Positions 1 to 64,000 of a DNA stretch of 64,000 nucleotides are shown one piece after another (positions within the stretch are counted from its first letter, which is position 1; every line of letters starts with the position of its first letter). This stretch comes from Takakia lepidozioides (taxonomy: Eukaryota; Plantae; Bryophyta). The stretch covers positions 38,316,001 to 38,380,000 of the forward strand of contig CM060732.1 of the NCBI GenBank assembly GCA_030704615.1, read 5' to 3'. Position numbers and translations under genes: made by a program. The notes beneath the pieces are model-generated. The model did no database searches and had not been told where the DNA came from. It saw only the letters and a list, made by a program, of their open reading frames with translations.

Positions 1-2176
1 GCTCAACGTTGCCAGGTTGTCATTACGAAGCTCAAGAAAAAACTTATCCACTGGAGCTCGATTTTTTTTGTCACTAGCTGGTAGGGCTCTTGTGGCCAAC
101 CAGGTCCTTCTCGCTTCGTTTTGGTATAAGCCTCGGTTTCTCCTGGTCTCCTGGCTCTGACATTATTAAGCAAGTGAAATCCCTGGGTTCGTAATTTCCT
201 ATGGGGTGCCACCCCGGCCTCCCCCTCCCGCAGAGCCTTGGTTAGCTAGGCTCAAATCACTCAGCCAAAAAAGTTTGGGGGTCTGGGAATATTAGACCCA
301 GCAACCCAGATCACTTCACTTTTAGCCAAGTGGGTCCCTCGAATGCTAATTCATGTCAACTCGCCTTGGAGTATGTTGGTCGATAGCATGTCATGTCGTC
401 GTCTCCTGTTGCAGGGCAATGGCCCTCTTCTCTCAGATGGCTGGTTCAAGGTACGCCCAACTCTAAAGGTATATGGCACGGATCTCAGGCCTGGCGCTCC
501 ATATGGAGTGCCTGGACCAAAATCCGGCCATTCTTGTATCAAAAAACACCATTGTCGATGGATGAGGCTCTTAGACAGCCTGTATTTCTGAACTACAATG
601 CAGACTCAGATCTCTTGATCAAGAACTCCAAGACATGGGCAGCCTGGGAATCCGCGGGCATCTCCCATTTCTCTCACTTTTGGGTAAATGGCTCCTTCTG
701 CTCTCCTTCTGAATTCATGCCAGCCTTTTCAAGTAGAAGAGTGGCTGCTCTGAGCACTATCTCTGGTAACATACCTGATTCCTGGGTTTCTCTTTGCCCT
801 CATCCAGTCAATAGGCTATCGCTCCCAGTCTGGCTTGGAGGTTCGTTGGGGCAATCACCTTTCGCTTTTTATGCCACTTGTAGGTCAGGGAACTCCCTCT
901 CGGGATGGAAATTCACTTCTGATTCTATGGGTAACCTGTCGGAGCCAGGACGGGCTTCCTTCCTAGAGAACTCCTTGTGTGCTACAAGAGTTTTCTGTCT
1001 GGTCTCGGGAGAAATCAACCTGACACGCCCAGTGGCGATTGCTCAATACTCTGGTTCGTACAGATGGTTTCTACAGGCACCCATTCAGCAACTCCAGTAC
1101 GTTTGACCCTGGTGAGTGGTCGTGGATGACCAAGACGCATGACCCGTTCTTCCGATTCTCATGAAGCCTCCAATGATGATGAATTCTAAGTGGGATGCAA
1201 AGTGGCTACATATAACCAGCCATGTGCTGCCATGGAAGTCCATATGGACAGATGTCTGGAGGAAGGTTAGAGCAGCGAAAATTGCGGGGTTCCTTTGGAA
1301 GATCGCCAACCGGATCTTGCTTGTCTCGGCTTATATTGCAGACCCTAACAATGCTTGTACTGCTTGCTTATCTCTATCTCCTGAAACTGTCGAGCACTGT
1401 TTGTTGTCTTGCGATGGACAGCCCTGTCCATGTCTGGAGAGAGGTGTTTTCCTTTTATTCTTTCTGGAACAAGCCTCCCCAAGCCCATCCGGCTGCTCTA
1501 CTGCTAAATGCAAGTGATACAGGGCTTGTAAGCACCTGCCCAGTATGGGCGGTTCTGAGGGCACACACCCTTTGGAATATGTGGAGACATAGATGCACCT
1601 GGTACTATGAAGCTAAAAAAGGCTGTGCCAAAGTTGTTTTGTTTGGGGTTCACTCAGACATGATGTCTGAGGCAAGAAAAGCTTGGGGTGTTGTGTGTGT
1701 AGCTCTTTCAAGATGCTCTCAGGCTAGAAGAGAACAACTTCTCTCTGGCTTTGATACCACCTGCGCAAAAGGTGGTCGACTGTGCAGGAGAATCTCGGAT
1801 TCCACCGTCAGGTGGAATGACACCCTCCCGCAGGGTTGGTAGTTCCATGAGCACCCGACTATCTCCTGTCGAGGAAGAAGACTCTGATACAAATTACCGT
1901 CACCGCAGAAGCTTCAGAAAAGGGAAGTCCAAAGCGCAACTCTCCTTCGAGCCTTCTTCTCGGAAGCGCAGAGTTCTCTGAGCTCTCTCATGCTTGCATT
2001 ACTCTAGAGAATTCCCTGGATTTGTCTCTACATTTGATCTTGGTTCATCCCTGGAATTTGATCGTAGTTTGTTCCCTGTAGTATCTGGTTACGGGGCGGC
2101 GTCCCTTTCATCAGCCTCCATGGCATGTCATTCAAGGTCTCTCTCGGACCTTTAAAAAAAAAAAAAAAAAAAAAAA
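1..2176 (+). mobile_element. 3' part of an L1-type LINE (ORF2 C-terminus, zf-RVT region, poly-A tail), degenerate
   Basis: GGLGILD..Q..SLLAKW post-RT motif near 275-340; zf-RVT-like WRKVRAAKIAGFLWKIANRIL..CTAC..ETVEHCLLSC (1161-1517); 23-nt poly-A at 2154-2176; stops and frameshifts. Confidence 0.88.
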
Positions 2177-5100
2177 TCCTCTTCAGAGAACTATGACTAT
2201 TGGTGGAGAACGTCTCATTCTCAACTTTGGTTTCAAAGATTCGACAGGTCTGAGAACTAAATGCCGGCTTCTATCATGACCACTTATTTATTCCATCATG
2301 ATAATAAATCGGAGATGGTTTACCCAACTTCATATTGAAGGAAAAATGAAGTTAGATTTTCGTCCTTCGTCACTGTGGAACGGTCCAGGTGGAATCGGAA
2401 CAATTCATAGTTAGCCTTAGGGTTTGGCTATTTCTGAAGTTGTCGGGCTTCGGGCTTCCGCACCTTCGCAGCGAGAGTCATCGGTGGTACATGGGGATTG
2501 CGTGTTTGTTGGAGTGAGTGTCTATCTGTGTGTGTCGTTTTCGGGAGATGGTGGTCGTTGAGGAAGTCGAAGAGAACAGGGCTGATTCTTTGTTCTAGGA
2601 AGATTTTCGGTCCTAACCATCGAAAGCAAGGCCCACCGTTGGGATCACGATTTCCTTTGTGTGTAAGTGAATTTGCTGTGAAAGTTGACGATATACAAAA
2701 GTAAAGCTTACCAAAGGAACGTTTGTTGCGGGAGTTGTTCGTATTTGGTACTGGTGGTCAGGTCGTGACTCCCTATTATGTTCAGGGGATTTATTCACTT
2801 GGCTTCAGTTTCTGCAATGCTGGAATTGTGTGATTGGAGGTTCTAATTTCTGTCATAATGGTGGTATTGATGAAAATGTATGGATGCCATTGCTGTGATC
2901 GCACGAAGCGTAAAGTTGGGTTTCTGTGAACGAAATAAAAAACCCACAATCAAGGTTGCGTTAACGCAACTTTGATTATGCTATGGATTTCAATCGCCTC
3001 TTTCAGGAGGTCGAATGGTCGAATGGTCGCCTCTTTCGCTGAAAAGGTCGAATGGTTTCCCTTGGAGAGGTGTGCGAGAGAATTCCCCAGCTATTAAAAG
3101 ACTGATTATCATCAACAAATACAAGGCTTCGAACTGTTTGAATTGATTGTTAGTAAATTGTGTAGACATTGAAGTGTGATCAAGGTGTTGTTGATTGAAT
3201 TGATTGCTTTTTAAAGACGTGGAAAAAACAGTTTTCTCGCACTAGATCAACTCATCATGGTACAAGCCAACCCGCTATTGCTGCAACCTTTGATGTCGTG
3301 GAACAATCAATATGGAGTCCAAAAATTCTATTGATGCCTAGCAATGGTCATCACATTTTACAACCTTCTCTCCAAAAATCTTTTATTGAAGAATCGGCGT
3401 ATCTTAAGAGCATGTCCTCCACTCATAAGGGAAGTTGCAAAAGGGTGCACCACTGCATGGTACCCATACTTGGTGCATCTCCCACGCAGTTACCACATTG
3501 CGGCCAACTATACTTCACTTCATACTTCAGGTATGAATCCTTGCACTCGAGCTTTGTAGTACATGCAATAAGCCATTTTGTTGTTAGCCATTTTTGAAAG
3601 CTTATCATTCCACTAAAGAAGTGAGAAACGTCTTCAGTGTCCACAAACAGATCATATCAGCTCCAACAGTCGCTTCACAAGCATTAGTTGGCGCTGCTTG
3701 ATCTGAAGAGCAAGGAACCATACGACCTGAATTGGAGGCTTTTGTGGAGTCAGTTTCTTCCATAGAAAAGTTTCCCAATCAAAGGGCTTCACCTTGCGAA
3801 GAAAACCTTAGATTTGAGGGATGGAAGATTGCAGTAGAATGGCGACTAGGTTATAAACGAATATTTGACCACTGCATCTCTTAGTGTTCTCATATACTAA
3901 GGGATCACATTATGACAATATCTGAGTGAGCATTCAACATACAAGTTCCTTTATTTTGCTACTTCTGCCTGCAAGGACATGGTTCCGAAGTAATTCGTAA
4001 TTTCAGGACCTTGAGGCAAGGACAATGTGTGAGGGATGGTTGTTTGGATAATATCAGATATTTCTCCTTTTCTACTATGCCCATCATGTGGAAAGTTCTG
4101 CCATTGCAGCTTGGAGATGATTGTGGAAGAGCACAGACACTAAATTTTATGAACAGTGCAAGAATTTACAAATCTGGTGTTTGAGTATTATGGAACATCT
4201 TCAGCACCCTCACTTATAAGCTTGTTGTTGCTTGAACTTTCAATATGATACAGTTTTGATTTGTGGGGTTGTGGCTCAGAAGTTAGTGGAATGCACAGCA
4301 GTGGTGGTTACAGACAGAGAGGAAGTGTATTGCAGCTGGAGGTAGAGACAGTTTGAATAGTCATGTGAAGATCAGAAGTTATGCGAAGTTGTCCAGGGAT
4401 CTGCAGTTCTCGAGTTGTTGGCCAATTTGGCGGGAAATACTCGTAACTTTTGAACTTCGAAGATAGGTAGCCAGAAGGTTTCCTGCTCTTGCGATTCTAG
4501 GTGCCGCATTTGTAGAGTGATGCATGGATAGTTCTGAGTGAGTTTGGTTAGTTCTGATTCAACAACTTGTTGGATCCTCGTGTGCACAGGTTTGAGTGCG
4601 CGTGGGGTTGGGATTTGTTGTGAAGAAAGTGGAAAGAGGAAGAAAAATGGAAACAGGGGAGGCTTGAGCGAAGGCACTGTATGTCTACCTTGTGAAGTCG
4701 TGCCAAGGAATTTCAGTTTCACATGCTTCTGTTATCATCACAGGTTTTTGTTTTTTCTTTCTATACTACTGCCTTTGAGGAATGCTCCACCCTGTTTAAC
4801 ACAAATATGCATTGCAATTCCATAGGCCCCCAAAAATGAACATGGAAAACCATAAGGAAGATCATCATCCTCAGAAGTATAAGGAGTATGAAGTAGAAAA
4901 TTTACAAAACTCCCTTGAACAATAATTTGTGAGCTCATGTGAGTTTTGCGAACTTATCCCTTTCATATACTATTTGCTTCCAAGGATTAAGAATTTTCTT
5001 ATGGCTTGTCATGTTCATTTTAGGGTCTTGTGAGTTGTGATGCCTCCACCTATACTCTTGAACGAATGAAAACATGGGTTTGAAAAATGGCATTAAAGGA

Positions 5101-5432
5101 TAACTCTGTTGTAAGTACGTTACTTGGATCTAATCTATGTAGTGTAGTAGCATATGGCTTATAATCTGAACAATAACAAAAAACCACTACACTTTTAAAC
5201 TCAAGCACCATATACAATATCATATTAAAATTTTCGTTCAAAATGAATGTTGTAGTACGTAAGTGTTGCTCATGGAGGTCTTAAGTATTGCTTGTACTCT
5301 AACCTATGTTGATTATCACAGGAGGGACTAGGTACAGTAATGAGAGATCTCAAAATTGGACATTACAGGAGGTGGCTGTGTCTACTTCCTCACGAGTGGC
5401 TGCAAGCGCTTGATGTGTATTAGAAACCTTAA

Positions 5433-6330
5433 CCCTTAAGTGCTTGAACTCATTTTCACCTTTGGTGGAAAATTTGAACCTGGCCCACAAAAACTTTTTT
5501 ATCTAGAGATCCTCTGTGTCCCTGTAAAACTGACAGTTGGAATTACTTCCCACCTACCCCACCTCCTACCACAAAAAGTTTCATCAAAATCCAACTGCCA
5601 GATCTGCAGATTATAAAGTGTAGAGTGGGGAAAAAAAAAAATCTTCACTAAGAAATAGGTGAAAAAAAAAAACAGTTTGTTCTTAGAGTCTCAAGAATAT
5701 TGTTCCATACCTGATAACACACATCCTCAAAAATTTTCAGTTTTTTCTGAAATGTTCTCAGGTGGGCTCCTTTGTAGTGACAAATTGGGGGGTCAAATTA
5801 TGCCATTTTCTTTGGGCAGGCCAAAATCTCTCTTCCAAGTATTCTACAAAACATTTCAACTGTTCAATTCCTAATCCCTCCGGTTGAAGTGTCAAGGGCA
5901 TCCATGGGAGGTCACCAAAAAAATTGAGACCAATCTGTAAATGCCATTGCATCTTAGGTTCTTGCCCAAGACTTCAAATGGCACACCTATGTTATAGCCA
6001 GGAGCCTAGGATATTTGGAGCCATAGCCCACAAGGGTAGCGGGTTTGGGAGCTCCTATCACTACCCGGCCCCTACTTTCTTGGCCACTCTCAACCCTATG
6101 AAACCCCCGCCCTAGGTTCGGCCCACCCCTCATAATGAGGGGTTTTGGACTTTCCCACCCCACATATGTATGGCTTACCCGTCACCGGGAATGCATCCCG
6201 GGTTTTGCAGATGAAGGTGATTTCACCCTTTAGCAAGAGGCTATTGGGCGCCGCTTACAGAATATTCTACCTAAACTAATAGCATCTCTTTAAACTTGTG
6301 GGCAATTCACCATGGACCCTAGCACTTAGA
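5433..6330. mobile_element. Probable degraded piggyBac-type non-autonomous element (left end only clear)
   Basis: TTAA|CCCTTAAGT at 5429-5441 matches the left end of the 14033-14860 element; only a partial reverse match (GCACTTAG) near 6322; right boundary uncertain. Confidence 0.35.
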
Positions 6331-6849
6331 ACGGTATCTATGGAACCACCCCCTCATGATTTGGAGGGGCGATTCCATCTTGGGGCGGTTGGGAGTACCA
6401 ATGGAACCTAAACCCTCCAAATGAGATTGGATAGCATTTGAGCGTTTTTTTTTATGATGTCCCTGCACACTGAGGGTTTTAATTTTTTACTTTCATTCAA
6501 TCAAAGTAAGATTTGCTATCTGCTTAAAATATACGTATAGACTATAGACCTGCATATAATTGAGCATATTAACATAGCAATACCCTATGTCCACCTATGA
6601 CTTTGCATTTCCATCTGCAAAGATACTAATCCTATAATCTAAACTTGTGCTCCCGCTGGGCCTTTTTCCCTATTAAGTTTTGAAATAAAAGAGATTAGAG
6701 TTTGGAGGGGGCTTGGTAACGTCTGAGCATAAGTTCCACATCTGGAAACTTGCTGAGAAGGGATCATATTTTGTGACATCTCTTTTATCACAGTTTCTTT
6801 TTGCTCTTTTTTTTTAAACAGGGGACAGAGTCCCTCGAAGTATTTATTT

Positions 6850-6986
6850 GGACCAGCCTCTCACTGTGGTAGAGAAGAGAATTCATCTTGCTCCTCCACA
6901 TCATGCAATAGGAAGGGGGTGTCAGCCACATACCCAACCACCTTCTGCACAGACAATCTCTCCAACTCACCATGGATTTCCTTGAT
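6850..6986 (-). pseudogene. Relic E+/DYW-domain start downstream of the PPR stop
   Basis: After HP*(TAG) the frame continues IKEIHGELERLSVQKVVGYVADTPFLLHDVEEQ, then LYHSERL in a shifted frame; no CxxC or DYW end seen. Confidence 0.8.
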
Positions 6987-9920
6987 CTATGGGTGCGATT
7001 GGTCGTCAACAAAGAATGTGTGCGCATGTTTGTCTACCTCAATGTGGCAGCACCCCGGTGTCCTTTTGACACTTGTTTTCTCCATTATTTTTCTCACCTT
7101 TGCTGTATCACCCCACCTGCCAGCAACAGCGTAGATGTTTGATAGCAGCACATAAGTTGCATCATCGAGTGGATCTTTGAGAAGGGATTTTGCCACACGT
7201 TCTGCTACGTCCACATAGCCATGAGTTCTGCAGGCACCAAGCAAGGCCACCCATACTGCAGCATCTGGTTCAAAGGGCATTTTGTTAATGAATTCCTCTG
7301 CCTCATCCAATCCCCCTGCACGGCCAAGAAGATCCACCATGCAGCTGAAATGTTCCATTGTAGGAGTGAGGCCATGATCTCGACTCATGGATTTGAAGTA
7401 ATGACAGCCTTCATCTACTAGCCCCACATGGCTACATGCAGAAAGAACACATATAAAGCTGATGCCATCCGGCTTCAGGCCTTCCTGTTGCATTTGCTCA
7501 AATAATTGCAGGGCCTCCCTACCACACCCATGCTGAGCATATGCTGTGATCATTGCACTCCAAGAGACCAGATTTCGCTCAGCGCTATTGTCAAACACTT
7601 GGCGTGCATTCGTCACATTCCCACATTTGGCATACATGTTAGCAAGGGCAGTTTCCAGAATGATATCTGGCCCAATTCCAGATTTGATAATGTCAGCATG
7701 GACCTTTCGGCCCTTTTCCAGGGCTGTCAGGCTGGCACATGCTTTGAGAACAGAGATGAACGTGACCTTATCGGGCACAACCCCTTCCTGTATCATTTGT
7801 TCATACATCTCAAGAGCCTCCCTACCACACCCATGTTGAGCATATCCTGCGATCATAGCACTCCATAAGACCACATTTGGCTTCAAGCCTTCCTGTTGCA
7901 TTTGTTCAAATAGTTTCAGGGCCTCCCTACCACACCCCTGCTGAGCATATCCTGCGATCATTGCACTCCATGCTACCACATCTCGTTGAGAAATGGAGTC
8001 AAACACTTTGCGTGCATCGTTCATGCTCCCACACTTGGCATACATGTCAGTAAGGGCAGTCTCCAGGATGACATCTGGCGTAAGTCCACCTTTGATGATG
8101 TCAGCATGAACCTCTCGGCCCTTTTCCAGGGCTGCCAGGCTGGCACATGCACTCAGAACACAAATAAATGTGACTTTATCGGGCATCACCCCTTCCTGTA
8201 ACATTTGCTCATACATCTCAAGAGTCTCCTTTTCACACCCATGCTGAGCATATCCTGCAATCAAAGCATTCCATGACTCCACGTTTGGTTTCAAGCCTTC
8301 CTGTTGCATTTGTTCAAATAGTTGCAGCGCCTCCCTACCACACCCATGGTGCGCATATCCTGCGATCATGGCACTCCAAGCGGCCACATCTCGCTCAACT
8401 ATATTGTCAAATACTTGACGCGCACCCTTCGCACTCCCACATTTGGCATACATGTTAACGAGCACAGTCTCCAAACTGATATTTTGCCCAATCCCAGATT
8501 TGATGATGTCAGCGTGGATCTCTTTGCCCTTTTCCAGGGTCACCAGGGTGGCACACGCATTAAGAACACAAATATACGTAACCTTGTCTGGTGCCAAACC
8601 TTCCTTTCTCAACTGCTCATACATCACCAAAGCCTCCTCACCACACCCATGCTGAGCATATCCTGCAATCATCATATTCCATGAGACTACATTCCGTTGA
8701 GCCATATTGTCAAACACTTGCCGTGCATCCTTCATGCTTCCGCATTTGGCATACATGTTACTTAGGGCAGTCTCCAGAATAATATCTGGCGCGATTCCAG
8801 CTTTGATGATATCAGCATGGACCTCTTTGCCCTTTATTAGGGCTGACAGGCTGGCACATGCATTTAGAATGCAAATGAACGTGACTTTGTCCCGAGGCAC
8901 CCCTTCCCAGGCCATTTGGTCATAGATTTCGAAAGCCTCCATACCACAACCATGCTGAGCATATCCTGTGATCATCACGTTCCATGAGGTTACATCTCGC
9001 TTAGCCATATTGTCAAACACTTGGCGTGCATCTTTTATGCTCCCGCATTTAGCATACATGTCAAGGAAAGTATTCTCCAAAAAGACGTCTGGCAAGATCC
9101 CAGCTTGTACAATATCAGCATGGACCTTTTCCAGAGCTGCCAGGCTCGCACACACCTTGAGAATGCAAATGAATGTTACGCTGTTGGGCAATACCCGTTC
9201 CTGTATCATTTGCTCATAGATCTCAAAAGCCTCCCTGACATACCCATGCTGAGCATATCCTGTGATCATTGTGTTCCATGAGACAACATTTCTTGCACCC
9301 ATAGTGTCAAACAATTGGCGTGCATCCTTTATGCTCCCGCATTTGGCATACATCGCAATAAGGGCAGTGTGCAGAATAATATCTGGAGCAATTCCAGCTT
9401 TGATGATGTCATGATGGACCTCTATGCCCCTTTCCAGGGTCGCCAAGCTGGCGCACGCCTTGAGAACACAAATGAACGTGACTCTATTGGGCGTCACTCC
9501 TTCACGTCTCATTTGCTCATAGATCTTGAAGGCCTCCCCGCCATACCCATGCTTGGCATATCCTGCCATCATTATATTCCACGTGAACAAATCTCGTTCA
9601 GGCATTTTGTCAAACACGCGGCGTGCATCCACCACGCTGCCGCACTTGGCATGCATGTTCACAATGCGGTTGAGTAGAAAGACGTTTGGCTTGAATCTAC
9701 TTTGGATAATGTGGGCATGCACCTGCTTACCTTCTGCTAGGCCTTTCATCTTGATGCACTCCTGTAAAAGACAAATGTAAGTATCGGAAATCACAAAATA
9801 TTTCCTTGGTTCAACATGTTCAATGCCTCTTGTAGTTGTCCTGCCTCACAGAGTGTCCTCACATCACCAGCAGAAGTGCCAGAAGAGATCTTGTTGACTC
9901 CCACAAGAGGCATTGAAAAT
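6987..9920 (-). CDS. PLS-class pentatricopeptide repeat protein with E/E+ domains (organellar RNA-editing factor type); apparent N-terminal frameshift and decayed DYW tail
   Basis: 935-aa ORF of repeated P-L-S triplets (VSWNxMIAGYAQHG / VTFICVLxACASL / ETALxxMYAKCG); E motif PDAAVWVALLGACRTHG and TYVLLSNIYA; PG box KRTPGCCHIEV; N-terminal VRTLCEAGQLQEAL is in another frame, shift at ~9795. Confidence 0.93.
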
Positions 9921-10537
9921 GTTGAATGCCTCTTGTAGTTGCAAAATCCAATGTAAAACATAACACATTTATTATGCAACAAGTAGAGAAAGTAAGGAAG
10001 GCAATAAACGGACCTTAGGAGGTTTGTAGTTACTGTCAGAATGAGAGAGGGGCACCATGCGTTCATCCACCCAGAATACGTGCCATCTCTCCCACCCAAT
10101 GTTGCTGACGTGTGGCGTCTCAGCCAGCAGCGCTAGTGCCTGCACCCACCTTAAAGAAGGTCAGCTACATGGGTCATGCACTACTTCAACATCCTACATT
10201 AATCGTCAGCCCAATCCCTGGACATTAAATACCAAACTTCCGACACATATGGTACAAAGGGTAGGCTCAAGTCCCCCTTATTGTACCAAATGACCATATT
10301 TAAGAGTGAATTGTGGTAGGTTCAGCACAACTTTTGAAACTAAACATGAAGATAAGATGTGGATTTGCATTACATGGACTCTTGGACAATCTGAAGTCTA
10401 TGAAATCAGTGACAGGAGAGGAAGGAGCCTAGGAACGGATGGAGAGACGGAAAAAGACAGCTTTTAGACTGAAGTTCTCCAATCAGCTATAATGTTTGGA
10501 CATATCTATGCTAACCACAACTGCAAGTCTCCCATAC

Positions 10538-11094
10538 CTTCACAAGAGAACCTCCTGACAAAACAATGGTGAAATATCCCCCTGTGCGTATTCCTTCTTT
10601 CGATAACAGAACCACTTGATTGGCTACAGCATCTGAGACCCCAGATCCACTGTCATAGACCAAGAGAGAGGCCCCTGGATAAGAGATACTGGAACAAATG
10701 GGCACCCCGTGGCTTCTCTTCGTTCCCACTGGTCTCCACTTCCCCATTGTCTTGATGGAGCCCATTCAGAACCTGCCTTGTCTCTGTCTTCTTCTCCCTG
10801 CAATGAAGCTCTTCGCCAGTGTTTGAAAACAAATGAAGAAAGCCCATATGCCTGTCCAGAGAAATTTAAAAATGCCGCTGCCGTTGAGTATACTTGGATG
10901 ATCGAACTGCCAGCGTCTGATTGGCGACCTGCCGCCGAAGCATCACCAGCTCTCTTCTTAGGGGGGCGCCCCGTCAGTTTACTTTCCTGTTCTAGAGAGG
11001 CCTTGGCCGCGGCCTTTCCATTTTGAAGAGTTGATAGCTTAAGGAAGGGAAAACACAGAGTGATGAAGCTCGGACTTACCCGTATCCGAGTCAA
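10538..11094 (-). pseudogene. PGL: 6-phosphogluconolactonase first-exon fragment with N-terminal extension, frameshifted
   Basis: LLVYDSGSGVSDAVANQVVLLSKEGIRTGGYFTIVLSGGSLVK resembles the plant 6PGL N-terminus (FTVxLSGGSL); ends at an AAG|GTATGG donor; downstream exons not found. Confidence 0.65.
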
Positions 11095-14032
11095 AGGATA
11101 TTTGTGGGTTGAGGAGCCGACCTACAACACAACTTGCGAGTCAAATCTCTTGTCAAGATCTCTTTGCAATGTTGGCCCATGAAGAGAACAAACCGAAATT
11201 TTTCGGGGGAGGAGAGGAGCAAAGAGAGTTGCTCGGGAGATTATATTTCAACTGCAATTTCTGTGAGAAAACATGACACCTGCAACACCGCAGACAGACT
11301 TCCGCCACTAATACCTACGCAAAAACAGACAACTTCACATAGAGGGACTCAAACCTGCATCTGGCATTGGGTAGGTGTTTGCGGTCAGAGAGGAACCTGC
11401 GACGGCAAACATGAAGAAGGAGCAGTGAGGGAACCGCAGGTATAGCCGAGCGTGTGAGTGCCATTCAGAGCACTGCTCCAACACCACGCTTTCTGTTTCC
11501 GCAACACAACGCTGGACTGCACCATGAATCGCCGATGTTGTTCTTCCATACTCCCTAGATTGCTGCGTCCATCATTCCTCTTCTACAACCTAAAGCTTTT
11601 CAGGTTTTCATCTCTCTCTCCCCCATGTGAAGATGGTATGCCTCGGTAGGCTAAGTATATAGATTTACCAAATGAGCACTTCCATTTTTAACAAGACATA
11701 TGTTGGTAGCAAGGAATGTAATCAGGTAATTTAAAAGCAATAAATACAGGTTTATGGTCCGTCCAATATGCTTATATAATGACACATATGCAGTGTTGGT
11801 GAGGTGCATTTGTCCAAACACGGTCTAGTTGAGATCCATAGATAGTAGTACTAATTTTTATTTCTTTACAAGAAAAGAAACACATGGGAGGAACAGCTCA
11901 CAAATCAGGCCCCTCGATGGTGAGAGGAGAAAATAACCTCTAAATGAGAATTGTAGTTGCATGTGAAAAGAAGACATGAATTTTTGCAATTGATCTGTTA
12001 TTACGGTATTATTACGATATTATTTTGTAAAAGATCTACATTAAAATTCCCTATTATTATTGTTGGACATGTATGTGGGATATTATCAATAAGTTTTTTG
12101 AGAGAAGATAAGAAAACAGTTAATTGTAGTGTTGGAGGTTTATAGATCGAAATTATATGAATTGTTTTCCTAATATTCAAATTAAATGTTGCAACTATAT
12201 ATGCAGCACCTTCATTTGAAAATATTTGATTTGATGTTGATGACATAGTATAGTCGTATAATACAAGTGTTCCATGGCTTGCATGAACCACTAGATAAGA
12301 GTACATTGTAGTATTAAAGTCGGAATATATAAAGTCAGAAATAATAATACATTTCTCACTTCAATCAATTTATTATCAATGACATGTAATTCTCTATAAG
12401 ATTTGAGAATGAGAAGTAATAGCTTCCAACGAGCAGAAGTGCGAAGCCGTTGCATTTCGTCGGCAACGCCATTATCAACATGCAAATTGTTTGATTGCAA
12501 AGGTGTGATAAGATATAAATTTTCTTTTTGTTGAATGCAAGAAAGTGCTAGCTGTGAATAGTACTGCGCGATTGAAGCAAACCACGACAATTATCTTGAA
12601 ATTACAACTGGGAGAAAACGGATCAATCTAAAGTGCAACAACGATGTCGGATTCAACAAACAATGTAGCAAATCGAGGAGCGATCGGAGACCTAAGTGAA
12701 AATAGCTCTGAATTAGAGCTGGACAGATCAAAGGCTGTCAAGGAATTTGAGATTCTGCTCGCTTAGAAACAGACATGCATGCACGATATTGATAGTTTCG
12801 AAGCAATGTACACATGTTCGGTCGCAAACAATCAGTTTGAAGCTCCTGTAAGTTCAACATGTGCGTGCAAGAATACTATCATTCTGGGGCCTTGGCCCTT
12901 GGACGAGGAAACACAAAATTAATGTCCTGCTGTTAAGGCAGGGATATGGGCAAAGTTCAAACCTTCTAGATAGTACAATAGCATGTATGTGGCTAGATAG
13001 TACACGGGGGAAGCTTTGTCCAAATCGGTAAAGAGGGAGACAGAGACGTCCGGAAAGATTATGTAGTCTAAAAGGGAATATGCAGGCCTTTGAATCCTGA
13101 AAGAAGCAACAAAATACCTGCACCACTTCCCATTTGCAACAGCACATTTTTCCTGTAACTATGTTCTTCAAAGAACTTAGAACTTGCTGGAGTGTTACAT
13201 GGGATTCAGTGTGTATTTGATGCTTTACAACATTTTCTGGCAGTCCGGATGGGTAAGCAGTTGATGTGAATGCTCTTGAGGCAAGGTAAGTAAGTTCTAT
13301 TTCATGATGCCTCAGGATCGTTCCCTGCTCCTCTCTCTGAATACGTCTGCTTTAATCTCACGGAGCAGCTAATTGAAGGCCTGTGTCTGGTAGATCAGGG
13401 CAATTCCTGATGTAATTGACCTCCTTCAATGGGTCTATGAGGATAAAATTATCGGCTGGACAGTTGATCTTCTTGGGTGCAAAATGGAAGCAGGGATAGC
13501 TGGAAACACTGAGCCAACATGGATTATTATGCCAAGGTTTGAGATGAAAGGGAGTTAACTTTGGATAATTTAGTGTTCGGCCCTAAGGCTGTAAACAAAC
13601 ATTGTCTAAATTGCGATGGATAGTTCGAGCGGAAGCCAATTGAATGGGAAATTGGGTTCTGGTGATGATATGTTTCGTATTAGATCCTATTTGTATTTCT
13701 TTTTAAACTGGTTGTATTGGCGTCCACAACGAACAATTTGGTATGTTTTTCATATTCTCTTGATTATAGAAATATTTATTTTTGCACGCGTAGCAATGAT
13801 TTCGGATTATTAAATTAGATCCATATTAAAATAGTTGAATTTGACAAAACAGAGAAATATTTAAAAATTCCATCGGCTCCGGTCACAAGTCCATCATGTA
13901 TTGCATAATTTCCTACGAACAATTCTATTAACATATCTTTCTTAACATGAATCGTTGTATACAAACCTGCTGTGGCATTGGCATTATCCAGCAACTTGAA
14001 ATTACAAAGACATGTATCACGATGTTTATTAA

Positions 14033-14860
14033 CCCTTAAGTTCCCAAGCGACCTGAATCATGTCACTTTGAATTTGCAGTTCGACCTAATTTTTGCAGAT
14101 CTAATCTGATGGGGCCCACTCCCGAAGCTTTAATGACAAGGGATTTGTCTCGAGTATGATGCAAAAAACAAAATTAAAAAAAAAACAAAAGCTACGACCT
14201 ACAAAAAATATCTTAGATCTCTCATTTACGTTTTGGGGCCTGAAAAGGGCTTGTTGACCGCTGTCGTGGCAGGTATACAAGCCCAAAACAGATTGCACTC
14301 CAAAGGCCATTTTTGGCAAAAAAAAATGAGCAATTTTGGAAAAAACACTTCACCTTGTGGTGTGTGAGCATTACATACACACATCCACCATTGGCTTTTA
14401 AAAAAATTGTAGAAAAAAAAGTACTTCATTTGGATGCACATTTTCTCTTGTCAATTTTGAGAAATCAACCCCCATGTAATTGCATGAATAGCAACCATAG
14501 GTGAAAAAATCAGTTGGACCTGCAATTTAGTGGGGTCATAGTCACTCCACTATTGATTTGGAAATGGTGGGTCTTGGGGCAAGCAAAATTGGATAAAGCT
14601 AGGTTTTGATTTGGTCAAACCAATTTCTTTCTCACTTCTTTTTTGGGACCTGATATTTGAAGTCCGGGCCAACGCTATAATCTCACAATTTCCACAGTGG
14701 ACTTGTCTCATTTTTTGGTATGTCATGCATAAATGAGCTGGGCCCATTGCTATAAGGCTGGAATCTCTGGATGATTTTTGGTAGGTTTCTAGGGGCAATT
14801 TACTGCAGCTGGGTACCCAAAATTGGTAAAATGTCAAAAAAGGGCTGGGGAACTTAAGGG
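14033..14860. mobile_element. piggyBac-type MITE (828 bp) inserted in the Helentron helicase
   Basis: TTAA on both sides (14029-14032, 14861-14864); TIRs CCCTTAAGTTCCCAAGC / GCTGGGGAACTTAAGGG (16/17 match); no coding capacity. Confidence 0.85.
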
Positions 14861-17800
14861 TTAACAGCTTGTAAGATCGTTAGGTGGTGGACGACAACAC
14901 TGATTGTTAATAATATGTATATCAACTTACGTTTGTGTGGCTGTTCTTAATCGATTCAATATATCCGTGAACTGGGTATCTGATTGACGCATAACTTGGT
15001 TTTAGCTTATAACATGTAATAAAATCATGCCAAATTTTTTGAGCTAATGAAGCTGGTCCTTCATTTATTTTCTTAAAAAACCCAAGAATCTCTCAAAGGT
15101 GATGCTTGATAAAAAAATCTCCAGTAATTATGACTTCTAGGTTTCCGAAAAAATGATAGTGTATGCGTGTGATTGACCTTAATCGCATGTCGGCAAATGT
15201 AAACATTATGTTGCCAATATGTCGTTAAAATTGATTTTCGTTTCAATGGATCAGAGCTCTTTCGGATGTCTATCATATATTTTAAGTAAAGTAGCGATAA
15301 AGTGAATGTCTTCCCAGTGCCTGCTCCTCCTGTCAAAAATAAATGTATTGGTACTTCTTGGGATATATATTTTCTGTGTAAACAATCATAAAAAATAGCA
15401 CGTTGTTCTTGATTGAGTTTACGTAATTGTCCATAGAACTCACAATTTGGAATAATGTTGTCTGATGTATTACATGTATTAGCCTCGGCCCTCGGGTATT
15501 GTCGGGTTTACAATGGAATTCTGTATTTATATCATATGGTTCAATTTGTGCAAAGTTTGTGAATGGATGAATTGGACCACTATCGTCAACACCTACAAAT
15601 GTGTCCATCCATATATTACTATGTTTTGCTAATTCATGAGCTTTTGATTCTAAATTTGTCCAATCCGTTAGGTTATCTTCCACAAAAGTAAATACAAATT
15701 TCTTCTGAATAAGTAATATAAATGATTTATGTATCATGCCTAGTCGCATGGTTATGTTTTTGTGATTCTTCAATATTTTGAAACGGATGAAATAATATTT
15801 ATTGTTCTCAACAAAAAAATTCAAGATCACAGTGCTCATTAGAGTGGACATATCGAAAGATATGTGATTTTTTGCGACAAGTGATTTTGTAGTCCACAAT
15901 AAATTCTGCTAAAGCTAAGTTAGGTAGTGTATCTGGACAATCAATATATTTATCAATAGGAGATGCACATTTAATATCATTAGAATTAGGTGGAAGTTTT
16001 TGTAGTATTTTATCGGGTTTTAATACAAATGCACATTCTTATGATGAGAATATATTTATGAATCTAAAAGTTCGAGATGCATGATAAAGGGGTATTGCAA
16101 CATGATGGATGTTGCTAATTGAGCTGACATCTGTTGAGCATTTAAAAACGCATTACATATCTTACGAATTCTTACATTAACATCAACTTGATTATTGAGC
16201 ATTTATTTATTATAAACCGAAATTTATTTGTAATATTTTTATCCATTTTTGTTAGATAAGACGTACAATAACTGACTGCAGCATATGGATCGAACATAAA
16301 TTGTGTGTCAGTATAGGCTTACCAAATATTGCCGCCTGATTGCTAAAAATATTTGTATGAATATCTTTATATACTCTTTTTAAAAATATTTTTGATTTTC
16401 TCAATCGACTCCGTAAAATTCTTATATATGTGTCTATTTTTAAATTAAATAACGCAATAAATCCGTCGAATGAAACATTTGTATTAACATCCATTGTATG
16501 TAGTGTATCAAATATATCGTCTTGTATCGTTGTCATCTAAGTCGTGTTGAAAATATTCTAAAATCATAGTTGAATGTATGGGAGGTATGAGAGGTAATGT
16601 ATGGATTATGAAAACGACATATTGCTTGATTTTTTTCCTTCAAGTTTGTTTGTGTCGATGTATTTGAGCTTCAGGAAGAAGAACATTGTCACATATAATA
16701 TAAGTATCTATTAAGGTTGTGATTTCATCATTACTATGTTTATCATAAATTGGTGCATTTGCTATCCATAACATACTGTGGTTATGTTCTCTTCCTCTGC
16801 TTTGAAATTCAGTGACAAAGAAGTAGTCTTGTACATGACCAAAAATACTTGGATATTTTTTACATAAATCTCTAAATGCTCCCATTCTATTATCATAGTA
16901 ATGTACACAAGTAAGGGGATCTGATCGAATCAATTCAGCAACGTGTTTACGTTCTAAATAATCTATGCTACTAGGAATTTCTAAACTTTCGTGATTGAGT
17001 ATATGTAAAGCTTTTAATAATGGTGACTATTTGCTTTCCGCGCTTGTGAATGTGACAAAAAATGTAGGCGGTCCTAATTGTCGAATCATTGTGAAAATAT
17101 CTTTGCGTAATCGAGCGGCGAACCAAATAATCAGGTGATGTTCGTAGTCTTTCTAAATATCTATAACCCAAATCTGAATACAATAATTTATCTACATTAG
17201 GTTTGTTAGTTAGTTCTTATACTTTTTATTGTCTACCTTTAAGTTTGTCTTTCCAAATGTGTATCCAAGATGATTACGTGACTATATGTATCATTATTTT
17301 AATCGCTTTGAAAAATAGGTTAGGAATGTGAGCGGCGAAATTGTGGTCTTTATGCAAAAGTTTAATAAGACAATTTCAAACAATTAGGTTTTTGACGAGG
17401 AAGACCAAAAAATAGAGTTGGAAAATTTAATTCTTGGCTACAGATATCGTAGAAAAGACCTATGGTTTAAAATATTGACTAGGTGCGACAGTCAAAATCT
17501 CATCGATATTTGAATTTATTCATAATTTAGGATATTTTGAACTAATGTATCGGTTACTACATTTTTTTTCGACTTCTTCAAAATTGTCTGTGGAATGTTC
17601 TTGAAAGTCTACTAGAAGATTGCAATAATCTGTTGATCGTTGTTCTTGTATTTGTTGAGATGTGGCAAATAGATTTGACCATTGTGGACGAATAGTGACA
17701 TAGTTTTCTATGTATAATGGTGTATTGACGAGATCGTATAAAGCACTCATGATAGAGTTAGGGCGGACATTACCTGATAAGTACGGAGATTTGTATTTTA

Positions 17801-20012
17801 GAAGCAAACCAATTGTAGCCTCGTCAATGCGGTAGACGAGATAAAACCATTTGTGTTTGATTTACATTAGATGGAACATTAATTATACTACCATGGCAAC
17901 ATCAGTACAATGTGAATCTCGTTCAATTCCCAGCAGGTGAAGACTTCATTCTTTATCACATGGGAAAAGCCCTCTACCTTCCTTGTGATGCAAGTATGAG
18001 CCCAAAATCTCTTCACTTCAAATGCTATAATTTGAACAATTACATGGTGAATGTTTCTAGAATTTGCACAACCATTCAAATGTCACTTGTAACTGGGTTG
18101 CAGCAGTGTAATTGTGGGGCTCAGTCTTGGGTATCCTGCAATGTTTGCTTCGGTTCAAGGTGATCGAGCACGGCCGGTTCTTCATCTACAAAACTCCTTG
18201 CAAACTTTAGCCCTTGTTCCGCACTTTAGTCCTAGTTAATTTTAGGACTGTAAAGTCTGGGCAAGGAGAAAAGGGTAGGAGCATTGACAGCGAGGGCTCA
18301 TCCACCACGCGAGTCCGTCAAGGTACACAGAACACGGTGAACAAGCACGAATACATTGCCAATGAATCGCGAAAGAGGTAGGGAAAGGTTGATAAGACCT
18401 CAGAGGAAGAGGTAGCTGTCGTGACTGAACTTTGAAGAAAACCCCTACATTCCTATGCTGGTACTAGTTGCAGCCTAGTGGCTATATTCCTCATTACTAT
18501 TGCATCATTCTTATTGGTTGTTCCATCCCAAAGAGAACTCATGCCGAGGTCTTGAGAAGTTCTAAACTCAAATAGATGGCCGTTAGTTTGCCCCCATTCT
18601 TAGCAAGAGCTCTGATGGTTGAATTAACTGAGCAAGAGAGTGCTAATGGAGCAACTTAATTTGTCCTCATTGCATATGTAACATCTATTTATCCTATCTC
18701 ATAGATTATCGGATGACTCTTCCCATGTGTTTTCTGCTAAGATAGAATATGGGTGTCATGAGCAGTGGTACAACATACAACCTAACAATATACAGTGCAG
18801 TACAGACAAAAAAGATCAGATGGGCAAAATTAAAAGGCAACAAGGAGAGACATACAAGCACATAGAGCGATGGTAACAGCTTGTTTGGTGGGGCACAAGA
18901 GCATATATCATGCACTCGTATTTGACTAGCTGGGATGACACATCAAATAAATCCTTGCCTGCAGCAAAACCATTTGAATCTGCCCAAATCCCAGTAAATC
19001 ATTCCTCCTTGGAAGATATTATATGATGTGTCATCCTAAGTTAGCCACTACATATAATCTTTGAACAAACTTTTATTTATTCTAGGCAAACCCTGGACTT
19101 CAGGGGTAACCAAATTAGGTCAACATGCATATCTTTTTAACAATTGTGGAAAACACTACACAATCAGCAATGATGGGAAATGCTTCACTCCCTAGGAACA
19201 TGGATGCTTGGGCTGGATGTAGAGCATGTTGATGAGCGCAATCTTTGTTGTTCTTGGTTTCTTTCTAGCCCTACCTCCCTCTGCTTACTGTCCATACCCT
19301 TGTAATTGGTATATTTGTGCAAAAGCGATATGCGGTGTTATTAGTTTGTCTTCTAATTGGCTTAATCTGTTAACATAATCTATCGATTTATAGTGTGATA
19401 TTTGACTGGGTACTTGATATTTAGGAATTTCATCCTTAGCAAGTCACAATAGTTTACGAACTTCGACATATAGATATTTATTCGTTTGTATTATCTGTAA
19501 TATTAATTTTTTTCATAATTATAATTTAACATTAAATTTTTCTTTGAATTTTTTTGTAAGTTTGGATATTTGTTTTTTGAAACATAGTCTATGACAACAT
19601 ATGCATGGATGTATTGGAATATCAAGCAATTTTTTAGTATATTGGTATTTATGATTATATGATGAGTTCGAACTAATTTTTTCATCAACATTTGAGACTG
19701 AAATTGGAGTAGAGGCAGAGTTCTCGTTACTTGGTTGTACAATTTGGAATATTGTCAAGTTGTACTATTGAACTGTCAATATGTTTTGCAGCATTTCTTC
19801 ATTTTTGGATGATATACTTGAAGTGAGAGTAGATTTGAGAGAACGATGGTTATAGATTCATTTGGTGTATTGCAAAAATTTCTGCTATGTGTTTGAAAGT
19901 GGAAAAAGGATAATTTTCTATTAAATTAAACATGATATTGTCATGAATAGATAGGTAAACATTTAAAACTCATTGGTTTAGTATGAACGTTCATACATTC
20001 TTATTGTCTATA

Positions 20013-20092
20013 AATAGGGGCCACCCTCGAAAGGGGACAATAGCAGTGGCTCTTAGTTACGTTGGCTTCGCCCGGAGTCTTCTCTCTCTCTC
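20013..20092 (+). mobile_element. 80-bp hairpin-rich short interspersed element, copy 1
   Basis: Direct repeat TGTCTATA at 20005-20012 and 20093-20100; CCCTC-GAAA-GGGG hairpin; (CT)n 3' tail; homologous to 43889-43977. Confidence 0.7.
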
Positions 20093-20396
20093 TGTCTATA
20101 GATAGTTGGAAATTAGTGGTTGTCACATGGTTCATATGGGACTCGATATTGAGAGACGAGAGATGATCGGCTCGTAATGACCACTTTTACCTGACAAAGT
20201 TTTTGGATACATACGCATATTCCAATAAAAATGCAATAGAGTCGAACAAACAATCATAGACGACATATGGATAATTTTTCACATGTTCAAGATTTTCAGA
20301 ATGCAAGATAAAATCTATATCCATGTTCAAAAAATGATCTGCATAAGAAAATATGTATTTATTATTAATAAATGTTTTTTTTTTAAATTTACCTAG

Positions 20397-22474
20397 GTGA
20401 AGGGCGTAGATATACAAGTTACTCCGCAGTATTTGCAACAGCTTTTTGAATTACCATCTGGTAATGTGAGCGTGGATGAACACAGGGCAAGATTGCAAGT
20501 AGGGGATCTTTTCCAAGAAACGAGTTTCTTCAGGAACCAGGGATTCACTTGTACCAAAGATCTTGACAACGCTCTCCACAATTTGCAACAACAAATTTTA
20601 GGACCTATACGACTTCGAATTCTTCAAATAGGTCATGATCTTTCGGCTGTAGGCCATTCGGCTTCAACAAAACAATGGAATTGATATCCAGGGACTATTG
20701 GTGGCCGCAGATGTGGAAACTCGTGAAAGAATTTATAAAATCTTGCGACACGTGTGCTAGAGCAAAGAGACCACGACATCGACCTTACGGCCTTCTTCAA
20801 CCATTACCCATTCCATAGTCGTCCGTGTCTATGGACTTTATTACGGACCTTCCAATTTCCAAGACCACCGATTCAATCATTGTTATTGTGGATCGTTTTA
20901 CGAAGATGACATATTTCATTCTATGTAATAAGACGGTTACCGGCGAGAAAACTGCAAGACTCTTCCTCAATAATATCTATCGCAGTCATGGACTCGCGAA
21001 GGACATCGTATCTGATCGATGACCACAGTTCATATCAAATTTCTGGAGGGGATTATTTCACATATTGGATACTAAAATCAACATCTCTACAACTAATTAT
21101 CCACAAACTGATGGTCAAACCGAACGTGTAAAACCAGATTTTGGAGCAATATCTTCGCTGTACGATAAATTATCACCAAGATAATTGGAGGGACCTTCTG
21201 CCATTGGTTGAGTTTGCCTACAACAACACTATACATTTTTCGACCAAACAAACTCCATTTTTCTCCAATTATGGCATCATCCTCGAGCAAACCCTTTCCA
21301 CATGAAGACTGTTGGAAGCCATGTTGAGGAAAACCTTGCTAATCATCTTGCTACGATTCACAAGAAGCTTACATTCTATCTCGCAGAAGCTCAAAAACAA
21401 TACAATGAGTATGCAGGTCAACATTGACAACTTCAACCCCAGTTCAAGGTCGAAGATCGTATGTGGCTTCTTCAACGGGACATACAAACCTCGCGACCAT
21501 CAATAAAGTTGGTATCAACGCCTGAGACCATTCAAAATTATTCGACAAATAAATCCGGTCAGTTTTCGGCTTGAACTCCCACGAAGTATGCGCATCCATC
21601 CAATCTTTCATGTTTCATTATTGAAGTTGTATTATCCATCGAATATTCCAAGGAGAGTTTCCGTACCACCTCCACCAATCGAAGTCAATCCGGGAATCGA
21701 GTATGAAGTCGACGAAGTCTTAGCCTCTAGCATCAAGTATAAACGTCTTGAGTATTTTGTACATTGAAAAGGCTACGACATCAGCGAACGAACGTGCGAA
21801 CCTTCATCCAACCTCGCTAATGCATCTGACAAAGTCCAAGAGTTTCATCAACAATATTCAGCTAAGCCCCGAGCTACACGTCAATAAGACGTCACAACGA
21901 TGATGTCAGCCAAGTTAGTTTCAAGGTGAAGACTCCTCATTCAGTGTATCTGATACACGCTAACGAGGGATGAGCACCCCACATCAGTGTATATAGCTAC
22001 ACTTCCAGCTCTCTTGTATCTTGTATTGGCAGCATTGAGTCATAGGAACCAGATACATTGGAGCTGTCGCTTACCCAACTACCAGATCAATCGTTCCAAC
22101 TCTCACGACCTTCAACATCACGCCGACGCTCTCGAGACGATGGGCCACCAATGCGACGGATACTTCCTCGTCTGGACCTCGTACGATGGCAAGTGGAACC
22201 TACTCGAAGTCTGATAATCATGTTGGAGGTTGAGGCAATGAAATCATATTTGAAGACAACTTCGAATATCAAAATGCTCAAATCACTGCGTGGTCCCAAG
22301 TTCAAGGTGTTCGACACTATCGATGGTTGCAGGGACCTATAAATCATTTGAGTCAAGAACGAAGAGCCGAATACTTGACAAATACCATTCGTTGGATTTT
22401 GGATTTTCTCCAACTCTAAGCAAGTCCAAGATTTTACCGCTCCTCGATGAACTTGACGCTAGAGGAAGGGGTGA
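20397..22474 (+). mobile_element. Ty3/Gypsy chromovirus, 5'-truncated internal region (integrase, chromodomain, PPT)
   Basis: Integrase [41 protein letters not shown]; chromodomain [24 protein letters not shown] (~21700-21880); PPT AGAGGAAGGGG at 22461-22471; many stops. Confidence 0.9.
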
Positions 22475-22994
22475 TGTCACGGACATAGCCCAGAGGAACT
22501 TACCAGGAGTAAATACCAGAAGTTACCAAGTTATTATATTATCAAAAGTTAACATAATTTACCGTGATTTACCATAAATTACCATTAGTTATCAAGTTAC
22601 CGGGAGTTTATCAAATTACTGAGAGTAACTTGGGAAACTGCTCAGGAAGCTTCCTTTGGAGGAAACTTCTCCATCAAGAAACCTCAATTAGGGAAGCTTC
22701 TTAGGGAACTTTCTAGTAGCCAGTATATATAGGAGGCAAGACTGGACACTCTTCAGTCTCGCCAACACAAGTTCAAGCTACTCTTGTTTGCAGTCCCAGT
22801 ACTCCAGTCCACCTTCCAGTATTCTAGTCCAGTTTCCAGTATCTGGTACTCCAGTCCAGTTTCCAGCATTTCAGTATTCCAGTCGAGTTGCAATATCTTG
22901 TACTCTTGTTCATTGTTATAAAGATTATCTTGATTCATGTTTATCCATCATGTATTCGGCCACGCCGACCTTGACTTCTTGTCTAGTCTTATAC
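22475..22994 (+). repeat. Chromovirus 3' LTR, first part
   Basis: Starts TGTCACGGAC just after the PPT; TATA-like TATATATA ~22724; CCAGT-rich repeats; interrupted after 22994. Confidence 0.8.
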
Positions 22995-24013
22995 CAGGGA
23001 TGCCTCGGCGTGAGCCTGGTCACGTGAGTGCAACTGCGCTCACGCCACGTCACCTTGCGCAAATGCCACGTCACGGGGCTCATTCCACGTCATCACACGT
23101 GAAGGCCGCGTCACCACGCGCCCAGAAAGAAGTGGAGTGTATTCCCGCGGATTGACACCCTTTACCGCGGAAACAAGCTGGACGACATAATAAAAGGCAT
23201 TGAATAAATGATGGATGAATATACAGTTGGATGATAAACAGATAGATGAGTGTGAAAAATGAATGTAGATGGATGAATGAGGGATGGATAAGAGTAAAAT
23301 GGATGAATGTATAATGGATGTTGAGCAATGACAAAAATTCATAACAGGAAGATGCATGACCAAAACTTTTGACGAATGCACAACGTATATGAAATGAGTG
23401 TGGAAGGTTTGTGGGGTGGATTAAAGAGTACATATGATGAATGTACAATGGATGTTGAACAAAGGAAAAAATTCATGAATGGAGCACGCATGAATACACT
23501 GTAGATGAATGCACAATGGATATGAGAAGAGTCAGGGAGGTTTGTGAGATGGATTCATACATATTGCAATTTAAATGAAAGTTGATTATGTGATTATTAT
23601 TTGTTCTAAAAGAACAACTACGGTGGAGGAAGGGGATTCAACGTTTTCCAGATAGTATGAAAATGAATATTAAAAGAATACAGTTCAGTCTGACTCAGAG
23701 TCAGTACAATGTATCCCCGCTTCCTCTGCATCTAAGTCTAAGTATTTTAGAACACCGGATCCACGCTGGATACACCTACGGCTGGCCACTAAAAAGTCAG
23801 GGGATAGGGACTCGGCCGCGTGACGTGCCATTGCTTTGGCATAAACAGGAAGCAGAAAATTGGAAAGGGGGCTATCGAAAATAGACTCGCCAGAAATGAC
23901 TGTATCTCCTGAAGATCCACCGTTGCCTTTCCTGAAAGACAGCCTGAAAAAGTTATTACTGTAACTTTGATGTTATTGAGAATTGAGTATGACTCCCAAA
24001 GAGGGTTTAACAC

Positions 24014-27000
24014 TTACTCACATGAAAAGTCGTTGTCGACCTGCTTATCTTCGGGATCGTCATCATTTCGAATTTGAATCCGATCAGTCTGTGTGCCTGA
24101 AGTGGAGCCAGACAAAAGGGGGGGGAGCACTATGTTGTAGAGGTCAGAATCACCCTCCATGCCAAAAAGGTTGAAAAAAAACCAATTCGGAAGGGAAAGA
24201 ACGAACCTGTGGACACAGAAAGATCGACCACCCGTGTAGAGCGGTGGCTGCATGACTCCAGCAGTATTTGCATGAACGCTGGGGACTTTTCATTTGCACC
24301 TCTCCAGGGAGTGTCATCTGGTCTCTTCAGAGTCTGACTGGATTGCATGAAGTTGTACAAAATGTCATCAACATGGGGCTCATAGGGGGGGTTGACGAAA
24401 CAACCCTGGTCAGAAATCTCAAAGCTGCGGATGGAGGATGGTGTCTTTGAGGTGCGAATCCTCCGCAGGCAGATCGCCTCGAACATCCTCGTCTGCCAAA
24501 GATAGCAGGTTAGTGTGGTAAACACAATCTATAGTGGAAGTGTGTACATCGGCTATTCAGAACTCAGACACAAAAAAATCATTTTTATCACGAATCGGTG
24601 ATGATCGGTGTCGATCATAACAGATTCTACTAGAGTGGAGCTGCAGAGAACATTGAAACTCATCATAAAAGCACAAGCAGAAGGGAGACGGCATACCAGC
24701 TGACCCCCGAAACCCCCTTTCACAAGGTAGAGGCTGTTCACACAATTTCATGTGCGCAAAACTTCAAACCCTGAAGACTTGAGGTATGATGCCAATGCCC
24801 GACGACTATCATTGTCACATGACTAAAAAAGCAGAAATGTCCCTGTATCAGAGAGGAAGTTATTACAGAACCCGAACACCCAACTCCAGTAGTTGTCCTC
24901 GAATTTGTTCCAGCCTGGCGTCTTGCCCTTTAGAAGAATTTCTGGCACAGCCTGGCCATCCGGGATGTCGATAATGACAATGTCGGCCGCATAAGTTTTC
25001 TGCACACCGCACACGAAGGTGAGACCTGTGCTCACCTGCAACAAACATGTTTTTTATAAGAACGAAAGCAAGAATGTTTTCAAAGAACGAGACTGAAATA
25101 CTGCCAACGAAACTTTCAGAGAAAAAGGAAAGAAACTGGAATTCTCACCAGATTGAGGAATGAGATTATATTGTCCCAGGTAGGCGATGGCACCCCAGTG
25201 TATCCTCTCTTTCGACTCTGCATCATTGACAGCCAACCCTCATTAACAATTTTCATCTCTCCTGCCGAATCAGAACGGGAAGGGTGTGGCTTGGCATCGA
25301 ACACGCACTGAACAGTGCGGGTATATCTTCCAGCAGTAAAGTCCTGCCCACTCTCCATCTCCTTTTCTTTCTCCTTCCTCTTGTCATTTTCCTTCTCTTT
25401 GGACTTGTCTTTGTCCTTTGGCTTTGCTAGTGAGATGGCTATGACATCAACAGCCTTGTCTTTTGGTTTGCGGCCCGCCTTCTTTCCCTTCTGCAGCGTT
25501 CCCTGAGCATCAGGCTCCTTGGCAGCCAATGTTGCTATGTTTCGTTGGTACTCTTCGTCAGTCAAAGGCGCCAGCGTCTCAGCGTTATTGTTCAAGTATT
25601 TCATATGCTGTTCTTGAAAGGTCGTGTGCTCCAGTGGGCAGTCAAGGTACCACCCACAGTCTCTGAAGTGAGAAGGACTCCAGTCCTTCAATATCCCTGC
25701 AGTATACATGGTTGGATCGTTTGCAGGGTCCGACCACATGTCAAGATAGTCTGGAATTCTGCTCAGGTGATTTCCTTCCATAAGCACATATTTCGTGTAC
25801 CTGAAAAAAGGAGATAAATCCCAACCCACAAAAGCGCTCAGTGAGTAAGATGCAAGTAGAACAGAATGAAAAAAACATAGATTGAAAAGGCTCTGAGAAC
25901 TGCTCCAAGGACCTTTCAAGACCACACGAATGCTCCAGATATGAATGTCGTCAACACCATTCAAAACATTCCATTCAATGATACTGTAAATACACCCTAA
26001 TCCAGGTGAATGCAAACTATCGTTTTGGAATGACACAGACATAGAAGTGAATGTCGTCAACAACATTCACTAATCAAGCCTAATTATTCCTCAAATGAAG
26101 CAAAATCACAGGATGGAAATCATAAACTCGAGTAAGGAACCCTCCAGGAAAACTCAATGCACATTCATAACGAACATATCACTGAGGACCTCACAACAAC
26201 ACTGTATGTGAATGGCGTCAATGCCATTCACAAAAATACCAACAAGGAACCAATTACTTAGTTCCCAATCCATGTAAATTCAAATTGTCGTTGTTGAATA
26301 ATACAGACACAGAAGTGAATGTCGTCAACGACATTCACTTTGGATTTCTCATAACAGAGCTTATCAAGCCTCCAGATTCCTCGCAAGAGGCAAAAACAAT
26401 GCAGAACAACTGAATGTCTGCATTGACATTCAGCAAAATGAAGTGAGGAACCCTCACTGTAACCTCTATGGACATTACAAAAATTTACATAACTCTGAGG
26501 ACCTCTCAACAACTCCGGATGTGAATGTCATCAACGCCATTCAAGGACATTATCAATTCTAATCAGGGACACTATAATTACACCCTTAGATCCTAACCAG
26601 GTGAATTCATATACTCGCTTAAGAATGACTCAGACAAATAAGTGAATGTCGTCAACGACATTCAATCTGGATCTATGATTGCAATCCTTATGAAGCCATA
26701 TTTTTTCCCAAAAAAAGCAGTAGAGTTTCAAGTATGACATTGCACCTGTATACAACTCGCATCATGGCCCACTCTCCTCCAACCTGACTGTCAAAGTCGT
26801 TGGACCGTAAAATGTTACCATCTTTGGAGAACTCCCGGAAAAAACAGTATCTCCAGGTGAGACCTCTCCACTTCCTTATGTATGCCTCCAATGACATTTG
26901 GGGAGGGGAAACAATCGAAATGTTCAGGTCCTTCAAAGTCTGATCCAGCACAATGACGGTGCGCTTTTCGAGCTGCAAATAGTATATTTGTCAGAATTGC

Positions 27001-27997
27001 AAATAAGATACTCATCACATACTGAAGAGAAGAAAACGGCATGTTTGAATACACACCTGACTCCAAAATGTAGCCTTGTGGAGCCAGTTATCAAACACCA
27101 AATCACTGATTCCTTCCACCTTTGTGCCAGGCGGTATGGTGCTCTTTGGGAACTGATTCAAGTCTTTTACTGTTTGATCTGAGTTCCATATCTCCAGCCA
27201 CCTTATTTTTGTTTGTGGGTCGACCATCGATATGGCCAGCCGGTGCAATTTCTCCTGCTGCATCTCCGGATGCACATGCTTGTCATAATGTGTTTTGATC
27301 TGCTGAAGGAACTCAGGACCAAGTCCAGGATCTACTATTCTAAGTTGCTTTCCGAAGGCGGACATCAATTTGGTTCTTCGCATTTCAAACTCCTTTTTTA
27401 TTGCAGCTTCCACACCCTTTGATGTCCTTAGTTCCTCTGGTGTAGTGCGGTAATATTCGGATTTTCCCTTCTCAGCTGCCTCTGCCAGTTCTTGCTGCAT
27501 TGATTCAAGTAGTGATTAGCTCCGAAGGGACTACAAACATGTATTCGAAAAGTAAACAGAGTACAGACTCGGGCTTACCGCATACATGTACTCCAGAAAC
27601 GCCTCTCGTGTCAAAGAATACCAAGTGCCTGCAGCTCTTCATGTTTCGCACTGCTTGATGATATTGGGTGGTAGTACTGTCCGAAAATCATCCAGCTTCA
27701 TCAGACCAATCCTCTGAATTCGGAATAGTGTGTGAACCAAGCTTGTTGTCACATGCGATTTCTCTGTCGATCTGTAAAAACATTGGAAACATTGCATTCC
27801 TTAACACTGTTTTTTGAGGATTAATAAGACACTACAGAGGGAATGAAATCTCCTGGATGACTTACTTGTTCACGTCGTGCATAGCTGTAAGAAGCCTAGC
27901 GATGTCGTTTCCAGGATCCAAAACCATTGCCTCCATAGCAACATGCTTGTCTTTGTCTTTCGCATGGTGTTTCTGAATGTATCCCATCCATGCCAGC
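24014..27997 (-). pseudogene. 3' exons of the element-borne gene ending in an N6-adenine/N4-cytosine DNA-methyltransferase-like domain (beta-class order)
   Basis: ADIVIIDIPD at the motif IV position (~24960-24990); PWRGANEKSPAFMQILLESCS (motif X-like); VVDLSVSTGS (motif I-like); LFGMEGDSDLY (motif II-like); GT-AG bounded exons; some stops and frameshifts. Confidence 0.65.
25942..26664. repeat. Array of six copies of a 22-bp palindrome TGAATGTCGT-CA-ACGACATTCA within a degenerate ~270-330-bp tandem unit
   Basis: Copies at 25942, 26048, 26209, 26316 (perfect 13-bp arms, 26313-26340), 26522 and 26643. Confidence 0.85.
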
Positions 27998-28692
27998 TGT
28001 CGTGCGCATACATATCGCTACACAACTACATCGTTGTCCAAAACCACACAACACATGTGCACACCACACACTAGTATACCACTAGTCTACCACTAGTCCA
28101 GCCACTAGTCCAACCACTAGGCTACAACTAGTCAGTCACTAGGCTGCCCACTATGGCAGTCACTAGTCCACACAATGATAAAGAAGAAGAATACAAGCAC
28201 AAGCTCATGCGAGCTCACAAAGCTGAAGCATAAACTCATGCATATATAACCTCATCACTCAAATACAAGTCAAGCCAAGTGCACCCCACGCCATGGGGAA
28301 TCCACACTACGGCGCCATAGCTAGGCGCGGTGAGGCTCAACTCGAGAAAGATGAGCCTCCCGCGCTTGCCGTGAAGATAACCACTCCAGGGCCTAAATCT
28401 GCCTTGACCCCTGGATTGACACTTGGGCCAATCCCAAATGTCAATATGTAAAAGCTAGCTATTTCCTAGCTAGTTTCACACTAGTGGTAAAATAACTTGA
28501 CAGCTGTCGTGCGCATACATATCGCTACACAACTACATCGCTGTCCAAAACCACACAACACATGTGCACACCACACACTAGTATACCACTAGTCTACCAC
28601 TAGTCCAGCCACTAGTCCAACCACTAGGCTACAACTAGTCAGTCACTAGGCTGCCACTACGCTGCCCACTATGGCAGTCACTAGTCCACACA
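27998..28692 (-). repeat. 3' LTR region of the DNMT-bearing Gypsy element, with a ~185-bp internal direct duplication
   Basis: Minus-strand PPT-like AGGGGGCGAT then TGTGTGG at 28692; ends CGACA at 27998; 27994-28176 nearly identical to 28501-28694; TATATA in the middle block. Confidence 0.7.
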
Positions 28693-28952
28693 ATCGCCCC
28701 CCTAGCTGCTGCTTAGGTCCCTCTAAGTCCAGGTAGCCACAAGATGTGATAGTGACCATAGCCTCACTAAGTCCTCCACCACTATCCCTACTACACTCAA
28801 ACTCGATAGATCAAGAGGCCGGGTGCAAGAGTTGCCCCATCGTTAGTCGCCGTCTTGCAACCTGTGAACTTGAGCTTGGGATCTCATGTATTGACTCCTA
28901 TGAGCTTGGCCTCCCATGTCTTGTTAGCTGCCTCCAGTCATGTCCACTGCCA

Positions 28953-30230
28953 CTATCCCAAGCAGTGTGGACACAACCAATCTCCGTCAGGAACCTTCTC
29001 AAGAGGTGGTGTCAAGCATCCCATATGCCAACCCCTTGAGCACCGATCACACACCAGCATGGTGGCTGCCCCTTTGGCAGACCCACAGAGCATGCACCTC
29101 AAACCTGCAGGTACCACTGCCAAGTTTGGGTCAACTCTGCCATCGACATTGGGAAGGTGACATGGCGCACAATTACGCACATGGTCTTTCCAAGTCATGC
29201 CATCCCGACCCTCTAAGATCAGGACCCCTGAGGGCAACACCTCTCGAACCCTCAGAATAACACGCCCTGCAGTAATATCCAGAGTCGTAGGAGCAGTCTG
29301 CTGCAAATAAACATAGTCACCAGGGCTAAACCTCCGAACCCCATGACGATATCCTCCACCACGTATAGTGGCATACCTCAACGTATCACGGTGCTGTGCA
29401 ATGGCAAGGTTCTCAAAAGCCATGGGCATGACTTTCTTGAACAACTCTGCACGCTGATCACATGCACGTACCCACACGTCCGGATCGTCAAGGTTAAGGA
29501 CTTGAGCAGTGTCCCTACGAATGGCTGCAGGCAAATCCGGCTCTCGGCCAAAGAGAAGGAAATATGGTGAGAAGGAGGCAAGTGATGCTTGTTTGCTGAA
29601 CCTGTAGCCCATGGCTAACCAAGGAACCTGAAGATCCCAATCTCCTAGGTGTCCCTTCTGCAAGCCATACTTGCGCAAACCCCTCTTCACCGTCTGAACA
29701 ACTCTCTCTGCTAAGCCATCGGCCTCAGGATGATCCGAGAAGTGGTGCGGTGGTCTATCAAGGCTTTATCACACAAAGCCTGAAACTCCCCCAAGAACTC
29801 TCTCCCTTGGTCCGTGAGTACCTCAGCTGGAGCACCAAATCGGCTAAGCACACGATCCAAGAATGCATACGCAGCCCCCTCACTAGCCTTGTCAGGCAAT
29901 GGAACCAACTCAATCCACTTGGAGAAGTGCTCCACCATCACCAACACATATCTGTGGTGGCGCATAGTCAGTGGCAACGGTCCTGCGAAGTCAAGACTCC
30001 ATCTGTAGCCCAATCCCATGATAGGTAAAGGATGCAACTGTGGTGTAGGGGCGTTAAATGAAGCACGCACCCTGTCACACACCATGCACCTAGCCACAAA
30101 CTGTTGCACCTCTGTATGCATACCACACCACCAATACTGCCCCTGCAGTAAACTGTGAGTGCGTCGCACTCCAAAATGCCCCAACTCCTCATGGGCATGC
30201 CGCACTAACCGTGCACGCTGTACAGTGCTG
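28953..30230 (-). CDS. Integrase with C-terminal PHD finger
   Basis: HAHEELGHFG..CMVC; SLDFAGP, VLTDQGREF; C4HC3 pattern CMLC..CDRC..H..C..WLCPHC at ~28955-29105. Confidence 0.9.
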
Positions 30231-30599
30231 GCAGGCAGTGGGTGTGTTGCTGAATGGAGGAGGAGGGGCTAGATATGAAGCACAATACTCACCCGACCAT
30301 CCTCCCACACTCGAAGTAGGTGTATCCCCTCCCACTTGAACCTCTTGGCTCGTTGCAGGATCCGATCCCTCTCCCTGGCAGTCACAATGGCTGCCGTGTC
30401 TCCCGTGCGGAGGTAGTCCAACACAGCCGAATCCTCATGTATATCTCTGGCACCACCTAGCTCATCACTAGCCTCAGGGTCCTCAGACACTCCGTCTACA
30501 GTCATCCCTGTTGTAGGTCCAATCTGACCTCCCGATGCCAAGATACACAAAAATGCAGATGCGTGCCATCCCGGCACCATCTCCTCGTCCGTCTCACCA

Positions 30600-32030
30600 T
30601 GCCACCGAGCTCCAGTGTCATCCTGCTGGCTCATGCATGGATTGCGACTCAATCCATCCGCATCCCGATTGACCAAACCCGGTCGATGCACAACCTGAAA
30701 GTCATACTCCTGGAGTATAAAGTGCCCACCGTGCAAGCTTCCCCGTAAGCTTGTCTGACTCCATCAACCACTTGAGTGGCTGGTGATCCGTGACAAGGGT
30801 GAAAAGATTGCCGTATAGATAGCACCTGAAGTGTGCCACGGCCCACACTGCAGCTAAGCACTCTCCCTCATATGAGCTGTACTTAGCCTCTGCAGCGTTG
30901 TTCGAGCGGCTAGCGTAAGCCACTACGAACTCTCTTCCCTCATCATCCACCTGTGTGAGCACCGCTCCAAGCCCCAGCATGCTCCAATCCGTATGCAGCT
31001 GAAAGGGACGCCCCCTGATAGGTCGTCTCAAGATAGGCGCCGAGGTCAACCTCGCCTTGAGCTCTTGAAAAGCTCGTTCCTGCTCATCTTCCCACTGCCA
31101 CTCCTGGTCCACCTTGGTCAGCTTGGTTAGAGCCTTTGCAATGGTACTAAATCCCTTGACAAACCGTCTATAATAGTTTGCCAACCCCATGAAAGCTCGA
31201 ACTCGGCTCACATCCGTGGGGCGTGGAATTTGTGCAATGGCCTCTACCTTAGTCTGCTGTACCCCCAATCCTCCAGGATATATCATGTGACCCAGATACT
31301 CAATCTGGTTGTGGAAAAACTTGCACTTCCCCGGATGCAACTTCAATCCGTGCGCTCTCAAGCGCTCCAATACCACCTGAAGGTGTCTCTCATGCTCCTC
31401 CATCGTAACACTAAAGATGATGATGTCATCTATGTAGCACCGAGCAAAGTCCACCCCTGCTAGAATCCTATCCATGACTCTCTGAAACTCTGCAGGAGCA
31501 TTCTTAAGCCCAAATGGTAAGAACCGCCACTGATATAGGCAATCCTTGCCGTGCTCATTGATCCCCAGAATGCCGTCTTCTGCTTGTCCGCCTCCTTGAT
31601 TGGCAACTGGTGATATCCGGATCGTAAATCCAAAGTGCTAAAGGCCTTAGCATGCCCGATGGCATCAAAGATCTCCTCTGGTGTTGGCATGGCATACTTA
31701 TCGGACTTGGTCTGACGATTTACAGGCCGGTAATCACCGCACATACGTCTCTCCGTCCAATTGCCATAGACATCCTTCTTGGCTGGCATCACTGTGGCTG
31801 AAGCATACTCTCCACCAGAGAGCTCCACCAAACCTGCCTCCCAGAGATCTTGAGTCCTCATCTGAATCAAAGACCTCTCCATGTCACTGTATCTATAGGG
31901 TCTCCGAAAGATTGGCGTGTCAGTGGCCAACTCAATACGGATCTCTTGACCCTTCAGTGCTCCCAAGTCCTTCAAACTGAAGGCAAAGCAATTCCTGTAA
32001 GCCCTCAGGAACCGCCGTATACGTCGTCTC
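30600..32030 (-). CDS. Reverse transcriptase and RNase H, frameshifted
   Basis: RMCGDYRPVN, FSTLDLRSGYHQL, PFGLKNAP, CYIDDIIIFS, YLGH, FMGLANYYRRFV, LHTDWS, VTDHQPLKWL. Confidence 0.95.
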
Positions 32031-32439
32031 TCTCCTCCGGTGACAATGGGTCCAATGTCAGGCTCCCAATTGTCCTCCGTAACTACAACCTTAAGTCCAG
32101 TGGGCTTAGAGGTAGAGGACGCGTCCCGTGGTTGCTATGCTGCAACCTCTTGAGCAGTACTCCTACCTGCTCAGTCAATGACAAGGCATCATCCTGCCCC
32201 ATCATCTCATCCTTGAGGACCTCCTCAACTCGAGAAGAATCCCCAACCTCATCCATCACAGCCGCCTTGGCTGCCAACTCCCTCTGAACTCGAGCACCTC
32301 CCACGTGTGCCATGGATGCATGCACCCCGTGGTCCTCATATGCTCGCCCCACTCACTGCCTGTACCGTCTCGGTAGGCAGAGAGACCATTGAGGGAAGTG
32401 TATTCCGCACTCTGCGTTGCTCAGCTAGAGCCAAGCTGA

Positions 32440-33400
32440 TAATCCAGGTCAAGCAATTGAGATCCATTGCTTGCCCCAACACTTGACGACGTGATGCCTC
32501 AGAAAGAGACGACACCGCCGTGGTACCAGTGGTAAAACCCATTGCCCGCTCACGCTCGTCAGCATTAGGCTCCACTAACTGCTGCAACTGAGCATCCCAC
32601 AGGAGGCCAGGTCCACTATCCCGGAAAGCATGCGATCCTGGGAAGCTGAGCAGTGTAGGTAATGCTGCTCGTGGTTGACCCACCTTGTTGACCACTGCCA
32701 AAGGCGAACGGTCATCGTGTCTCACACGTTGAGACTGCCTCCCTGTGTCCAGAATGTTATCCACTGTGAGATGTGCTGGCCGCTGCACCCCATCAAATGC
32801 ACGCTTGAGCAGTGCGGGTGGCATCATGTTAGTCCACCATAGCCGTGGACGATGAGCCCGTGACCCCACTGTAGCTGCATCTAGCAACACTGCTGACCCA
32901 AGCCACGACCGGACTTGATGCACACTGGCCATCACCCTGGCCCGAGAATCGCCCATCAGTGGCACATTCTCCAAGATGTATGCTGGAGATACAGCTTGAT
33001 GAAGCTGCAAGTGGCGCAAAACCCGCACCATCTCCCAAAACAGACCCGACCTCGAGTCTCGCAATCCATTGCCATGCCCGGCTGATGAATGCCCTTGGCA
33101 GGGCCAACCTGCCACTACCAGATCAATGGAGCCAACCCGCTCCAAATCCTGCGCCCCAGCAACGAAATGTCTGCTGGCAAGGCCTGCTGATATCCACGAA
33201 TTGCAGACACCGACAACAACTCAGGGTACCGCTGCACCAACTGAGCAACATGGCGAAGTGAAACGCGTCGTGCAGTCTCATCCCTCTCCACATACAGGTA
33301 ACGCCGAACTCGTACACCTGCCTGTAACACAGCAGCCAATCCGGTGCTGATCCCGCCAAACAAGTCCAGAAGACAAATGCCTTCATCCGGATACTGCCAC
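32440..33400 (-). CDS. C5 cytosine DNA methyltransferase domain, DNMT3-like, inside the retrotransposon polyprotein
   Basis: Motif I LLDLFGGISTG; II YVERD; IV VAGWPCQG (catalytic PC); VI ILENV; VIII RPRLWWTN; IX ERERAMGF..GTT; X RRQVLGQAM; one frameshift near 33150. Confidence 0.93.
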
Positions 33401-33779
33401 ACAATAGGTGTGGTGTCCAATGGAGACAATTGAGGTGGTCCTGGTGCAATCCCCACACTCTCCTCCTCTCCTGACGGTACAAAAGCCTCCACCCAGGCTT
33501 GTTGCACCCGTCGATCAGCATCCCGCTGCAAATCCTTGCTCGTGCCCCACAATGGAGTCTGAGCAACCATGGTAGGCAACTCCGCCATACCATACATGTC
33601 ATCCTGCTCTCCCGGAGGTGGTACATCCTCCTCAAGCAACTCTCTAGGCCAACTCACTGCCGCTGTGAATGCTGCTAGTGTCGGCATCTTGCCTCGCTGG
33701 GCAACCGCAACTCCTCCTATGAACGTCACAGGGAGCTGCACACGCCGGCCCTCCCCTGACTGCCATGCAGGCCTATAGG

Positions 33780-34095
33780 AAGCTGACTCCTCCCAAAAAT
33801 CCAGGGTGAAGCCCATGGGGTACAACACTGCCCCACCAACCAGGACATCGTATGAGACTGCGTCTGTCACAATGGCCTTGGCTCGCATCACTGAGCCATC
33901 TGTAGGGTGATCCGGCCGTAGTCTGATAGCCAACTCATGCCGTGTCATGCCCCGAGCCTGCTCCGATCCTCCAGAGACGTCTGTATCTGGAAAGGACAAG
34001 GCTCCATATCCGCCTCCGTGAGGCCCAAGCCTGCAATAGCAGCTCTGCCCAGCATCAGTGGCTGAGCTCCCGAGTCCAACAAGACCGCAGTGCCA
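33780..34095 (-). CDS. Retroviral-type aspartic protease
   Basis: VLLDSGAQPLMLG (~34050-34085) and YDVLVGGAVLYPMGFTLDF; frameshift between them. Confidence 0.8.
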
Positions 34096-34849
34096 GTGGC
34101 CGGTACCTCTTGCCTGCCGGTCCACTCAAACAGAAAATGCCATCCTGGTTGTCTAACATGACAACTCCAGGTGTCACCATGGCGCGCTCAATGGCTGGCC
34201 TAGCTGGCAGCTCCATCAACCTGGCAGCTGCAGCTTGCCATGGCGCCGCCGTGGCAGTCTTGACCCTCAAATCCGAGGATCCCTCCGGCACTACACCTCC
34301 CACTATCTCCGCAGAAGATGAAGTAACCTCCCCACTCTCACAGAGTGTAGCTGCCAGCCTGAACACCTCAGCTGGTCTTACCCCCGGCGTCGCAATCATG
34401 GTAGCCGAGAACAATGGAGCCTGGCACACAGATGTGGCCGCTCCTAGCAGCACACTAGCTGCCGTAGCCTTGGCAACACTAGGTAGTGGTGCTACCCGTG
34501 TAGCTCTCCCCAATGGCATAGTAACCTCCGCCTCGGTAACAGTCGGGCGAGAACTAGGTGCCATGGATGGCGTCGACACTGTCTCCGCCAATGTGAATGA
34601 CTGAGGAAGCCTAGCCTGACGGCTTGCCTCCCCACGCTGTGGATCCAACTCCACCTCTGCACCTCGTGGCTCAGGAACTCGTGCTGCTCCTCGAGTCACG
34701 GCTGCAGCAGACTCCACCTGCACTAGTGGTAGTGCTGCTCCACACATGAATCCCATGCCTCCCATATCTCCTCCCTCAGGAGCAGGAGGTGGACCATCCG
34801 CCTTAGAGCCGGTACCACCTGAGCTGTAGCCATGGCAGCGAGCCTCTGC

Positions 34850-36255
34850 TCTAGCTGCTGAAGCCGGTTGGCCATGCCTTGGTCAACACCCTGACCTCCG
34901 CGTCCTTGGCCACGTTGAGCTTGCCTTGGCCTGCACCTCGTGGCTGGCCACCTCGTCCTCTCTGGGCTGCTCCACCTCGCCCCCGGCCACCATTGTTCCC
35001 TTGGAACTGGCCTGGGCGCAACTCAGGATGCAAAACCATAACACTGAGCCTCTCCATGCCCGTGTTTGCCACAATGCCAACACTAAACTGTGCAGGCTGT
35101 GCATGTGCCGGCCCTTTGCCTCCCTCTGGACAATCCTTTTGACATGGGGTCCTCCACATGTCCAGCACACCACATCCGCCCGTTGTTGGCCAGCAAATGA
35201 AGGAGAGACCCCTGCATCTGAGGTCCTCTCTGCCCTTCCTGAGCTTCACTGAGCCCCCTTGTTGCCTTGAGCACGTTGAGGTAGTGGTTGGCTAGGAGCA
35301 CCACTACCCCGTGGTGTCTCCTTAGCAAATCCCACCATGACCACTCGTTCCTCCACCATGTTGAGCTCTATCCGCTCTGCAGCAAAAACACATTTGCTAA
35401 GGTGGGTGGGGCCGCTTGTAGGAGAGTTGCATCCCGCACCCTTCTCCTCAGCTCCTTGTCCAATATCCCATACCAGAATTGGACTGCCTGAGCTTCCGTA
35501 ACCCTTGGGTTACATTTATCAAGCGCCTCATGCGAGTGAAAGCCTCCCTCAAGCTCTCGGTCGGCTTCCGTTGGAACTCTTGCAAGCTCCGCAACTTCTC
35601 TGTCCTCACCCCTTGGTAGTTCCCTCTCAACTCTTCGAAAGAACTCCACAACAGGGTTGAAGGCAGGCACGGGTGCTAGTGCTGGTGCGGTAGTGGCTTG
35701 GGTGGACGTCGTAGCTATGTGTACCACCAGTCCCAATGTGGCTTGCTGAAGCTCCGGTGCAGCGGCAGGGGTGTAGCCACTGCCCTCGTGGCTCTAGTGC
35801 CCCTAGTGATGGAGACATAGTCGGGTGACCAGTACTCTCCACTCCTCGATCTCAACCTCATGCCCCCGCTGAACTCATGGTAATCATCATAGGCGGCCCC
35901 TCAAGGTGTGCTGAAACAGCCCCTTCCATGCCATGAAAGGCGTAAATAGTTGTGGATTGCGCATTGCTGCAAATCACACCAAACTATCAAACTCTTGGAT
36001 AAAATCATCCAACTCGATGGTGCCCACCGCCCAGAGTATCTTCGTGGCCCCTTGGTAGCTCCATACATCTCCCTCCATTGTGCCCAAACAATGGCAAAGA
36101 AACAACGCACCGCCGGTATGAGTCCTCCGATTCACAATCCGAATCAGAACCATTCCGTAGAAGACACCAGGAGGTGAAGGGGGCCCTAACCCGCACACCT
36201 CGTCTCGTGTACCCACTAGTATCGCTAGTGCTCGAACCGGCACTGTCCCCAGCAA
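34850..36255 (-). CDS. Gag (capsid-like plus two CCHC-type knuckles), frameshifted
   Basis: ELDDFIQEFD; KLRSLQEFQRKPTESLREAFTRMRRLI; CWTCGGPH..DCP and CWHCGKHGHGEAQC; RG-rich tail. Confidence 0.78.
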
Positions 36256-36989
36256 CTAGTGGCACCTACGTGTGACACTTCAACCGGTCCAGAAACATGT
36301 CCCTACCCCCTCTTCACAAGGTAACCGGGAGAGAACTGTTGCGGCTTATGGTTTGGAATACTAAGTTTCCTAACATAGCCACACATGTACCTGCATCCAC
36401 CACAAGCACTCCTATGGTTGGCTGGTCATCACCTCCCACCTCACCACAGAGAAACAATGATGGTCTGGCTGGTCATCACCCCAGCCTCACCATCGACAGA
36501 TGCTCATAGCGAGCTGGCCGGTGATCAAATCGGACCATACCTATGCAAGGAAAGCCCAAGCGACTCACCACACAAACTAGCACGAGGAGGCTAACAGTCA
36601 AGCATGCAGGTATGGAGGGGATCCAAACACAAGAAATCAGATCGACAACTCCCCCACACCAAAAACAACTCCACGGTGTTGCTCCTGCAAGGACACCCCA
36701 GCCCAAAACCCGGACTGACTCTTGCCTCCACCTACGGAAAGGTCTTGGCCTAATGAGAGGGTGGAAACTACGAGGAAGAGAAGCTAAAGCAATGCCTAAC
36801 CCCAGCATGCTCTCATCCCAACACTCTGCCTCTCCTCTACCCTCACTTGCATGACCATGGGAATATCATGAAGATACTCCTCAAACCGCCCTCCACGAGC
36901 TTCAAATTCGGCCTTCCAGACCACATGCCAGTCCTTAGGCAGTCCACCAGTGCCTCCACGAGTCAGCACAGGCCGTCCACAGGTCAACA

Positions 36990-38385
36990 CGGGCCACCAC
37001 AGACCAGCACAGGCCCACACAGCTCACTGGTCACAGCCGTCACAGTCCCACAGGCCACTGGGCACAGCCTGTCGCAGCCCTCATCACAGCCTCAAAGGCC
37101 TCAGGCACGGTCACAGCCCTCACAGCCCCTCACAGCCCCAAAGGCCACACGGCCTGTCACAGCCCCTCACAGCCCTCACAGCCCCAAAGGCCTCAGGCAC
37201 GGCCTGTCACAGCCCCTCACAGCCTCAAAGGCCTCACGGCCTGTCACAGCAGCCCGTCACAGCCCCAAAGGCCATGTCACAGCCCCTCACAGCCCGTCAC
37301 AGCCCCAAGGCCTCAGGCACGGCCTGTCACAGCCCCTCACAGCCCCTCACAGCCCCAAAGGCCAGGCACGGCCTGTCACAGCCCCTCACAGCCCGTGTCA
37401 CAGCCCCTCACAGCCGTCACAGCCTCATGGCACAGCCTGTCACAGGTCACATCACAGCCTGTCATCACAGCCCGTCACAGCCTCAAAGGCCTAGGCACGG
37501 CCTGTCACAGCCCTCACAGCCCGTCACAGCCCCAAAGGCCAGGGCACAGCCCCTGGGCACACAGCCCGTCACAGCCCCTCACAGCCCGTCACAGCCCAGG
37601 GCACAGGGCACAGCCTCACAGCCCTCACAGCCCGTCACAGCCCCAAAGGCAGGCACGGCCTGTCAAGCCCTCACAGCCCGTCACAGCCTCAAAGCCTCAG
37701 GCACGGCCTGTCACAGCCTCACAGCCCGTCAAAGGCCTCAGGCACGGCTGTCACAGCCCCTCAGCCCGTCACAGCCCCAAAGGCCATGGGCACGGCCTGT
37801 CACAGCCCACAGCCCACAGGCCTCAGGGCACAGCCTGTCACAACAGCCCGTCACAGCCCCAAGGCCACTGGGCACAGCCTGTCACAGCCTGTCACAGCCC
37901 ATCCCTTGTGTCACAGCCCGTCACAGCCCGTCACAGCTCCACAGGGCACAGGGCACAGCCTGTCAGCCCATCACAGCTTGCCACAGCCGCCCCACAGGCC
38001 ACTGGGCACAGCCTGTCACAGCCGTCACAGCTCGCCACAGCCTGACACAGCCGTTCACAGCCCTCACAGCCCGTCACAGCCCCAAGGCCAGCCTGTCACA
38101 GCCCCTCACAGCCGTCACAGCCTCAAAGGCCTCAGGCAGTCACAGCCCTCACAGCCCGTCACAGCCTCAAAGGCAGGCAGGCCTGTCACAGCCGTCACAC
38201 GGCCTGTCACAGCCCCTCACAGCCTCACAGGCCTCAGGCACGGCCTGTCACAGCTGTCATAGCCCGTCATAGCCCAAAGGCCATGGGCACAGCCGGTCAC
38301 AGCCCTCACAGCTCGCCACAGCCTGACACAGCCCGTCACAGCTTGCCACAGCCCGTCATAGCTTGCCACAGCCTGTCACAGCCCC
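36990..38385. repeat. ~1.4-kb minisatellite built on TCACAGCC(C/T) units in the retroelement leader
   Basis: Dense reiteration of cacagccc / gtcacagcc / aaaggcctcaggcacggcct with a loose ~50-65-bp higher-order unit. Confidence 0.95.
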
Positions 38386-38609
38386 ACACATGGCCGCTCT
38401 GGCAGTTTAGCCATTTCTCCAAGGGGTTTAGCCACGCCAAGCTAGGGTTTTGTCTCTTGGACTCTAGGCTTCTTTCCACCAAGCTATGGTGGCTGTGAGG
38501 AAATCAGCAAGGTATCCTTGCTCTTTCGGCTCCCACACACCACCATAGTAGCCCTAAGTCATGAGGTGGTTGCCACAAACCAAGCCTTCTTTCTCACTTA
38601 GCCTCCCCA

Positions 38610-38958
38610 AACACGCTTCTCCCATTTATATCCGTCAGTGACACATAAAAAACTTGTGCATCAAGTCTATATCCATGCACAAAATCACTCTCCAATTTGT
38701 TACGTTATGGGAAAGAGGTGGACGCACAACAGGCATTGATATCATCCGGCACAGAGGGATGTCCAGACGCCCTCCAGATACGAGCATGTCCCTTATAACA
38801 TCCTGAGAGTTTACCTTCTGGAATGACATGAGTTCTTTCACCTTGTCAAGGTAGTGCACTTCATATTCATCTGCTTCATCTGTATTCTCTGAGCTTTTTC
38901 CGGACTCGTCCCCATCTCCAGATCCTTTTCCCTCTGATCTTGTTGAGGTCACCATCAC
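38610..38958 (-). pseudogene. Exon with N-terminal half of a ParB/Srx-like domain, belonging to the methyltransferase-like gene
   Basis: RLDIPLCRMISMPVVRPPL, then FYVSLTD in a shifted frame; coding resumes at 27997 with LAWMGYI..MVLDP..LLTAMHDVN; the expected GxHR core is missing at the insertion junction. Confidence 0.5.
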
Positions 38959-39619
38959 TCTGTCTCAAAGAAACTCACTATGAATGGTGTGAAACAATTC
39001 AACACAATCTACACAAGCAAAGCTGATACTGCCGTATTCAAAACAAAAGCGAGAGCGATAGCGAACGGCGGTAACGACAATCACAAAAGATAACGACCTG
39101 CCGGATCGGTGTTGTGTAATGACATCTATGTGTAAATGATTGGCGGCAACGACATTCGGTATAGTTTAGGGCGGACAGTAAGTGCAGATTATTCAGATTG
39201 ACTCCACTGTGATTACCGTCGCCAGCATGAAGGACTGCTTGAAAGGCAATCAGACAGACTGTATGATCTGAACAACGATGATTGACGGTATGCCGACCCT
39301 CACTCTCTCTTCAAACACATAGGTACATAAATCTCATGAGGAGAATCGAATGGCGTTAACGACGCTCGCAATTCAGTAGTTCCTGCTAAAGAAGGGAAGA
39401 GGAAGGACTCCTTGAAAGGCAATCAGATAGACTGTATGATCTGAACAACAGTGAATGACTGTACCGATAGTCACCCACTCATTGTGCGGTAAACCCTTAG
39501 CAGAGGAGTAGAAAGCAAATCACATTTGTGATGGTCGGGTAGCGACAATCCCTGTCTGGGACATTCCACTCAATCTCTACGCATATCTTCAACAATGAAA
39601 TGTAAGTTAGATAAAACTT

Positions 39620-39920
39620 ACTGGCGCCTTCTTAGGTTTTGAAATTGGATCCCCTTCTGCAGCTTTCCTCTTCCCTCTCACATCTGCTGGAATTTGTGTC
39701 TGCTCTAAGGTTTCTGGACCTTCTCCCGGTTCGGCGTTCCGCGTGCTTCCACCTTCTTCAGTGTCCTTGTGAATCATCTCTGCATCCACAGGCTGGCGCA
39801 CTCTTATCGCCGATTGTGTCACAGCCGCTGCCTCAGTCTCCGTCTGCTCTTCTGAATCAGTCTCCGCGTTCACCTGCTGCTTTGGCCCTATGTTCTCCAA
39901 CAAACGACGCCTCATCATTT
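39620..39920 (-). CDS. Probable upstream acidic/basic exon of the element gene, with NLS-like sequence
   Basis: Open frame MMRRRLLENIG..KRKAAEG..KPKKAP ending at a GTAAGT donor; linkage to the next exon not established. Confidence 0.4.
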
Positions 39921-40773
39921 GCTCTCTTGCTCTGCGTCTCTTTCTAAGGGAAGTAAAATAAAGAGACTTTCTTCTCTTTCGTATTGTAGAAGGAACCCTC
40001 TCCAGCTTGACTACCACTCTCTCTCTAAGCGCGAAAAGTAGAAAAACGCAGTGACTCCCGATTTCTTGCGGGATTGCCTGCGTTCTTGCGTTTCTCTAGA
40101 AGCATCGGATTTCCTCTCGCGTGACCGTTACACATAGTCGTTCCCTTATTAGTGCACATGCCAGCAATTGGTGTACAGCTGTTCGTATTCAGTTATGGAT
40201 GTCTGACGTGTGTCGCCCAAAATAAACGGCGTGTTCTTTATTAGAACGGTTTCAATATTTAAAAATAACAGCGAATCCCAGAAATCTTGGCGCACAATTT
40301 TACACAAATAAATGTAAATGAACGAGAGTTTGATGACAAATCTTGGAATATCATACACGGTCATCCTTGTTAGCCAAACCCCACATTCGTTTCACATTTG
40401 GAACTTTCCAGGTGCGCATGATCATTGGTAGTAGTATAAAGATACATTTACTTAATCTGCAATCCCATCCTCAGATCCTGTGGCATGCTTCCAGGAAGTC
40501 GGCTTTGTTATTGGGTTTATTGATGAGGTTCTGGTTAACGGTTTAACAGCTGCCGACATTGCTCCTAGGGATACTCTGACCACGGGCCCACAAGAAAAGT
40601 AATTAAAATGGACGGCTGCATATCTGGAAAGAATAACATAATATGCATAGTCGTTGTCTGAGCTTCCTCCGCCATATTCTCTGCTCATTCTTCAACTGTG
40701 TTCTGGAGACATCAGTAAACCGATTTACTCTAGATTTGCGATAGCAAGGTACAAACGTACGCGAGGAAGGAAG

Positions 40774-42351
40774 ATGGCTTCCTCTGAAGCGGAGTTCTTC
40801 TCTGACGACAAACTAGTGCCGTTCTCCCAGGAAGTCCTTGACAATGGATTTGCAATTGTTCTGGAACATGTCTTGGCTACCCGTTTTCAGCTGCAGAATG
40901 GTTCCATCTTTTTGGAGAAAGAGGTGTACGATCGTAAAGGGAAGTTGTTGAAATACTCTTTCCAAAACCGTGATGAGACGGCTCATATCAGCCAGTGGAG
41001 AGTGCGTCCTGGTCGATACAGAGTACTTGGAGAGCCTCGGCGAAAGTCCCTTGGGTCATATGTGACGCCCAGGACTGCTGCTTCGGTCGTTGAAGACAAG
41101 AGGGAGGTGGTGGTGAAAAAAGAACAGATGTCCTCCACTCCAATCGTTGAGCTTTCGGATTCTTCCGATGATGACATAAGTGAAATTCCAAATCCAGTCC
41201 TTCCTACTGTGGTTGGAGAAGCTGATGAAGAAGAGATTTGTAGTGTCATTCCAAAATTGCGGGCTGAAGAAGAGATTCGGCTCCTGTAAGAGGAAATTGA
41301 ACACTCCACCTGGTTCGGATTCAGATTCCCACAGGGCAGACCGTGATAACTCCTCGAAGCCTCGTGTTCCCCTGCATGACAGCTCCATGTCCGGAACCTC
41401 CATTGTGGAGGAACCTCCAACATGACGGCAAGCTCCAGCATCAAATAGTGCCACTGAAATGGTGCAGGAGAGAAACAACCCCCTTGATGTGCTTGAGTCC
41501 GCATGCCCCGACCACGTTTGGCACATAGAACGCACAAGTGTAGGGTCTCGTGTGAAATGTACAGCGATCAGGGCAACTAATTTCGAGAAGTGCACTTCAT
41601 CTATATCCAGAGGTGGTGCCCGAACTCCTGCTCCAACTTTCACGGGCTTGATGCGTCCATACGGTCAACCAGAAGCCAAGAACCACAAGTTCTGGTTCTG
41701 CGCAGATAATTGTGCCAGATGTGTGTATGGAACTGTGCGTCCTTCCGTAGTGATGAAGCCATCCTCCTCAACCGTTTGGCCCGTGAAGGTGGGAACACAT
41801 CTCAGCTTTCAGGAGATTGAAATGCTGGAGGAGGCAGGTTTTTTTCCTTGCGATACAACCCCAACTCCATGCATGTGCTACTAATCTGCGTCCTCCCGGG
41901 TCCCCCGGCAAATCCTGACTTGTGGCCAACCAAACGAGATGGAAAGCTCGTTCGGCGTTTCCCTCCAACCGCTGAACACTTTGGGAAAGTGGAGTCCGCA
42001 AGAATGCTCCAAGCTCGTGTTGGAAACACCACGGAAGTACCCGATCCAGGATATGGTCGGGTATTCACAATCATCACTTCCACATCTGCTGTTCATGACA
42101 TGACCTACGACATCACGGTTTCCAATTTCCCCAATTGCACATGTTCTGATTTTGTGAATATGCTATCAACCAGTTTGGGCAAGAAAGGTAAATTCATACC
42201 CTGCAAACATTTGTATTTCATATTTTTGAAGAGGATGGTTTGCGATCCCAAACGTGACAACTTCATTCACCAGGCCACTATGAGTTTCAACGAGGTCGAT
42301 ACTCTTTTGCAGCGGGATACAAACATGGGTAGCATCAACTATGCAATGTGA
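40774..42351 (+). CDS. Element-borne SWIM zinc-finger protein with upstream Cys-rich domain (split into three ORFs)
   Basis: YDITVSNFPNCTCSDF..IPCKHLYFIF (CxC..CxH); upstream WHI..KC..KC..FWFC..C..C..WPV; ORFs 40654-41289, 41459-41884, 41848-42351. Confidence 0.75.
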
Positions 42352-42920
42352 TATGTGGACGACCATGATTTGAAATGTGTAATTCACATCAATTTGTCGG
42401 CGGTGCAATGATATGGCCTCCAACTATACGGAGTGAGCTCTGAGTGACAACTTTTAGGTAGTGCACATTTGTCATTGCACCGTTCGAAGTCTACATGTCT
42501 TGCTGTCGCTATGCACTACAATCATCTTTTGAAGATGATCCTAACTCTCATTGTTATTTGAGGAGGGAGGAAGGTCTTCCCGTGGTAGCCTTTATGGCGC
42601 ACACTTTGTGAGGATATTTTTTCGTCCTCGTAATTGTAAAAGTGAAACAAGCTTTTGTAATTGCACAATGTTGGATGCTGCAATTGTTGGCCTCAACGCT
42701 CGTCTTGATTCTATTTAGGCAAGATTCCCTGCATTAATTCCACGGTCATAGGACCATCCACGGTTATAGGCGGCGCATGTTAATGCTGACGTGGCAGATG
42801 ACGGACAGTGCCACGTTATCATTTACAGCCACATCAGCATGCTGACATGACGCTCACGCCACGTCAGCTGGCGTGAGCGTACGCTCGCGCGCTCACGCCA
42901 TTGCGTCGTTGGTCTTATAC

Positions 42921-42969
42921 CTCTAGTCTGATCTCTTGTTTGTGTTCAGTCAAGTTCTCGTCCTTGACA
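42921..42969 (+). repeat. Chromovirus 3' LTR, terminal remainder
   Basis: Ends GTCCTTGACA, a 9/10 inverted match to the LTR start TGTCACGGAC at 22475; follows the duplicated GTCTTATAC. Confidence 0.8.
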
Positions 42970-43029
42970 ATGTAGAGCCAGACTTCTGTCACAATACATC
43001 TAGTATAACGAAATATCAAACAACAATGT

Positions 43030-43510
43030 AACATCAGAAATTAATGTACCTCATTCGATTGTTTATTCACTTCCTTCCAATTCATATCAACGGGTAGGAC
43101 CTTCAGAACATCTTGTCGTCCTCCTCCAATACCTTTCATCTTATGAGGCATAAGGTCGTTATTCCTTGAGACAATCGATAGTACATTTTGCCTCTACTTG
43201 TACAGTTTGTGGTCTTGGCTTCTTCATCCTCCTGTTTCCATGCATGGAGGAGATGTATCCATCTTTGCTCTTTCTTTTATATCCCAAATATGTCGATCTT
43301 CCGATACCGTGAATTGTCCACCAGGCCTTCTCACAACGTCCACTCCTTCAATTGTGATATAGACCTTGCGACCAGAACACAGTGTAACCTTCTCCGGATG
43401 TCATATCCCAACTCTTTCTTCGAGTCAAAGGATGATGCCCAGAACTGACTACGAATCAACTTTGTTTTTCCAAGCTGAAATGTTGGCAACAATTCATCGA
43501 ACAACAACTC
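43030..43510 (-). pseudogene. Transposase-like coding relic of uncertain family
   Basis: Minus strand reads VC/EKAWWTIHGIGRSTY..MHGNRRMKKPRPQT..DLMPHK..VLP across frameshifts, a pattern I recall from TE-derived proteins; not verified. Confidence 0.4.
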
Positions 43511-43888
43511 ACAGAGCTTACGACTAAATTGATTTAATAATCCCCACTAAAAGACACTATGATATGGAAATTGAACGGTGAATTTAATTAGCTGAATTTG
43601 GTGAGTGCATGTGTATCAAGCCGTATGCACTCCATTGTACACAATTCACTTTCTTGAATGCATTATGGTAGATAGATAGGTTGATTTTACTGTGCAATAA
43701 AATTTTGGTGTGAAAAAATTATTATGTAGCTAGTTACTTGTGTTAGATGTGGAAAAAAAAAACACCGACAATAACATAGAATATCACACTAATAATGGTT
43801 TTCTTTGATTTACTCGACTTACTTTGTTTATGCAAGACAAGTCAGCCTACACAATCCATAGTTTTTACAAGGTTTTTATAACATCCAA

Positions 43889-43977
43889 TTATAGGGCCAA
43901 CCCCCGAAAGGGGGTAGTAGCCGCAAGGCGAAGTGACTCTTAGTTACGCCGGCTTTGGCTGGAGTCTTCTTTCTCTC
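43889..43977 (+). mobile_element. 89-bp hairpin-rich short interspersed element, copy 2
   Basis: Direct repeat TAACATCCAA at 43879-43888 and 43978-43987; CCCCC-GAAA-GGGGG and GCC-GCAA-GGC hairpins; CT tail; homologous to 20013-20092. Confidence 0.72.
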
Positions 43978-44628
43978 TAACATCCAACTGATTCGCAAAG
44001 GTTATGGTGACACAATCAAAACATCACAAAGTGAGTATTGACATTGCTATAAAAAATGACCAAACATGTTTCATATAATCTGCTTAGATTGAATTGAAAC
44101 GCACTTGTTGCAACTATGACCTCATCTCAAACGATCATAGCTGGTCCTCTCTAACTGGACTCATAAGGCAAAGACGTTGATGGAACAGTAACACATGGGC
44201 TTGTTGTACCATTTCTTATCTACTAGACCTTAGTGCAAATTCCAATGCATGGTCTTTCAAATACTTAACATGATTTCATTGATAGTTCTCCAAATGTGGA
44301 TACCTCCACCGTCCACTTGAAAGCAGTAGTTCTTCGGGGTCAAGTGATACCATTACTTATGCTTGGAGGTCCGCTTCTGAAGTGGACCTTACCATCACGC
44401 TCCCCACCACAACTTGCTACCCATCGGGATTCTTAAGTATTTAATAGTGAAACCGAGGTTAAGAGGGGATAGGGAGGATTTGACAAGGGGCCGCCGGAGG
44501 AGCCCAGGTTGCACACGCGCCCATTAAGTTCTTACACTATTCCTATTGTCTTCCGTCTTCCATAAGTCCATCTCTTTTGGAAAAGAGAAAAATTCATTCG
44601 CACACATGCACTAGTAGGAGTAGTAGTA

Positions 44629-45456
44629 CCGTACTTACCAGTGTTGGTCTGGTATGGGTATTAGACCTGAGTATCAACGCTGGTATCACAGACCAGACCA
44701 GCCTGGTCTTAAGTTCTACAGTACCAGGTCACATACCAAACTAGGTTGGTATCCGTATTCTCATACCAGCCACAATACCAATACCCCCCACCGTCTTCCT
44801 CATTTACTCTGGTATGTGTATTATACTAGTTTATGTGAACATACATGTACTTATTTATATTTACTTTATGTTTATTGTATTTGTTTTCACTTGATATTTG
44901 ATAAACTTGTAAGTCAAATGGCTTTTGAATGATACCAGAATTGATATCCCATACCAACTGGTATTGTGATCATGATACTCATACTCATACCTGTATTTGG
45001 AAAAAAATACATCCAACATTATATAGACCGGTCTGGTATAAGTTTTGTGATTGGGCTGGTACCAGGACCAGTTTGGTATGTAAAAAACCTGATACCAGAC
45101 CAACAGTGGTACTTACCTAGCTTATTAGGCACTTCCGCGCCTAATAATTAATAAAAATGGAATATTATTAGGCAGATTCGTTTTTATTATTTAGGCACCT
45201 CACCTAGGTAATTTCCAAACATTAGGCATGTATTACAGTCGACCCTGGATAATAATGAACAATTGTTTTTGACCTCCCTCAAAAACCTATTGTTGAGGTA
45301 ATCTTCTTTTCAGAAAACATATAAACATTTTTTCAAGCAACTAGGCACTTCTTAGGAAATTTTCCAAGTTTTAGGCACATTTTCCAAAAATGTTCTAAAT
45401 TTAATTAGGCACTTGATTTTGAATTAAATATTGCCTAATTAGCTAGGTAAGTACGG
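44629..45456. mobile_element. Tc1/mariner-type MITE, left TIR interrupted by a hAT MITE
   Basis: TA flanks at 44627-44628 and 45457-45458; reconstructed left TIR CCGTACTTACCTAGCTTATTAGGCA vs right TGCCTAATTAGCTAGGTAAGTACGG. Confidence 0.8.
44639..45108. mobile_element. hAT-type MITE (470 bp)
   Basis: 8-bp TSD GTACTTAC (44631-44638, 45109-45116); TIRs CAGTGTTGGTCTGGTAT / ATACCAGACCAACAGTG; many subterminal TGGTAT/ATACCA motifs. Confidence 0.88.
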
Positions 45457-45826
45457 TAGTCACAAATGAGTGAGCTTCTTGATTTAATTGCGTGCCTTCT
45501 GATAAAATGCACTTTTTTGTAAATGTAGTGGTAGACCTGAGGTATCAAGTTATATCCTCCCATGGAGGTAGTTGCATAGCGTATCGACCTAATATTCTGT
45601 AAATCCAGAAGTAGGTAGCGGCATCCCATAGTTAGTGGTAGTTTCTGTTAGAAGGCCGGGGCAGTTGAAGTTTACGGAAAATGGGTTTGGTGGGCAGTAG
45701 GAATGGCTGTCTCCGGGGTTTTACCTTCCACTCCTTATTTGATCCATGGGCTAGTTGTGGGATTGTAGTTATATCTAGCGAGTTTCTCTCACTCTTCGTG
45801 CTATCTCCTTCCTTCCCTTAGACATC

Positions 45827-46876
45827 ATGGACATGTGTCGGGTAAGCGTTTTGGGTCTTCTCTTGCTCACCATTTTGCAACAGACTTTAAGGGTGGAGGT
45901 TGTGCATCTTGAGCTCGGGCCGGAGATTCCGGAGCTCAATCAAGCTGGGGTGGATGTGGCAAATATCGTGAACAATGACTGGAAATTATTGCCTGTCTTA
46001 GGCATGTGCAATTTCTCAGCCCGAATGTCAAATGCGCATCCAATTAATGCGCTCGGGGTTGCGGGCACATTGTACACCTTCTTCGACTACTTGACATTTG
46101 ACTGTACATCTGAAGTTCGGCGCGAAGAGTTGATGTGCGAAACACTGGCTTCATCGTTCACCGCATGCCGCGATTTGGCTGTCAACATGCACGACGACAA
46201 CCTCCACAGTTGGTCCACGTGTGAGGATTTCAATTTCCGCGTTGGCTACCTTTGGATACCCACCAAGACGGCGCAAGATCAAACCACCACCATGACTACA
46301 TCCGTTGTCGCAACCATGGAAGAGCTTGCCAGCCTGATTATGGACACTGACTTGACAAATCTTCATCTCCCGGCTCCTAAAGCGACGAACAAAGTCGGCT
46401 TTCGCGATCCTTTTGGCTGCAATTTCAAGTACTCCAATGTGTTTCCTATTGTGTACGACGGGTTGCACAACACGCTCATAGGAGGGGAGTACATCATGTC
46501 GTCAAACGACAAGTATAGCCTGATGATGCAGCTTGATTGCAACCTCGTGCTTTACAAGAGGGGTCCGACTGGGCAATTTGCATGGAATGGGTTGTGGGCG
46601 ACAATGTCCAATATCTCCGATGGGTTTCCGCACCGATGCACCATGGAATTGCAGCCGAACGGCAACCTGGTTGTCAAAGATGACTCTGGCTTCCCCCGTT
46701 GGGCGAGCAGAACAACGACATCAAACCTTTATCAAGTATCACTTACGGTCCAACATGATGGAAATTTGGTGGTTGCCAACATGCAGAGCGGAGGCATGGT
46801 GTGGTCTACAAACACGATTGTACCACCACCTCCTCCCCTGTTTCAGATTCCACCCATCCCACCTCCTCAGAAATAA
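45827..46876 (+). CDS. Secreted protein with C-terminal bulb-type (GNA-related) mannose-binding lectin domain
   Basis: 349-aa single ORF; hydrophobic signal-like N-terminus; QLDCNLVLY, QPNGNLVV, QHDGNLVV repeats and VWSTNT; Pro-rich tail. Confidence 0.85.
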   Translation: MDMCRVSVLGLLLLTILQQTLRVEVVHLELGPEIPELNQAGVDVANIVNNDWKLLPVLGMCNFSARMSNAHPINALGVAGTLYTFFDYLTFDCTSEVRREELMCETLASSFTACRDLAVNMHDDNLHSWSTCEDFNFRVGYLWIPTKTAQDQTTTMTTSVVATMEELASLIMDTDLTNLHLPAPKATNKVGFRDPFGCNFKYSNVFPIVYDGLHNTLIGGEYIMSSNDKYSLMMQLDCNLVLYKRGPTGQFAWNGLWATMSNISDGFPHRCTMELQPNGNLVVKDDSGFPRWASRTTTSNLYQVSLTVQHDGNLVVANMQSGGMVWSTNTIVPPPPPLFQIPPIPPPQK

Positions 46877-47619
46877 TTTCACCATCCCAGTCTCCTATGT
46901 GGGTGTCTGGACACATGCCCCCATAGCTTCACAACAATATGATGGAAGCGGAAGCTACGGTATTTAAAATTGAAATAAGACAATCCTACACCAATGATCA
47001 TGCAAAGAAACGGAAATGATTTTAATAAAATTGGGCATGTTTCCAAACATTTTGTGATACTCATGTTGCAATGGATGCACGAGTCTGTGTTTGTTGACGG
47101 GACGGATGAAGAAAGTGAAGGATAGCCGTGGAATTAGAGAGCGCCATTCTTGTTTGTGCGCTTGTTGGTGGAAGGGATGAGGAAAGTGAATTAGAGAGCG
47201 CTGTTCTTTGTTTGTGTGTTTGTTGAAAGGGATGAAGAAAGTGATGATGGAATTAGAGAGCGCTATTCTTGTTTGTGTGCCACGATAGTTGTTTCCGAGC
47301 GCTTTTCTTTTCTGGCGAAATTACCTAGTGGCTGCTTCTCTCTCGCACGAATTCTCTCTTTGTTTTCTTGTCTCCTAGTGATTTCCACTTCTACTTTTGT
47401 AGGCGTGATTAGATTTCTCTGGTTGTTGCTGTCTCTTGTTGGAATTTGTCTCTCTGGCGGAGTGCATTTTGGTTTCCTGTAGGTAGGGGAAGTTGAGAAG
47501 AGGGAGGAACACAATAAACATTTTTAAGGGAGAGAGTAGTCTACGTACATTGGGAAAGACGAGAGAGAGAGTGGAAAGGGGAGGTAATTCTTGAGAACGA
47601 GAGAAGGAGAGGGAGAGAG

Positions 47620-49187
47620 ATGGCTCCGCCGAAGGGAGGTGGAGAGCAGAAAGGAGGGAAATCGAAGGCACTGAAGAAGCCTGGGAGGCCACCGAGGGCT
47701 GAGAAGAAGCCTGTTGCGGAAGCAAGCTCTAAGGTCTCTACTGGCAAGGGCAAAGCGAAGAAGGCCAAGAGGGGAACCGAAACGTACAAAATATACATTT
47801 ACAAAGTGCTTAAACAGGTGTTCGTGCCAATCTTTGCTTTGCTATTCTTTGAATTTCCCCTCTGGAGATGAGATTTGTATCGTGACCTTAGAGGGACCTT
47901 AGTCCAAGAAATCTATCGTTTCAAGCATCAGATATGATGAATACAGTTTAGCAATCCTTCTGTGGCAGTGCCAGAAGGTAGACATGCATTCTAAATCTGA
48001 GGATTGCAGTGTGCATTAAGTGTACCGTGGATACAAACTCTGCAATGCTGTTGAACGCATCATATGTGATGTTATACATGTTGGCACAATTATGCGCCAT
48101 CAGGTGAGGTAATTATTTGCAGGTTTAGAGGTATACGTGACCAGGTCTTAAGAGAGTACTGCTTCTTGTTTATTCCTTGTGTGAATTTCTCCTCTCCCTT
48201 AATATCTAGCCTGCAGGAAGACTTTCGGAATTCTGGTTTTGCCAGTGCGACATGATAGTGTGTTGAGATTTTGTTCGCATCGATGCTGTTGAACGCTTCA
48301 GATAACAGCCTTTCGTCTCCTTTCCTCTCATGATTTTGGTCTGTCTCACCAGTATCGATCCATTCGAGACTGGTTTTGGAGGTGGTTGGCAGAGTTTTTT
48401 TTTTTTTTTTCTGGGAAAGGTAAGAGGGACGGAGGCCTCAGAATTTTATAAAGAAGGGGATGTAAATATTCCGAAGGGAAGTACATGAGGAAAAAATAAC
48501 CTCATCCTGAGTGCCATGGAGGCTGACTACGCTTCGTTACCAATAACAACGAGGATTGAAGACCGTACCATAGACCACAGTGATCCAGAGTTTGTGTTTC
48601 AAACCTGTCCGTAAGCCGTGAAATATGAGGTTCCCTCAATTTGTGGAAATATTAGTTTCCGCTAATTTCAATATATTAAAATATCTTAAAATCACGGTGT
48701 AGGTCTCTTGAAATACAAACGAACATCCGTTTTTGGGCATGTGTTCCATTTGCATCATTGTAGGGCTCTACATAAGAGAATAGTGTGCTGGTTCGGCTCC
48801 CCATATCCATGGTTTCAGTGAGGGTTTGACCGGTGGTTTCACCTGCTCATGACTGAAAAGGATAACAGTAGGGAGATCTGAAGTTAAGAGAGAGAGGGAC
48901 ACATTCTGTTGCGTTACTTACTGAAGATAGAGTCTCTGTTTTTGGAGCTGTAGGTGCACCCAGACACAGGTATCTCAGCAAAGGCTATGGGAATAATGAA
49001 CTCCTTCATCAATGACATATTCGAGAAGCTGGCCCAGGAAGCTGCCAAGCTCGCTCGCTACAACAAGAAGCCTACTATAACTTCTCGTGAGATTCAGACA
49101 GCTGTGCGCCTCATTTTGCCTGGTGAATTGGCGAAACATGCTATATCCGAAGGCACCAAGGCTGTTACCAAATTTACCAGTGCATAA
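47620..49187 (+). CDS. H2B: Histone H2B (exons 47620-47817 and 48954-49187; 143 aa)
   Basis: [13 protein letters not shown]|[17 protein letters not shown]; GT-AG phase-0 intron 47818-48953. Confidence 0.96.
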
Positions 49188-50184
49188 TTGCGAGATTGTT
49201 GAAACTGTTATCGGTACCGACTACCGAGATCGCACATGAGCTCCCCAAAATCCCAGGTGTCACGAAACCCCAATCACCATCTACATGGACTTGTCCTGGC
49301 CGTGATTTACTGCTTTCCTGTAGTTAGCTAATACCTAAGTTTGTTTGTCGGCGCGGTTTCAACTTTCAAGACAACCACAGTATTTTTCGACAGAATTGGC
49401 CATTTTGACTAAGAAACACAGAGACAATCAGCACAATAGATTCTTACACTGACGACATACACCACCAGAGAGACTTTCGGTTCCTTATTCAGGTGCTGCA
49501 ACCGGCGGCCATTGCAGAAAGGGACCTATCATACTCTGAAAAATACATGTTGTAATTTGAATTTTCCATGATATGTTGCCAGATCAGAACAGCATAGGTT
49601 CACTCTGCTTAATGACACAAGCTTGGGTATCGAGATAGCATCCTCTTGCAATGGTCACCTACTATCAAAACCTACTACCTGATGGTGAGGGAAACCGTAG
49701 CAGCTGACTGTCTAACGAGACATTTGTGGAATCTCTTCGTCTCTGCACAACAAAAAAAGCTGAAACAGCTCACTGGGACTAAGCCATTTGGATTCAACGA
49801 TCGTCACCATCGAATCATGGACCACATTGTCTGTTTGATAAACCGGAGACATTCTTGACACAGACAAAAGGCCAAAAGATCGGATTTGAATCCCAGGAGT
49901 GCAAAGATGGACAGTAAGGTCGTTGCAACAGTGGCAGAGTATGTACAGGTCAGATCGTATCTTGCTTCTATCAAGCTTACTTCATAAAAGTGCTTTTATA
50001 CAACTACTTGTCTTCACATCAGCATGCCTATGTTGGGCTACGAATGACAATGTCAACAATTTGCAGCTCAAATTGTGAGTAGGCTACTAGCAAGGGTCGA
50101 ATTAAAACACCCCGCAGCAGAGCTGACAATGTTCTGTATGGTGGTGGTGTTCAAAAACACCATATGAAAAATGTAACAGACAGA

Positions 50185-50787
50185 TCAGGCACTGGTAAAC
50201 TTGGTGACTGCCTTCGTCCCCTCTGACACGGCATGCTTGGCGAGCTCTCCAGGTAAAATTAACCGCACCGCAGTCTGGATCTCCCTTGACGTGATCGTCG
50301 GCTTCTTGTTGTACCGAGCAAGCCGAGCTGCTTCCTGTGCAAGCTTTTCGAAGATATCGTTGATGAAGGAGTTCATAATGCCCATTGCCTTCGAAGAGAT
50401 TCCAGTATCAGGGTGCACCTATCGGAACCACACCAAACAGAGTCAGACCACAACGACTTGAGACAGCAGATAATGAAAATTCCAGACATGGGTATGAACA
50501 CAGCCCGCGCCCTACCGCAGAAATGAGATACAACCAGAACCCCTCCAGACACAGCCGGGCAAACCAAACCCTAGTCACGACAAATGTGACAAACACTTGG
50601 ATTCGATCGAATCTACCTGCTTCAACACTTTGTAGATGTAGATCTTGTAGGTCTCCGTCGACTTCTTCGCCTTCTTCTTCTTTCCGCCATCCTTGACAGG
50701 CTTCTTCTCAGCCTTGGTCTTCACCGGCTTCTTCTCAGCCTTCGACTTCCCTGCCTTCTGCTCACCATCACCCTTGGGAGGGGCCAT
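50185..50787 (-). CDS. H2B: Histone H2B (exons 50787-50617 and 50418-50185; 134 aa)
   Basis: Canonical plant core [34 protein letters not shown]; intron at the same position as its neighbour. Confidence 0.97.
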
Positions 50788-51704
50788 GGAGTCAAACACT
50801 CCGATCACTCCACAGCACGAGCCACCCAAGAAAGCAAAGAGCCCAACAACAAGGCTCCCGCAGCAACCTACACGAAATCAGTACACCGCCCCAGGTGATC
50901 GACAACCTCACAATGCAAGAGATGGTGACGGGTGATGAGAGAGCGCAGACGAGAACGAGAACTTGAGCACGACTTGAGCACGACTACCCGCGCAACGACT
51001 AAGGCTTAAAAGGAGAGCCGATCTTACGCACCAATCCCAGCGCTCCTCACTCTTCACGCGGATCGAATGCGAATAACGCATCCTGTCCTTCCGTCTCCGA
51101 AATCCAACCGTTTAACCTAATTTCACCCGCACAATTTGCCAGATAGTGCACTGGTAGGCCACGGGATCCCACACCCCGCCGTCCCGTGCTCAAACTCGCT
51201 TGCGGACATTTTCTATGCAGTGGTAGGCAATTCGGAATATAGATAAATCATTTACGTGAAGTGTAAAGGATATTGTCGAGGTGGACATAGACGCACGCGT
51301 CATCATGAGAACTGAGGACCTCGGGCGTGCGACACCTCGGTCGGTTACTATGTATACCGTAGTTACTAGTGGTCGAACTGGTAATGAGTAGCCGGTAACT
51401 TAAAGTGAAAGATGAAGTTGGTGAGTGGGAGTCGCATGCACTCCCGTCTCGTTCCATCTGTCACTCTTCTCCTGTCACTTGCCTTCACACAATTTGCCTT
51501 CACAAATTGTGTGAAGTTTGTGTTAAGTAGATCGTTCGGTGGATTTAATTGCTTTTACGCTCGCTCTGATCGCTCTTTCTTTCTTCCTCGCTCTGCCATT
51601 TCCTGTATTCCGTCTCGATTGCTTATGCTCCTCACACAGGCGCAATTCTGTGGATCTTGATTCTTTTCCGGTCCCGCTGAGAGAATTGGTTCATTGGAAT
51701 CAGA

Positions 51705-53897
51705 ATGGGGGCGACAGAAGCGGTAGGAGAGGGGGAGGGAGTGGTGGAGGTGATGAGGGAGCTGGTGGTTGATGTAATCAATGCCTGCCGTGATGGAGAC
51801 AAGCACTCCCGTATGGAGAGAGCACAAGTCGCTGTTCAATCCAAGGGCCCGCGCCTGAAGAAGGCCGTGCGGCTGACCGCTACCGATGTTGTGCATTGGA
51901 TGCATGATGGTGGAGCTTGGCGTGCCTTCCTTGTTACTGCTGTAAGCATTTCTCTTCCCCTTGGTTGTAATCCAGGCTCCCGTAATCATGAACAATGCTC
52001 TTTGCGGTGTAGCGATATCTAGGATTGTATTCCTTTCACTGGTGTACATCGTCTCTCTTTATTGCGAGTTCTGTTCTCTATCTCATCTCTTCAGTTCATA
52101 GCAATTTTTATGGATTCTGTATGAGTTTCGGATCGCTGTAAAAATAGTACATTTGTTTCATTTACTCCTCTGGCATGCCTCTTATGAGTCTGTTCCTCGC
52201 CACATGTGTGTCTGTACTTCTGTCTCGTCCCTCTGTCTATTGAACCCCACGGAGGTTGCCATGAGACCAATTGGATTCTCTTCAAGGAGAAGTGGATATG
52301 CGATGATGTTTGCCTGAGAAACTTTGTGCTTTTGCTGTAGATGAATAAATCAGGTTCTGAAAAATGTTTGCAGAGTTACTTCAAGATGTAGGCATAATTG
52401 ACGTGGGACGCAAGAATACCCTTTGATAGCCAGATGAGAAGGATTGTCTGATTCTCCTCTTTGGCATGGCTCTTTGTGAAGCATTTTTATCTGCACATGT
52501 GTGTTCGTGGTTCTGTCTTATCTCCGGGTATTGGACAATTTGATTATCTTGGAGTAAAAGTACATATCAATAGTGCTTGCCTGAGAAATTTTGTGCTTTT
52601 AACCAAGCAGGTTCTCTGTCAAAGGGTTACTTCTATGGTGTGGTTGTCAGACTGACATCAAACAATTTGGCAACAAACTCATAAGAAATCTGAATCAGAA
52701 GGATAGGGTTGTGCCAATTGTAGGTCATTCATACAACTTAAGTGATCTCAACCAGGAATGTTTAAAGGGAAAGACACAGGATCTCTTCTAATCTGCAAGG
52801 ACCATTGCATGACTTTCAACTTTCAAGTTGGCAAAGTGTTTGATGTATTTGCTTATGTGATGGTATGTGTCTTGGGAAACTGCAGGTAGGGATAATTTCG
52901 CTCATCGCGCTGACAGGGCTCACTGCATTCACTGTGTTTCTTATAGTGGCCACCATCAATGCAGTGGTTGTTGGTTTGTTGATGTCGATGTCAGCTGTTG
53001 GCGCATTCATGGCATTCTTCTTCACATCTCTCACGTTTATCTTCATTGGAGCTGTAACTGTCACAGCATGTGCTGTTGGAGTAATTACATTCATGAGCAT
53101 ATGTGCAGTGCTCTTTACTGCAGGTTTGCATTCTTCCATTGTCACTCTTGACTCTTGCATGGAAGGAAAGGGCGGGCATTTGTCTCTATTAGAGTGCAGC
53201 AGTATGATAGTGATAGTTTCAGATTTACAATTTTCAGAGATGTACCTGACTGTACTAGAGTGCAGCAGTGTGACAGTTTCAGATTTACAATCTTCAGAGA
53301 TGTACCGAGTAATTTTGTTGATGTGAGCACTCTAGCCTTCTAAAGAGGTTAGAGAAGATTGCAATGAAGACACATTGACTCTCTCCTATAAATGTTAGCT
53401 GCAGTGCTCCTTCGTTGCTGCCTTGGAAGAGCCTTAAATAGCCATAGAGAGCTTATGCACAGCCACTGACATTGGATAGTGAGGTGCTGACTGTTTCTGA
53501 TTCGAAAGCATGATGTGAAAACTTAGCACTGCTAGAGTAAACCCTTTATATCCCACACTATTGATGCCTATGGCTATGGTTGCACCAGTCCCACTGGGGT
53601 TAATGGGGAGGCTTTTGTGATTAGAGTTGAGAGGCTATATGCAACACTCTCAAGGAGAAAGGAAAGGTTTGGTTCTTTTGGATGGAAGCCTATTAGTTCC
53701 CAAGAGCTTTGTCATTGATCTGTGACTGCATGTCTCTTGCAGGTTGGATTGCATTTGCTTGGGTGGTTTGGCAAGGGATCCGCAAAGTCTATCACTTTGT
53801 GCGGGGGTCCATAGCCATGACTGGCTCTGCCCTTTCAACCGTCTCAGCGGCTGGAAACAGTCAAATCATCTCCTTTGAAAAACCGCACAAGTATTAA
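51705..53897 (+). CDS. LDIP: LDAP-interacting protein / promethin (LDAF1)-like lipid-droplet membrane protein (exons 51705-51941, 52886-53123, 53743-53897)
   Basis: Three exons join in frame with GT-AG sites; long hydrophobic stretch ATINAVVVGLLMSMSAVGAFMAFFF..GWIAFAWVVWQG..TGSALS resembles plant LDIP. Confidence 0.8.
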
Positions 53898-54454
53898 GAT
53901 CTGTTCACTTCTCTGTCCTGAATGCAAATTTGTAGAAGAATTTAACAAAAGAGGGCCTTTAAAACCATACGACCTTTGTCACATCAGATCCAGGATTAGA
54001 TGTGTTTACTATTACAAAATCACAGTAAATAGATCAAGGTATCTAGCAAGGCTGAAGCCAATCCTCATCAGAAAGTCTGAAGGCTCACTTGGTAAGCCGT
54101 GCCATGTACAGGGTATTTAGTCACTTGCTACCATGTACAAGGTATTTAGTCACTTCTAGCAAGTCATGGTACGAATAGCTCACTAACAGTGAACAGGCTT
54201 CTTGGTTAATACATGTACTTCTTTGAGGTTATCAATGGGTGTGGTTCTATGTTGGTGGCATCCATATCCAAGCAACGAGTACACATTTTTTTGACGTGGA
54301 TTAAGTGACATGGCCGAAGAATTGCAAGAAACTGTTCAGAAAATGCTTTTTTCTGTGGCATGCAAGGGTGTGGGTTATTTGAATGGAAGTATGGAGCAGG
54401 GGAAGTGAAAACACTGCCAAGGGGCAGTCCAACAATAAATTTACTTCATGTTGA

Positions 54455-57400
54455 CTACAATTGTTTATATTGTACATGCCAAGCGAGTAGCTCCCTTCTT
54501 GTTTGCTCAAGTAGATCTCTTCCTGTTGCTTGGTCATCCTTCAATTGTGGTGATGATGAAGATATCTCTTTGCCCACAGCCATTAAATCTACCACACATG
54601 ATTCCACCATCTCCTCAAATAGCATCTCACCTACTTCACAACCTACCTTCCCAATCTCTCCTCCACAATTCAGCCATTCCTGGCCCTTCCGAGCCAAGTC
54701 CTTCTTGAGGATCGAGTACAGAGCATTGTAGTCATCTGATTGAGGGTAGCAAAACTCTTGCAACTCATCCCAGACCTCTTGGACTAGCTGCTGGCCTACA
54801 GGCCTTTCTCGAAGGATGGGCAAGCTCCATGGCTGTGGGTTGTCATATTCGTACAGCTTTTTGGCCAGAATGTCACTGACACTATCAAGCAATGCACGCT
54901 TGTGAAGGTCGTAACTTCTTTCTGTCTCCGCACTCTTTATCTGCTGTCTATTTGCAGTCATGCTGGACTCCTGCAACTGGAATCGTTTCACCAAATCAGT
55001 GAGGAACTCAGGATTAATGGCATTCTCGGACTGAGTCCACTCCTTGTTGCAAACGCTGGCCTGCTGTGTGAACCCTGATGTGACCACAATTTCTGGCACG
55101 GAGGCCAACTCCTCATCGCTGATTTGGAGGGAAATTCCTAAGGCATCTGTGTCTGTGTCTACACCACTGATGAATGGGACTTGCACTTCAAGTGTAGGAT
55201 TGTGCAGGTGTGACTCTTGGTGGTCGAGATTGAGTACACGTGCAACTTTGCTCCATAAGGGATCATCATTTTCTTGCAAACCTTCCGAAGCATCAGGTGT
55301 GGTTGCTTGTATCTCAAGTCCACCTAGGGTGCAAGCCCTCTCAGTGTCTGTTAAATGCAAGCCTGCACCAATGGAGATCAGTTCACTTAGTGTGCTCTTT
55401 GGACAGGATGAGAACTAGATGGCAAGTCTATTGAGCAAGTCAACTATGGCATATTTCTATGGTGCACAAGTTTCAAAAGGCACACACTTGATGGCTATCC
55501 AGTTACAGAAACTGCATGTCAATTTCAAGGTTGGATTTGATAATAACAGAATTGCCATTGCAGCCCTGTTCCTGAACAAAGATGTGATACCCGGTATGTG
55601 ATATGCCAATCCACTGTGGCCCGTGGGCCCGAGAGAGAATGTTAAGACGTGTTTTGCCGTAGCCTTGTGGCCCTTAGACCCCATGCCCAGTTTGGGCAGA
55701 TCCGGGTCTGAGAGAAAGCGAATGTACTCATAAGACGTTGTTTGCCATAGCCTTGTGGCCTTTGACTCTGCGCTCAGTTTGAGCAGAACACAAAGGGACA
55801 GAAACTACCTTTGTCAGGGGCTGATGCTGGTAGTATGACTTACCTTGGAACAGACTATTAATCCGAGGTCTCCAGATATCCTCTAGAAATTCCTTCACAC
55901 AAGCATCAATCTGCTGTGTGCTGTTTGCCCAATAACTAGGCCCCAAAAGGGCCTGGCTTTTGGCTCAGCTTCAAGACTTTCAATCAAAGTTGGTAAACAA
56001 CAATTCCCTTGATGGATTGAAGAGGGCGTCTCTCTCATGAGAGTACCCGGGACAATGAATCAGAAAATGAATATTGTCTTCAGGTTGCCCACACAACGGG
56101 CAATTGCAATCCCTCTTCTGTTTGCAGTTCAAAGGTAGGCTTCCCGCCATGAGTTTTAAATTTCAGTCTAGTGCCGAGGGTGGGTAAACCCTTGAGGTCA
56201 TCCATGATGGCCTCTCCCATGTCACAGACTGGAAACAAGTTCAGGGAAGTTTTCTGCCTAACTTCATTTTCATCAGACAATTTCCTGGCAACAGACATGG
56301 CTTTGGACACTACAGCCTCTGAGTCAGATTTATCCAGCAGGGGCAAGACTTGCGGGCTTAGATTCAGATCCTTGAGAATCTCTTCTACTCTCTTCCGCCA
56401 GGACTTAGCCTATTTGACAGCGCGACCCTGCTCCCAAGATATAGCGTCGATTAACTTGGGATATCTGATATTAGACATATGTTGCAGCTGACCCCACCAT
56501 CTGACCTTCAATTCATCTCGTGGGGAGCTTAAGGAAGGGATGCCAAACTCACCCTGAACAGCCACGTTGGCTGTTTTGGAGTATGCTGACATGCACTCCT
56601 TAAGCACCCCCACTTGAATGGATTCTAGCGACTTAGCCTTGTTGGAGTTATCAACCCATACTGCAGATGCGTACTCCAAGGCAGGCCTAATAACCCGGCA
56701 AAGCATAGTTTTTTTACTTCAGAGTTGATCCGTCTGCAGTGGAAAAATTTAGTGAGACACAGCGCTTTGTGCTTGCCAGATTGAACGACTTTTTGAATAT
56801 GTGTATCCCAATTACACTTCGAGGAAAACTCAACGCCAAGGTATGTGTAGGAAGGGAGGACCAGAATCTCTTGGCTTCCCCACTGCCACTTGAGATCACC
56901 TCCTCCCTCCCCTCAGTCGTGGAATGCCACCACTGCACGGAGAGCCTCTTGCAAGGCTGGACATACTCAGCCTTGACCTCTTCATTTTGGAACTTTTCTA
57001 TGCGCCAGTCCCGAATCGAACGTTTCACAGATCTCTTGGTGTTGGGGAAACACCTTTTGATCTCAGTCCAAACCAGGAAGTGGTCAGAGGTACTGATATC
57101 AGTTCTGTCGATCAACACATTGGCACACCGGGGAAACAAATTCTTGTCCACTATAATATAATCCACAATGGATCGTTCCCCAGTTTGGGCTTTCTCATGA
57201 GTCCACTGCACTTGGTCTTCTTTTGACCTATTATTCAAGGTCAAAAGCTAAAGTTCTTCCAGACAGTTTATTAACCGTCTTCCATTAGAATTCAGTTCGT
57301 CCTCACCAAAAGGCCCAGTGGTATCATCCTGGTGAGGAGAGAAAGAGAGAATGGAAGGAAGGAAGAATATAGTGGCAGGTGTATCATCCTGGTGAGGAGA

Positions 57401-60400
57401 GGAAGAGAGCATGGGAGGAAGGAAGAATATAGTGGCAGGGAAAGAGTAAAAAATGGAGGGATAAGGAGAGGGTGCCTGATGCAACCTCTTCTTCTAAGGG
57501 GTTTCATTAACTCGGGAGTCTGCTTTGAGACGTCTGAGCGAAAGGCTGTTGTTCAGTAAAAAGCTGAGGGAGAGGTCAAAGTATAGCAAAGGTCACTAAC
57601 AATGTTGGAATCAGGGGAAAGTGGTCATTGGTAAGTTCCTGCGTGTTAGGGTGCTTGACCAACATTGCTCTCTGTCAGCCATGAAGTTGGATGAAATGCA
57701 GAAAGTCTGGTGAAAAGTACACAAGGATACTTCCATTTGGAGAGAGGGAGAGAGAGATGATATAAATGCCCACAAGACAACAGAATCACAGCCAGGGACC
57801 CGATCCTGACCTTCACAGCTCATCGCAATGCTCTTCTCCACCTCCTGAGTTGGAGTGAATTCATCTGCTAGGAAAGGGGTATTGTCGAGCACAGACACAG
57901 GGCTAGGATGCTCGTCACCTTCAGCAATTGTTTGACTCTCACTCTCATTGCAGAACTCAGGTCTCGTTACAGAGACTCCTCGTGGGGTTGACAACTCTGT
58001 GCCATCAACTTCAGCTGCAGCCACCTGCACCTTCACACCGATTTCTGACCTGCTCAGGATGAGGAAAGTAACGTGAAACAATTTCCATAAAGGAATTACT
58101 CTCTAGGCTGCCTTGCCTGGCAAATACTTTGCAAAATCTGCAGCTAAGGAAAAAGTGAAACACCTACCCCTTGGGGATCTACTTACGTCTGCTCCTTGGA
58201 TCCCCCCAGTTGAGGGAATTGGAAGGCTGGTGGACAGATCATCTCTGGTCAAAGCCTTATGGCTGCTATCATTGCTGCAGTTCACCACCTCGTGCTCTGA
58301 GACTTGCACAGAAGATTCTAGCATCATCACAATCAGTGGCTCTCGCTTTTGTTCAACAAGCTGAGATGCTTTTCCTGCAAGGGCACTGTCATCCATTGAT
58401 CTGGGACTGTCCCACAGTGTAACAGGTGGAGCAAGGGCTATCATAGGAGCAACAACTGGTGCATACATATCCACAGGCGCTCCTGACTCCGTAGCTAAGT
58501 CTTTACTTTGTGTCCTATCCAACTGGCCATAGGAATCCGCTCTATGTGGAGAAACCTCACTACTCTCAGAGCTCATTATTCTGGTAGCAGAAACCCCTGT
58601 TTGCACATCCACTGTTGGCAACGTTCTGGATTTCTCCAATGAGCGCTTTGCCCTGCTTGATGCCCTCTTAGTTGGAAGAACAGCAACCTCCGCAGTAATC
58701 CGTCCACCCCGTGACCTGCTGGAGGAAGGCTGCACTAAGACATGCCTCTCACTGTATGTCACATGAAGCCTTCGATCCGATCTGCTACGGCCTAGAACCC
58801 TAGATGTGGCTTGCTCATTGCTTGCCCTTTCCTTTGGTAACCCACCACTAGACTGGGACTGCACTGTTACTCGCGTGGCTTTCGTCTCTTCCCTGTCCTT
58901 CAAAGTGGAACGTGCAGGCTTCTCTCGAGCCCATGAGCCCTCATCCATACGGCCGCTCCCACTACCAAATGTGCTTCTACCAGAGGACCCTGACTTTGAC
59001 AAACTTATATCCCTGGCCATGGACCACTGCTGTTTCGGCAGTGGGGGTGAGACAGACCTTGCAGTCCTTCGGATAAACTCCAAAGGGCGAACTTCTCCAG
59101 CCTCAGAAGCTGCTTTTTGTGCTGCAATGCGTTCCTGTCGTGAGAGTCTCACTGTCGCTGCTGGCCCCAAGCTGTATTGATCGAGTGAATCTTGTGATAG
59201 GGACCTCCTACTGTTACCAGGTCTTCTTGTTGTGCTCTTACTACTAGCCCTGCCAGTCAAGAGGGACTCCATGTCAACACTGGCTGACAATAACATCATG
59301 GATTCGACAATGGAACTGATATAGAAACAAAAGAATTCCAAACTGATGGCGACTTGTCCCAGTTAACTGCTCAACGTCCTCCTTTCCCCACTAGAATCTA
59401 ACACAAGGTAGTAATGCCCTACCAGCAAGCACATGAGCCTGATTGAGTTTCCTGCCATTCAAATGCATCACTCTCTTGCTGTAAACCAGGGTGGCAGATG
59501 TCAGCTATCCACTACGCAAGGGGCTCTCAGCCAGCATGATACATATAATACCCACAAGAACCACAAGTGATGCAGAAAATAGAAATGATATCAGCAATCC
59601 ATCTGCATTTCCTAGATAGATGTATTGACCTAGAGTACACAGTGAAAAGTCTGAATATCGACCAAAAAGGCAGAGGAATACCAGTTGCTGCTGCCATTCA
59701 GTTTCTCCCTATCAGCTGGGCCCATGGAGCTGCTGGATAGCCGACTTGGAATACTCTCCAATTCTTTAGTTCGTAGGGATGGGACATGGTCTGAGGCTGG
59801 TAGCTTCGTAGCGAGTTTTAAATTGACAGGCTTCATCACCACAATTGAAACCTCGCCGGTGTTCATACTTCCTGGATTGATTATCTGCAATTGACTCTTT
59901 AACAGATTTGTCTTGCTCAATTTAACTTGAGGATGGTGCTCATTCTGCATCTTGCTTTCCCTTTTGGTAAGTTCCTGAGAAGTTCTGAGCTTCACACTGT
60001 CCAGGTAATCCAGGCCCATTTGGCCCTGCATGACAGATGGGGCCACAGCGGAAGAGGGCAACTCCTTAGTTTCTTGAAGAGTGGCAGCAATATTCCCACT
60101 GCCAGTTCTGTTCTGGAAACATTCCGTTGGTGTCATCGAGCTGCTTGTGCTGGGGAGGGTGTAACAGGCCCTTGAGATGCATGGCCTCAAGGATCTGTTT
60201 AAGTGTTTTACGTTCATGGATGGAGTTCTGGATGTGGAGTTGCTGTAGGCGCTTGTCCACATTGCCATATAACAAACCTTCCCCAGAGGGATGCCTCTTG
60301 TCTGGATTCTTCATTGCAGGGGGCATCCCTTCCATCAGGTGATGCTTTGGGGATGTAGGCCGCTTTTGATGTGGTCCATTGTATACCTTCTTCTGCCATG

Positions 60401-62595
60401 TGGCAGGGTACTCAGATGGCCTTGAGTGCAGAACCCCCGTCTGTCCAGAAGTAGGTGAAGAATTAGACCTCAACTCTGACTGCAAGTCTTTCTCAATTCC
60501 TACAGAAACTTGCTTACTGCCCTGCAATACCTCACCCCATTGATGCTGCAATTGATAGTGATCCGAGGCTGGTGAGGAAGCTTCTGGAGGTGCAGAATTT
60601 AACAATTTATGCAGTGATGTCCCCTCTCTAGAAGAGATCCTTTCTGTTGGCAAGGGAGGGACAAAATCAGCGCTCGGCAGCTCCTGTAAACCCATCAGGC
60701 GGGCCACCACATTTGGGGCCCGCCACCTGGTTTCACTTTCTCCAATACTGTCAATGGACTCATCTCTGGTGAGAAGAGGAAGTGGCCCATTGATTGACTC
60801 ATCAGAAGAATCTTTCAAGGCATGAAGACTGCTGGCTTGTAATGAGTCTCTACCATTAATGGACAACGGCGGTGTACTTGATGGATGGGGTTCAACTATA
60901 CTGTCAAAAGAATGACTTGATGGCACGGATGTATGAAGCGGTTTTCGGCCATGAGCAGAATGTTCAGACCCATCCCTTTTCATTTCAAAAGATCTGGGTG
61001 AGTCTCTAGAGTCCATAGCCCTTACAGCCTCCCTGAAGTCAGGGACTGGTGAGCTCTCCACATATAGACCACCGTCTTTGGAGCTGGAGACCCTGGAAAA
61101 ATCGTTCCCAATGGCATAAACTTGCAGATCGTCCTTGGATGGAGAGATGCGGCAGCTCTCACTCAATGGCACAGCCAATCCAGCATACTCCTTGCCATCA
61201 TAAACATTTCTCTCGACCGATGACTTAGGCAACTCCCTACCATCTGCCAATGACTGGTCTTTCTCAGTACTATTCAAGTGGGGCAGATCATGCGATAACT
61301 GCACCCCTTTCTTCCCATTTGCAGATGTCTCTGTTGAGTCCTTCGATTGCCCCAGAGAGCATTTCTCTAGATTCAGTGAAGTTATTTTAGCATCCTTGCG
61401 GCTGCCCACAGGCACCCTCAACTTTTCCCTGTAAAATGATGCTTTCAAGATACCTCTGATGCTTCGTGATGGTGGCTTTGCCGGCTCTTTGATGGAGATC
61501 CTCCCATCGACAGAGGCCCTAGCTGGGACTGGTGCAGGTTTGGAAAGATCCTTTTGAACTGGACCACTAATTGACTTGTGGTGGCCTTCTTTGGCAGCTT
61601 TGGAGTGGCTGTCAGGTGATGCCTGGATTCCATCTTTGGAAGGCAAAGAGACGGGAGAACTTGGTCTAGTGTCAAGAGATATGTGGCCTTGTTTTGGCCT
61701 TTGGTCTACCAAAGGTTGAACTTCCTGTGAAGCCACCGACTTGGCCAATAGGACATCGCTGTTGTCTATAGATGCACGGCGTTTGTCTCTTAAAACCGCC
61801 ATATATCCTTTGCGCTGCTCAGCATTGTCCAGCGAACCCCTCCTCTGTACAGGCTCATCTTGAAACTGCGGCCATTAACTCAGCCATCAGTCATCCGTTA
61901 AATATCAAGACTACTCAGGATCTTCTCCTTGTCCCTCCCATACGCAGTTCAATTCCATCAAGATAGCGAGCGTGTAGTGTTGGTAATCGCACCTCTCAGG
62001 CTACATCAGGCACCTAAGACATTAGACCTCTTTCTTATCTGCCACATCTGACTGGGACATTCAAAGTTTACGAGTAGTCTAAGAAAAGGACACATTTTCC
62101 CTCTCCTCCTTCGCATAGGCATCCAGAACAAGCATCTGACTATTATCTGCAAACACTGAAAGAATACAGAAAGGAGTTTACCACGTAGTAGCCAGGAATG
62201 TGGCTGGAATCTTTGCTTGGCGCCTCTGATCAAACAAACACACAAACATCAAGAGTGGCCTCTATTGCATCCAGCAGTTCGCCTCTCGACTGGCATTTTA
62301 ACCTATCAATTATCCTGATTATGCAATGCTATATCCACCAAAGATTTGAGACAAGCGACTGCAGTTGGCCCACACAAGCTTGAGAGAGAGAAACATATAA
62401 AAAGTGACTAATAAATAAAGAGATCAAGAGCCCACCAATAGTCTTGATGCCTTTCTTGGAGCCATTCTTGCGGCCTGCGAGAGCCTTGTACCGGTCAAAC
62501 AACTGGAAGAGTCCTGTCATAGCACCTGGCGTCTCTCCTGTGGGGGGTGAGTTTTCAGGTGTTGAGTATCTGGCCCTAAGCCAGCTTGATAGCAC
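54455..62595 (-). CDS. TRM: LONGIFOLIA / TON1-recruiting motif (TRM) family protein, multi-exon; start not precisely defined
   Basis: GAMTGLFQLFDR; PNVVARLMGL; LKQILEAMHLKGLL; SIVVMKP; HPSPVSVLD; C-terminal DUF4378-like ILKKDL..EW..VGCEVGEMLFEEMV; apparent frameshift near 60110. Confidence 0.9.
55975..57330 (-). mobile_element. Internally deleted RTE/RTEX-like LINE fragment in a TRM intron
   Basis: Endonuclease GPFGEDELNSNGRRLI, RSIVDYIIV, SDHFLVW joined to post-RT IRPALEYASAVW..LESIQ..TANVAVQGEFG..RYPKLI; RT core absent. Confidence 0.8.
57321..57438. repeat. 60-bp tandem duplication at the 5' junction of the LINE fragment
   Basis: GTATCATCCTGGTGAGGAGAG..GGAAGGAAGAATATAGTGGCAGG occurs twice in tandem. 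Confidence 0.85.
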
Positions 62596-64000
62596 CTACA
62601 AGTGCTTGTCAAAGAAACACGGCCTCAAATCCTTCCCACATCCCAGAGGTACTGCTCTCTTGATTTTGAGACAACATATCACCAGGCTGCAAATCCGTCT
62701 GGGCCTGCGAGAGGAGCTTTACATTCAACCACTGTTAGCCTTGGGAGTTGACTGTTCATCACTATGCCAAACTACGTTATTTACAAACCAGTTATTGCAA
62801 AGATGTGTGGCTTGATAAGCCTAACAAAGCCACCAAAAGTTTCCGTTCCTTTCCCTCATTTCTTCAAAAGCAAACAATTGAAGGCCAAGTCTCGCTGCGG
62901 TTCTCACAGAGTGCATATTACACTCCTCCAACCACAGGGTGGTATGGCATTCCTATAGCGAATGAAAGTTTCCTAATTTAACCCCTTGGGAGGATTTCCG
63001 AACAATTCGTGTAAAGGTCTGTTAATGCTCAAACCATTATGACAATTCTTCCCCCCAGGATAATGCGGGGCTTTTTTTTTTGATGATTCCTGACATTTTT
63101 CAGATAATGAGCTTGATCATCACTATATAAGTATCCCCTGAGGACAAGACTTCACTCTGCTGTAGGATAAATTTTGGCAGAAGGCAAACAAGTTATCGGG
63201 GCATGGGAGAAGGTGTTTTCACTGGATTCCTCAAGACTAGCCAGGTGCACTAAGGTCGAAGGCAATTTCTCTGCTGGCTGTGAATAAAGAAGCCGTGTAT
63301 AATCCCAGCTTGCCTAATTGTTTCCAAAACAGGATGGACGTCCATGCTGGTTCGAATATGCTGGTCCCTTTACATGCATCTGATAGAGCTCCTATTTTGA
63401 TTTCCAAAGAGAGGTTGCGCCCAGGAGCTCCATATCAACGAATCTTTGATACGCTTTGCCAGCACATCTGATGCCAGCAATCAATCCTGGACTTCAATTG
63501 CGACATCCAAAGCTATGTTAAATTAGCCGCTGCTGAAGAAGTAACCACAGGCAACAGACATAGTGAAGAACAAGGATAGAGTACTTACAAGGAAAATTTA
63601 CTCGCGCCATTTACAACTCTCCAATGTCCCTACAATCCTAACTCATTTTCAATCTCGAGCTTCTGCGCCATTCGCGTCTGAAGCAGAAGAGTGTACTCAC
63701 GAGAATTCACCCACAATTCGGCTCCAAACTCGCTGCAATCCATCCTTATGTATGATCTCCAGCTCCGGATTATTCCCTGGTGTCTGAAGAAGGATAACGT
63801 CCTCTCGCTGTTTACGAGCACTCGAACGTCGCCGCAATCCTTCCTCATTCTCGATCTCCAACTCCTCTCCAGCTCCTGGATCCCTCGTGGTCAAAGGAAA
63901 CCGTCCCTCAACTGCAAATCTCTCTTGCGATTCGTAATCGCAAACGCTCCAACCTCCCTGCAATCCGTGGATCCGTGGATTCAGCTCCTGGATCCCATTA

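Follow-up and report, generated by a model that had tools for sequence, protein, structure and literature searches.

A decayed, multi-copy DNA element of Takakia lepidozioides with two divergent genes and no recognisable transposase

The 64,000-nucleotide stretch of Takakia lepidozioides DNA analysed here (the window) contains a 19,917-bp insert (22995-42911) with the word GTCTTATAC on both sides. This insert is probably a decayed copy of a multi-copy cut-and-paste transposon that makes a 9-bp target duplication, encodes no recognisable transposase and is likely to have been moved in trans. Our best reading is a non-autonomous element, Mutator-like by its target duplication, whose accessory genes are like those of algal transposons.

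Insertion, termini and the nested retroelement

The limits of the insert and the features at its two ends are as follows.

22986..22994, no strand: left copy of the target-site duplication, GTCTTATAC; the word is also single in the X5 empty-site contigs
22995..23135, plus strand: left terminus, with a 21-nt imperfect terminal inverted repeat (TIR; CAGGGATGCC...GGCGTGAGC); contigs of X8 and X11 are sharply bounded at 22995
within 22995..23135, plus strand: left subterminal region, with three CCACGTCA and two GGCGTGAGC motifs
within 42772..42911, minus strand: right subterminal region, with two CCACGTCA and three GGCGTGAGC motifs
42772..42911, minus strand: right terminus, with a 21-nt imperfect TIR, reverse complement CAACGACGCAATGGCGTGAGC
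42912..42920, no strand: right copy of the target-site duplication, GTCTTATAC; the unmatched ends of the empty-site contigs are identical to 42922-42951

The original prediction was a mobile DNA element with a target duplication, and it suggested looking for empty sites and defining the length of the duplication. In contigs of X5, which like those of X8 and X11 come from other studies, such a site is found: four contigs (agreement 0.97) match the window up to 22995 and then pass directly to the right flank, their next 30 letters being those of window 42922-42951, so that the insert is absent and the duplicated word is present once. The empty site and its single word establish the 19,917-bp block as a real insertion. 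Because the flank is itself multi-copy, the X5 site may be orthologous or paralogous. The duplicated word, GTCTTATAC(C), lies at 22986-22994(5) and 42912-42920(1), with a common stretch of at most 10 bp in which the C at 22995 is assignable to the duplication or to the element. We prefer a length of 9 bp because it leaves symmetric CA...TG ends; 10 bp is possible, and is the maximum.

Two further observations extend the finding to other copies. One X8 contig matches from 22995 inward with another flank in front, and a contig match in X11 likewise begins at 22995; the left end is therefore common to at least one other copy and sharply bounded. The X8 and X11 (guessed to be RNA) contigs were used as other copies only. 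At variant sites in the host parts of the insert, the other letter occurs in 8-47 distinct X1 contigs, from which it follows that the element family is multi-copy.

The short, imperfect TIRs and the subterminal repeats that had been proposed are both present. The two ends are alike at 15 of 21 bases, and past that point they have motifs in common without alignment. All five window matches of GGCGTGAGC (0.29 expected) are at most 60 bp from an end, and five of the seven matches of CCACGTCA at most 125 bp; the expectation for CCACGTCA is 1.43 per window, and none of 100 shuffles reaches 7. In 26 relative loci the terminal motifs form no clusters, and the loci have no DNA-level similarity to the window element.

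The host element is interrupted by a second mobile element.

27990..38630 (limits approximate), minus strand: nested Ty3/gypsy-like retroelement of ~10.6 kb, which splits the ParB-like region of the host gene
37110-38384: 10-bp satellite inside the nested-insertion interval

The nested insertion comprises a gag-like region, a C5 DNA methylase, reverse transcriptase (RT), RNase H, integrase and a PHD finger, with Pfam matches to RVT_1 (E 7e-25), RT_RNaseH (E 1e-33), rve (E 5e-14), DNA_methylase (E 9e-13) and PHD (E 4e-11). RT, RNase H and integrase follow the Ty3 order and lie with the C5 methylase in one block on one strand. Self-BLAST found no pair of long terminal repeats, and the nested insertion has a summed contig depth two to three times as high as the host parts. 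A possible 8-bp duplication of the retroelement, GCATGGAT, has its two copies at separate places in the host reading frame; in the relative locus L003 conserved sequence runs past the first copy, and the limits of the nested insert are approximate. Once the retroelement is removed, a host element of ~9.3 kb is left, in agreement with the net ~9 kb first estimated. Two unrelated mobile elements with methylase-type genes thus lie one inside the other at a single locus. The window also carries a PLS-type PPR gene with an E motif, as well as DUF4378/VARLMGL and lectin genes, which indicate a plant source.

Two divergent genes

The host element has two divergent genes, as originally described. The minus-strand gene, listed here from its 5' side, would encode a protein of ~1000 aa.

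39919..40773, no strand: intergenic region of the divergent genes, presumably a bidirectional promoter
39622-39918, minus strand: possible first exon (Met-Met-Arg-Arg.., basic and acidic), splice sites read by eye
38965..39918, minus strand: interval of the first-exon candidate and an intron-like stretch, the latter with two weaker palindrome copies (39133-39157 and 39343-39367) and a 62-nt direct repeat
38638..38964, minus strand: upstream ParB-like exon, ..IPLCRMISMPVVRPP..WRVILCMDIDL..
27865-27999, 27573-27775 (one in-frame TGA), 27018-27515 and about 26733-26924, minus strand: conserved exons
25938..26663, no strand: palindrome array within an intron of the minus-strand gene; seven copies of 20-25 nt at spacings of 95-161 bp
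25119..25850, minus strand: middle exon, with a conserved ..CGWYLDC.. block and a Lys/Glu-rich linker
23688..25053, minus strand: 3' half of the gene, beta-class methyltransferase-like, with four in-frame stops
24700-25053, minus strand: N-half of the methylase-like domain; the motif-IV position reads DIVIIDIPDG
24208-24496, minus strand: exon of motifs X and I, PWRGANEK..FMQILLE..RVVDLSVSTG
24170, minus strand: break, with the first part of the next exon missing
about 24017-24170, minus strand: remnant exon next to this break
23688-23972, minus strand: last exon

By sequence comparison, this gene is a member of a conserved, unnamed family. An exhaustive search returned 53 relatives at E<=1e-3, and there are 24 collinear metagenome loci. 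Exon order is collinear over seven blocks in L003 and over four to five in L001, L020 and L021, while the middle exon alone is collinear by tblastn/tblastx with L001, L003, L004, L006-L009, L011-L014, L020 and L021. Single samples hold several diverged paralogues (72-99% identity), and some of the paralogue loci are flanked by inverted arrays of tandem repeats. Two of the four stops in the 3' half can be placed against relatives, one aligning with W and the other with H or L. At the 5' side, the exon at 39622-39918 is a candidate only, as its splice phase is mismatched to the next exon. We considered whether the break at 24170 might mark the loss of a long segment that held a transposase; relatives have only a single short exon at this place, into which other copies continue, so the break is a small deletion and conceals no transposase. 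Word-index searches among 5.8 billion proteins brought up no annotated full-length protein that has the minus-strand exons, tblastn of two exons against phages gave no match, a metagenome scan with exon 27015-27515 gave no relative, and PDB sequence searches with single exons returned nothing meaningful.

The protein may begin with a ParB/Srx-like domain, as judged from the relative at L003, which carries ..IPLCRLLSIPLVRP.. and ..WVWDGNHRLQAW.., with the motif pair DGNHR and IPLCR..VRP. Over the 26 residues of the IPLCR..VRP block, exon 38638-38964 shares 54% identity with L003, the DGNHR of L003 falls at the point where the window copy is interrupted, and the exon at 27865-27999 (..LAWMGYIQKHH..) is the part directly after the ParB-type DGxHR motif of L003. 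The earlier description of the gene as ParB-like has this one motif pair in L003 behind it; an Atlas feature search, a word search and Pfam on L003 all found nothing for ParB. The palindrome core, GAATGTCGT-CA-ACGACATTC, has 10 matches at 8 sites where 0 are expected, and these palindromes are candidate binding sites for the ParB-like domain.

Through its relatives, the C-terminal half of the protein can be related to the beta-class N6/N4 DNA methylases. PF01555 is matched by 11 of the 53 relatives at profile positions 159-221; the best of them, P0037 (E 7.6e-6), scores 26.5 bits against a gathering cut-off of 26.7. This relative also matches 22 PADLOC methyltransferase models (best MTase_II, E 8.7e-8), and a window exon matches it at E 2.4e-4. 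With hhalign, the family aligns to two phage methylases over motifs X-I-III (probability 78%, E 1.8e-5). The top four hits of a PDB profile search are DpnA and M.RsrI, at E values of only 0.6-0.7, and VIA-align gave three matches with Z>=2, among them the weak matches CcrM (Z 2.6) and a rotifer N4C methylase (Z 2.0). The window's own exons match no methylase or ParB model in Pfam (PF01555 included), PHROGs, NCBIfam or PADLOC, and the N-half of the methylase-like domain has no methylase match by PDB profile search or hhalign. AlphaFold2 gave an unusable model of the read-through methylase-like region without an alignment (pLDDT 34) and a pLDDT of 61 for P0037 with 55 sequences; a Foldseek search against PDB returned nothing. 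The methyltransferase fold once assigned to this gene therefore stands for its C-terminal half, by way of relatives (PF01555 and PADLOC matches of P0037, hhalign).

The order of motifs is permuted as in the class of M.RsrI, DpnA and CcrM, with the motif-IV position ahead of motifs X-I, and the stretch ..REK..FMQ.LIE....G..VvDL.AsTG.. aligns to ..TQKP..L...I.....G..VLDPF.GSG.. of PF01555. Unlike in the beta-class enzymes, however, the motif-IV position reads D[IV]P[ED][GN] (DIPDG in the window; DIPEG, DVPEN or DLPKG in 11 aligned relatives) instead of the canonical (D/N/S)PP(Y/F/W), some of the motif-I glycines are substituted, the N-half goes undetected by profiles and the family falls below the Pfam threshold. 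An NPPY at 24388-24399, formerly read as the catalytic motif, is conserved in none of 23 aligned relatives and is therefore due to chance. The last exon was likewise tried as methylase motifs I-III, and it matches a separate final exon of the relatives instead. As D[IV]PE stands where DPPY is expected, the methyltransferase-like domain may not carry out classical adenine or cytosine methylation, and the conservation of this non-canonical motif suggests that the domain either has a new activity or serves only to bind DNA.

The second gene is on the plus strand.

40774..42351, plus strand: gene of ~489 aa in three predicted exons
40774-41285, plus strand: exon
41335-41837, plus strand: Cys-rich exon with one in-frame TGA at 41423
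about 41900-42351, plus strand: exon with a SWIM-type CxC..CxH at 42136-42206

Its protein has the SWIM signature C-T-C..(20)..C-K-H, and 19 of its 30 Atlas matches are in SWIM-bearing clusters (scores around 0.91). The SWIM finger proposed for this gene fits the sequence in its CxC...CxH pattern, but the Pfam SWIM model (PF04434) is matched at E 0.022 and 14.8 bits, below its cut-off of 19.6. A scan of viral contigs with the SWIM exon found none.

Source of mobility and rival readings

In all six frames of the host parts, a Pfam search at E<=1 detects no transposase domain, DDE or other, and returns only the weak SWIM match; MULE (PF10551), DBD_Tnp_Mut and Transposase_mut are absent from the six frames of this copy, as are BED and hAT dimerisation domains. 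The initial view that no transposase can be recognised thus holds for this copy, and the element was likely moved by a transposase encoded elsewhere. The copy itself is dead, given its in-frame stops (one at a Trp codon of the relatives), the deletion in the methylase-like part and the retroelement in the ParB-like region.

The transposase acting in trans would probably be of the Mutator type, which to our knowledge is the only plant superfamily with 9-bp duplications. The duplication falls in the 8-11-bp range of plant Mutator-like elements (MULEs), which often give rise to derivatives that carry genes and are not autonomous; Pack-MULEs belong to this group, as do VANDAL elements with accessory genes. 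A SWIM finger stands at the end of MURA-type transposases, whereas here an isolated, weak SWIM occurs without a MURA domain. Most Mutator-like elements have TIRs far longer than those seen here; in classical MULEs they are about 100-200 bp, in contrast to the ~21 nt, imperfect and starting with CA, of the window element. Since non-TIR MULEs exist, short TIRs are compatible with the Mutator superfamily. Short TIRs and short subterminal repeats are also features of hAT elements (Ac/Ds), and we take the end pentamers CAGGG / CAACG to be closer to the hAT pattern YARNG than to the ends typical of Mutator, and the first 8 terminal bases to resemble the Ac terminus. The hAT duplication, however, is 8 bp rather than 9 (or 10) bp, and reading 8 bp here breaks the symmetry of the ends.

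According to the mechanism we propose, the clusters of GGCGTGAGC and CCACGTCA at either end would be what such a transposase recognises, while the ~1000-aa minus-strand protein would bind the palindromes in its own introns through its ParB/Srx-like N-terminal domain. Its methyltransferase-like domain would then act on the element's own DNA or chromatin, and the SWIM protein would serve as a second accessory factor, binding DNA or protein.

Several other explanations were weighed. We regard it as unlikely that the insert is a Pack-type non-autonomous transposon that took its two genes from the host and carries them as passengers without a function of their own in the element. Plant Mutator-like elements often capture genes and the genes of this copy are broken, both in keeping with such an origin; against it, the many diverged paralogues per sample, some with inverted tandem-repeat arrays, form an element-borne pattern, comparable genes are element-borne in algae, the palindrome arrays lie within the gene's own introns, and the word-index searches of 5.8 billion proteins yielded no annotated full-length protein. 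That there is no transposon at all, and that a chance direct repeat and chance terminal similarity lie in ordinary repeat-rich intergenic DNA, is hardly credible: the TIRs are indeed short and imperfect (15/21), but barring an assembly artefact there is an empty site with exactly one duplicated word, the 22995 boundary is sharp in another contig, and both terminal motifs are concentrated at the ends well above shuffle expectation.

It is also quite improbable, and a little more so than passenger capture, that the element is autonomous and that either the ParB/Srx-like plus methylase-like protein or the Cys-rich SWIM protein is the transposase of a new superfamily. The six frames hold no known transposase domain, the family is multi-copy with both genes between its termini, and the large gene is kept in many paralogues of other genomes, as would a gene that the element needs. 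ParB-fold domains moreover include nucleases. ParB is listed among nuclease domains by Iyer et al. (PMC4738411). On the other side, a staggered 9-bp duplication with short TIRs is the signature of a DDE transposase, the SWIM protein, at ~489 aa, is too small for a known catalytic core, the relative loci are too short to show what else the related elements contain, and the algal ParB/methylase genes adjoin a normal transposase (PMC12477816; 10.1101/2025.02.11.637652). A specific form of autonomy, in which there is no DDE transposase and the ParB/Srx-fold plus methyltransferase-like protein, aided by the SWIM protein, is a recombinase that recognises the GGCGTGAGC/CCACGTCA ends and the palindromes, is very unlikely; if true, it would mean a new superfamily of eukaryotic cut-and-paste elements in land plants.

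Algal precedents and significance

The reading that we favour, a non-autonomous element with accessory genes, has its closest parallels in algae. The Ectocarpus element Sola1-1_Ec32 encodes, on the other strand from its transposase, a 1104-aa protein with ParB-like and N4C/N6A methylase parts (Dinatale et al. 2025, PMC12477816). The Ectocarpus protein resembles the ~1000-aa protein of the window element in having a C-terminal amino-methyltransferase-type part and an N-terminal ParB-type region (a putative one in the window element), in being encoded within a large DNA transposon, divergently from another gene, and in being proposed to bind and modify its own element. The two differ in that the element of the brown alga has a Sola1 transposase, whereas none is recognisable in the plant element, and in the catalytic motif, here D[IV]PE; the proteins were compared by their descriptions. 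We also presume that a 9-bp duplication does not fit Sola1.

A second parallel is found in red algae, where Plavaka, Mutator and Zisupton elements have ParB and N6-methylase accessory genes with inverted-repeat arrays adjoining (10.1101/2025.02.11.637652). The PAG2/PAG3 genes of giant Plavaka (and Mutator, Zisupton and Fanzor) elements are alike in their ParB-type and N6-methylase-type functions, and they are reported to move between transposon superfamilies, Mutator included (Petroll et al. 2025, 10.1101/2025.02.11.637652). Inverted-repeat arrays adjoin the ParB gene there, as here, but there are two genes, one joining ParB to a 2OG oxygenase and the other the methylase to a SET domain, whereas here the ParB-like and methylase-like parts seem to share a single gene. 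Giant Plavaka-type elements have a DDE transposase and 2-3-bp (CACTA-type) duplications.

ParB-plus-methylase accessory genes in brown- and red-algal transposons were first reported in 2025 (PMC12477816; 10.1101/2025.02.11.637652). The kind of element is therefore already known, and the label 'uncharacterised' originally suggested applies to this family, its host lineage and its superfamily. Our literature search found no land-plant report of such ParB-plus-methylase transposon accessory genes. Transposons with their own DNA- or chromatin-modifying genes are rare, and they bear directly on the ways in which mobile DNA evades or makes use of silencing by its host. Notable in the Takakia element are its high copy number with an empty site, the candidate binding arrays in the introns of its own gene and the conserved non-canonical motif. 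Should an autonomous partner turn up, the system would be a tractable one for testing whether a plant transposon directs epigenetic modification of itself.

An insertion bounded by a 9-bp duplication

Taken with a 9-bp target duplication, the insert spans 22995-42911 (19,917 bp), begins with CA and finishes with TG. The duplicated word, GTCTTATAC, is found at 22986-22994 and again at 42912-42920; the following base, C, is common to both sides. Of the 21 terminal bases, 15 are common to both ends, among them the 9-mer GGCGTGAGC. Within the 64-kb window, this 9-mer has five matches, all at most 60 bp from an end (0.29 expected), and CCACGTCA has seven, five of which are at most 125 bp from an end (1.43 expected; seven matches were reached in 0 of 100 shuffles). 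The short imperfect terminal inverted repeats and subterminal repeats of the original prediction are thus borne out.

When contigs of four public read runs were aligned to 22500-42499, four contigs of X5, a set labelled plant metagenome and drawn from a study other than that of the best-matching run, followed the left flank up to 22995 and continued with 30 letters identical to 42922-42951 of the window. These contigs represent an unoccupied site in which the duplicated word stands once, and they refute the reading in which the similarity of the ends and the duplication are products of chance. Since the flanking DNA is repetitive too, the empty site could represent either the orthologous position or a paralogous one. 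A contig of a second run, X8, matches the element from 22995 inward and is preceded by a different flank, and the match of a contig of a third, X11, likewise starts at 22995. Where the host parts of the element show variant sites, 8-47 distinct contigs of the run X1 have the alternative base, and the family therefore has many copies. The block is an insertion that produced the 9-bp duplication, as had been predicted, and a member of a high-copy family.

The target DNA (22500-22995 and 42922 onward) is repetitive: tandem repeats of 20 and 27 bp lie at 22796-22905, and variant sites in the DNA flanking the element are represented by 19-82 X1 contigs; on these grounds, the element sits within another repeat family. 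The window is eukaryotic, with GT..AG introns, and outside the element it also carries a DUF4378/VARLMGL gene and a lectin-domain ORF. With the PPR gene listed below, these genes indicate a plant source, most likely a land plant. The DNA of its PPR gene has internal repeats of ~300-410 bp with 75-81% identity, which are PPR blocks, and the PIF1-like ORF is possibly a Helitron remnant.

Features of the window and of the nested insert
6990-9845, minus strand: intronless 952-aa PLS-class PPR gene with an E motif (E 6.6e-20)
15076-15507, minus strand: short ORF weakly similar to PIF1-like helicase (E 4.7e-4); DNA AT-rich here (32-37% GC)
28953-35793, minus strand: Ty3/gypsy-like retroelement, within the insert at ~27990-38630
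37110-38384: 10-bp satellite GTCACAGCCC, ~128 copies, organised in higher-order periods of 49-143, inside the nested insert

The nested retroelement and decay of the host copy

The host element measures ~9.3 kb once a nested insert of ~10.6 kb (roughly 27990-38630, limits approximate, minus strand) is subtracted. Domains recognised in the nested insert are reverse transcriptase, RNase H, integrase together with its zinc-binding domain, C5 DNA methylase and, C-terminally, a PHD finger; the cytosine methylase domain (PF00145, E 9e-13) is placed between the gag/protease-like part and the reverse transcriptase, and the PHD finger follows the integrase. This retroelement is commoner than its host element in both X1 and X5. 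At its low-coordinate end, a 158-nt stretch is repeated with 99% identity (27991-28148 and 28498-28655, 507 bp apart); no matching repeat was found at the other end, so the retroelement is without a recognisable LTR pair. X1 contigs omit 802 or 1312 bases of the 10-bp satellite, and the length of the array therefore differs among copies. Retrotransposons carrying a DNA methyltransferase are reported from dinoflagellates and from a charophyte, Klebsormidium nitens (PMC5890265). The DNA that holds the present C5-methylase retroelement looks like that of a land plant.

The window copy of the host element is decayed. Among its in-frame stops, one is aligned with Trp in the relatives (diverged homologues of the minus-strand gene) and another with His or Leu. 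Over the whole aligned stretch, the commonest differences from other copies are A in the window versus G and T versus C; in X1, these number 118 (A>G) and 111 (T>C), versus 74 for G>A and 79 for C>T. This excess, together with the Trp-aligned stop, is compatible with decay through deamination of methylated cytosines. The decay pattern was noted at 24700-25053, 27573-27775 and 41423. There is also a break at 24170, beyond which the reading continues in other copies. The relatives have a single short exon after motif I (..GGSIIACRSIQRHIVALESD..), which other copies of the window family enter at 24170; this makes the break a small deletion, with no gene concealed at that point.

The divergent gene pair

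Exons of the minus-strand gene match no model in Pfam, PHROGs, NCBIfam or PADLOC, and word-index protein searches with them were empty. An exhaustive phmmer search with the exon at 24130-24528 recovered 53 relatives at E<=1e-3, which are short, unnamed, exon-like ORFs of ENA, Logan and JGI assemblies. Their alignment contains a conserved block, PWRGAREK..FMQ.LIE....G..V.DL.ASTG; NPPY, previously proposed as a motif, is unconserved in it. PF01555 (N6_N4_Mtase) is matched by 11 of the 53, invariably at profile positions 159-221, the best match being that of the protein P0037 (E 7.6e-6; 26.5 bits versus a cut-off of 26.7). P0037 also matches 22 PADLOC methyltransferase models (best E 8.7e-8), and 10 of its 13 weak tblastn matches in phages fall on annotated DNA methylase genes. 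Aligned by hhalign with two phage methylases, a 10-sequence family alignment gives a probability of 78% (E 1.8e-5) over motifs X-I-III; in the PDB, DpnA and M.RsrI head the matches of the family profile, but only at E 0.6-0.7. A structural model of P0037 (pLDDT 61) reaches Z>=2 with only 3 of 48,161 chains, two of which are CcrM (Z 2.6) and a rotifer N4-cytosine methylase (Z 2.0), both weak matches; Foldseek returned no match for this model. Given the PF01555, PADLOC, phage, hhalign, PDB-profile and structural matches, the SAM-binding half of the minus-strand protein is related to the beta-class amino-methyltransferases.

In place of the ..DLIFADPPY.. that the class has at the motif-IV position, the sequence is DLLFADVPEN or DLVIADIPEG in the relatives and DIVIIDIPDG in the window; this motif is conserved without being canonical. 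The N-half of the methylase-like domain, which bears this position, is unrecognised by profiles. The predicted methyltransferase fold holds for the SAM-binding half, by way of the relatives.

Scanning metagenomes with a small family alignment gave 24 loci. By tblastn, the window exons have collinear homologues, with seven exon blocks in succession over 3.1 kb of the locus L003 and four to five in L001, L020 and L021; this collinearity argues that the entire minus-strand gene, roughly 1000 aa, is a conserved unit. Its relatives are diverged paralogues (72-99% identity) in the same samples. In one group of loci (L004, L006, L007 and L008), at least 10 copies of an 85-bp tandem repeat lie ahead of the methylase-like gene, and at least 14 inverted copies of this unit come after it; these repeats could form long terminal or binding arrays. 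In L003, ..IPLCRLLSIPLVRP.. is followed by ..WVWDGNHRLQAW.., which is the classical DGxHR signature. Of these two blocks, the first is present in the window, as is the sequence immediately beyond the second, and the nested insert separates them. This signature in a relative favours the ParB-like assignment of the N-terminal part, but Pfam, Atlas and word searches gave no support for a ParB-type domain, and the assignment is thin.

The plus-strand gene would encode ~489 aa from three predicted exons, the middle one Cys-rich. Its C-terminus carries the SWIM signature CxC..CxH, and 19 of 30 Atlas matches are in SWIM-bearing clusters; a SWIM gene, as originally predicted, fits these features, but the Pfam match (E 0.022) is below threshold.

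Mobilisation and known systems

A six-frame Pfam search of the host element at E<=1 found no transposase domain, the sole match being the sub-threshold SWIM. The block encodes no known transposase, in agreement with what was predicted for the window copy. The element would instead be mobilised in trans by a DDE transposase binding the terminal motif clusters, which, judged from the duplication length alone, would be of Mutator type; the CA..TG ends and YARNG-like pentamers, however, are closer to hAT. Rival explanations are that the element moves itself through an unrecognised recombinase or that its genes were passively captured. No catalytic core is recognisable in the plus-strand protein, for which the PDB and family libraries gave no match.

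A palindrome of 20-25 nt, GAATGTCGT-CA-ACGACATTC, occurs in seven copies spaced 95-161 bp apart within an intron of the minus-strand gene, with two further, weaker copies in its first intron-like stretch; no matches are expected by chance. The ParB-like part of the large protein may bind these arrays as candidate sites, and its methylase-like part may target the DNA or chromatin of the element itself. With the non-canonical D[IV]PE motif, N6A or N4C methylation of the classical type is doubtful.

Transposons with ParB and methylase accessory genes are of a known kind, as several reports indicate. A 21.5-kb Sola1 element of Ectocarpus carries a 1104-aa ParB-like and N4C/N6A methylase gene, encoded on the other strand from its transposase (Dinatale et al., PMC12477816). 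Giant Plavaka elements carry ParB-2OG-oxygenase and N6-methylase-SET accessory genes, with inverted-repeat arrays adjoining the ParB gene, and there are homologues in Mutator elements of Chondrus (Petroll et al., bioRxiv 10.1101/2025.02.11.637652). Dam-type methylases fused to ParB-HTH are described from chlorophytes and chytrids (Iyer et al., PMC4738411). A full-text literature search found no land-plant case of a transposon carrying ParB and methylase genes. Overall, what was originally observed (the insertion, duplication, ends and lack of a transposase) stands, its interpretation is partly supported, and the kind was already known. Relative to the algal systems, compared by description only, what is new is the host lineage, the companion SWIM gene, the lack of a transposase in the copy seen, and the single-gene ParB-like and methylase-like architecture with D[IV]PE.

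Follow-up and report, generated by a model that had tools for sequence, protein, structure and literature searches.

A conserved array of palindromes in an intron of a high-copy gene family of Takakia lepidozioides: possible docking sites for a protein of the same family

Seven 22-nt palindromes, spanning 25942-26664 of the 64,000-nucleotide stretch of Takakia lepidozioides DNA that was analysed (the window), lie inside an intron of a spliced gene that belongs to a very high-copy repeat family, and they are much better kept than the DNA around them. A second, degenerate cluster of the same motif is found 12.4 kb upstream on the transcribed strand. Our tentative reading is that a sequence-specific protein docks on these reiterated palindromes, the gene that bears them being the predicted source of that protein.

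A search for TGAATGTCGTCAACGACATTCA with up to three mismatches rendered six sites (25942, 26048, 26209, 26316, 26522 and 26643), with a match in none of 100 shuffles, while the looser pattern TGAATGNC-N6-GNCATTCA rendered seven palindromes where 0.01 would be expected, the additional one being at 26411 and having an altered centre. The array that had been noticed in the preliminary description of the window, where six palindromes were counted, is thus real, but the count has to be raised to seven, and the observation is confirmed in a stronger form than originally stated. The copies are spaced ca. 95-160 bp apart. Unit A of the repeat in which they are embedded holds one palindrome of type P1 (25942-25963) and one of type P2 (26048-26069); unit B holds a P1 palindrome (26209-26230, the G..C variant), a perfect P2 palindrome whose symmetry, with its flanks, reaches 26 nt (26316-26337) and a P3 palindrome with 8-nt arms and an altered centre, which was missing from the earlier list (26411-26432); and unit C holds a P1 palindrome (26522-26543) and a second perfect one of type P2 (26643-26664). 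As judged from loose ends of contigs, unit A of other family copies also holds a P3 palindrome, lost from the window by deletion. Within the motif, invariance is greatest in the outer TGAATG arms. A scan for the exact pattern gave no matches in metagenome contigs and none in viral contigs, and its sole match in a genome contig, one of Amycolatopsis (L002), was taken as chance.

The entire array is contained in a 945-nt GT..AG intron of phase 2 on the minus strand (25801-26745), defined by a joint in one contig of run X12, by its splice sites and by the open frame. The exons on either side of this intron are joined in that X12 contig and in no DNA contig, and the two GT..AG joints that were identified are present in X12 contigs and in none of the DNA contigs; X12 is guessed to be RNA, none of the listed runs containing this stretch being recorded as such. 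The earlier proposal that the array lies inside a gene is therefore borne out, with the precision that it occupies an intron. The gene, which is multi-exon and runs on the minus strand from at least 27758 to 23721, has an open frame of 497 codons over four exons. It includes exon 2 (27057-27494, 146 aa), exon 3 (26746-26972), exon 4 (25149-25800, with a Lys/Asp/Glu-rich low-complexity stretch) and exon 5 (24754-24999), all on the minus strand, the last being aligned to residues 432-512 of a long relative, P0081, and carrying a stop at 24825-24823 in this copy. Further minus-strand stretches resemble exons: one upstream (27577-27758), with similarity to the N-terminal ends of two relatives, P0002 and P0037, and interrupted in this copy by an in-frame TGA (27641-27639), and two downstream, at 24202-24378 (P0081 565-623, 41% identity over 59 aa, E 1.5e-8) and 23721-23882 (P0081 695-746, 35% identity, E 8e-4). 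The exon that is joined upstream of 27494 in the X12 contig was not found in the window, nor were other X12 loose ends. Given the joints exclusive to X12, the 497-codon open frame and a gene family of 118 relatives, the array-bearing gene is real and, with X12 taken as RNA, expressed in the family.

The location of the whole array within a transcribed and spliced intron (again from run X12, guessed to be RNA) would fit a role in RNA, in which the copies, folded into hairpins or paired with one another, would govern how efficiently the intron is spliced or give rise to small RNAs from the element's transcript. Single copies can form hairpins of 9 to 12 bp, the intron folds to -288.7 kcal/mol against -250.1 kcal/mol for shuffles (z -5.6; not reached by any of 20 shuffles), and the centre CA has one orientation in six of the seven intron copies. 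Such a fold score is, however, trivial given seven self-complementary copies. Moreover, the symmetry of the palindromes is not strictly maintained, the pairing between motif positions 7 and 16 being broken in five of ten copies (seven from the intron and three from upstream), and overall pairing exceeds that of column shuffles modestly (80.0% vs 75.6%, a value reached by 20 of 500). The upstream copies, which precede the ATG at 38964 and so are outside the array intron, fold no better than shuffles (z -1.1), and the comparison with Rfam was negative, at E up to 1 for 24.5-28 kb and at gathering score for the whole window. We consider a role in RNA quite unlikely. As for the copy at 26209, which had been described as having both arms changed with symmetry kept, the G..C pair is real, but it is a single instance: across the same ten copies this arm pair is T..A in four, G..C in one and unsymmetrical in five.

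The palindromes are part of a tandem repeat (25880-26720) made of three higher-order units of ca. 270-330 bp, which are in turn built of ca. 105-bp subunits, and between subunit types only the palindromes are kept. Across the three units, a pairwise identity of 122/133 in the motif columns compares with 429/706 in the rest; of the ungapped columns, 39 of 44 are invariant in the motifs and 96 of 216 elsewhere (Fisher p 3e-8), and the sole block with at least nine of ten columns invariant is a palindrome. Between differing subunit types, identity was 84.5% in the motifs (279/330) and 40.7% in the flanks (444/1090). The palindromes also stand out among family copies. The 33 polymorphic places, taken from the 40 of 67 variants that were listed, all lie outside the 154 bases of the motifs (P 0.0013), and with the same 33 places only 4 of 841 circular shifts are as free of polymorphism in the motifs, a deficit that would lose significance if at least seven of the 27 unlisted variants fell in motifs. 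Variants were listed above a threshold of 10%, and contigs fitting several of the seven sites could push motif variants below it; in run X1, 141 of 2245 contigs fit two places. Constraint across the family is also suggested by the summed depth in X1, which was highest in motif-holding bins (e.g., 614421 at 26315-26343, with 208726-242512 in the adjacent bins). With the above limit on the comparison among copies, the earlier statement that the copies are better kept than the adjoining DNA holds both within the window and across the family.

The CpG content of the motif points in the same direction. Each canonical site has two CpGs, and the observed/expected ratio of CpG is 1.32 in the motifs and 0.32 in the remainder of the intron. 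The window itself differs from the family at three motif positions, with A instead of G at 25956 (the copy at 25942), T instead of C at 26222 (that at 26209) and A instead of G at 26530 (that at 26522). All three are CpG-to-TpG/CpA changes, and the window's letter is in each case absent from more than 99% of the family depth, so that the family retains CpGs that have been lost in this copy.

These data bear on the possibility that the array is a by-product, that is, an ordinary internal or intronic tandem repeat with no sequence-specific role, in which hairpin-seeded slippage, gene conversion and youth mimic conservation. Tandem arrays with no known function are, according to the accounts in PMC11963269 and PMC7004042, common within plant retrotransposons. 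The number of units differs among family copies, the joints found in DNA runs skipping 269, 298, 321 or 601 bases or going back 330. The family is, moreover, of very high copy number, 7189 DNA contigs aligning to 3 kb of the region, and since 2699 of these are at least 99% alike it is young; the conservation of the palindromes is partly due to this youth, the copies descending from few master copies. Youth cannot, however, account for the conservation of the motif, since the flanks have diverged to 40.7% identity between subunit types while the palindromes stay at 84.5%. Gene conversion would have to be limited to 22 bp at seven places and to include a diverged cluster 12 kb away, which is strained, and the persistence of CpGs in the motifs and not beside them also argues against a by-product. 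Such an origin thus appears unlikely.

A weight-matrix scan of the 64 kb rendered three sites as the best matches outside the intron, all within 300 bp of one another: 39137-39158 (22.8 bits, the top one), 39347-39368 (17.3 bits) and 39062-39083 (17.1 bits). The top scores of 30 block shuffles had a mean of 13.4 and a maximum of 20.7. The degenerate copies that had been noted at ca. 39062, 39137 and 39347 are therefore real. A weaker motif-like site at 39452-39473 (10.0 bits) is in a 173-bp repeat (39229-39290 / 39402-39463), and the fifth-best matrix match, at 21839, is within chromodomain coding sequence. The second cluster is separated from the array by a 10-kb Gypsy-DNMT3 retrotransposon. 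At 100-400 nt downstream of it there is an ATG-led ORF on the minus strand (38638-38964), with no family or PDB match, which is a candidate exon and is probably what the preliminary description called a ParB-like exon.

The presence of the motif in an intron and directly upstream of an ATG-led ORF would also be expected if array and upstream cluster were an enhancer, intronic and upstream, recognised by a host transcription factor and exploited by the element. TGACG, which is the core of plant bZIP (TGA-factor) sites, is present in each copy on the transcribed strand, and the CpG content would permit methylation-sensitive control. Nevertheless, the 22-26 bp that are conserved extend far beyond typical plant factor sites, the outer TGAATG arms being the most invariant part, and, the two clusters apart, no match in the 64 kb rises above the shuffle range. 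A host factor as the reader of these sites is, in our view, rather improbable.

The nature of the encoded protein, which has no curated family, was approached through its relatives. P0081 is collinear with the exons of the window, and its residues 597-646 gave a match to PF01555 (N6_N4_Mtase), at profile positions 168-217 of 221, with an E of 0.015 and 15.7 bits, below the cut-off of 26.7; the exon-like stretch at 24202-24378 overlaps this region. Beta-class amino-methylases have a catalytic DPPY-type motif upstream of the SAM-binding motif. The place of the former is presumably occupied in the window by ADIVIIDIPDG, in exon 5; by eye, it is found at the expected distance before the matched stretch, as is IDMIFADAPEG in P0081, and the motif looks degenerate. 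The window's own exons had no match to PF01555 at E up to 10, and sequence searches of NCBIfam and the PDB gave nothing for the methylase likeness of P0081. Hence, of the methylase assignment made earlier, a weak part stands, that is, the sub-threshold match of P0081 to which the window aligns, but the array gene itself has no Pfam family.

No support was obtained for the ParB part of that assignment: no ParB family appeared in Pfam scans of the ORFs over 18-46 kb and of the relatives, and the ORF at 38638-38964 had no match to the PDB by sequence. An AF2 model of P0081 (44 rows) was confident for residues 1-125 only, the methylase-like part having a pLDDT below 50. The confident part is an all-helical domain, the counterpart of exon 2, to which no fold could be assigned by Foldseek against the PDB (best E 1.0) and for which a broader structure search gave no clear fold match (best Z 5.0, DnaA domain III). 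The ParB DNA-binding domain ranked 25th against it (Z 3.7, rmsd 6.1), which is not meaningful. A single-sequence AF2 model of exon 2 (pLDDT 45.6) was set aside. No DNA-binding domain was detected in any exon. Searches for homologues of exon 2 gave none among longer proteins and one Logan protein (P0001) among those of similar length, none were found for the exon 4 protein, and the ESM Atlas gave no usable match for either exon. In Pfam scans of 20 relatives at E up to 0.01, RMD1-3 was matched in P0017 (E 0.0084, sub-threshold) and animal-type domains in P0112; the latter are a spurious low-complexity match. A metagenome locus retrieved with exon 2 (L001) was rejected as a relative, being a bacterial contig matched by one peptide word.

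A strong C5 methylase is encoded at 32336-33220, its top PDB matches being DNMT3A (E 1.2e-7). Judged from the sequence, it is a domain of the separate Gypsy-DNMT3 retrotransposon and not of the array gene: one strand carries DNA_methylase, RVT_1, RT_RNaseH, Integrase_H2C2, rve and PHD domains (Pfam), alongside which gag-like, zinc-knuckle and DSG protease stretches can be recognised by eye. The array is 2.2 kb past the PHD end of this retrotransposon, in DNA of lower G+C content (0.42-0.46 vs 0.51-0.60), and its intron belongs to a separate spliced gene with relatives of its own. No LTR pair was found in the window by self-BLAST, in agreement with the DIRS-like repeat structure described for KnitGypsy-Dnmt3 (PMC5890265). 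A plus-strand integrase nearby (H2C2, rve, SH3; 20639-21900) ends in a stretch that by eye is chromodomain-like, which suggests a chromovirus rather than the Tat/Retand lineage. The idea that the array lies in the 3' region of a Retand-type element was dropped on account of this ending and of the matrix match at 21839, which is in that coding stretch. A tRNA-Met primer-binding motif gave chance-level matches alone, and the profile of CpG observed/expected along the window did not delimit an element.

The two clusters of one motif lie towards opposite sides of a large element-like region, and they could be cis-elements for mobility. En/Spm and Ac have subterminal motifs to which the transposase binds, and the palindromes would be transposase-binding repeats of that kind. 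Against this, no transposase domain was found by Pfam in 18-46 kb apart from retroelement integrases, a comparison of 21.8-24.9 kb with 39.5-40.8 kb revealed no terminal inverted repeats, and at least 2 kb separate the array from the last mapped exon of the gene, so that it is not subterminal on that side. The sole SWIM-like stretch (41821-42348, plus strand, E 0.022) is not accompanied by a transposase core. A function in mobility is accordingly highly improbable.

The docking-site reading rests on the constraint seen within the window and in the family, the retention of CpGs, the second cluster upstream, the reality of the gene, the likeness of P0081 and the precedents discussed below. Counting against it are the failure to detect a DNA-binding or ParB domain in any exon, the sub-threshold level of the methylase match, the imperfect symmetry of the copies and the youth of the family. 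A dimeric or otherwise two-fold symmetric reader would recognise half-sites of 10 to 12 bp, TGAATG(T/G)CGT, and this reader may be the element's own methylase-like protein. It could serve to let the family recognise its own copies, whether to activate them, to protect them from silencing or to mark them, by analogy with the VANC sites in VANDAL introns and with what has been proposed for the inverted-repeat arrays by PAG3 in red-algal Plavaka. With two CpGs per canonical site, cytosine methylation could then control such binding. A bolder version, which we put forward as decidedly doubtful, is that of a private self-recognition module of a land-plant mobile element, in which a diverged and possibly catalytically dead amino-methylase-like protein reads the CpG-bearing palindrome, arrayed in the intron of its own gene and upstream, and thereby marks or reactivates thousands of copies in a methylation-sensitive manner. 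If true, it would give the red-algal PAG idea a counterpart in plants and would stand beside VANC as a second, unrelated solution.

To our knowledge, the molecular detail of how abundant transposons recognise their own copies is available for very few systems, in plants mainly for VANC of Arabidopsis. The window provides a testable candidate, namely a sharply delimited and constrained 22-bp palindrome, in a family of very high copy number and recent activity that has a conserved accessory gene. Should the protein bind the site, the design of a private motif array plus its own reader would reach another plant lineage and another type of protein, a land-plant case would stand beside the red-algal PAG proposal, and the two CpGs would tie host methylation directly to the self-recognition of the element. 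Should binding fail, the array would still be a record of strong selection acting on a short palindrome within a fast-evolving tandem repeat, for which a different explanation would be required.

Bacterial ParB/parS relies on 16-bp parS sites, and fusion proteins of ParB with a methylase exist. The likeness is that palindromic sites (seven intronic and at least three upstream) are reiterated in cis to an amino-methylase-like gene. The Takakia gene, in contrast, is eukaryotic and intron-bearing, no ParB domain was detected in it, and its sites are of 22 bp instead of 16 bp. With the Tat/Retand/Ogre lineages of Ty3 elements, the window shares a family-specific tandem array that adjoins an accessory ORF in a high-copy plant element (PMC11963269; PMC7004042). 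In those elements, the arrays between pol and the 3' LTR are stated in the same sources to be of unknown function, and antisense ORFs are present. However, the array of the window is inside a spliced intron, its units are of ca. 105 and 300 bp, compared with the 8-100 bp reported there, and Transposase_28 (PF04195), the domain of the antisense ORF, had no match in the window scans.

In VANDAL21, tandem repeats of VANC21 motifs are described from introns of two genes, VANC21 and VANB21, and from the DNA that precedes VANA21 (Hosaka et al., PMC5735166). The analogy with VANC drawn in the preliminary description is sustained as regards this layout, since the window also has motif arrays in tandem repeats of an intron and in upstream non-coding DNA. 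In both cases the motifs are dense, the tandem repeats are in introns of the element's own genes as well as upstream, and the number of repeats varies, the VANC sites being protein-bound. On the other hand, VANC motifs are reported to be of 8-9 bp, non-palindromic and arrayed in a single orientation (PMC5735166; PMC10398659), whereas the motif of the window is palindromic, spans 22-26 bp and has two CpGs, and neither a MULE transposase nor a VANC-type protein was found, MULE, Transposase_mut and DUF1985 having no match in 18-46 kb.

The red-algal Plavaka elements, of EnSpm/CACTA type, carry PAG2, which combines a PF01555 N6-adenine methylase with SET, and PAG3, with a ParB-like N-terminus and a 2OG oxygenase, to which inverted-repeat tandem arrays adjoin; binding of the element's own DNA is proposed by the authors of that work, with no bench test (bioRxiv 10.1101/2025.02.11.637652). 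Compared with the PAG cassette as described there, the Takakia host is a land plant, the array is in an intron of the methylase-like gene instead of beside a ParB-like one, and no ParB, SET or 2OG domain and no DDE transposase were found in the window. The two cases nevertheless have in common that a highly abundant mobile family carries an accessory gene together with inverted-repeat tandem arrays, and that a likeness to PF01555-type methylases is present in the accessory gene set, the match being sub-threshold in the case of Takakia.

A scan of the window for the pattern TGAATGTCGTCAACGACATTCA, allowing up to three mismatches, found six places (25942, 26048, 26209, 26316, 26522 and 26643), and 100 shuffles rendered no match. 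A pattern restricted to the outer arms matched seven times versus 0.01 expected, adding a copy at 26411 in which the centre is changed. These scans confirm the palindromic array claimed in the preliminary description, with seven copies instead of six. In several copies the palindrome extends to 26 nt once the flanks are counted. The palindromes are embedded in three tandem units (A, B and C), spaced by 268 and 327 bp and composed of subunits of ca. 105 bp with one palindrome each; to judge from the loose ends of further copies in the family, unit A normally has a third palindrome, lost from the window by deletion. Ca. 25 nt ahead of each palindrome of the P1 subunit type (26174-26200, 26487-26513 and 25907-25925) lies another short near-palindrome, TGAGGACCTC, retained in units B and C and worn in unit A.

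The array is real, intronic, family-wide and under constraint. The motif had been said to be better conserved than its surroundings, and this holds: comparison of the three units gave pairwise identity in 122 of 133 motif columns versus 429 of 706 elsewhere, and 39 of the 44 ungapped motif columns were invariant versus 96 of 216 elsewhere (Fisher p 3e-8). Only one block, a palindrome, reached 9 or more invariant columns out of 10. Between different types among the seven subunits, the motif is 84.5% alike (279/330) and the flanks 40.7% (444/1090), so that the palindrome has been retained between flanks whose resemblance is now little above noise. The CpG observed/expected ratio is 1.32 in the motifs versus 0.32 in the remaining intron. 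The symmetry itself is kept only loosely, since overall arm pairing is 80.0% versus 75.6% in column shuffles, 20 of 500 of which reach 80.0%. A copy with both arms changed in a symmetrical manner does exist at 26209, where G..C replaces T..A, but in the ten copies (seven intronic, three upstream) that position pair is T..A in four, G..C in one and unsymmetrical in five. It seems unlikely that the array is a repeat without function that owes its shape to turnover driven by hairpins.

The location of the array inside a gene, also claimed previously, is supported by a contig of X12, a run guessed to be RNA, that joins 25798 to 26744 and skips 945 bases with minus-strand GT..AG borders. In another X12 contig, 149 bases are skipped between 24999 and 25149; both joints are absent from the contigs of X1 and X5, which are DNA runs. 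The exons (27494-27057, 26972-26746, 25800-25149 and 24999 onwards) form an open frame of 497 codons with canonical donor and acceptor sites, and the array is thus intronic on the minus strand. A role of the palindromes at the RNA level is distinctly unlikely in our estimation.

The region 24800-27800 belongs to a family of very high copy number: it is matched by 7189 X1 contigs, 2699 of them at least 99% alike and 2803 95-99% alike, with a summed X1 word depth of 113727-473410 across all 30 bins; the stretch is also present in X5, a "plant metagenome". Variation among family copies was analyzed in four runs over 25880-26720, where depth was highest in the motif-holding bins; the analysis covered 40 of 67 variant rows, corresponding to 39 places. 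At six of these places the window differs from at least 99% of the family depth; three of the six fall in motifs (25956, 26222 and 26530), all being CpG-to-TpG/CpA changes private to the window's copy, and the family majority at these sites reads TGAATG(T/G)CGTCAACGCCATTCA. The remaining 33 places vary from copy to copy, all of them outside the 154 motif bases (P 0.0013 on the 40 of 67 rows; significance would be lost if at least 7 of the other 27 fell in motifs); when the motif mask was shifted circularly, 4 of 841 placements did as well as the real one. That the palindromes serve in cis for transposition appears very improbable.

For the exons, Pfam gave no family with E ≤ 1, and no solved structure was matched by sequence. 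Exon 2, as query of a full HMMER search, rendered 118 relatives with E ≤ 0.001 (27 with E ≤ 1e-10), mostly ORF-sized fragments. When 20 relatives were scanned with Pfam, the only matches with E ≤ 0.01 were a sub-threshold RMD1-3 match (P0017) and animal-type domains in P0112, which was rejected as a spurious match. A long relative of 758 aa, P0081, is collinear with the minus strand of the window: residues 1-187 align with 27413-26745, 432-512 with 24999-24754, 565-623 with 24378-24202 (41% identity, E 1.5e-8) and 695-746 with 23882-23721. Upstream similarity reaches ca. 27758 through the relatives P0002 and P0037, which gives the gene a minimum extent from 27758 to 23721. The window's copy is decayed: it is interrupted by a TGA (27641-27639) and by a further stop (24825-24823), where the frame of the relatives continues. 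AF2 with a 44-row alignment gave a confident all-helical model for P0081 1-125, the exon-2 domain (block pLDDT 82-98; rest <50), with no clear fold match (best Foldseek E 1.0, best Z 5.0).

Regarding the methylase assignment, residues 597-646 of P0081 do weakly match PF01555 (N6_N4_Mtase; profile positions 168-217 of 221) at E 0.015, but the 15.7 bits are under the cut-off of 26.7, and NCBIfam and PDB sequence searches gave nothing. At what we take to be the place of the catalytic DPPY, judged by eye from the motifs of the family, P0081 has IDMIFADAPEG and the window ADIVIIDIPDG. The likeness may serve as a lead, not as family membership. Our favoured but tentative reading, possible though short of probable, is that the array provides DNA docking sites for a protein; the predicted reader of the palindromes would be the methylase-like product of the element itself.

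A weight matrix built from six copies was scanned across the whole 64 kb, with 30 block shuffles as control. The best matches outside the intron were those previously proposed as an upstream echo, at 39137 (22.8 bits), 39347 (17.3) and 39062 (17.1), all within 300 bp of one another; the best scores of the shuffles averaged 13.4, with a maximum of 20.7. The echo is thus real but degenerate, and weaker motif-like sites lie beside it inside a 173-bp repeat. It is distinctly unlikely that these palindromes, in the intron and upstream, are enhancer sites for a host factor. Just downstream of the echo, the ORF 38638-38964, starting with ATG, is probably the "ParB-like exon" of the preliminary description; it has no Pfam or PDB match, and no ParB family appeared in any Pfam scan run, so the ParB assignment is unsupported at the sequence level; the upstream exons are short and interrupted. 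A possible host gene, divergent from the echo region, consists of three ORFs at 40773-42348 (plus strand, ATG at 40773) that include an acidic stretch rich in Ser/Asp and weakly match a SWIM zinc finger (E 0.022); CpG is undepleted at 39-41 kb (observed/expected 0.86-0.92).

A C5 DNA_methylase (32336-33220, minus strand), clearly matched and with DNMT3A as closest solved relatives (E 1.2e-7), is flanked by gag-like and protease-like stretches recognized by eye on one side and by RVT_1, RNase H, integrase and PHD finger (Pfam) on the other. It lies in a decayed minus-strand retrotransposon in several frames (28953-35793, with 36872-38400 and 27991-28694), whose order is gag-like with zinc knuckle, protease-like, DNMT3-like C5 methylase, RT, RNase H and integrase with terminal PHD finger. 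By its domains it is a Gypsy-DNMT3 element, a type known from Klebsormidium (PMC5890265). No LTR pair was found for it in the window, which fits the DIRS-like repeats, not LTRs, reported in that paper. A 1.4-kb (GTCACAGCCC)n array lies upstream of the element, and (CACTAGTCTAC)n runs and a 163-bp duplicate (27991/28498, 98% identical) downstream. The element is rich in G+C (0.51-0.60 versus 0.42-0.46). Since it sits between the echo and the array-bearing exons, it is most simply regarded as a nested insertion.

A direct repeat of 78-88 nt (20014-20091 and 43891-43978; identity 74% in 88 aligned columns, distance 23.9 kb) brackets the whole studied region, with a TATA-like word ahead of one copy. 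Elsewhere, a long open frame at 6990-9845 (minus strand) encodes a 952-aa PPR protein with an E motif, whose internal repeats are the window's strongest self-matches; Helitron-like fragments (Helitron_like_N, weak PIF1) with a weak endonuclease-reverse transcriptase match lie at 15076-17026 and 12004-12360 (both minus); and host-gene-like ORFs at 54458-55414 (minus), 60069-61874 (minus) and 45779-46873 (plus) match DUF4378, VARLMGL and B_lectin. The PPR protein and these ORFs mark the window as land-plant DNA.

A literature search found no comparable palindrome array in a land-plant element, which does not in itself establish absence. Retand and Ogre retrotransposons have tandem arrays together with antisense ORFs, their function being unknown according to PMC11963269 and PMC7004042. 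Membership in this group was rejected because the only nearby opposite-strand integrase, in a Ty3-type fragment at 20639-21900 (plus strand; Integrase_H2C2, rve, SH3_Tf2-1) of which all parts ahead of the integrase are missing, terminates in a chromodomain-like stretch that contains an in-frame stop. A Bostrychia genome preprint (10.1101/2025.02.11.637652) reports inverted-repeat tandem arrays adjoining PAG3 (ParB-like plus 2OG oxygenase) and a PF01555 methylase domain in PAG2, and proposes binding to the element's own DNA. VANC21, according to Hosaka et al. (PMC5735166) and PMC10398659, binds a 9-bp motif present in tandem-repeat arrays in the introns of VANC21 and VANB21 and upstream of VANA21.

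Follow-up and report, generated by a model that had tools for sequence, protein, structure and literature searches.

A DNMT3-like methyltransferase in bryophyte Ty3/Gypsy retrotransposons, encoded ahead of a predicted leaky stop codon in elements with split terminal repeats

The minus strand of the window, a stretch of 64,000 nucleotides from the Takakia lepidozioides assembly, carries a Ty3/Gypsy element with Gag, protease, a DNMT3-like C5 methyltransferase, reverse transcriptase (RT), RNase H, a DDE integrase and a PHD finger (Table 1), and we regard its family identity and the architecture described here as almost certain. Gypsy elements that bear a DNMT are a known kind, which is here extended to bryophytes, and the association is real and conserved in land plants. 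What appears to be new is a layout that predicts stop codon readthrough, a self-priming site, and an internal att joint combined with split repeats. An earlier note on the same DNA had pointed out the methyltransferase; beyond it, we found an in-frame TAG (32135–32137), the split terminal repeats and the self-priming site. Our reading of the whole, which we hold to be moderately probable, is that the DNMT3 would be made at the Gag level through a leaky UAG, that it would methylate the cDNA, and that the element would insert by an internal joint, which would probably belong to a two-LTR circle.

Table 1. Features of the element in the window; coordinates count from the first nucleotide of the window.
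Feature	Position	Strand	Basis
Long 5′ leader; cut near 38616; A1 absent	36079..38616	minus	TRF; no upstream A match; contig loose ends
Gag, zinc knuckles, aspartic protease; upstream part of ORF1; several frame breaks	33382..36078	minus	tblastn; queries were natural ORF1 proteins (Marchantia, Calypogeia-like)
DNMT3-like C5 cytosine methyltransferase domain, last of ORF1	32408..33381	minus	PF00145, motif positions; Marchantia match; profile and fold of a relative
Predicted leaky stop, TAG CAA CCA (UAG-CAR-YYA), between ORF1 and ORF2	32129..32137	minus	position; clade conservation
ORF2: RT, RNase H, H2C2-DDE integrase, PHD; frame breaks	28953..32128	minus	Pfam RVT_1, RT_RNaseH, Integrase_H2C2, rve, PHD
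C-terminal PHD finger of ORF2	28962-29096	minus	Pfam PHD
Polypurine tract (PPT), directly before B1	28695..28706	minus	sequence; relatives with G-run at the same place
Repeat B1, 3′ end CGACA	28505..28694	minus	comparison with B2
Internal att-like joint CGACA-GC-TGTCA (B1 end, 2-bp spacer, A start)	28498..28509	minus	same form in relatives
Repeat A2, begins TGTCA; contains predicted self-primer 28341-28356	28177..28502	minus	homologous layout in relatives
Repeat B2, right terminus, ends CA	27998..28176	minus	self-comparison; 21 contigs depart at a B end into differing flanks

The assignment to Ty3/Gypsy, already made in the earlier note, was borne out by the RT–integrase ORF of an intact relative (L030), whose best match in the PDB is Ty3 Gag-Pol (E 4e-98; next non-Ty3 match, 2e-47). 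The order Gag, protease, RT, RNase H and integrase was found both in the window, by Pfam and tblastn, and in the intact relative. The protease motif LLDSGAQ lies at 34062–34082 and the RT motif YIDD at 31425–31436 (both minus strand), and L030 matches Pfam Asp_protease_2. At the C-terminus of the integrase, Pfam detects a PHD finger and not a chromodomain in the window as well as in L030, and this finger is nearest to those of CHD4, KDM5B/KDM5A and PHF12, with PHF21A among the similar readers. Binding to unmodified H3 is known for some of these PHD readers (KDM5 PHD1, CHD4, PHF21A). Judged from its sequence, the element is Ty3/Gypsy by protein phylogeny and a non-canonical LTR element by structure.

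The methyltransferase domain shows what the earlier note had described, namely all main C5 methyltransferase motifs, including the catalytic PC and ENV, in non-permuted order between protease and RT: LDLFGG (33352–33369), YVERD (33280–33294), GWPCQ (33095–33109), ENV (32963–32971), HRPRLWWTN (32828–32854), ERAMGF (32534–32551) and RRQVLGQAMD (32462–32491), all on the minus strand. The domain matches PF00145 (E 8.8e-13; 48.8 bits at a cut-off of 22). One frame break near 33153–33157 divides it into two pieces without internal stops, which are 82% and 74% identical to Marchantia Mp4g09160. A profile of 28 family domains finds human DNMT3A first in the PDB (9e-23), followed by DNMT3C/B, whereas DRM scores 2.5e-10 or weaker and M.HhaI 4e-8; the AlphaFold model of the intact L030 domain has a pLDDT of 92.7, and the rows listed in a Foldseek search with this model are all DNMT3A/B/C (TM 0.65–0.71). 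The catalytic Cys is present in 28 of the 28 aligned rows, as is the EN of motif VI, in the usual motif numbering. The similarity ranking of sequences and models thus supports the claim that the domain is DNMT3-like rather than DRM-like.

Homologs of the domain form 235 near-length clusters and 96 longer ones. Named matches come from Marchantia polymorpha, M. paleacea, Calypogeia fissa, Riccia sorocarpa, Sphagnum troendelagicum and S. fallax, and further from Closterium, one EukProt record and one record with a bacterial MAG label (P0042), whose domain is 94% identical to that of L030 and which is likely a mis-binned eukaryotic fragment. Among the matches listed, none is named as a vascular plant or as Klebsormidium, and no relatives of the element were found in viral contigs. 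One M. polymorpha cluster of 18 members has, among the 15 listed, at least five uninterrupted ORF1 (Gag–protease–DNMT) proteins of 1278–1281 aa. Clustering at 50% gave 266 proteins at E ≤ 1e-30, and within the best 150 of these clusters 74 of the 75 matches of at least 800 aa carry a retroelement domain, the commonest full layout having the methyltransferase directly before the integrase. Three layouts can be distinguished: type I, that of the window, is Gag–protease–DNMT–stop–RT; type II is protease–DNMT–RT without the stop; and type III is RT–RNase H–DNMT–integrase–PHD. In a large DNMT tree, a quick tree without outgroup, type I is a group of 61 rows (SH-aLRT 98), among them the window and every bryophyte row of the tree that bears a name; several 'II' and 'III' labels on Marchantia and Sphagnum rows there belong to predicted gene models in which the stop is bridged or skipped. 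A large group with the DNMT between RNase H and integrase (P0164–P0209) extends several hundred residues beyond the PHD finger, and this tail gave no Pfam match in the members scanned; one protein of 1053 aa (P0210) combines a PHD finger, a PCIF1-like domain and a DNMT3-like domain and is possibly a dual-methyltransferase element.

For 24 elements, the starred splits of the RT tree agree with those of the DNMT tree, which points to one old capture followed by joint inheritance. Several dN/dS comparisons were saturated, and in the Sphagnum-like pairs some residues within the RT ranges were misaligned; in the five unsaturated cross-lineage pairs (the N-terminal part of the window domain against L001 and against L006, L030/L031, L047/L042 and L047/L046) the DNMT dN/dS is 0.09–0.15, and in one more pair, from the second clade, it is 0.25. 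The linker has values of 0.37 and 0.54, and pairs within one burst have 0.55–0.78, which reflects decay after insertion. These values support purifying selection on the methyltransferase domain. The Sphagnum-like loci (L003, L012, L038 and others) share mostly 64–75% Gag and DNMT identity with Marchantia Mp4g09160 despite the moss–liverwort split. We do not claim the horizontal transfer between mosses and liverworts that this identity suggests, as liverwort monophyly was not rejected (p-AU 0.053).

Three findings would have undone the proposal of the earlier note: a domain restricted to this copy, neutral evolution, or an algal contaminant. The window copy is indeed broken, and related elements are present in algae (Closterium, Klebsormidium). 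However, the hundreds of homologs, the low dN/dS across lineages, the congruent RT and DNMT trees, the location of close relatives on Marchantia chromosome-scale records and the genes that flank the element refute both the chance capture of a host DNMT3 by one dead copy and contamination, which have practically no probability left. The flanking genes are an uninterrupted 952-codon PPR ORF (6987–9845, minus), which ends after the E motif without a DYW domain match, and a VARLMGL/DUF4378 gene. We take both to be land-plant gene types, in agreement with the land-plant setting assumed before; the named homologs of the flanking genes are liverwort proteins, and a flanking exon has five matches only, the named ones being liverworts at 26–28%.

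The element is highly repeated in the host organism: each of two runs has more than 100,000 contigs placed on it, and a low-coverage assembly of 1.75 Mb has 628, the contig depth values not being taken as copy numbers. Among the RNA runs on record none contains the stretch, an outcome that is neutral as to expression, and a run that may be RNA was left out of the argument on expression. The copy in the window looks young, since B1 and B2 differ by one mismatch in 179 aligned bases, besides an 11-bp indel. Its breaks consist of indels of one or two bases, positions where many contigs from this organism have a different sequence; of the 12 breaks listed, 9 touch runs of at least three identical bases (17% expected), so the frameshifts are possibly errors of the long-read assembly rather than decay. 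Repeat A1 is absent upstream in the window (best local score 22–26, shuffled maximum 27), and together with the loose ends of 12 contigs at 38616 this suggests a deletion of the 5′ end along with flanking DNA. The 5′ leader contains a 1.3-kb tandem array of 10-bp units (37110–38384; TRF), and the many contigs that also diverge at 36594 suggest leader variants among subfamilies. The element has a broken, repeated gene or transposon around it, where contig depth is high too: the stretches to its left and right (38597–38964 and 24133–27999, minus) read like two halves of one ORF. The part at 24133–24408 contains NPPY and EKS...LLES...VVDLSVSTGS, presumably reminiscent of an amino-methyltransferase, and the flanking gene fragments gave no Pfam or NCBIfam match. 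Elsewhere in the window we noted ORFs with a weak SWIM finger (40651–42351; E 0.022), probably a transposon remnant, a second, unrelated decayed integrase fragment (20657–21130, plus; 26% identity to L030 ORF2, E 4e-13), and an ORF with a bulb-type lectin domain below the Pfam cut-off (45779–46876, plus; E 8e-6).

The position of the in-frame stop was compared in 80 metagenome loci and the window; these loci are not independent, with at least eight pairs being the same site and most loci stemming from two bursts, and short-read assemblies can collapse repeats. The end of the DNMT and the start of the RT are both spanned by 54 of them, 29 of type I and 25 of type II. A stop followed by CAR in the RT frame is present in 28 of the 29 type I loci versus 2 of the 25 type II loci, and these two are one frameshifted copy assembled twice; in the 29th type I locus the stop is in the frame of the DNMT and is followed by a deletion. 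The type I contexts are TAG-CAA-CCC (20 loci), TAA-CAA-CCC (3), TAG-CAG-TTA (2) and, once each, TAG-CAA-CCT, TAG-CAA-CTA and TAG-CAA-CCA, the last being that of the window. The exact CAR-YYA is found in the window, L030, L031 and L037, and the other 24 loci, one Sphagnum-like group, have CAA-CCY, three of them with TAA. The stop with its CAR-YY context is kept across four lineages with dissimilar linkers. The intact L030 consists of a 1369-codon ORF, a single TAG CAG TTA and a 1047-codon ORF in the same frame, and 17 of the 96 longer homolog clusters are Gag–protease–DNMT proteins of at least 1200 aa that end 74–165 aa past the domain. A conserved stop was sought in the second clade (type II) and not found; the stops there are at scattered positions. 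UAG-CAR-YYA is described as the readthrough consensus of the tobacco mosaic virus (TMV) type in the accessible text of one source (PMC3159437), and another reports 6–10% readthrough of the TMV context in stable Arabidopsis lines (PMC2754532).

From this conservation, we consider it very probable that the UAG is read through into RT–integrase–PHD. In type I, the methyltransferase is, on sequence evidence, the last domain of a Gag–protease ORF that is closed by a conserved stop, and it would therefore, like the protease, be made at the Gag level and not at the Pol level. The earlier note had assumed that the enzyme is packaged together with Pol; for this clade the assumption has to be modified, as the domain is not simply a part of Pol. 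Gag-level supply is not required for the family as a whole, given the second clade without the stop and the third layout with the DNMT between RNase H and integrase.

The bases after A1 in the relatives are not a TGG site of the tRNA type. In 18 of 20 loci the best complement of the 16-mer after A1 lies at the homologous site within A, 26–28 nt past a TATA box. This pairing is found in four sequence variants, which are those of the two clades, of L030 (15 nt) and of the family of the host (16 nt), and contigs of three runs from two samples leave the window at an A end with letters complementary to 28341–28356, although the window's own A has no clear TATA at that place. The predicted self-priming folds have z scores of −2.7 and −3.6. 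The pattern matches that of Tf1 as far as the consulted part of the source describes it (PMC7175516), and with the complementarity observed and its use predicted, we have high confidence in a Tf1-like self-priming.

The ends of the element are equally unusual. Two complete identical LTRs, of which the right one would start with TG directly after the PPT, are not what we found: the relatives have the layout A1–internal–PPT–B1–A2–B2 with TG...CA termini, with A only on the left and with B followed by A–B after the PPT, and the window holds the right-hand part of this layout. All 22 left ends with flank begin with the TG of A and have no B upstream. The 25 right ends comprise 13 with B–A–B, 8 in which B is followed by flank, and 4 with a B–A that is cut or altered; L055 and L077 are one insertion site in both forms (B–A–B and B only), and B-only ends can thus arise by B1/B2 recombination or assembly collapse. 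The B/A joint reads CGACA-NN-TGTCA or a close variant in 16 of the 17 loci that hold B then A, and the 4-bp target duplication is exact at 7 of 10 two-ended loci (5 of 8 distinct sites), agrees in three of four bases at two and is absent at one. No Pfam match to a tyrosine recombinase was obtained in the two long ORFs of L030, the other seven ORFs of which have at most 169 aa. In type II, the distance from B1 to the B2 of the same copy (0.065) is smaller than that to the B2 of other copies (0.091); in type I, the same test is without signal (0.072 vs 0.075). Within L055, L048 and L052, B1 and B2 share private changes, and the A2/B2 joints are shortened in L066 and L068 and precise in most others. 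Going by these comparisons, B2 seems to be remade from B1.

Priming after A, the PPT before B and the split ends together predict that integration makes use of an internal att site, with a two-LTR circle as the likely substrate. In the replication cycle that we propose, ribosomes would make Gag–protease–DNMT, and a minority of them would pass UAG-CAR-YYN into RT–RNase H–integrase–PHD. The protease would then free the methyltransferase inside the particle, where, at a readthrough near 6–10%, it would outnumber RT and integrase about tenfold. The 5′ end of the RNA, which lies in repeat A 26–28 nt past the TATA box, would pair with the bases after A1 and prime the minus strand, and together with the PPT before B1, standard reverse transcription would give a linear B–A–internal–B–A whose ends are not TG...CA; the repeat as seen by the RT would be B–A, with the TG...CA att ends lying inside. 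Joining of the two ends would create the A2/B2 joint, and the integrase would cut the internal CA-NN-TG joint, so that the integrated form would correspond to the end-joined molecule opened at its left internal joint and thereby circularly permuted. The expected product, TG-A–internal–B–A–B-CA with a 4-bp target duplication, has the form that is observed; alternatively, the joining may take place after strand transfer as a repair of two free ends. Finally, the cDNA would arrive methylated, pre-marking the new copy, and the PHD finger would likely tether integration to unmodified H3 tails. We consider integration through the internal att site to be probable, and its occurrence via a pre-formed circle to be a plausible variant about which we are somewhat doubtful; the two att joints of a circle should also give an A–B–A–internal–B form, which is found at none of the 22 left ends. 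A high copy number of the enzyme in the particle favours cDNA as its substrate, and a catalytic role on cDNA is the reading we marginally prefer; such methylation may serve self-silencing or camouflage, as the earlier note proposed.

Each part of this cycle has a competitor. Expression of pol by splicing or re-initiation, with the TAG as a 3′ splice acceptor or an ordinary stop, would have a precedent in Ogre elements, where pol is expressed by splicing. In the Sphagnum-like group, the TAG follows a T-rich run, which is acceptor-like, and a Met occurs two codons after the TAG; this Met right after the stop is confined to that group. Some Marchantia and Sphagnum gene models (P0129, P0161) also join DNMT to RT and look like predicted models. 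However, the frame is open on either side of a single in-frame stop, CAR-YY is kept in four lineages with dissimilar linkers, and both T-run and Met are absent in the window, L037 and L030/L031, so that we regard splicing or re-initiation as quite improbable in comparison with readthrough. For the ends, a rather unlikely alternative is an A–internal–B–A–B element that does without cDNA end joining, B2 being copied from a transcript that runs through B2 and the integrase only trimming the internal left joint. Such copying would explain why A–B–A–internal–B is missing and why the A2/B2 joints are mostly precise, and copying has been proposed for split repeats of the DIRS/Ngaro type. The order A1–B1–A2–B2 is standard in tyrosine-recombinase elements (PMC6681497, in the part consulted). 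Yet self-priming right after A1 and a subsequent jump to A2 would skip B2, and the private changes shared by B1 and B2 within copies, together with the single difference in 179 bases in the window, argue against the copying and for the end joining.

The substrate of the enzyme could also be a different one. The methyltransferase may act mainly on host chromatin, together with integrase and PHD or in trans, on the insertion site or on other copies, and thereby limit the spread of its own element. The similarity of the PHD finger to the KDM5 PHD1, CHD4 and PHF21A readers parallels the ADD domain of animal DNMT3, the layout with the domain directly before the integrase, the commonest full one as mentioned above, fits this proposal, and host DNMT3 is reported to methylate non-CG sites in Marchantia sperm in the consulted part of a preprint (10.1101/2021.02.12.428880). 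However, the type I domain precedes the stop, on the Gag side, and most of its copies would therefore be unlinked to integrase and PHD; we consider action on chromatin unlikely compared with action on cDNA. In its boldest form, our proposal is that a Ty3 lineage of green plants follows a replication cycle different from that of other LTR elements: it primes itself, methylates its cDNA before insertion with a DNMT3 that stop readthrough supplies to the particle at Gag stoichiometry, has moved its att site into the middle of the repeat, and uses the end-joined two-LTR circle as the true substrate of integration; the conjunction of all these features is tentative, and we would rather doubt than assert it.

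The closest known system is KnitGypsy-Dnmt3 of Klebsormidium nitens (de Mendoza et al., 2018), which we compared by its description. The consulted parts of that paper (PMC5890265) describe a DNMT in Pol with Ka/Ks <0.2, an acquisition in the K. nitens lineage, and a domain without activity in yeast, a result called inconclusive by the authors. Both systems share the Gypsy domains, a non-permuted DNMT3-like domain under purifying selection, and DIRS-like repeats, as the DNMT3 in a Gypsy polyprotein and the A–B–A–B split repeats of its Fig. 4 legend (PMC5890265) are also present here. In contrast, KnitGypsy-Dnmt3 is algal, and its description as consulted (PMC5890265) mentions neither a stop that is read through nor self-priming, an att joint, a target duplication or a PHD finger; Marchantia and Sphagnum do not occur in three supplementary files of the same study. 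Tf1/Sushi and the plant Tcn1 likewise lack a tRNA primer site, and the 5′ end of their RNA can pair with the bases that follow the 5′ repeat (PMC7175516, PMC6317226, accessible text), but they have ordinary LTRs, and Tcn1 is a chromovirus, whereas the elements described here have a PHD-ended integrase, split repeats and a DNMT. The repeat order A1–internal–B1–A2–B2 is shared with Ngaro/PAT/VIPER and SymbioDIRS-Dnmt3 (PMC6681497, PMC5890265), the latter of which also carries a DNMT3, one that methylates CG in yeast according to the consulted text (PMC5890265). Unlike these tyrosine-recombinase retrotransposons, our elements lack a recombinase ORF and encode a DDE integrase; they end in TG...CA and are flanked by target duplications of 4 bp. 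As in TMV-type readthrough (PMC3159437, PMC2754532, in the parts consulted) and in MuLV gag-pol, an in-frame UAG would gate the polymerase. The stop here comes after protease and DNMT, and not after Gag. In the circle junctions of IS3/IS30-type elements and in the old retroviral circle-junction model, a DDE enzyme acts on abutted inverted ends a few bases apart; the joint here lies inside the reverse-transcribed repeat, and the likeness can serve as a lead only.

Later papers, in their accessible parts, mention 'streptophytes' only (PMC12344493; bioRxiv 10.64898/2026.05.21.726589), PHD, methyltransferase and Marchantia are not mentioned in the main text of Neumann et al. (2019), and a PHD-bearing Gypsy element with near-normal LTRs is known from Chlamydomonas in a source consulted in part. 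No bryophyte case is contained in the consulted parts of 10.1101/2021.11.30.470311, PMC11982613, PMC9033089, 10.1101/2021.02.12.428880 and PMC6681497, and a literature search that left aside most subscription papers, Repbase and bioRxiv supplements gave nothing on a bryophyte DNMT-bearing Gypsy element, on its readthrough, or on an integrase combined with split repeats.

The retrotransposon-borne DNMT3 has so far been described from algae and dinoflagellates, in which its function is hard to test. With uninterrupted Gag–protease–DNMT ORFs in Marchantia polymorpha, a genetic model, the role of the enzyme becomes testable. Annotated 'DNA methyltransferase' or hypothetical genes of Marchantia, Calypogeia and Sphagnum include ORFs of these elements, which may confound DNMT inventories. 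From the readthrough layout one would expect the enzyme to be abundant in the particle, and the split repeats with their target duplications predict a DDE integrase that would act on an internal joint, possibly that of a circle, a form generally considered a dead end in the case of LTR elements.
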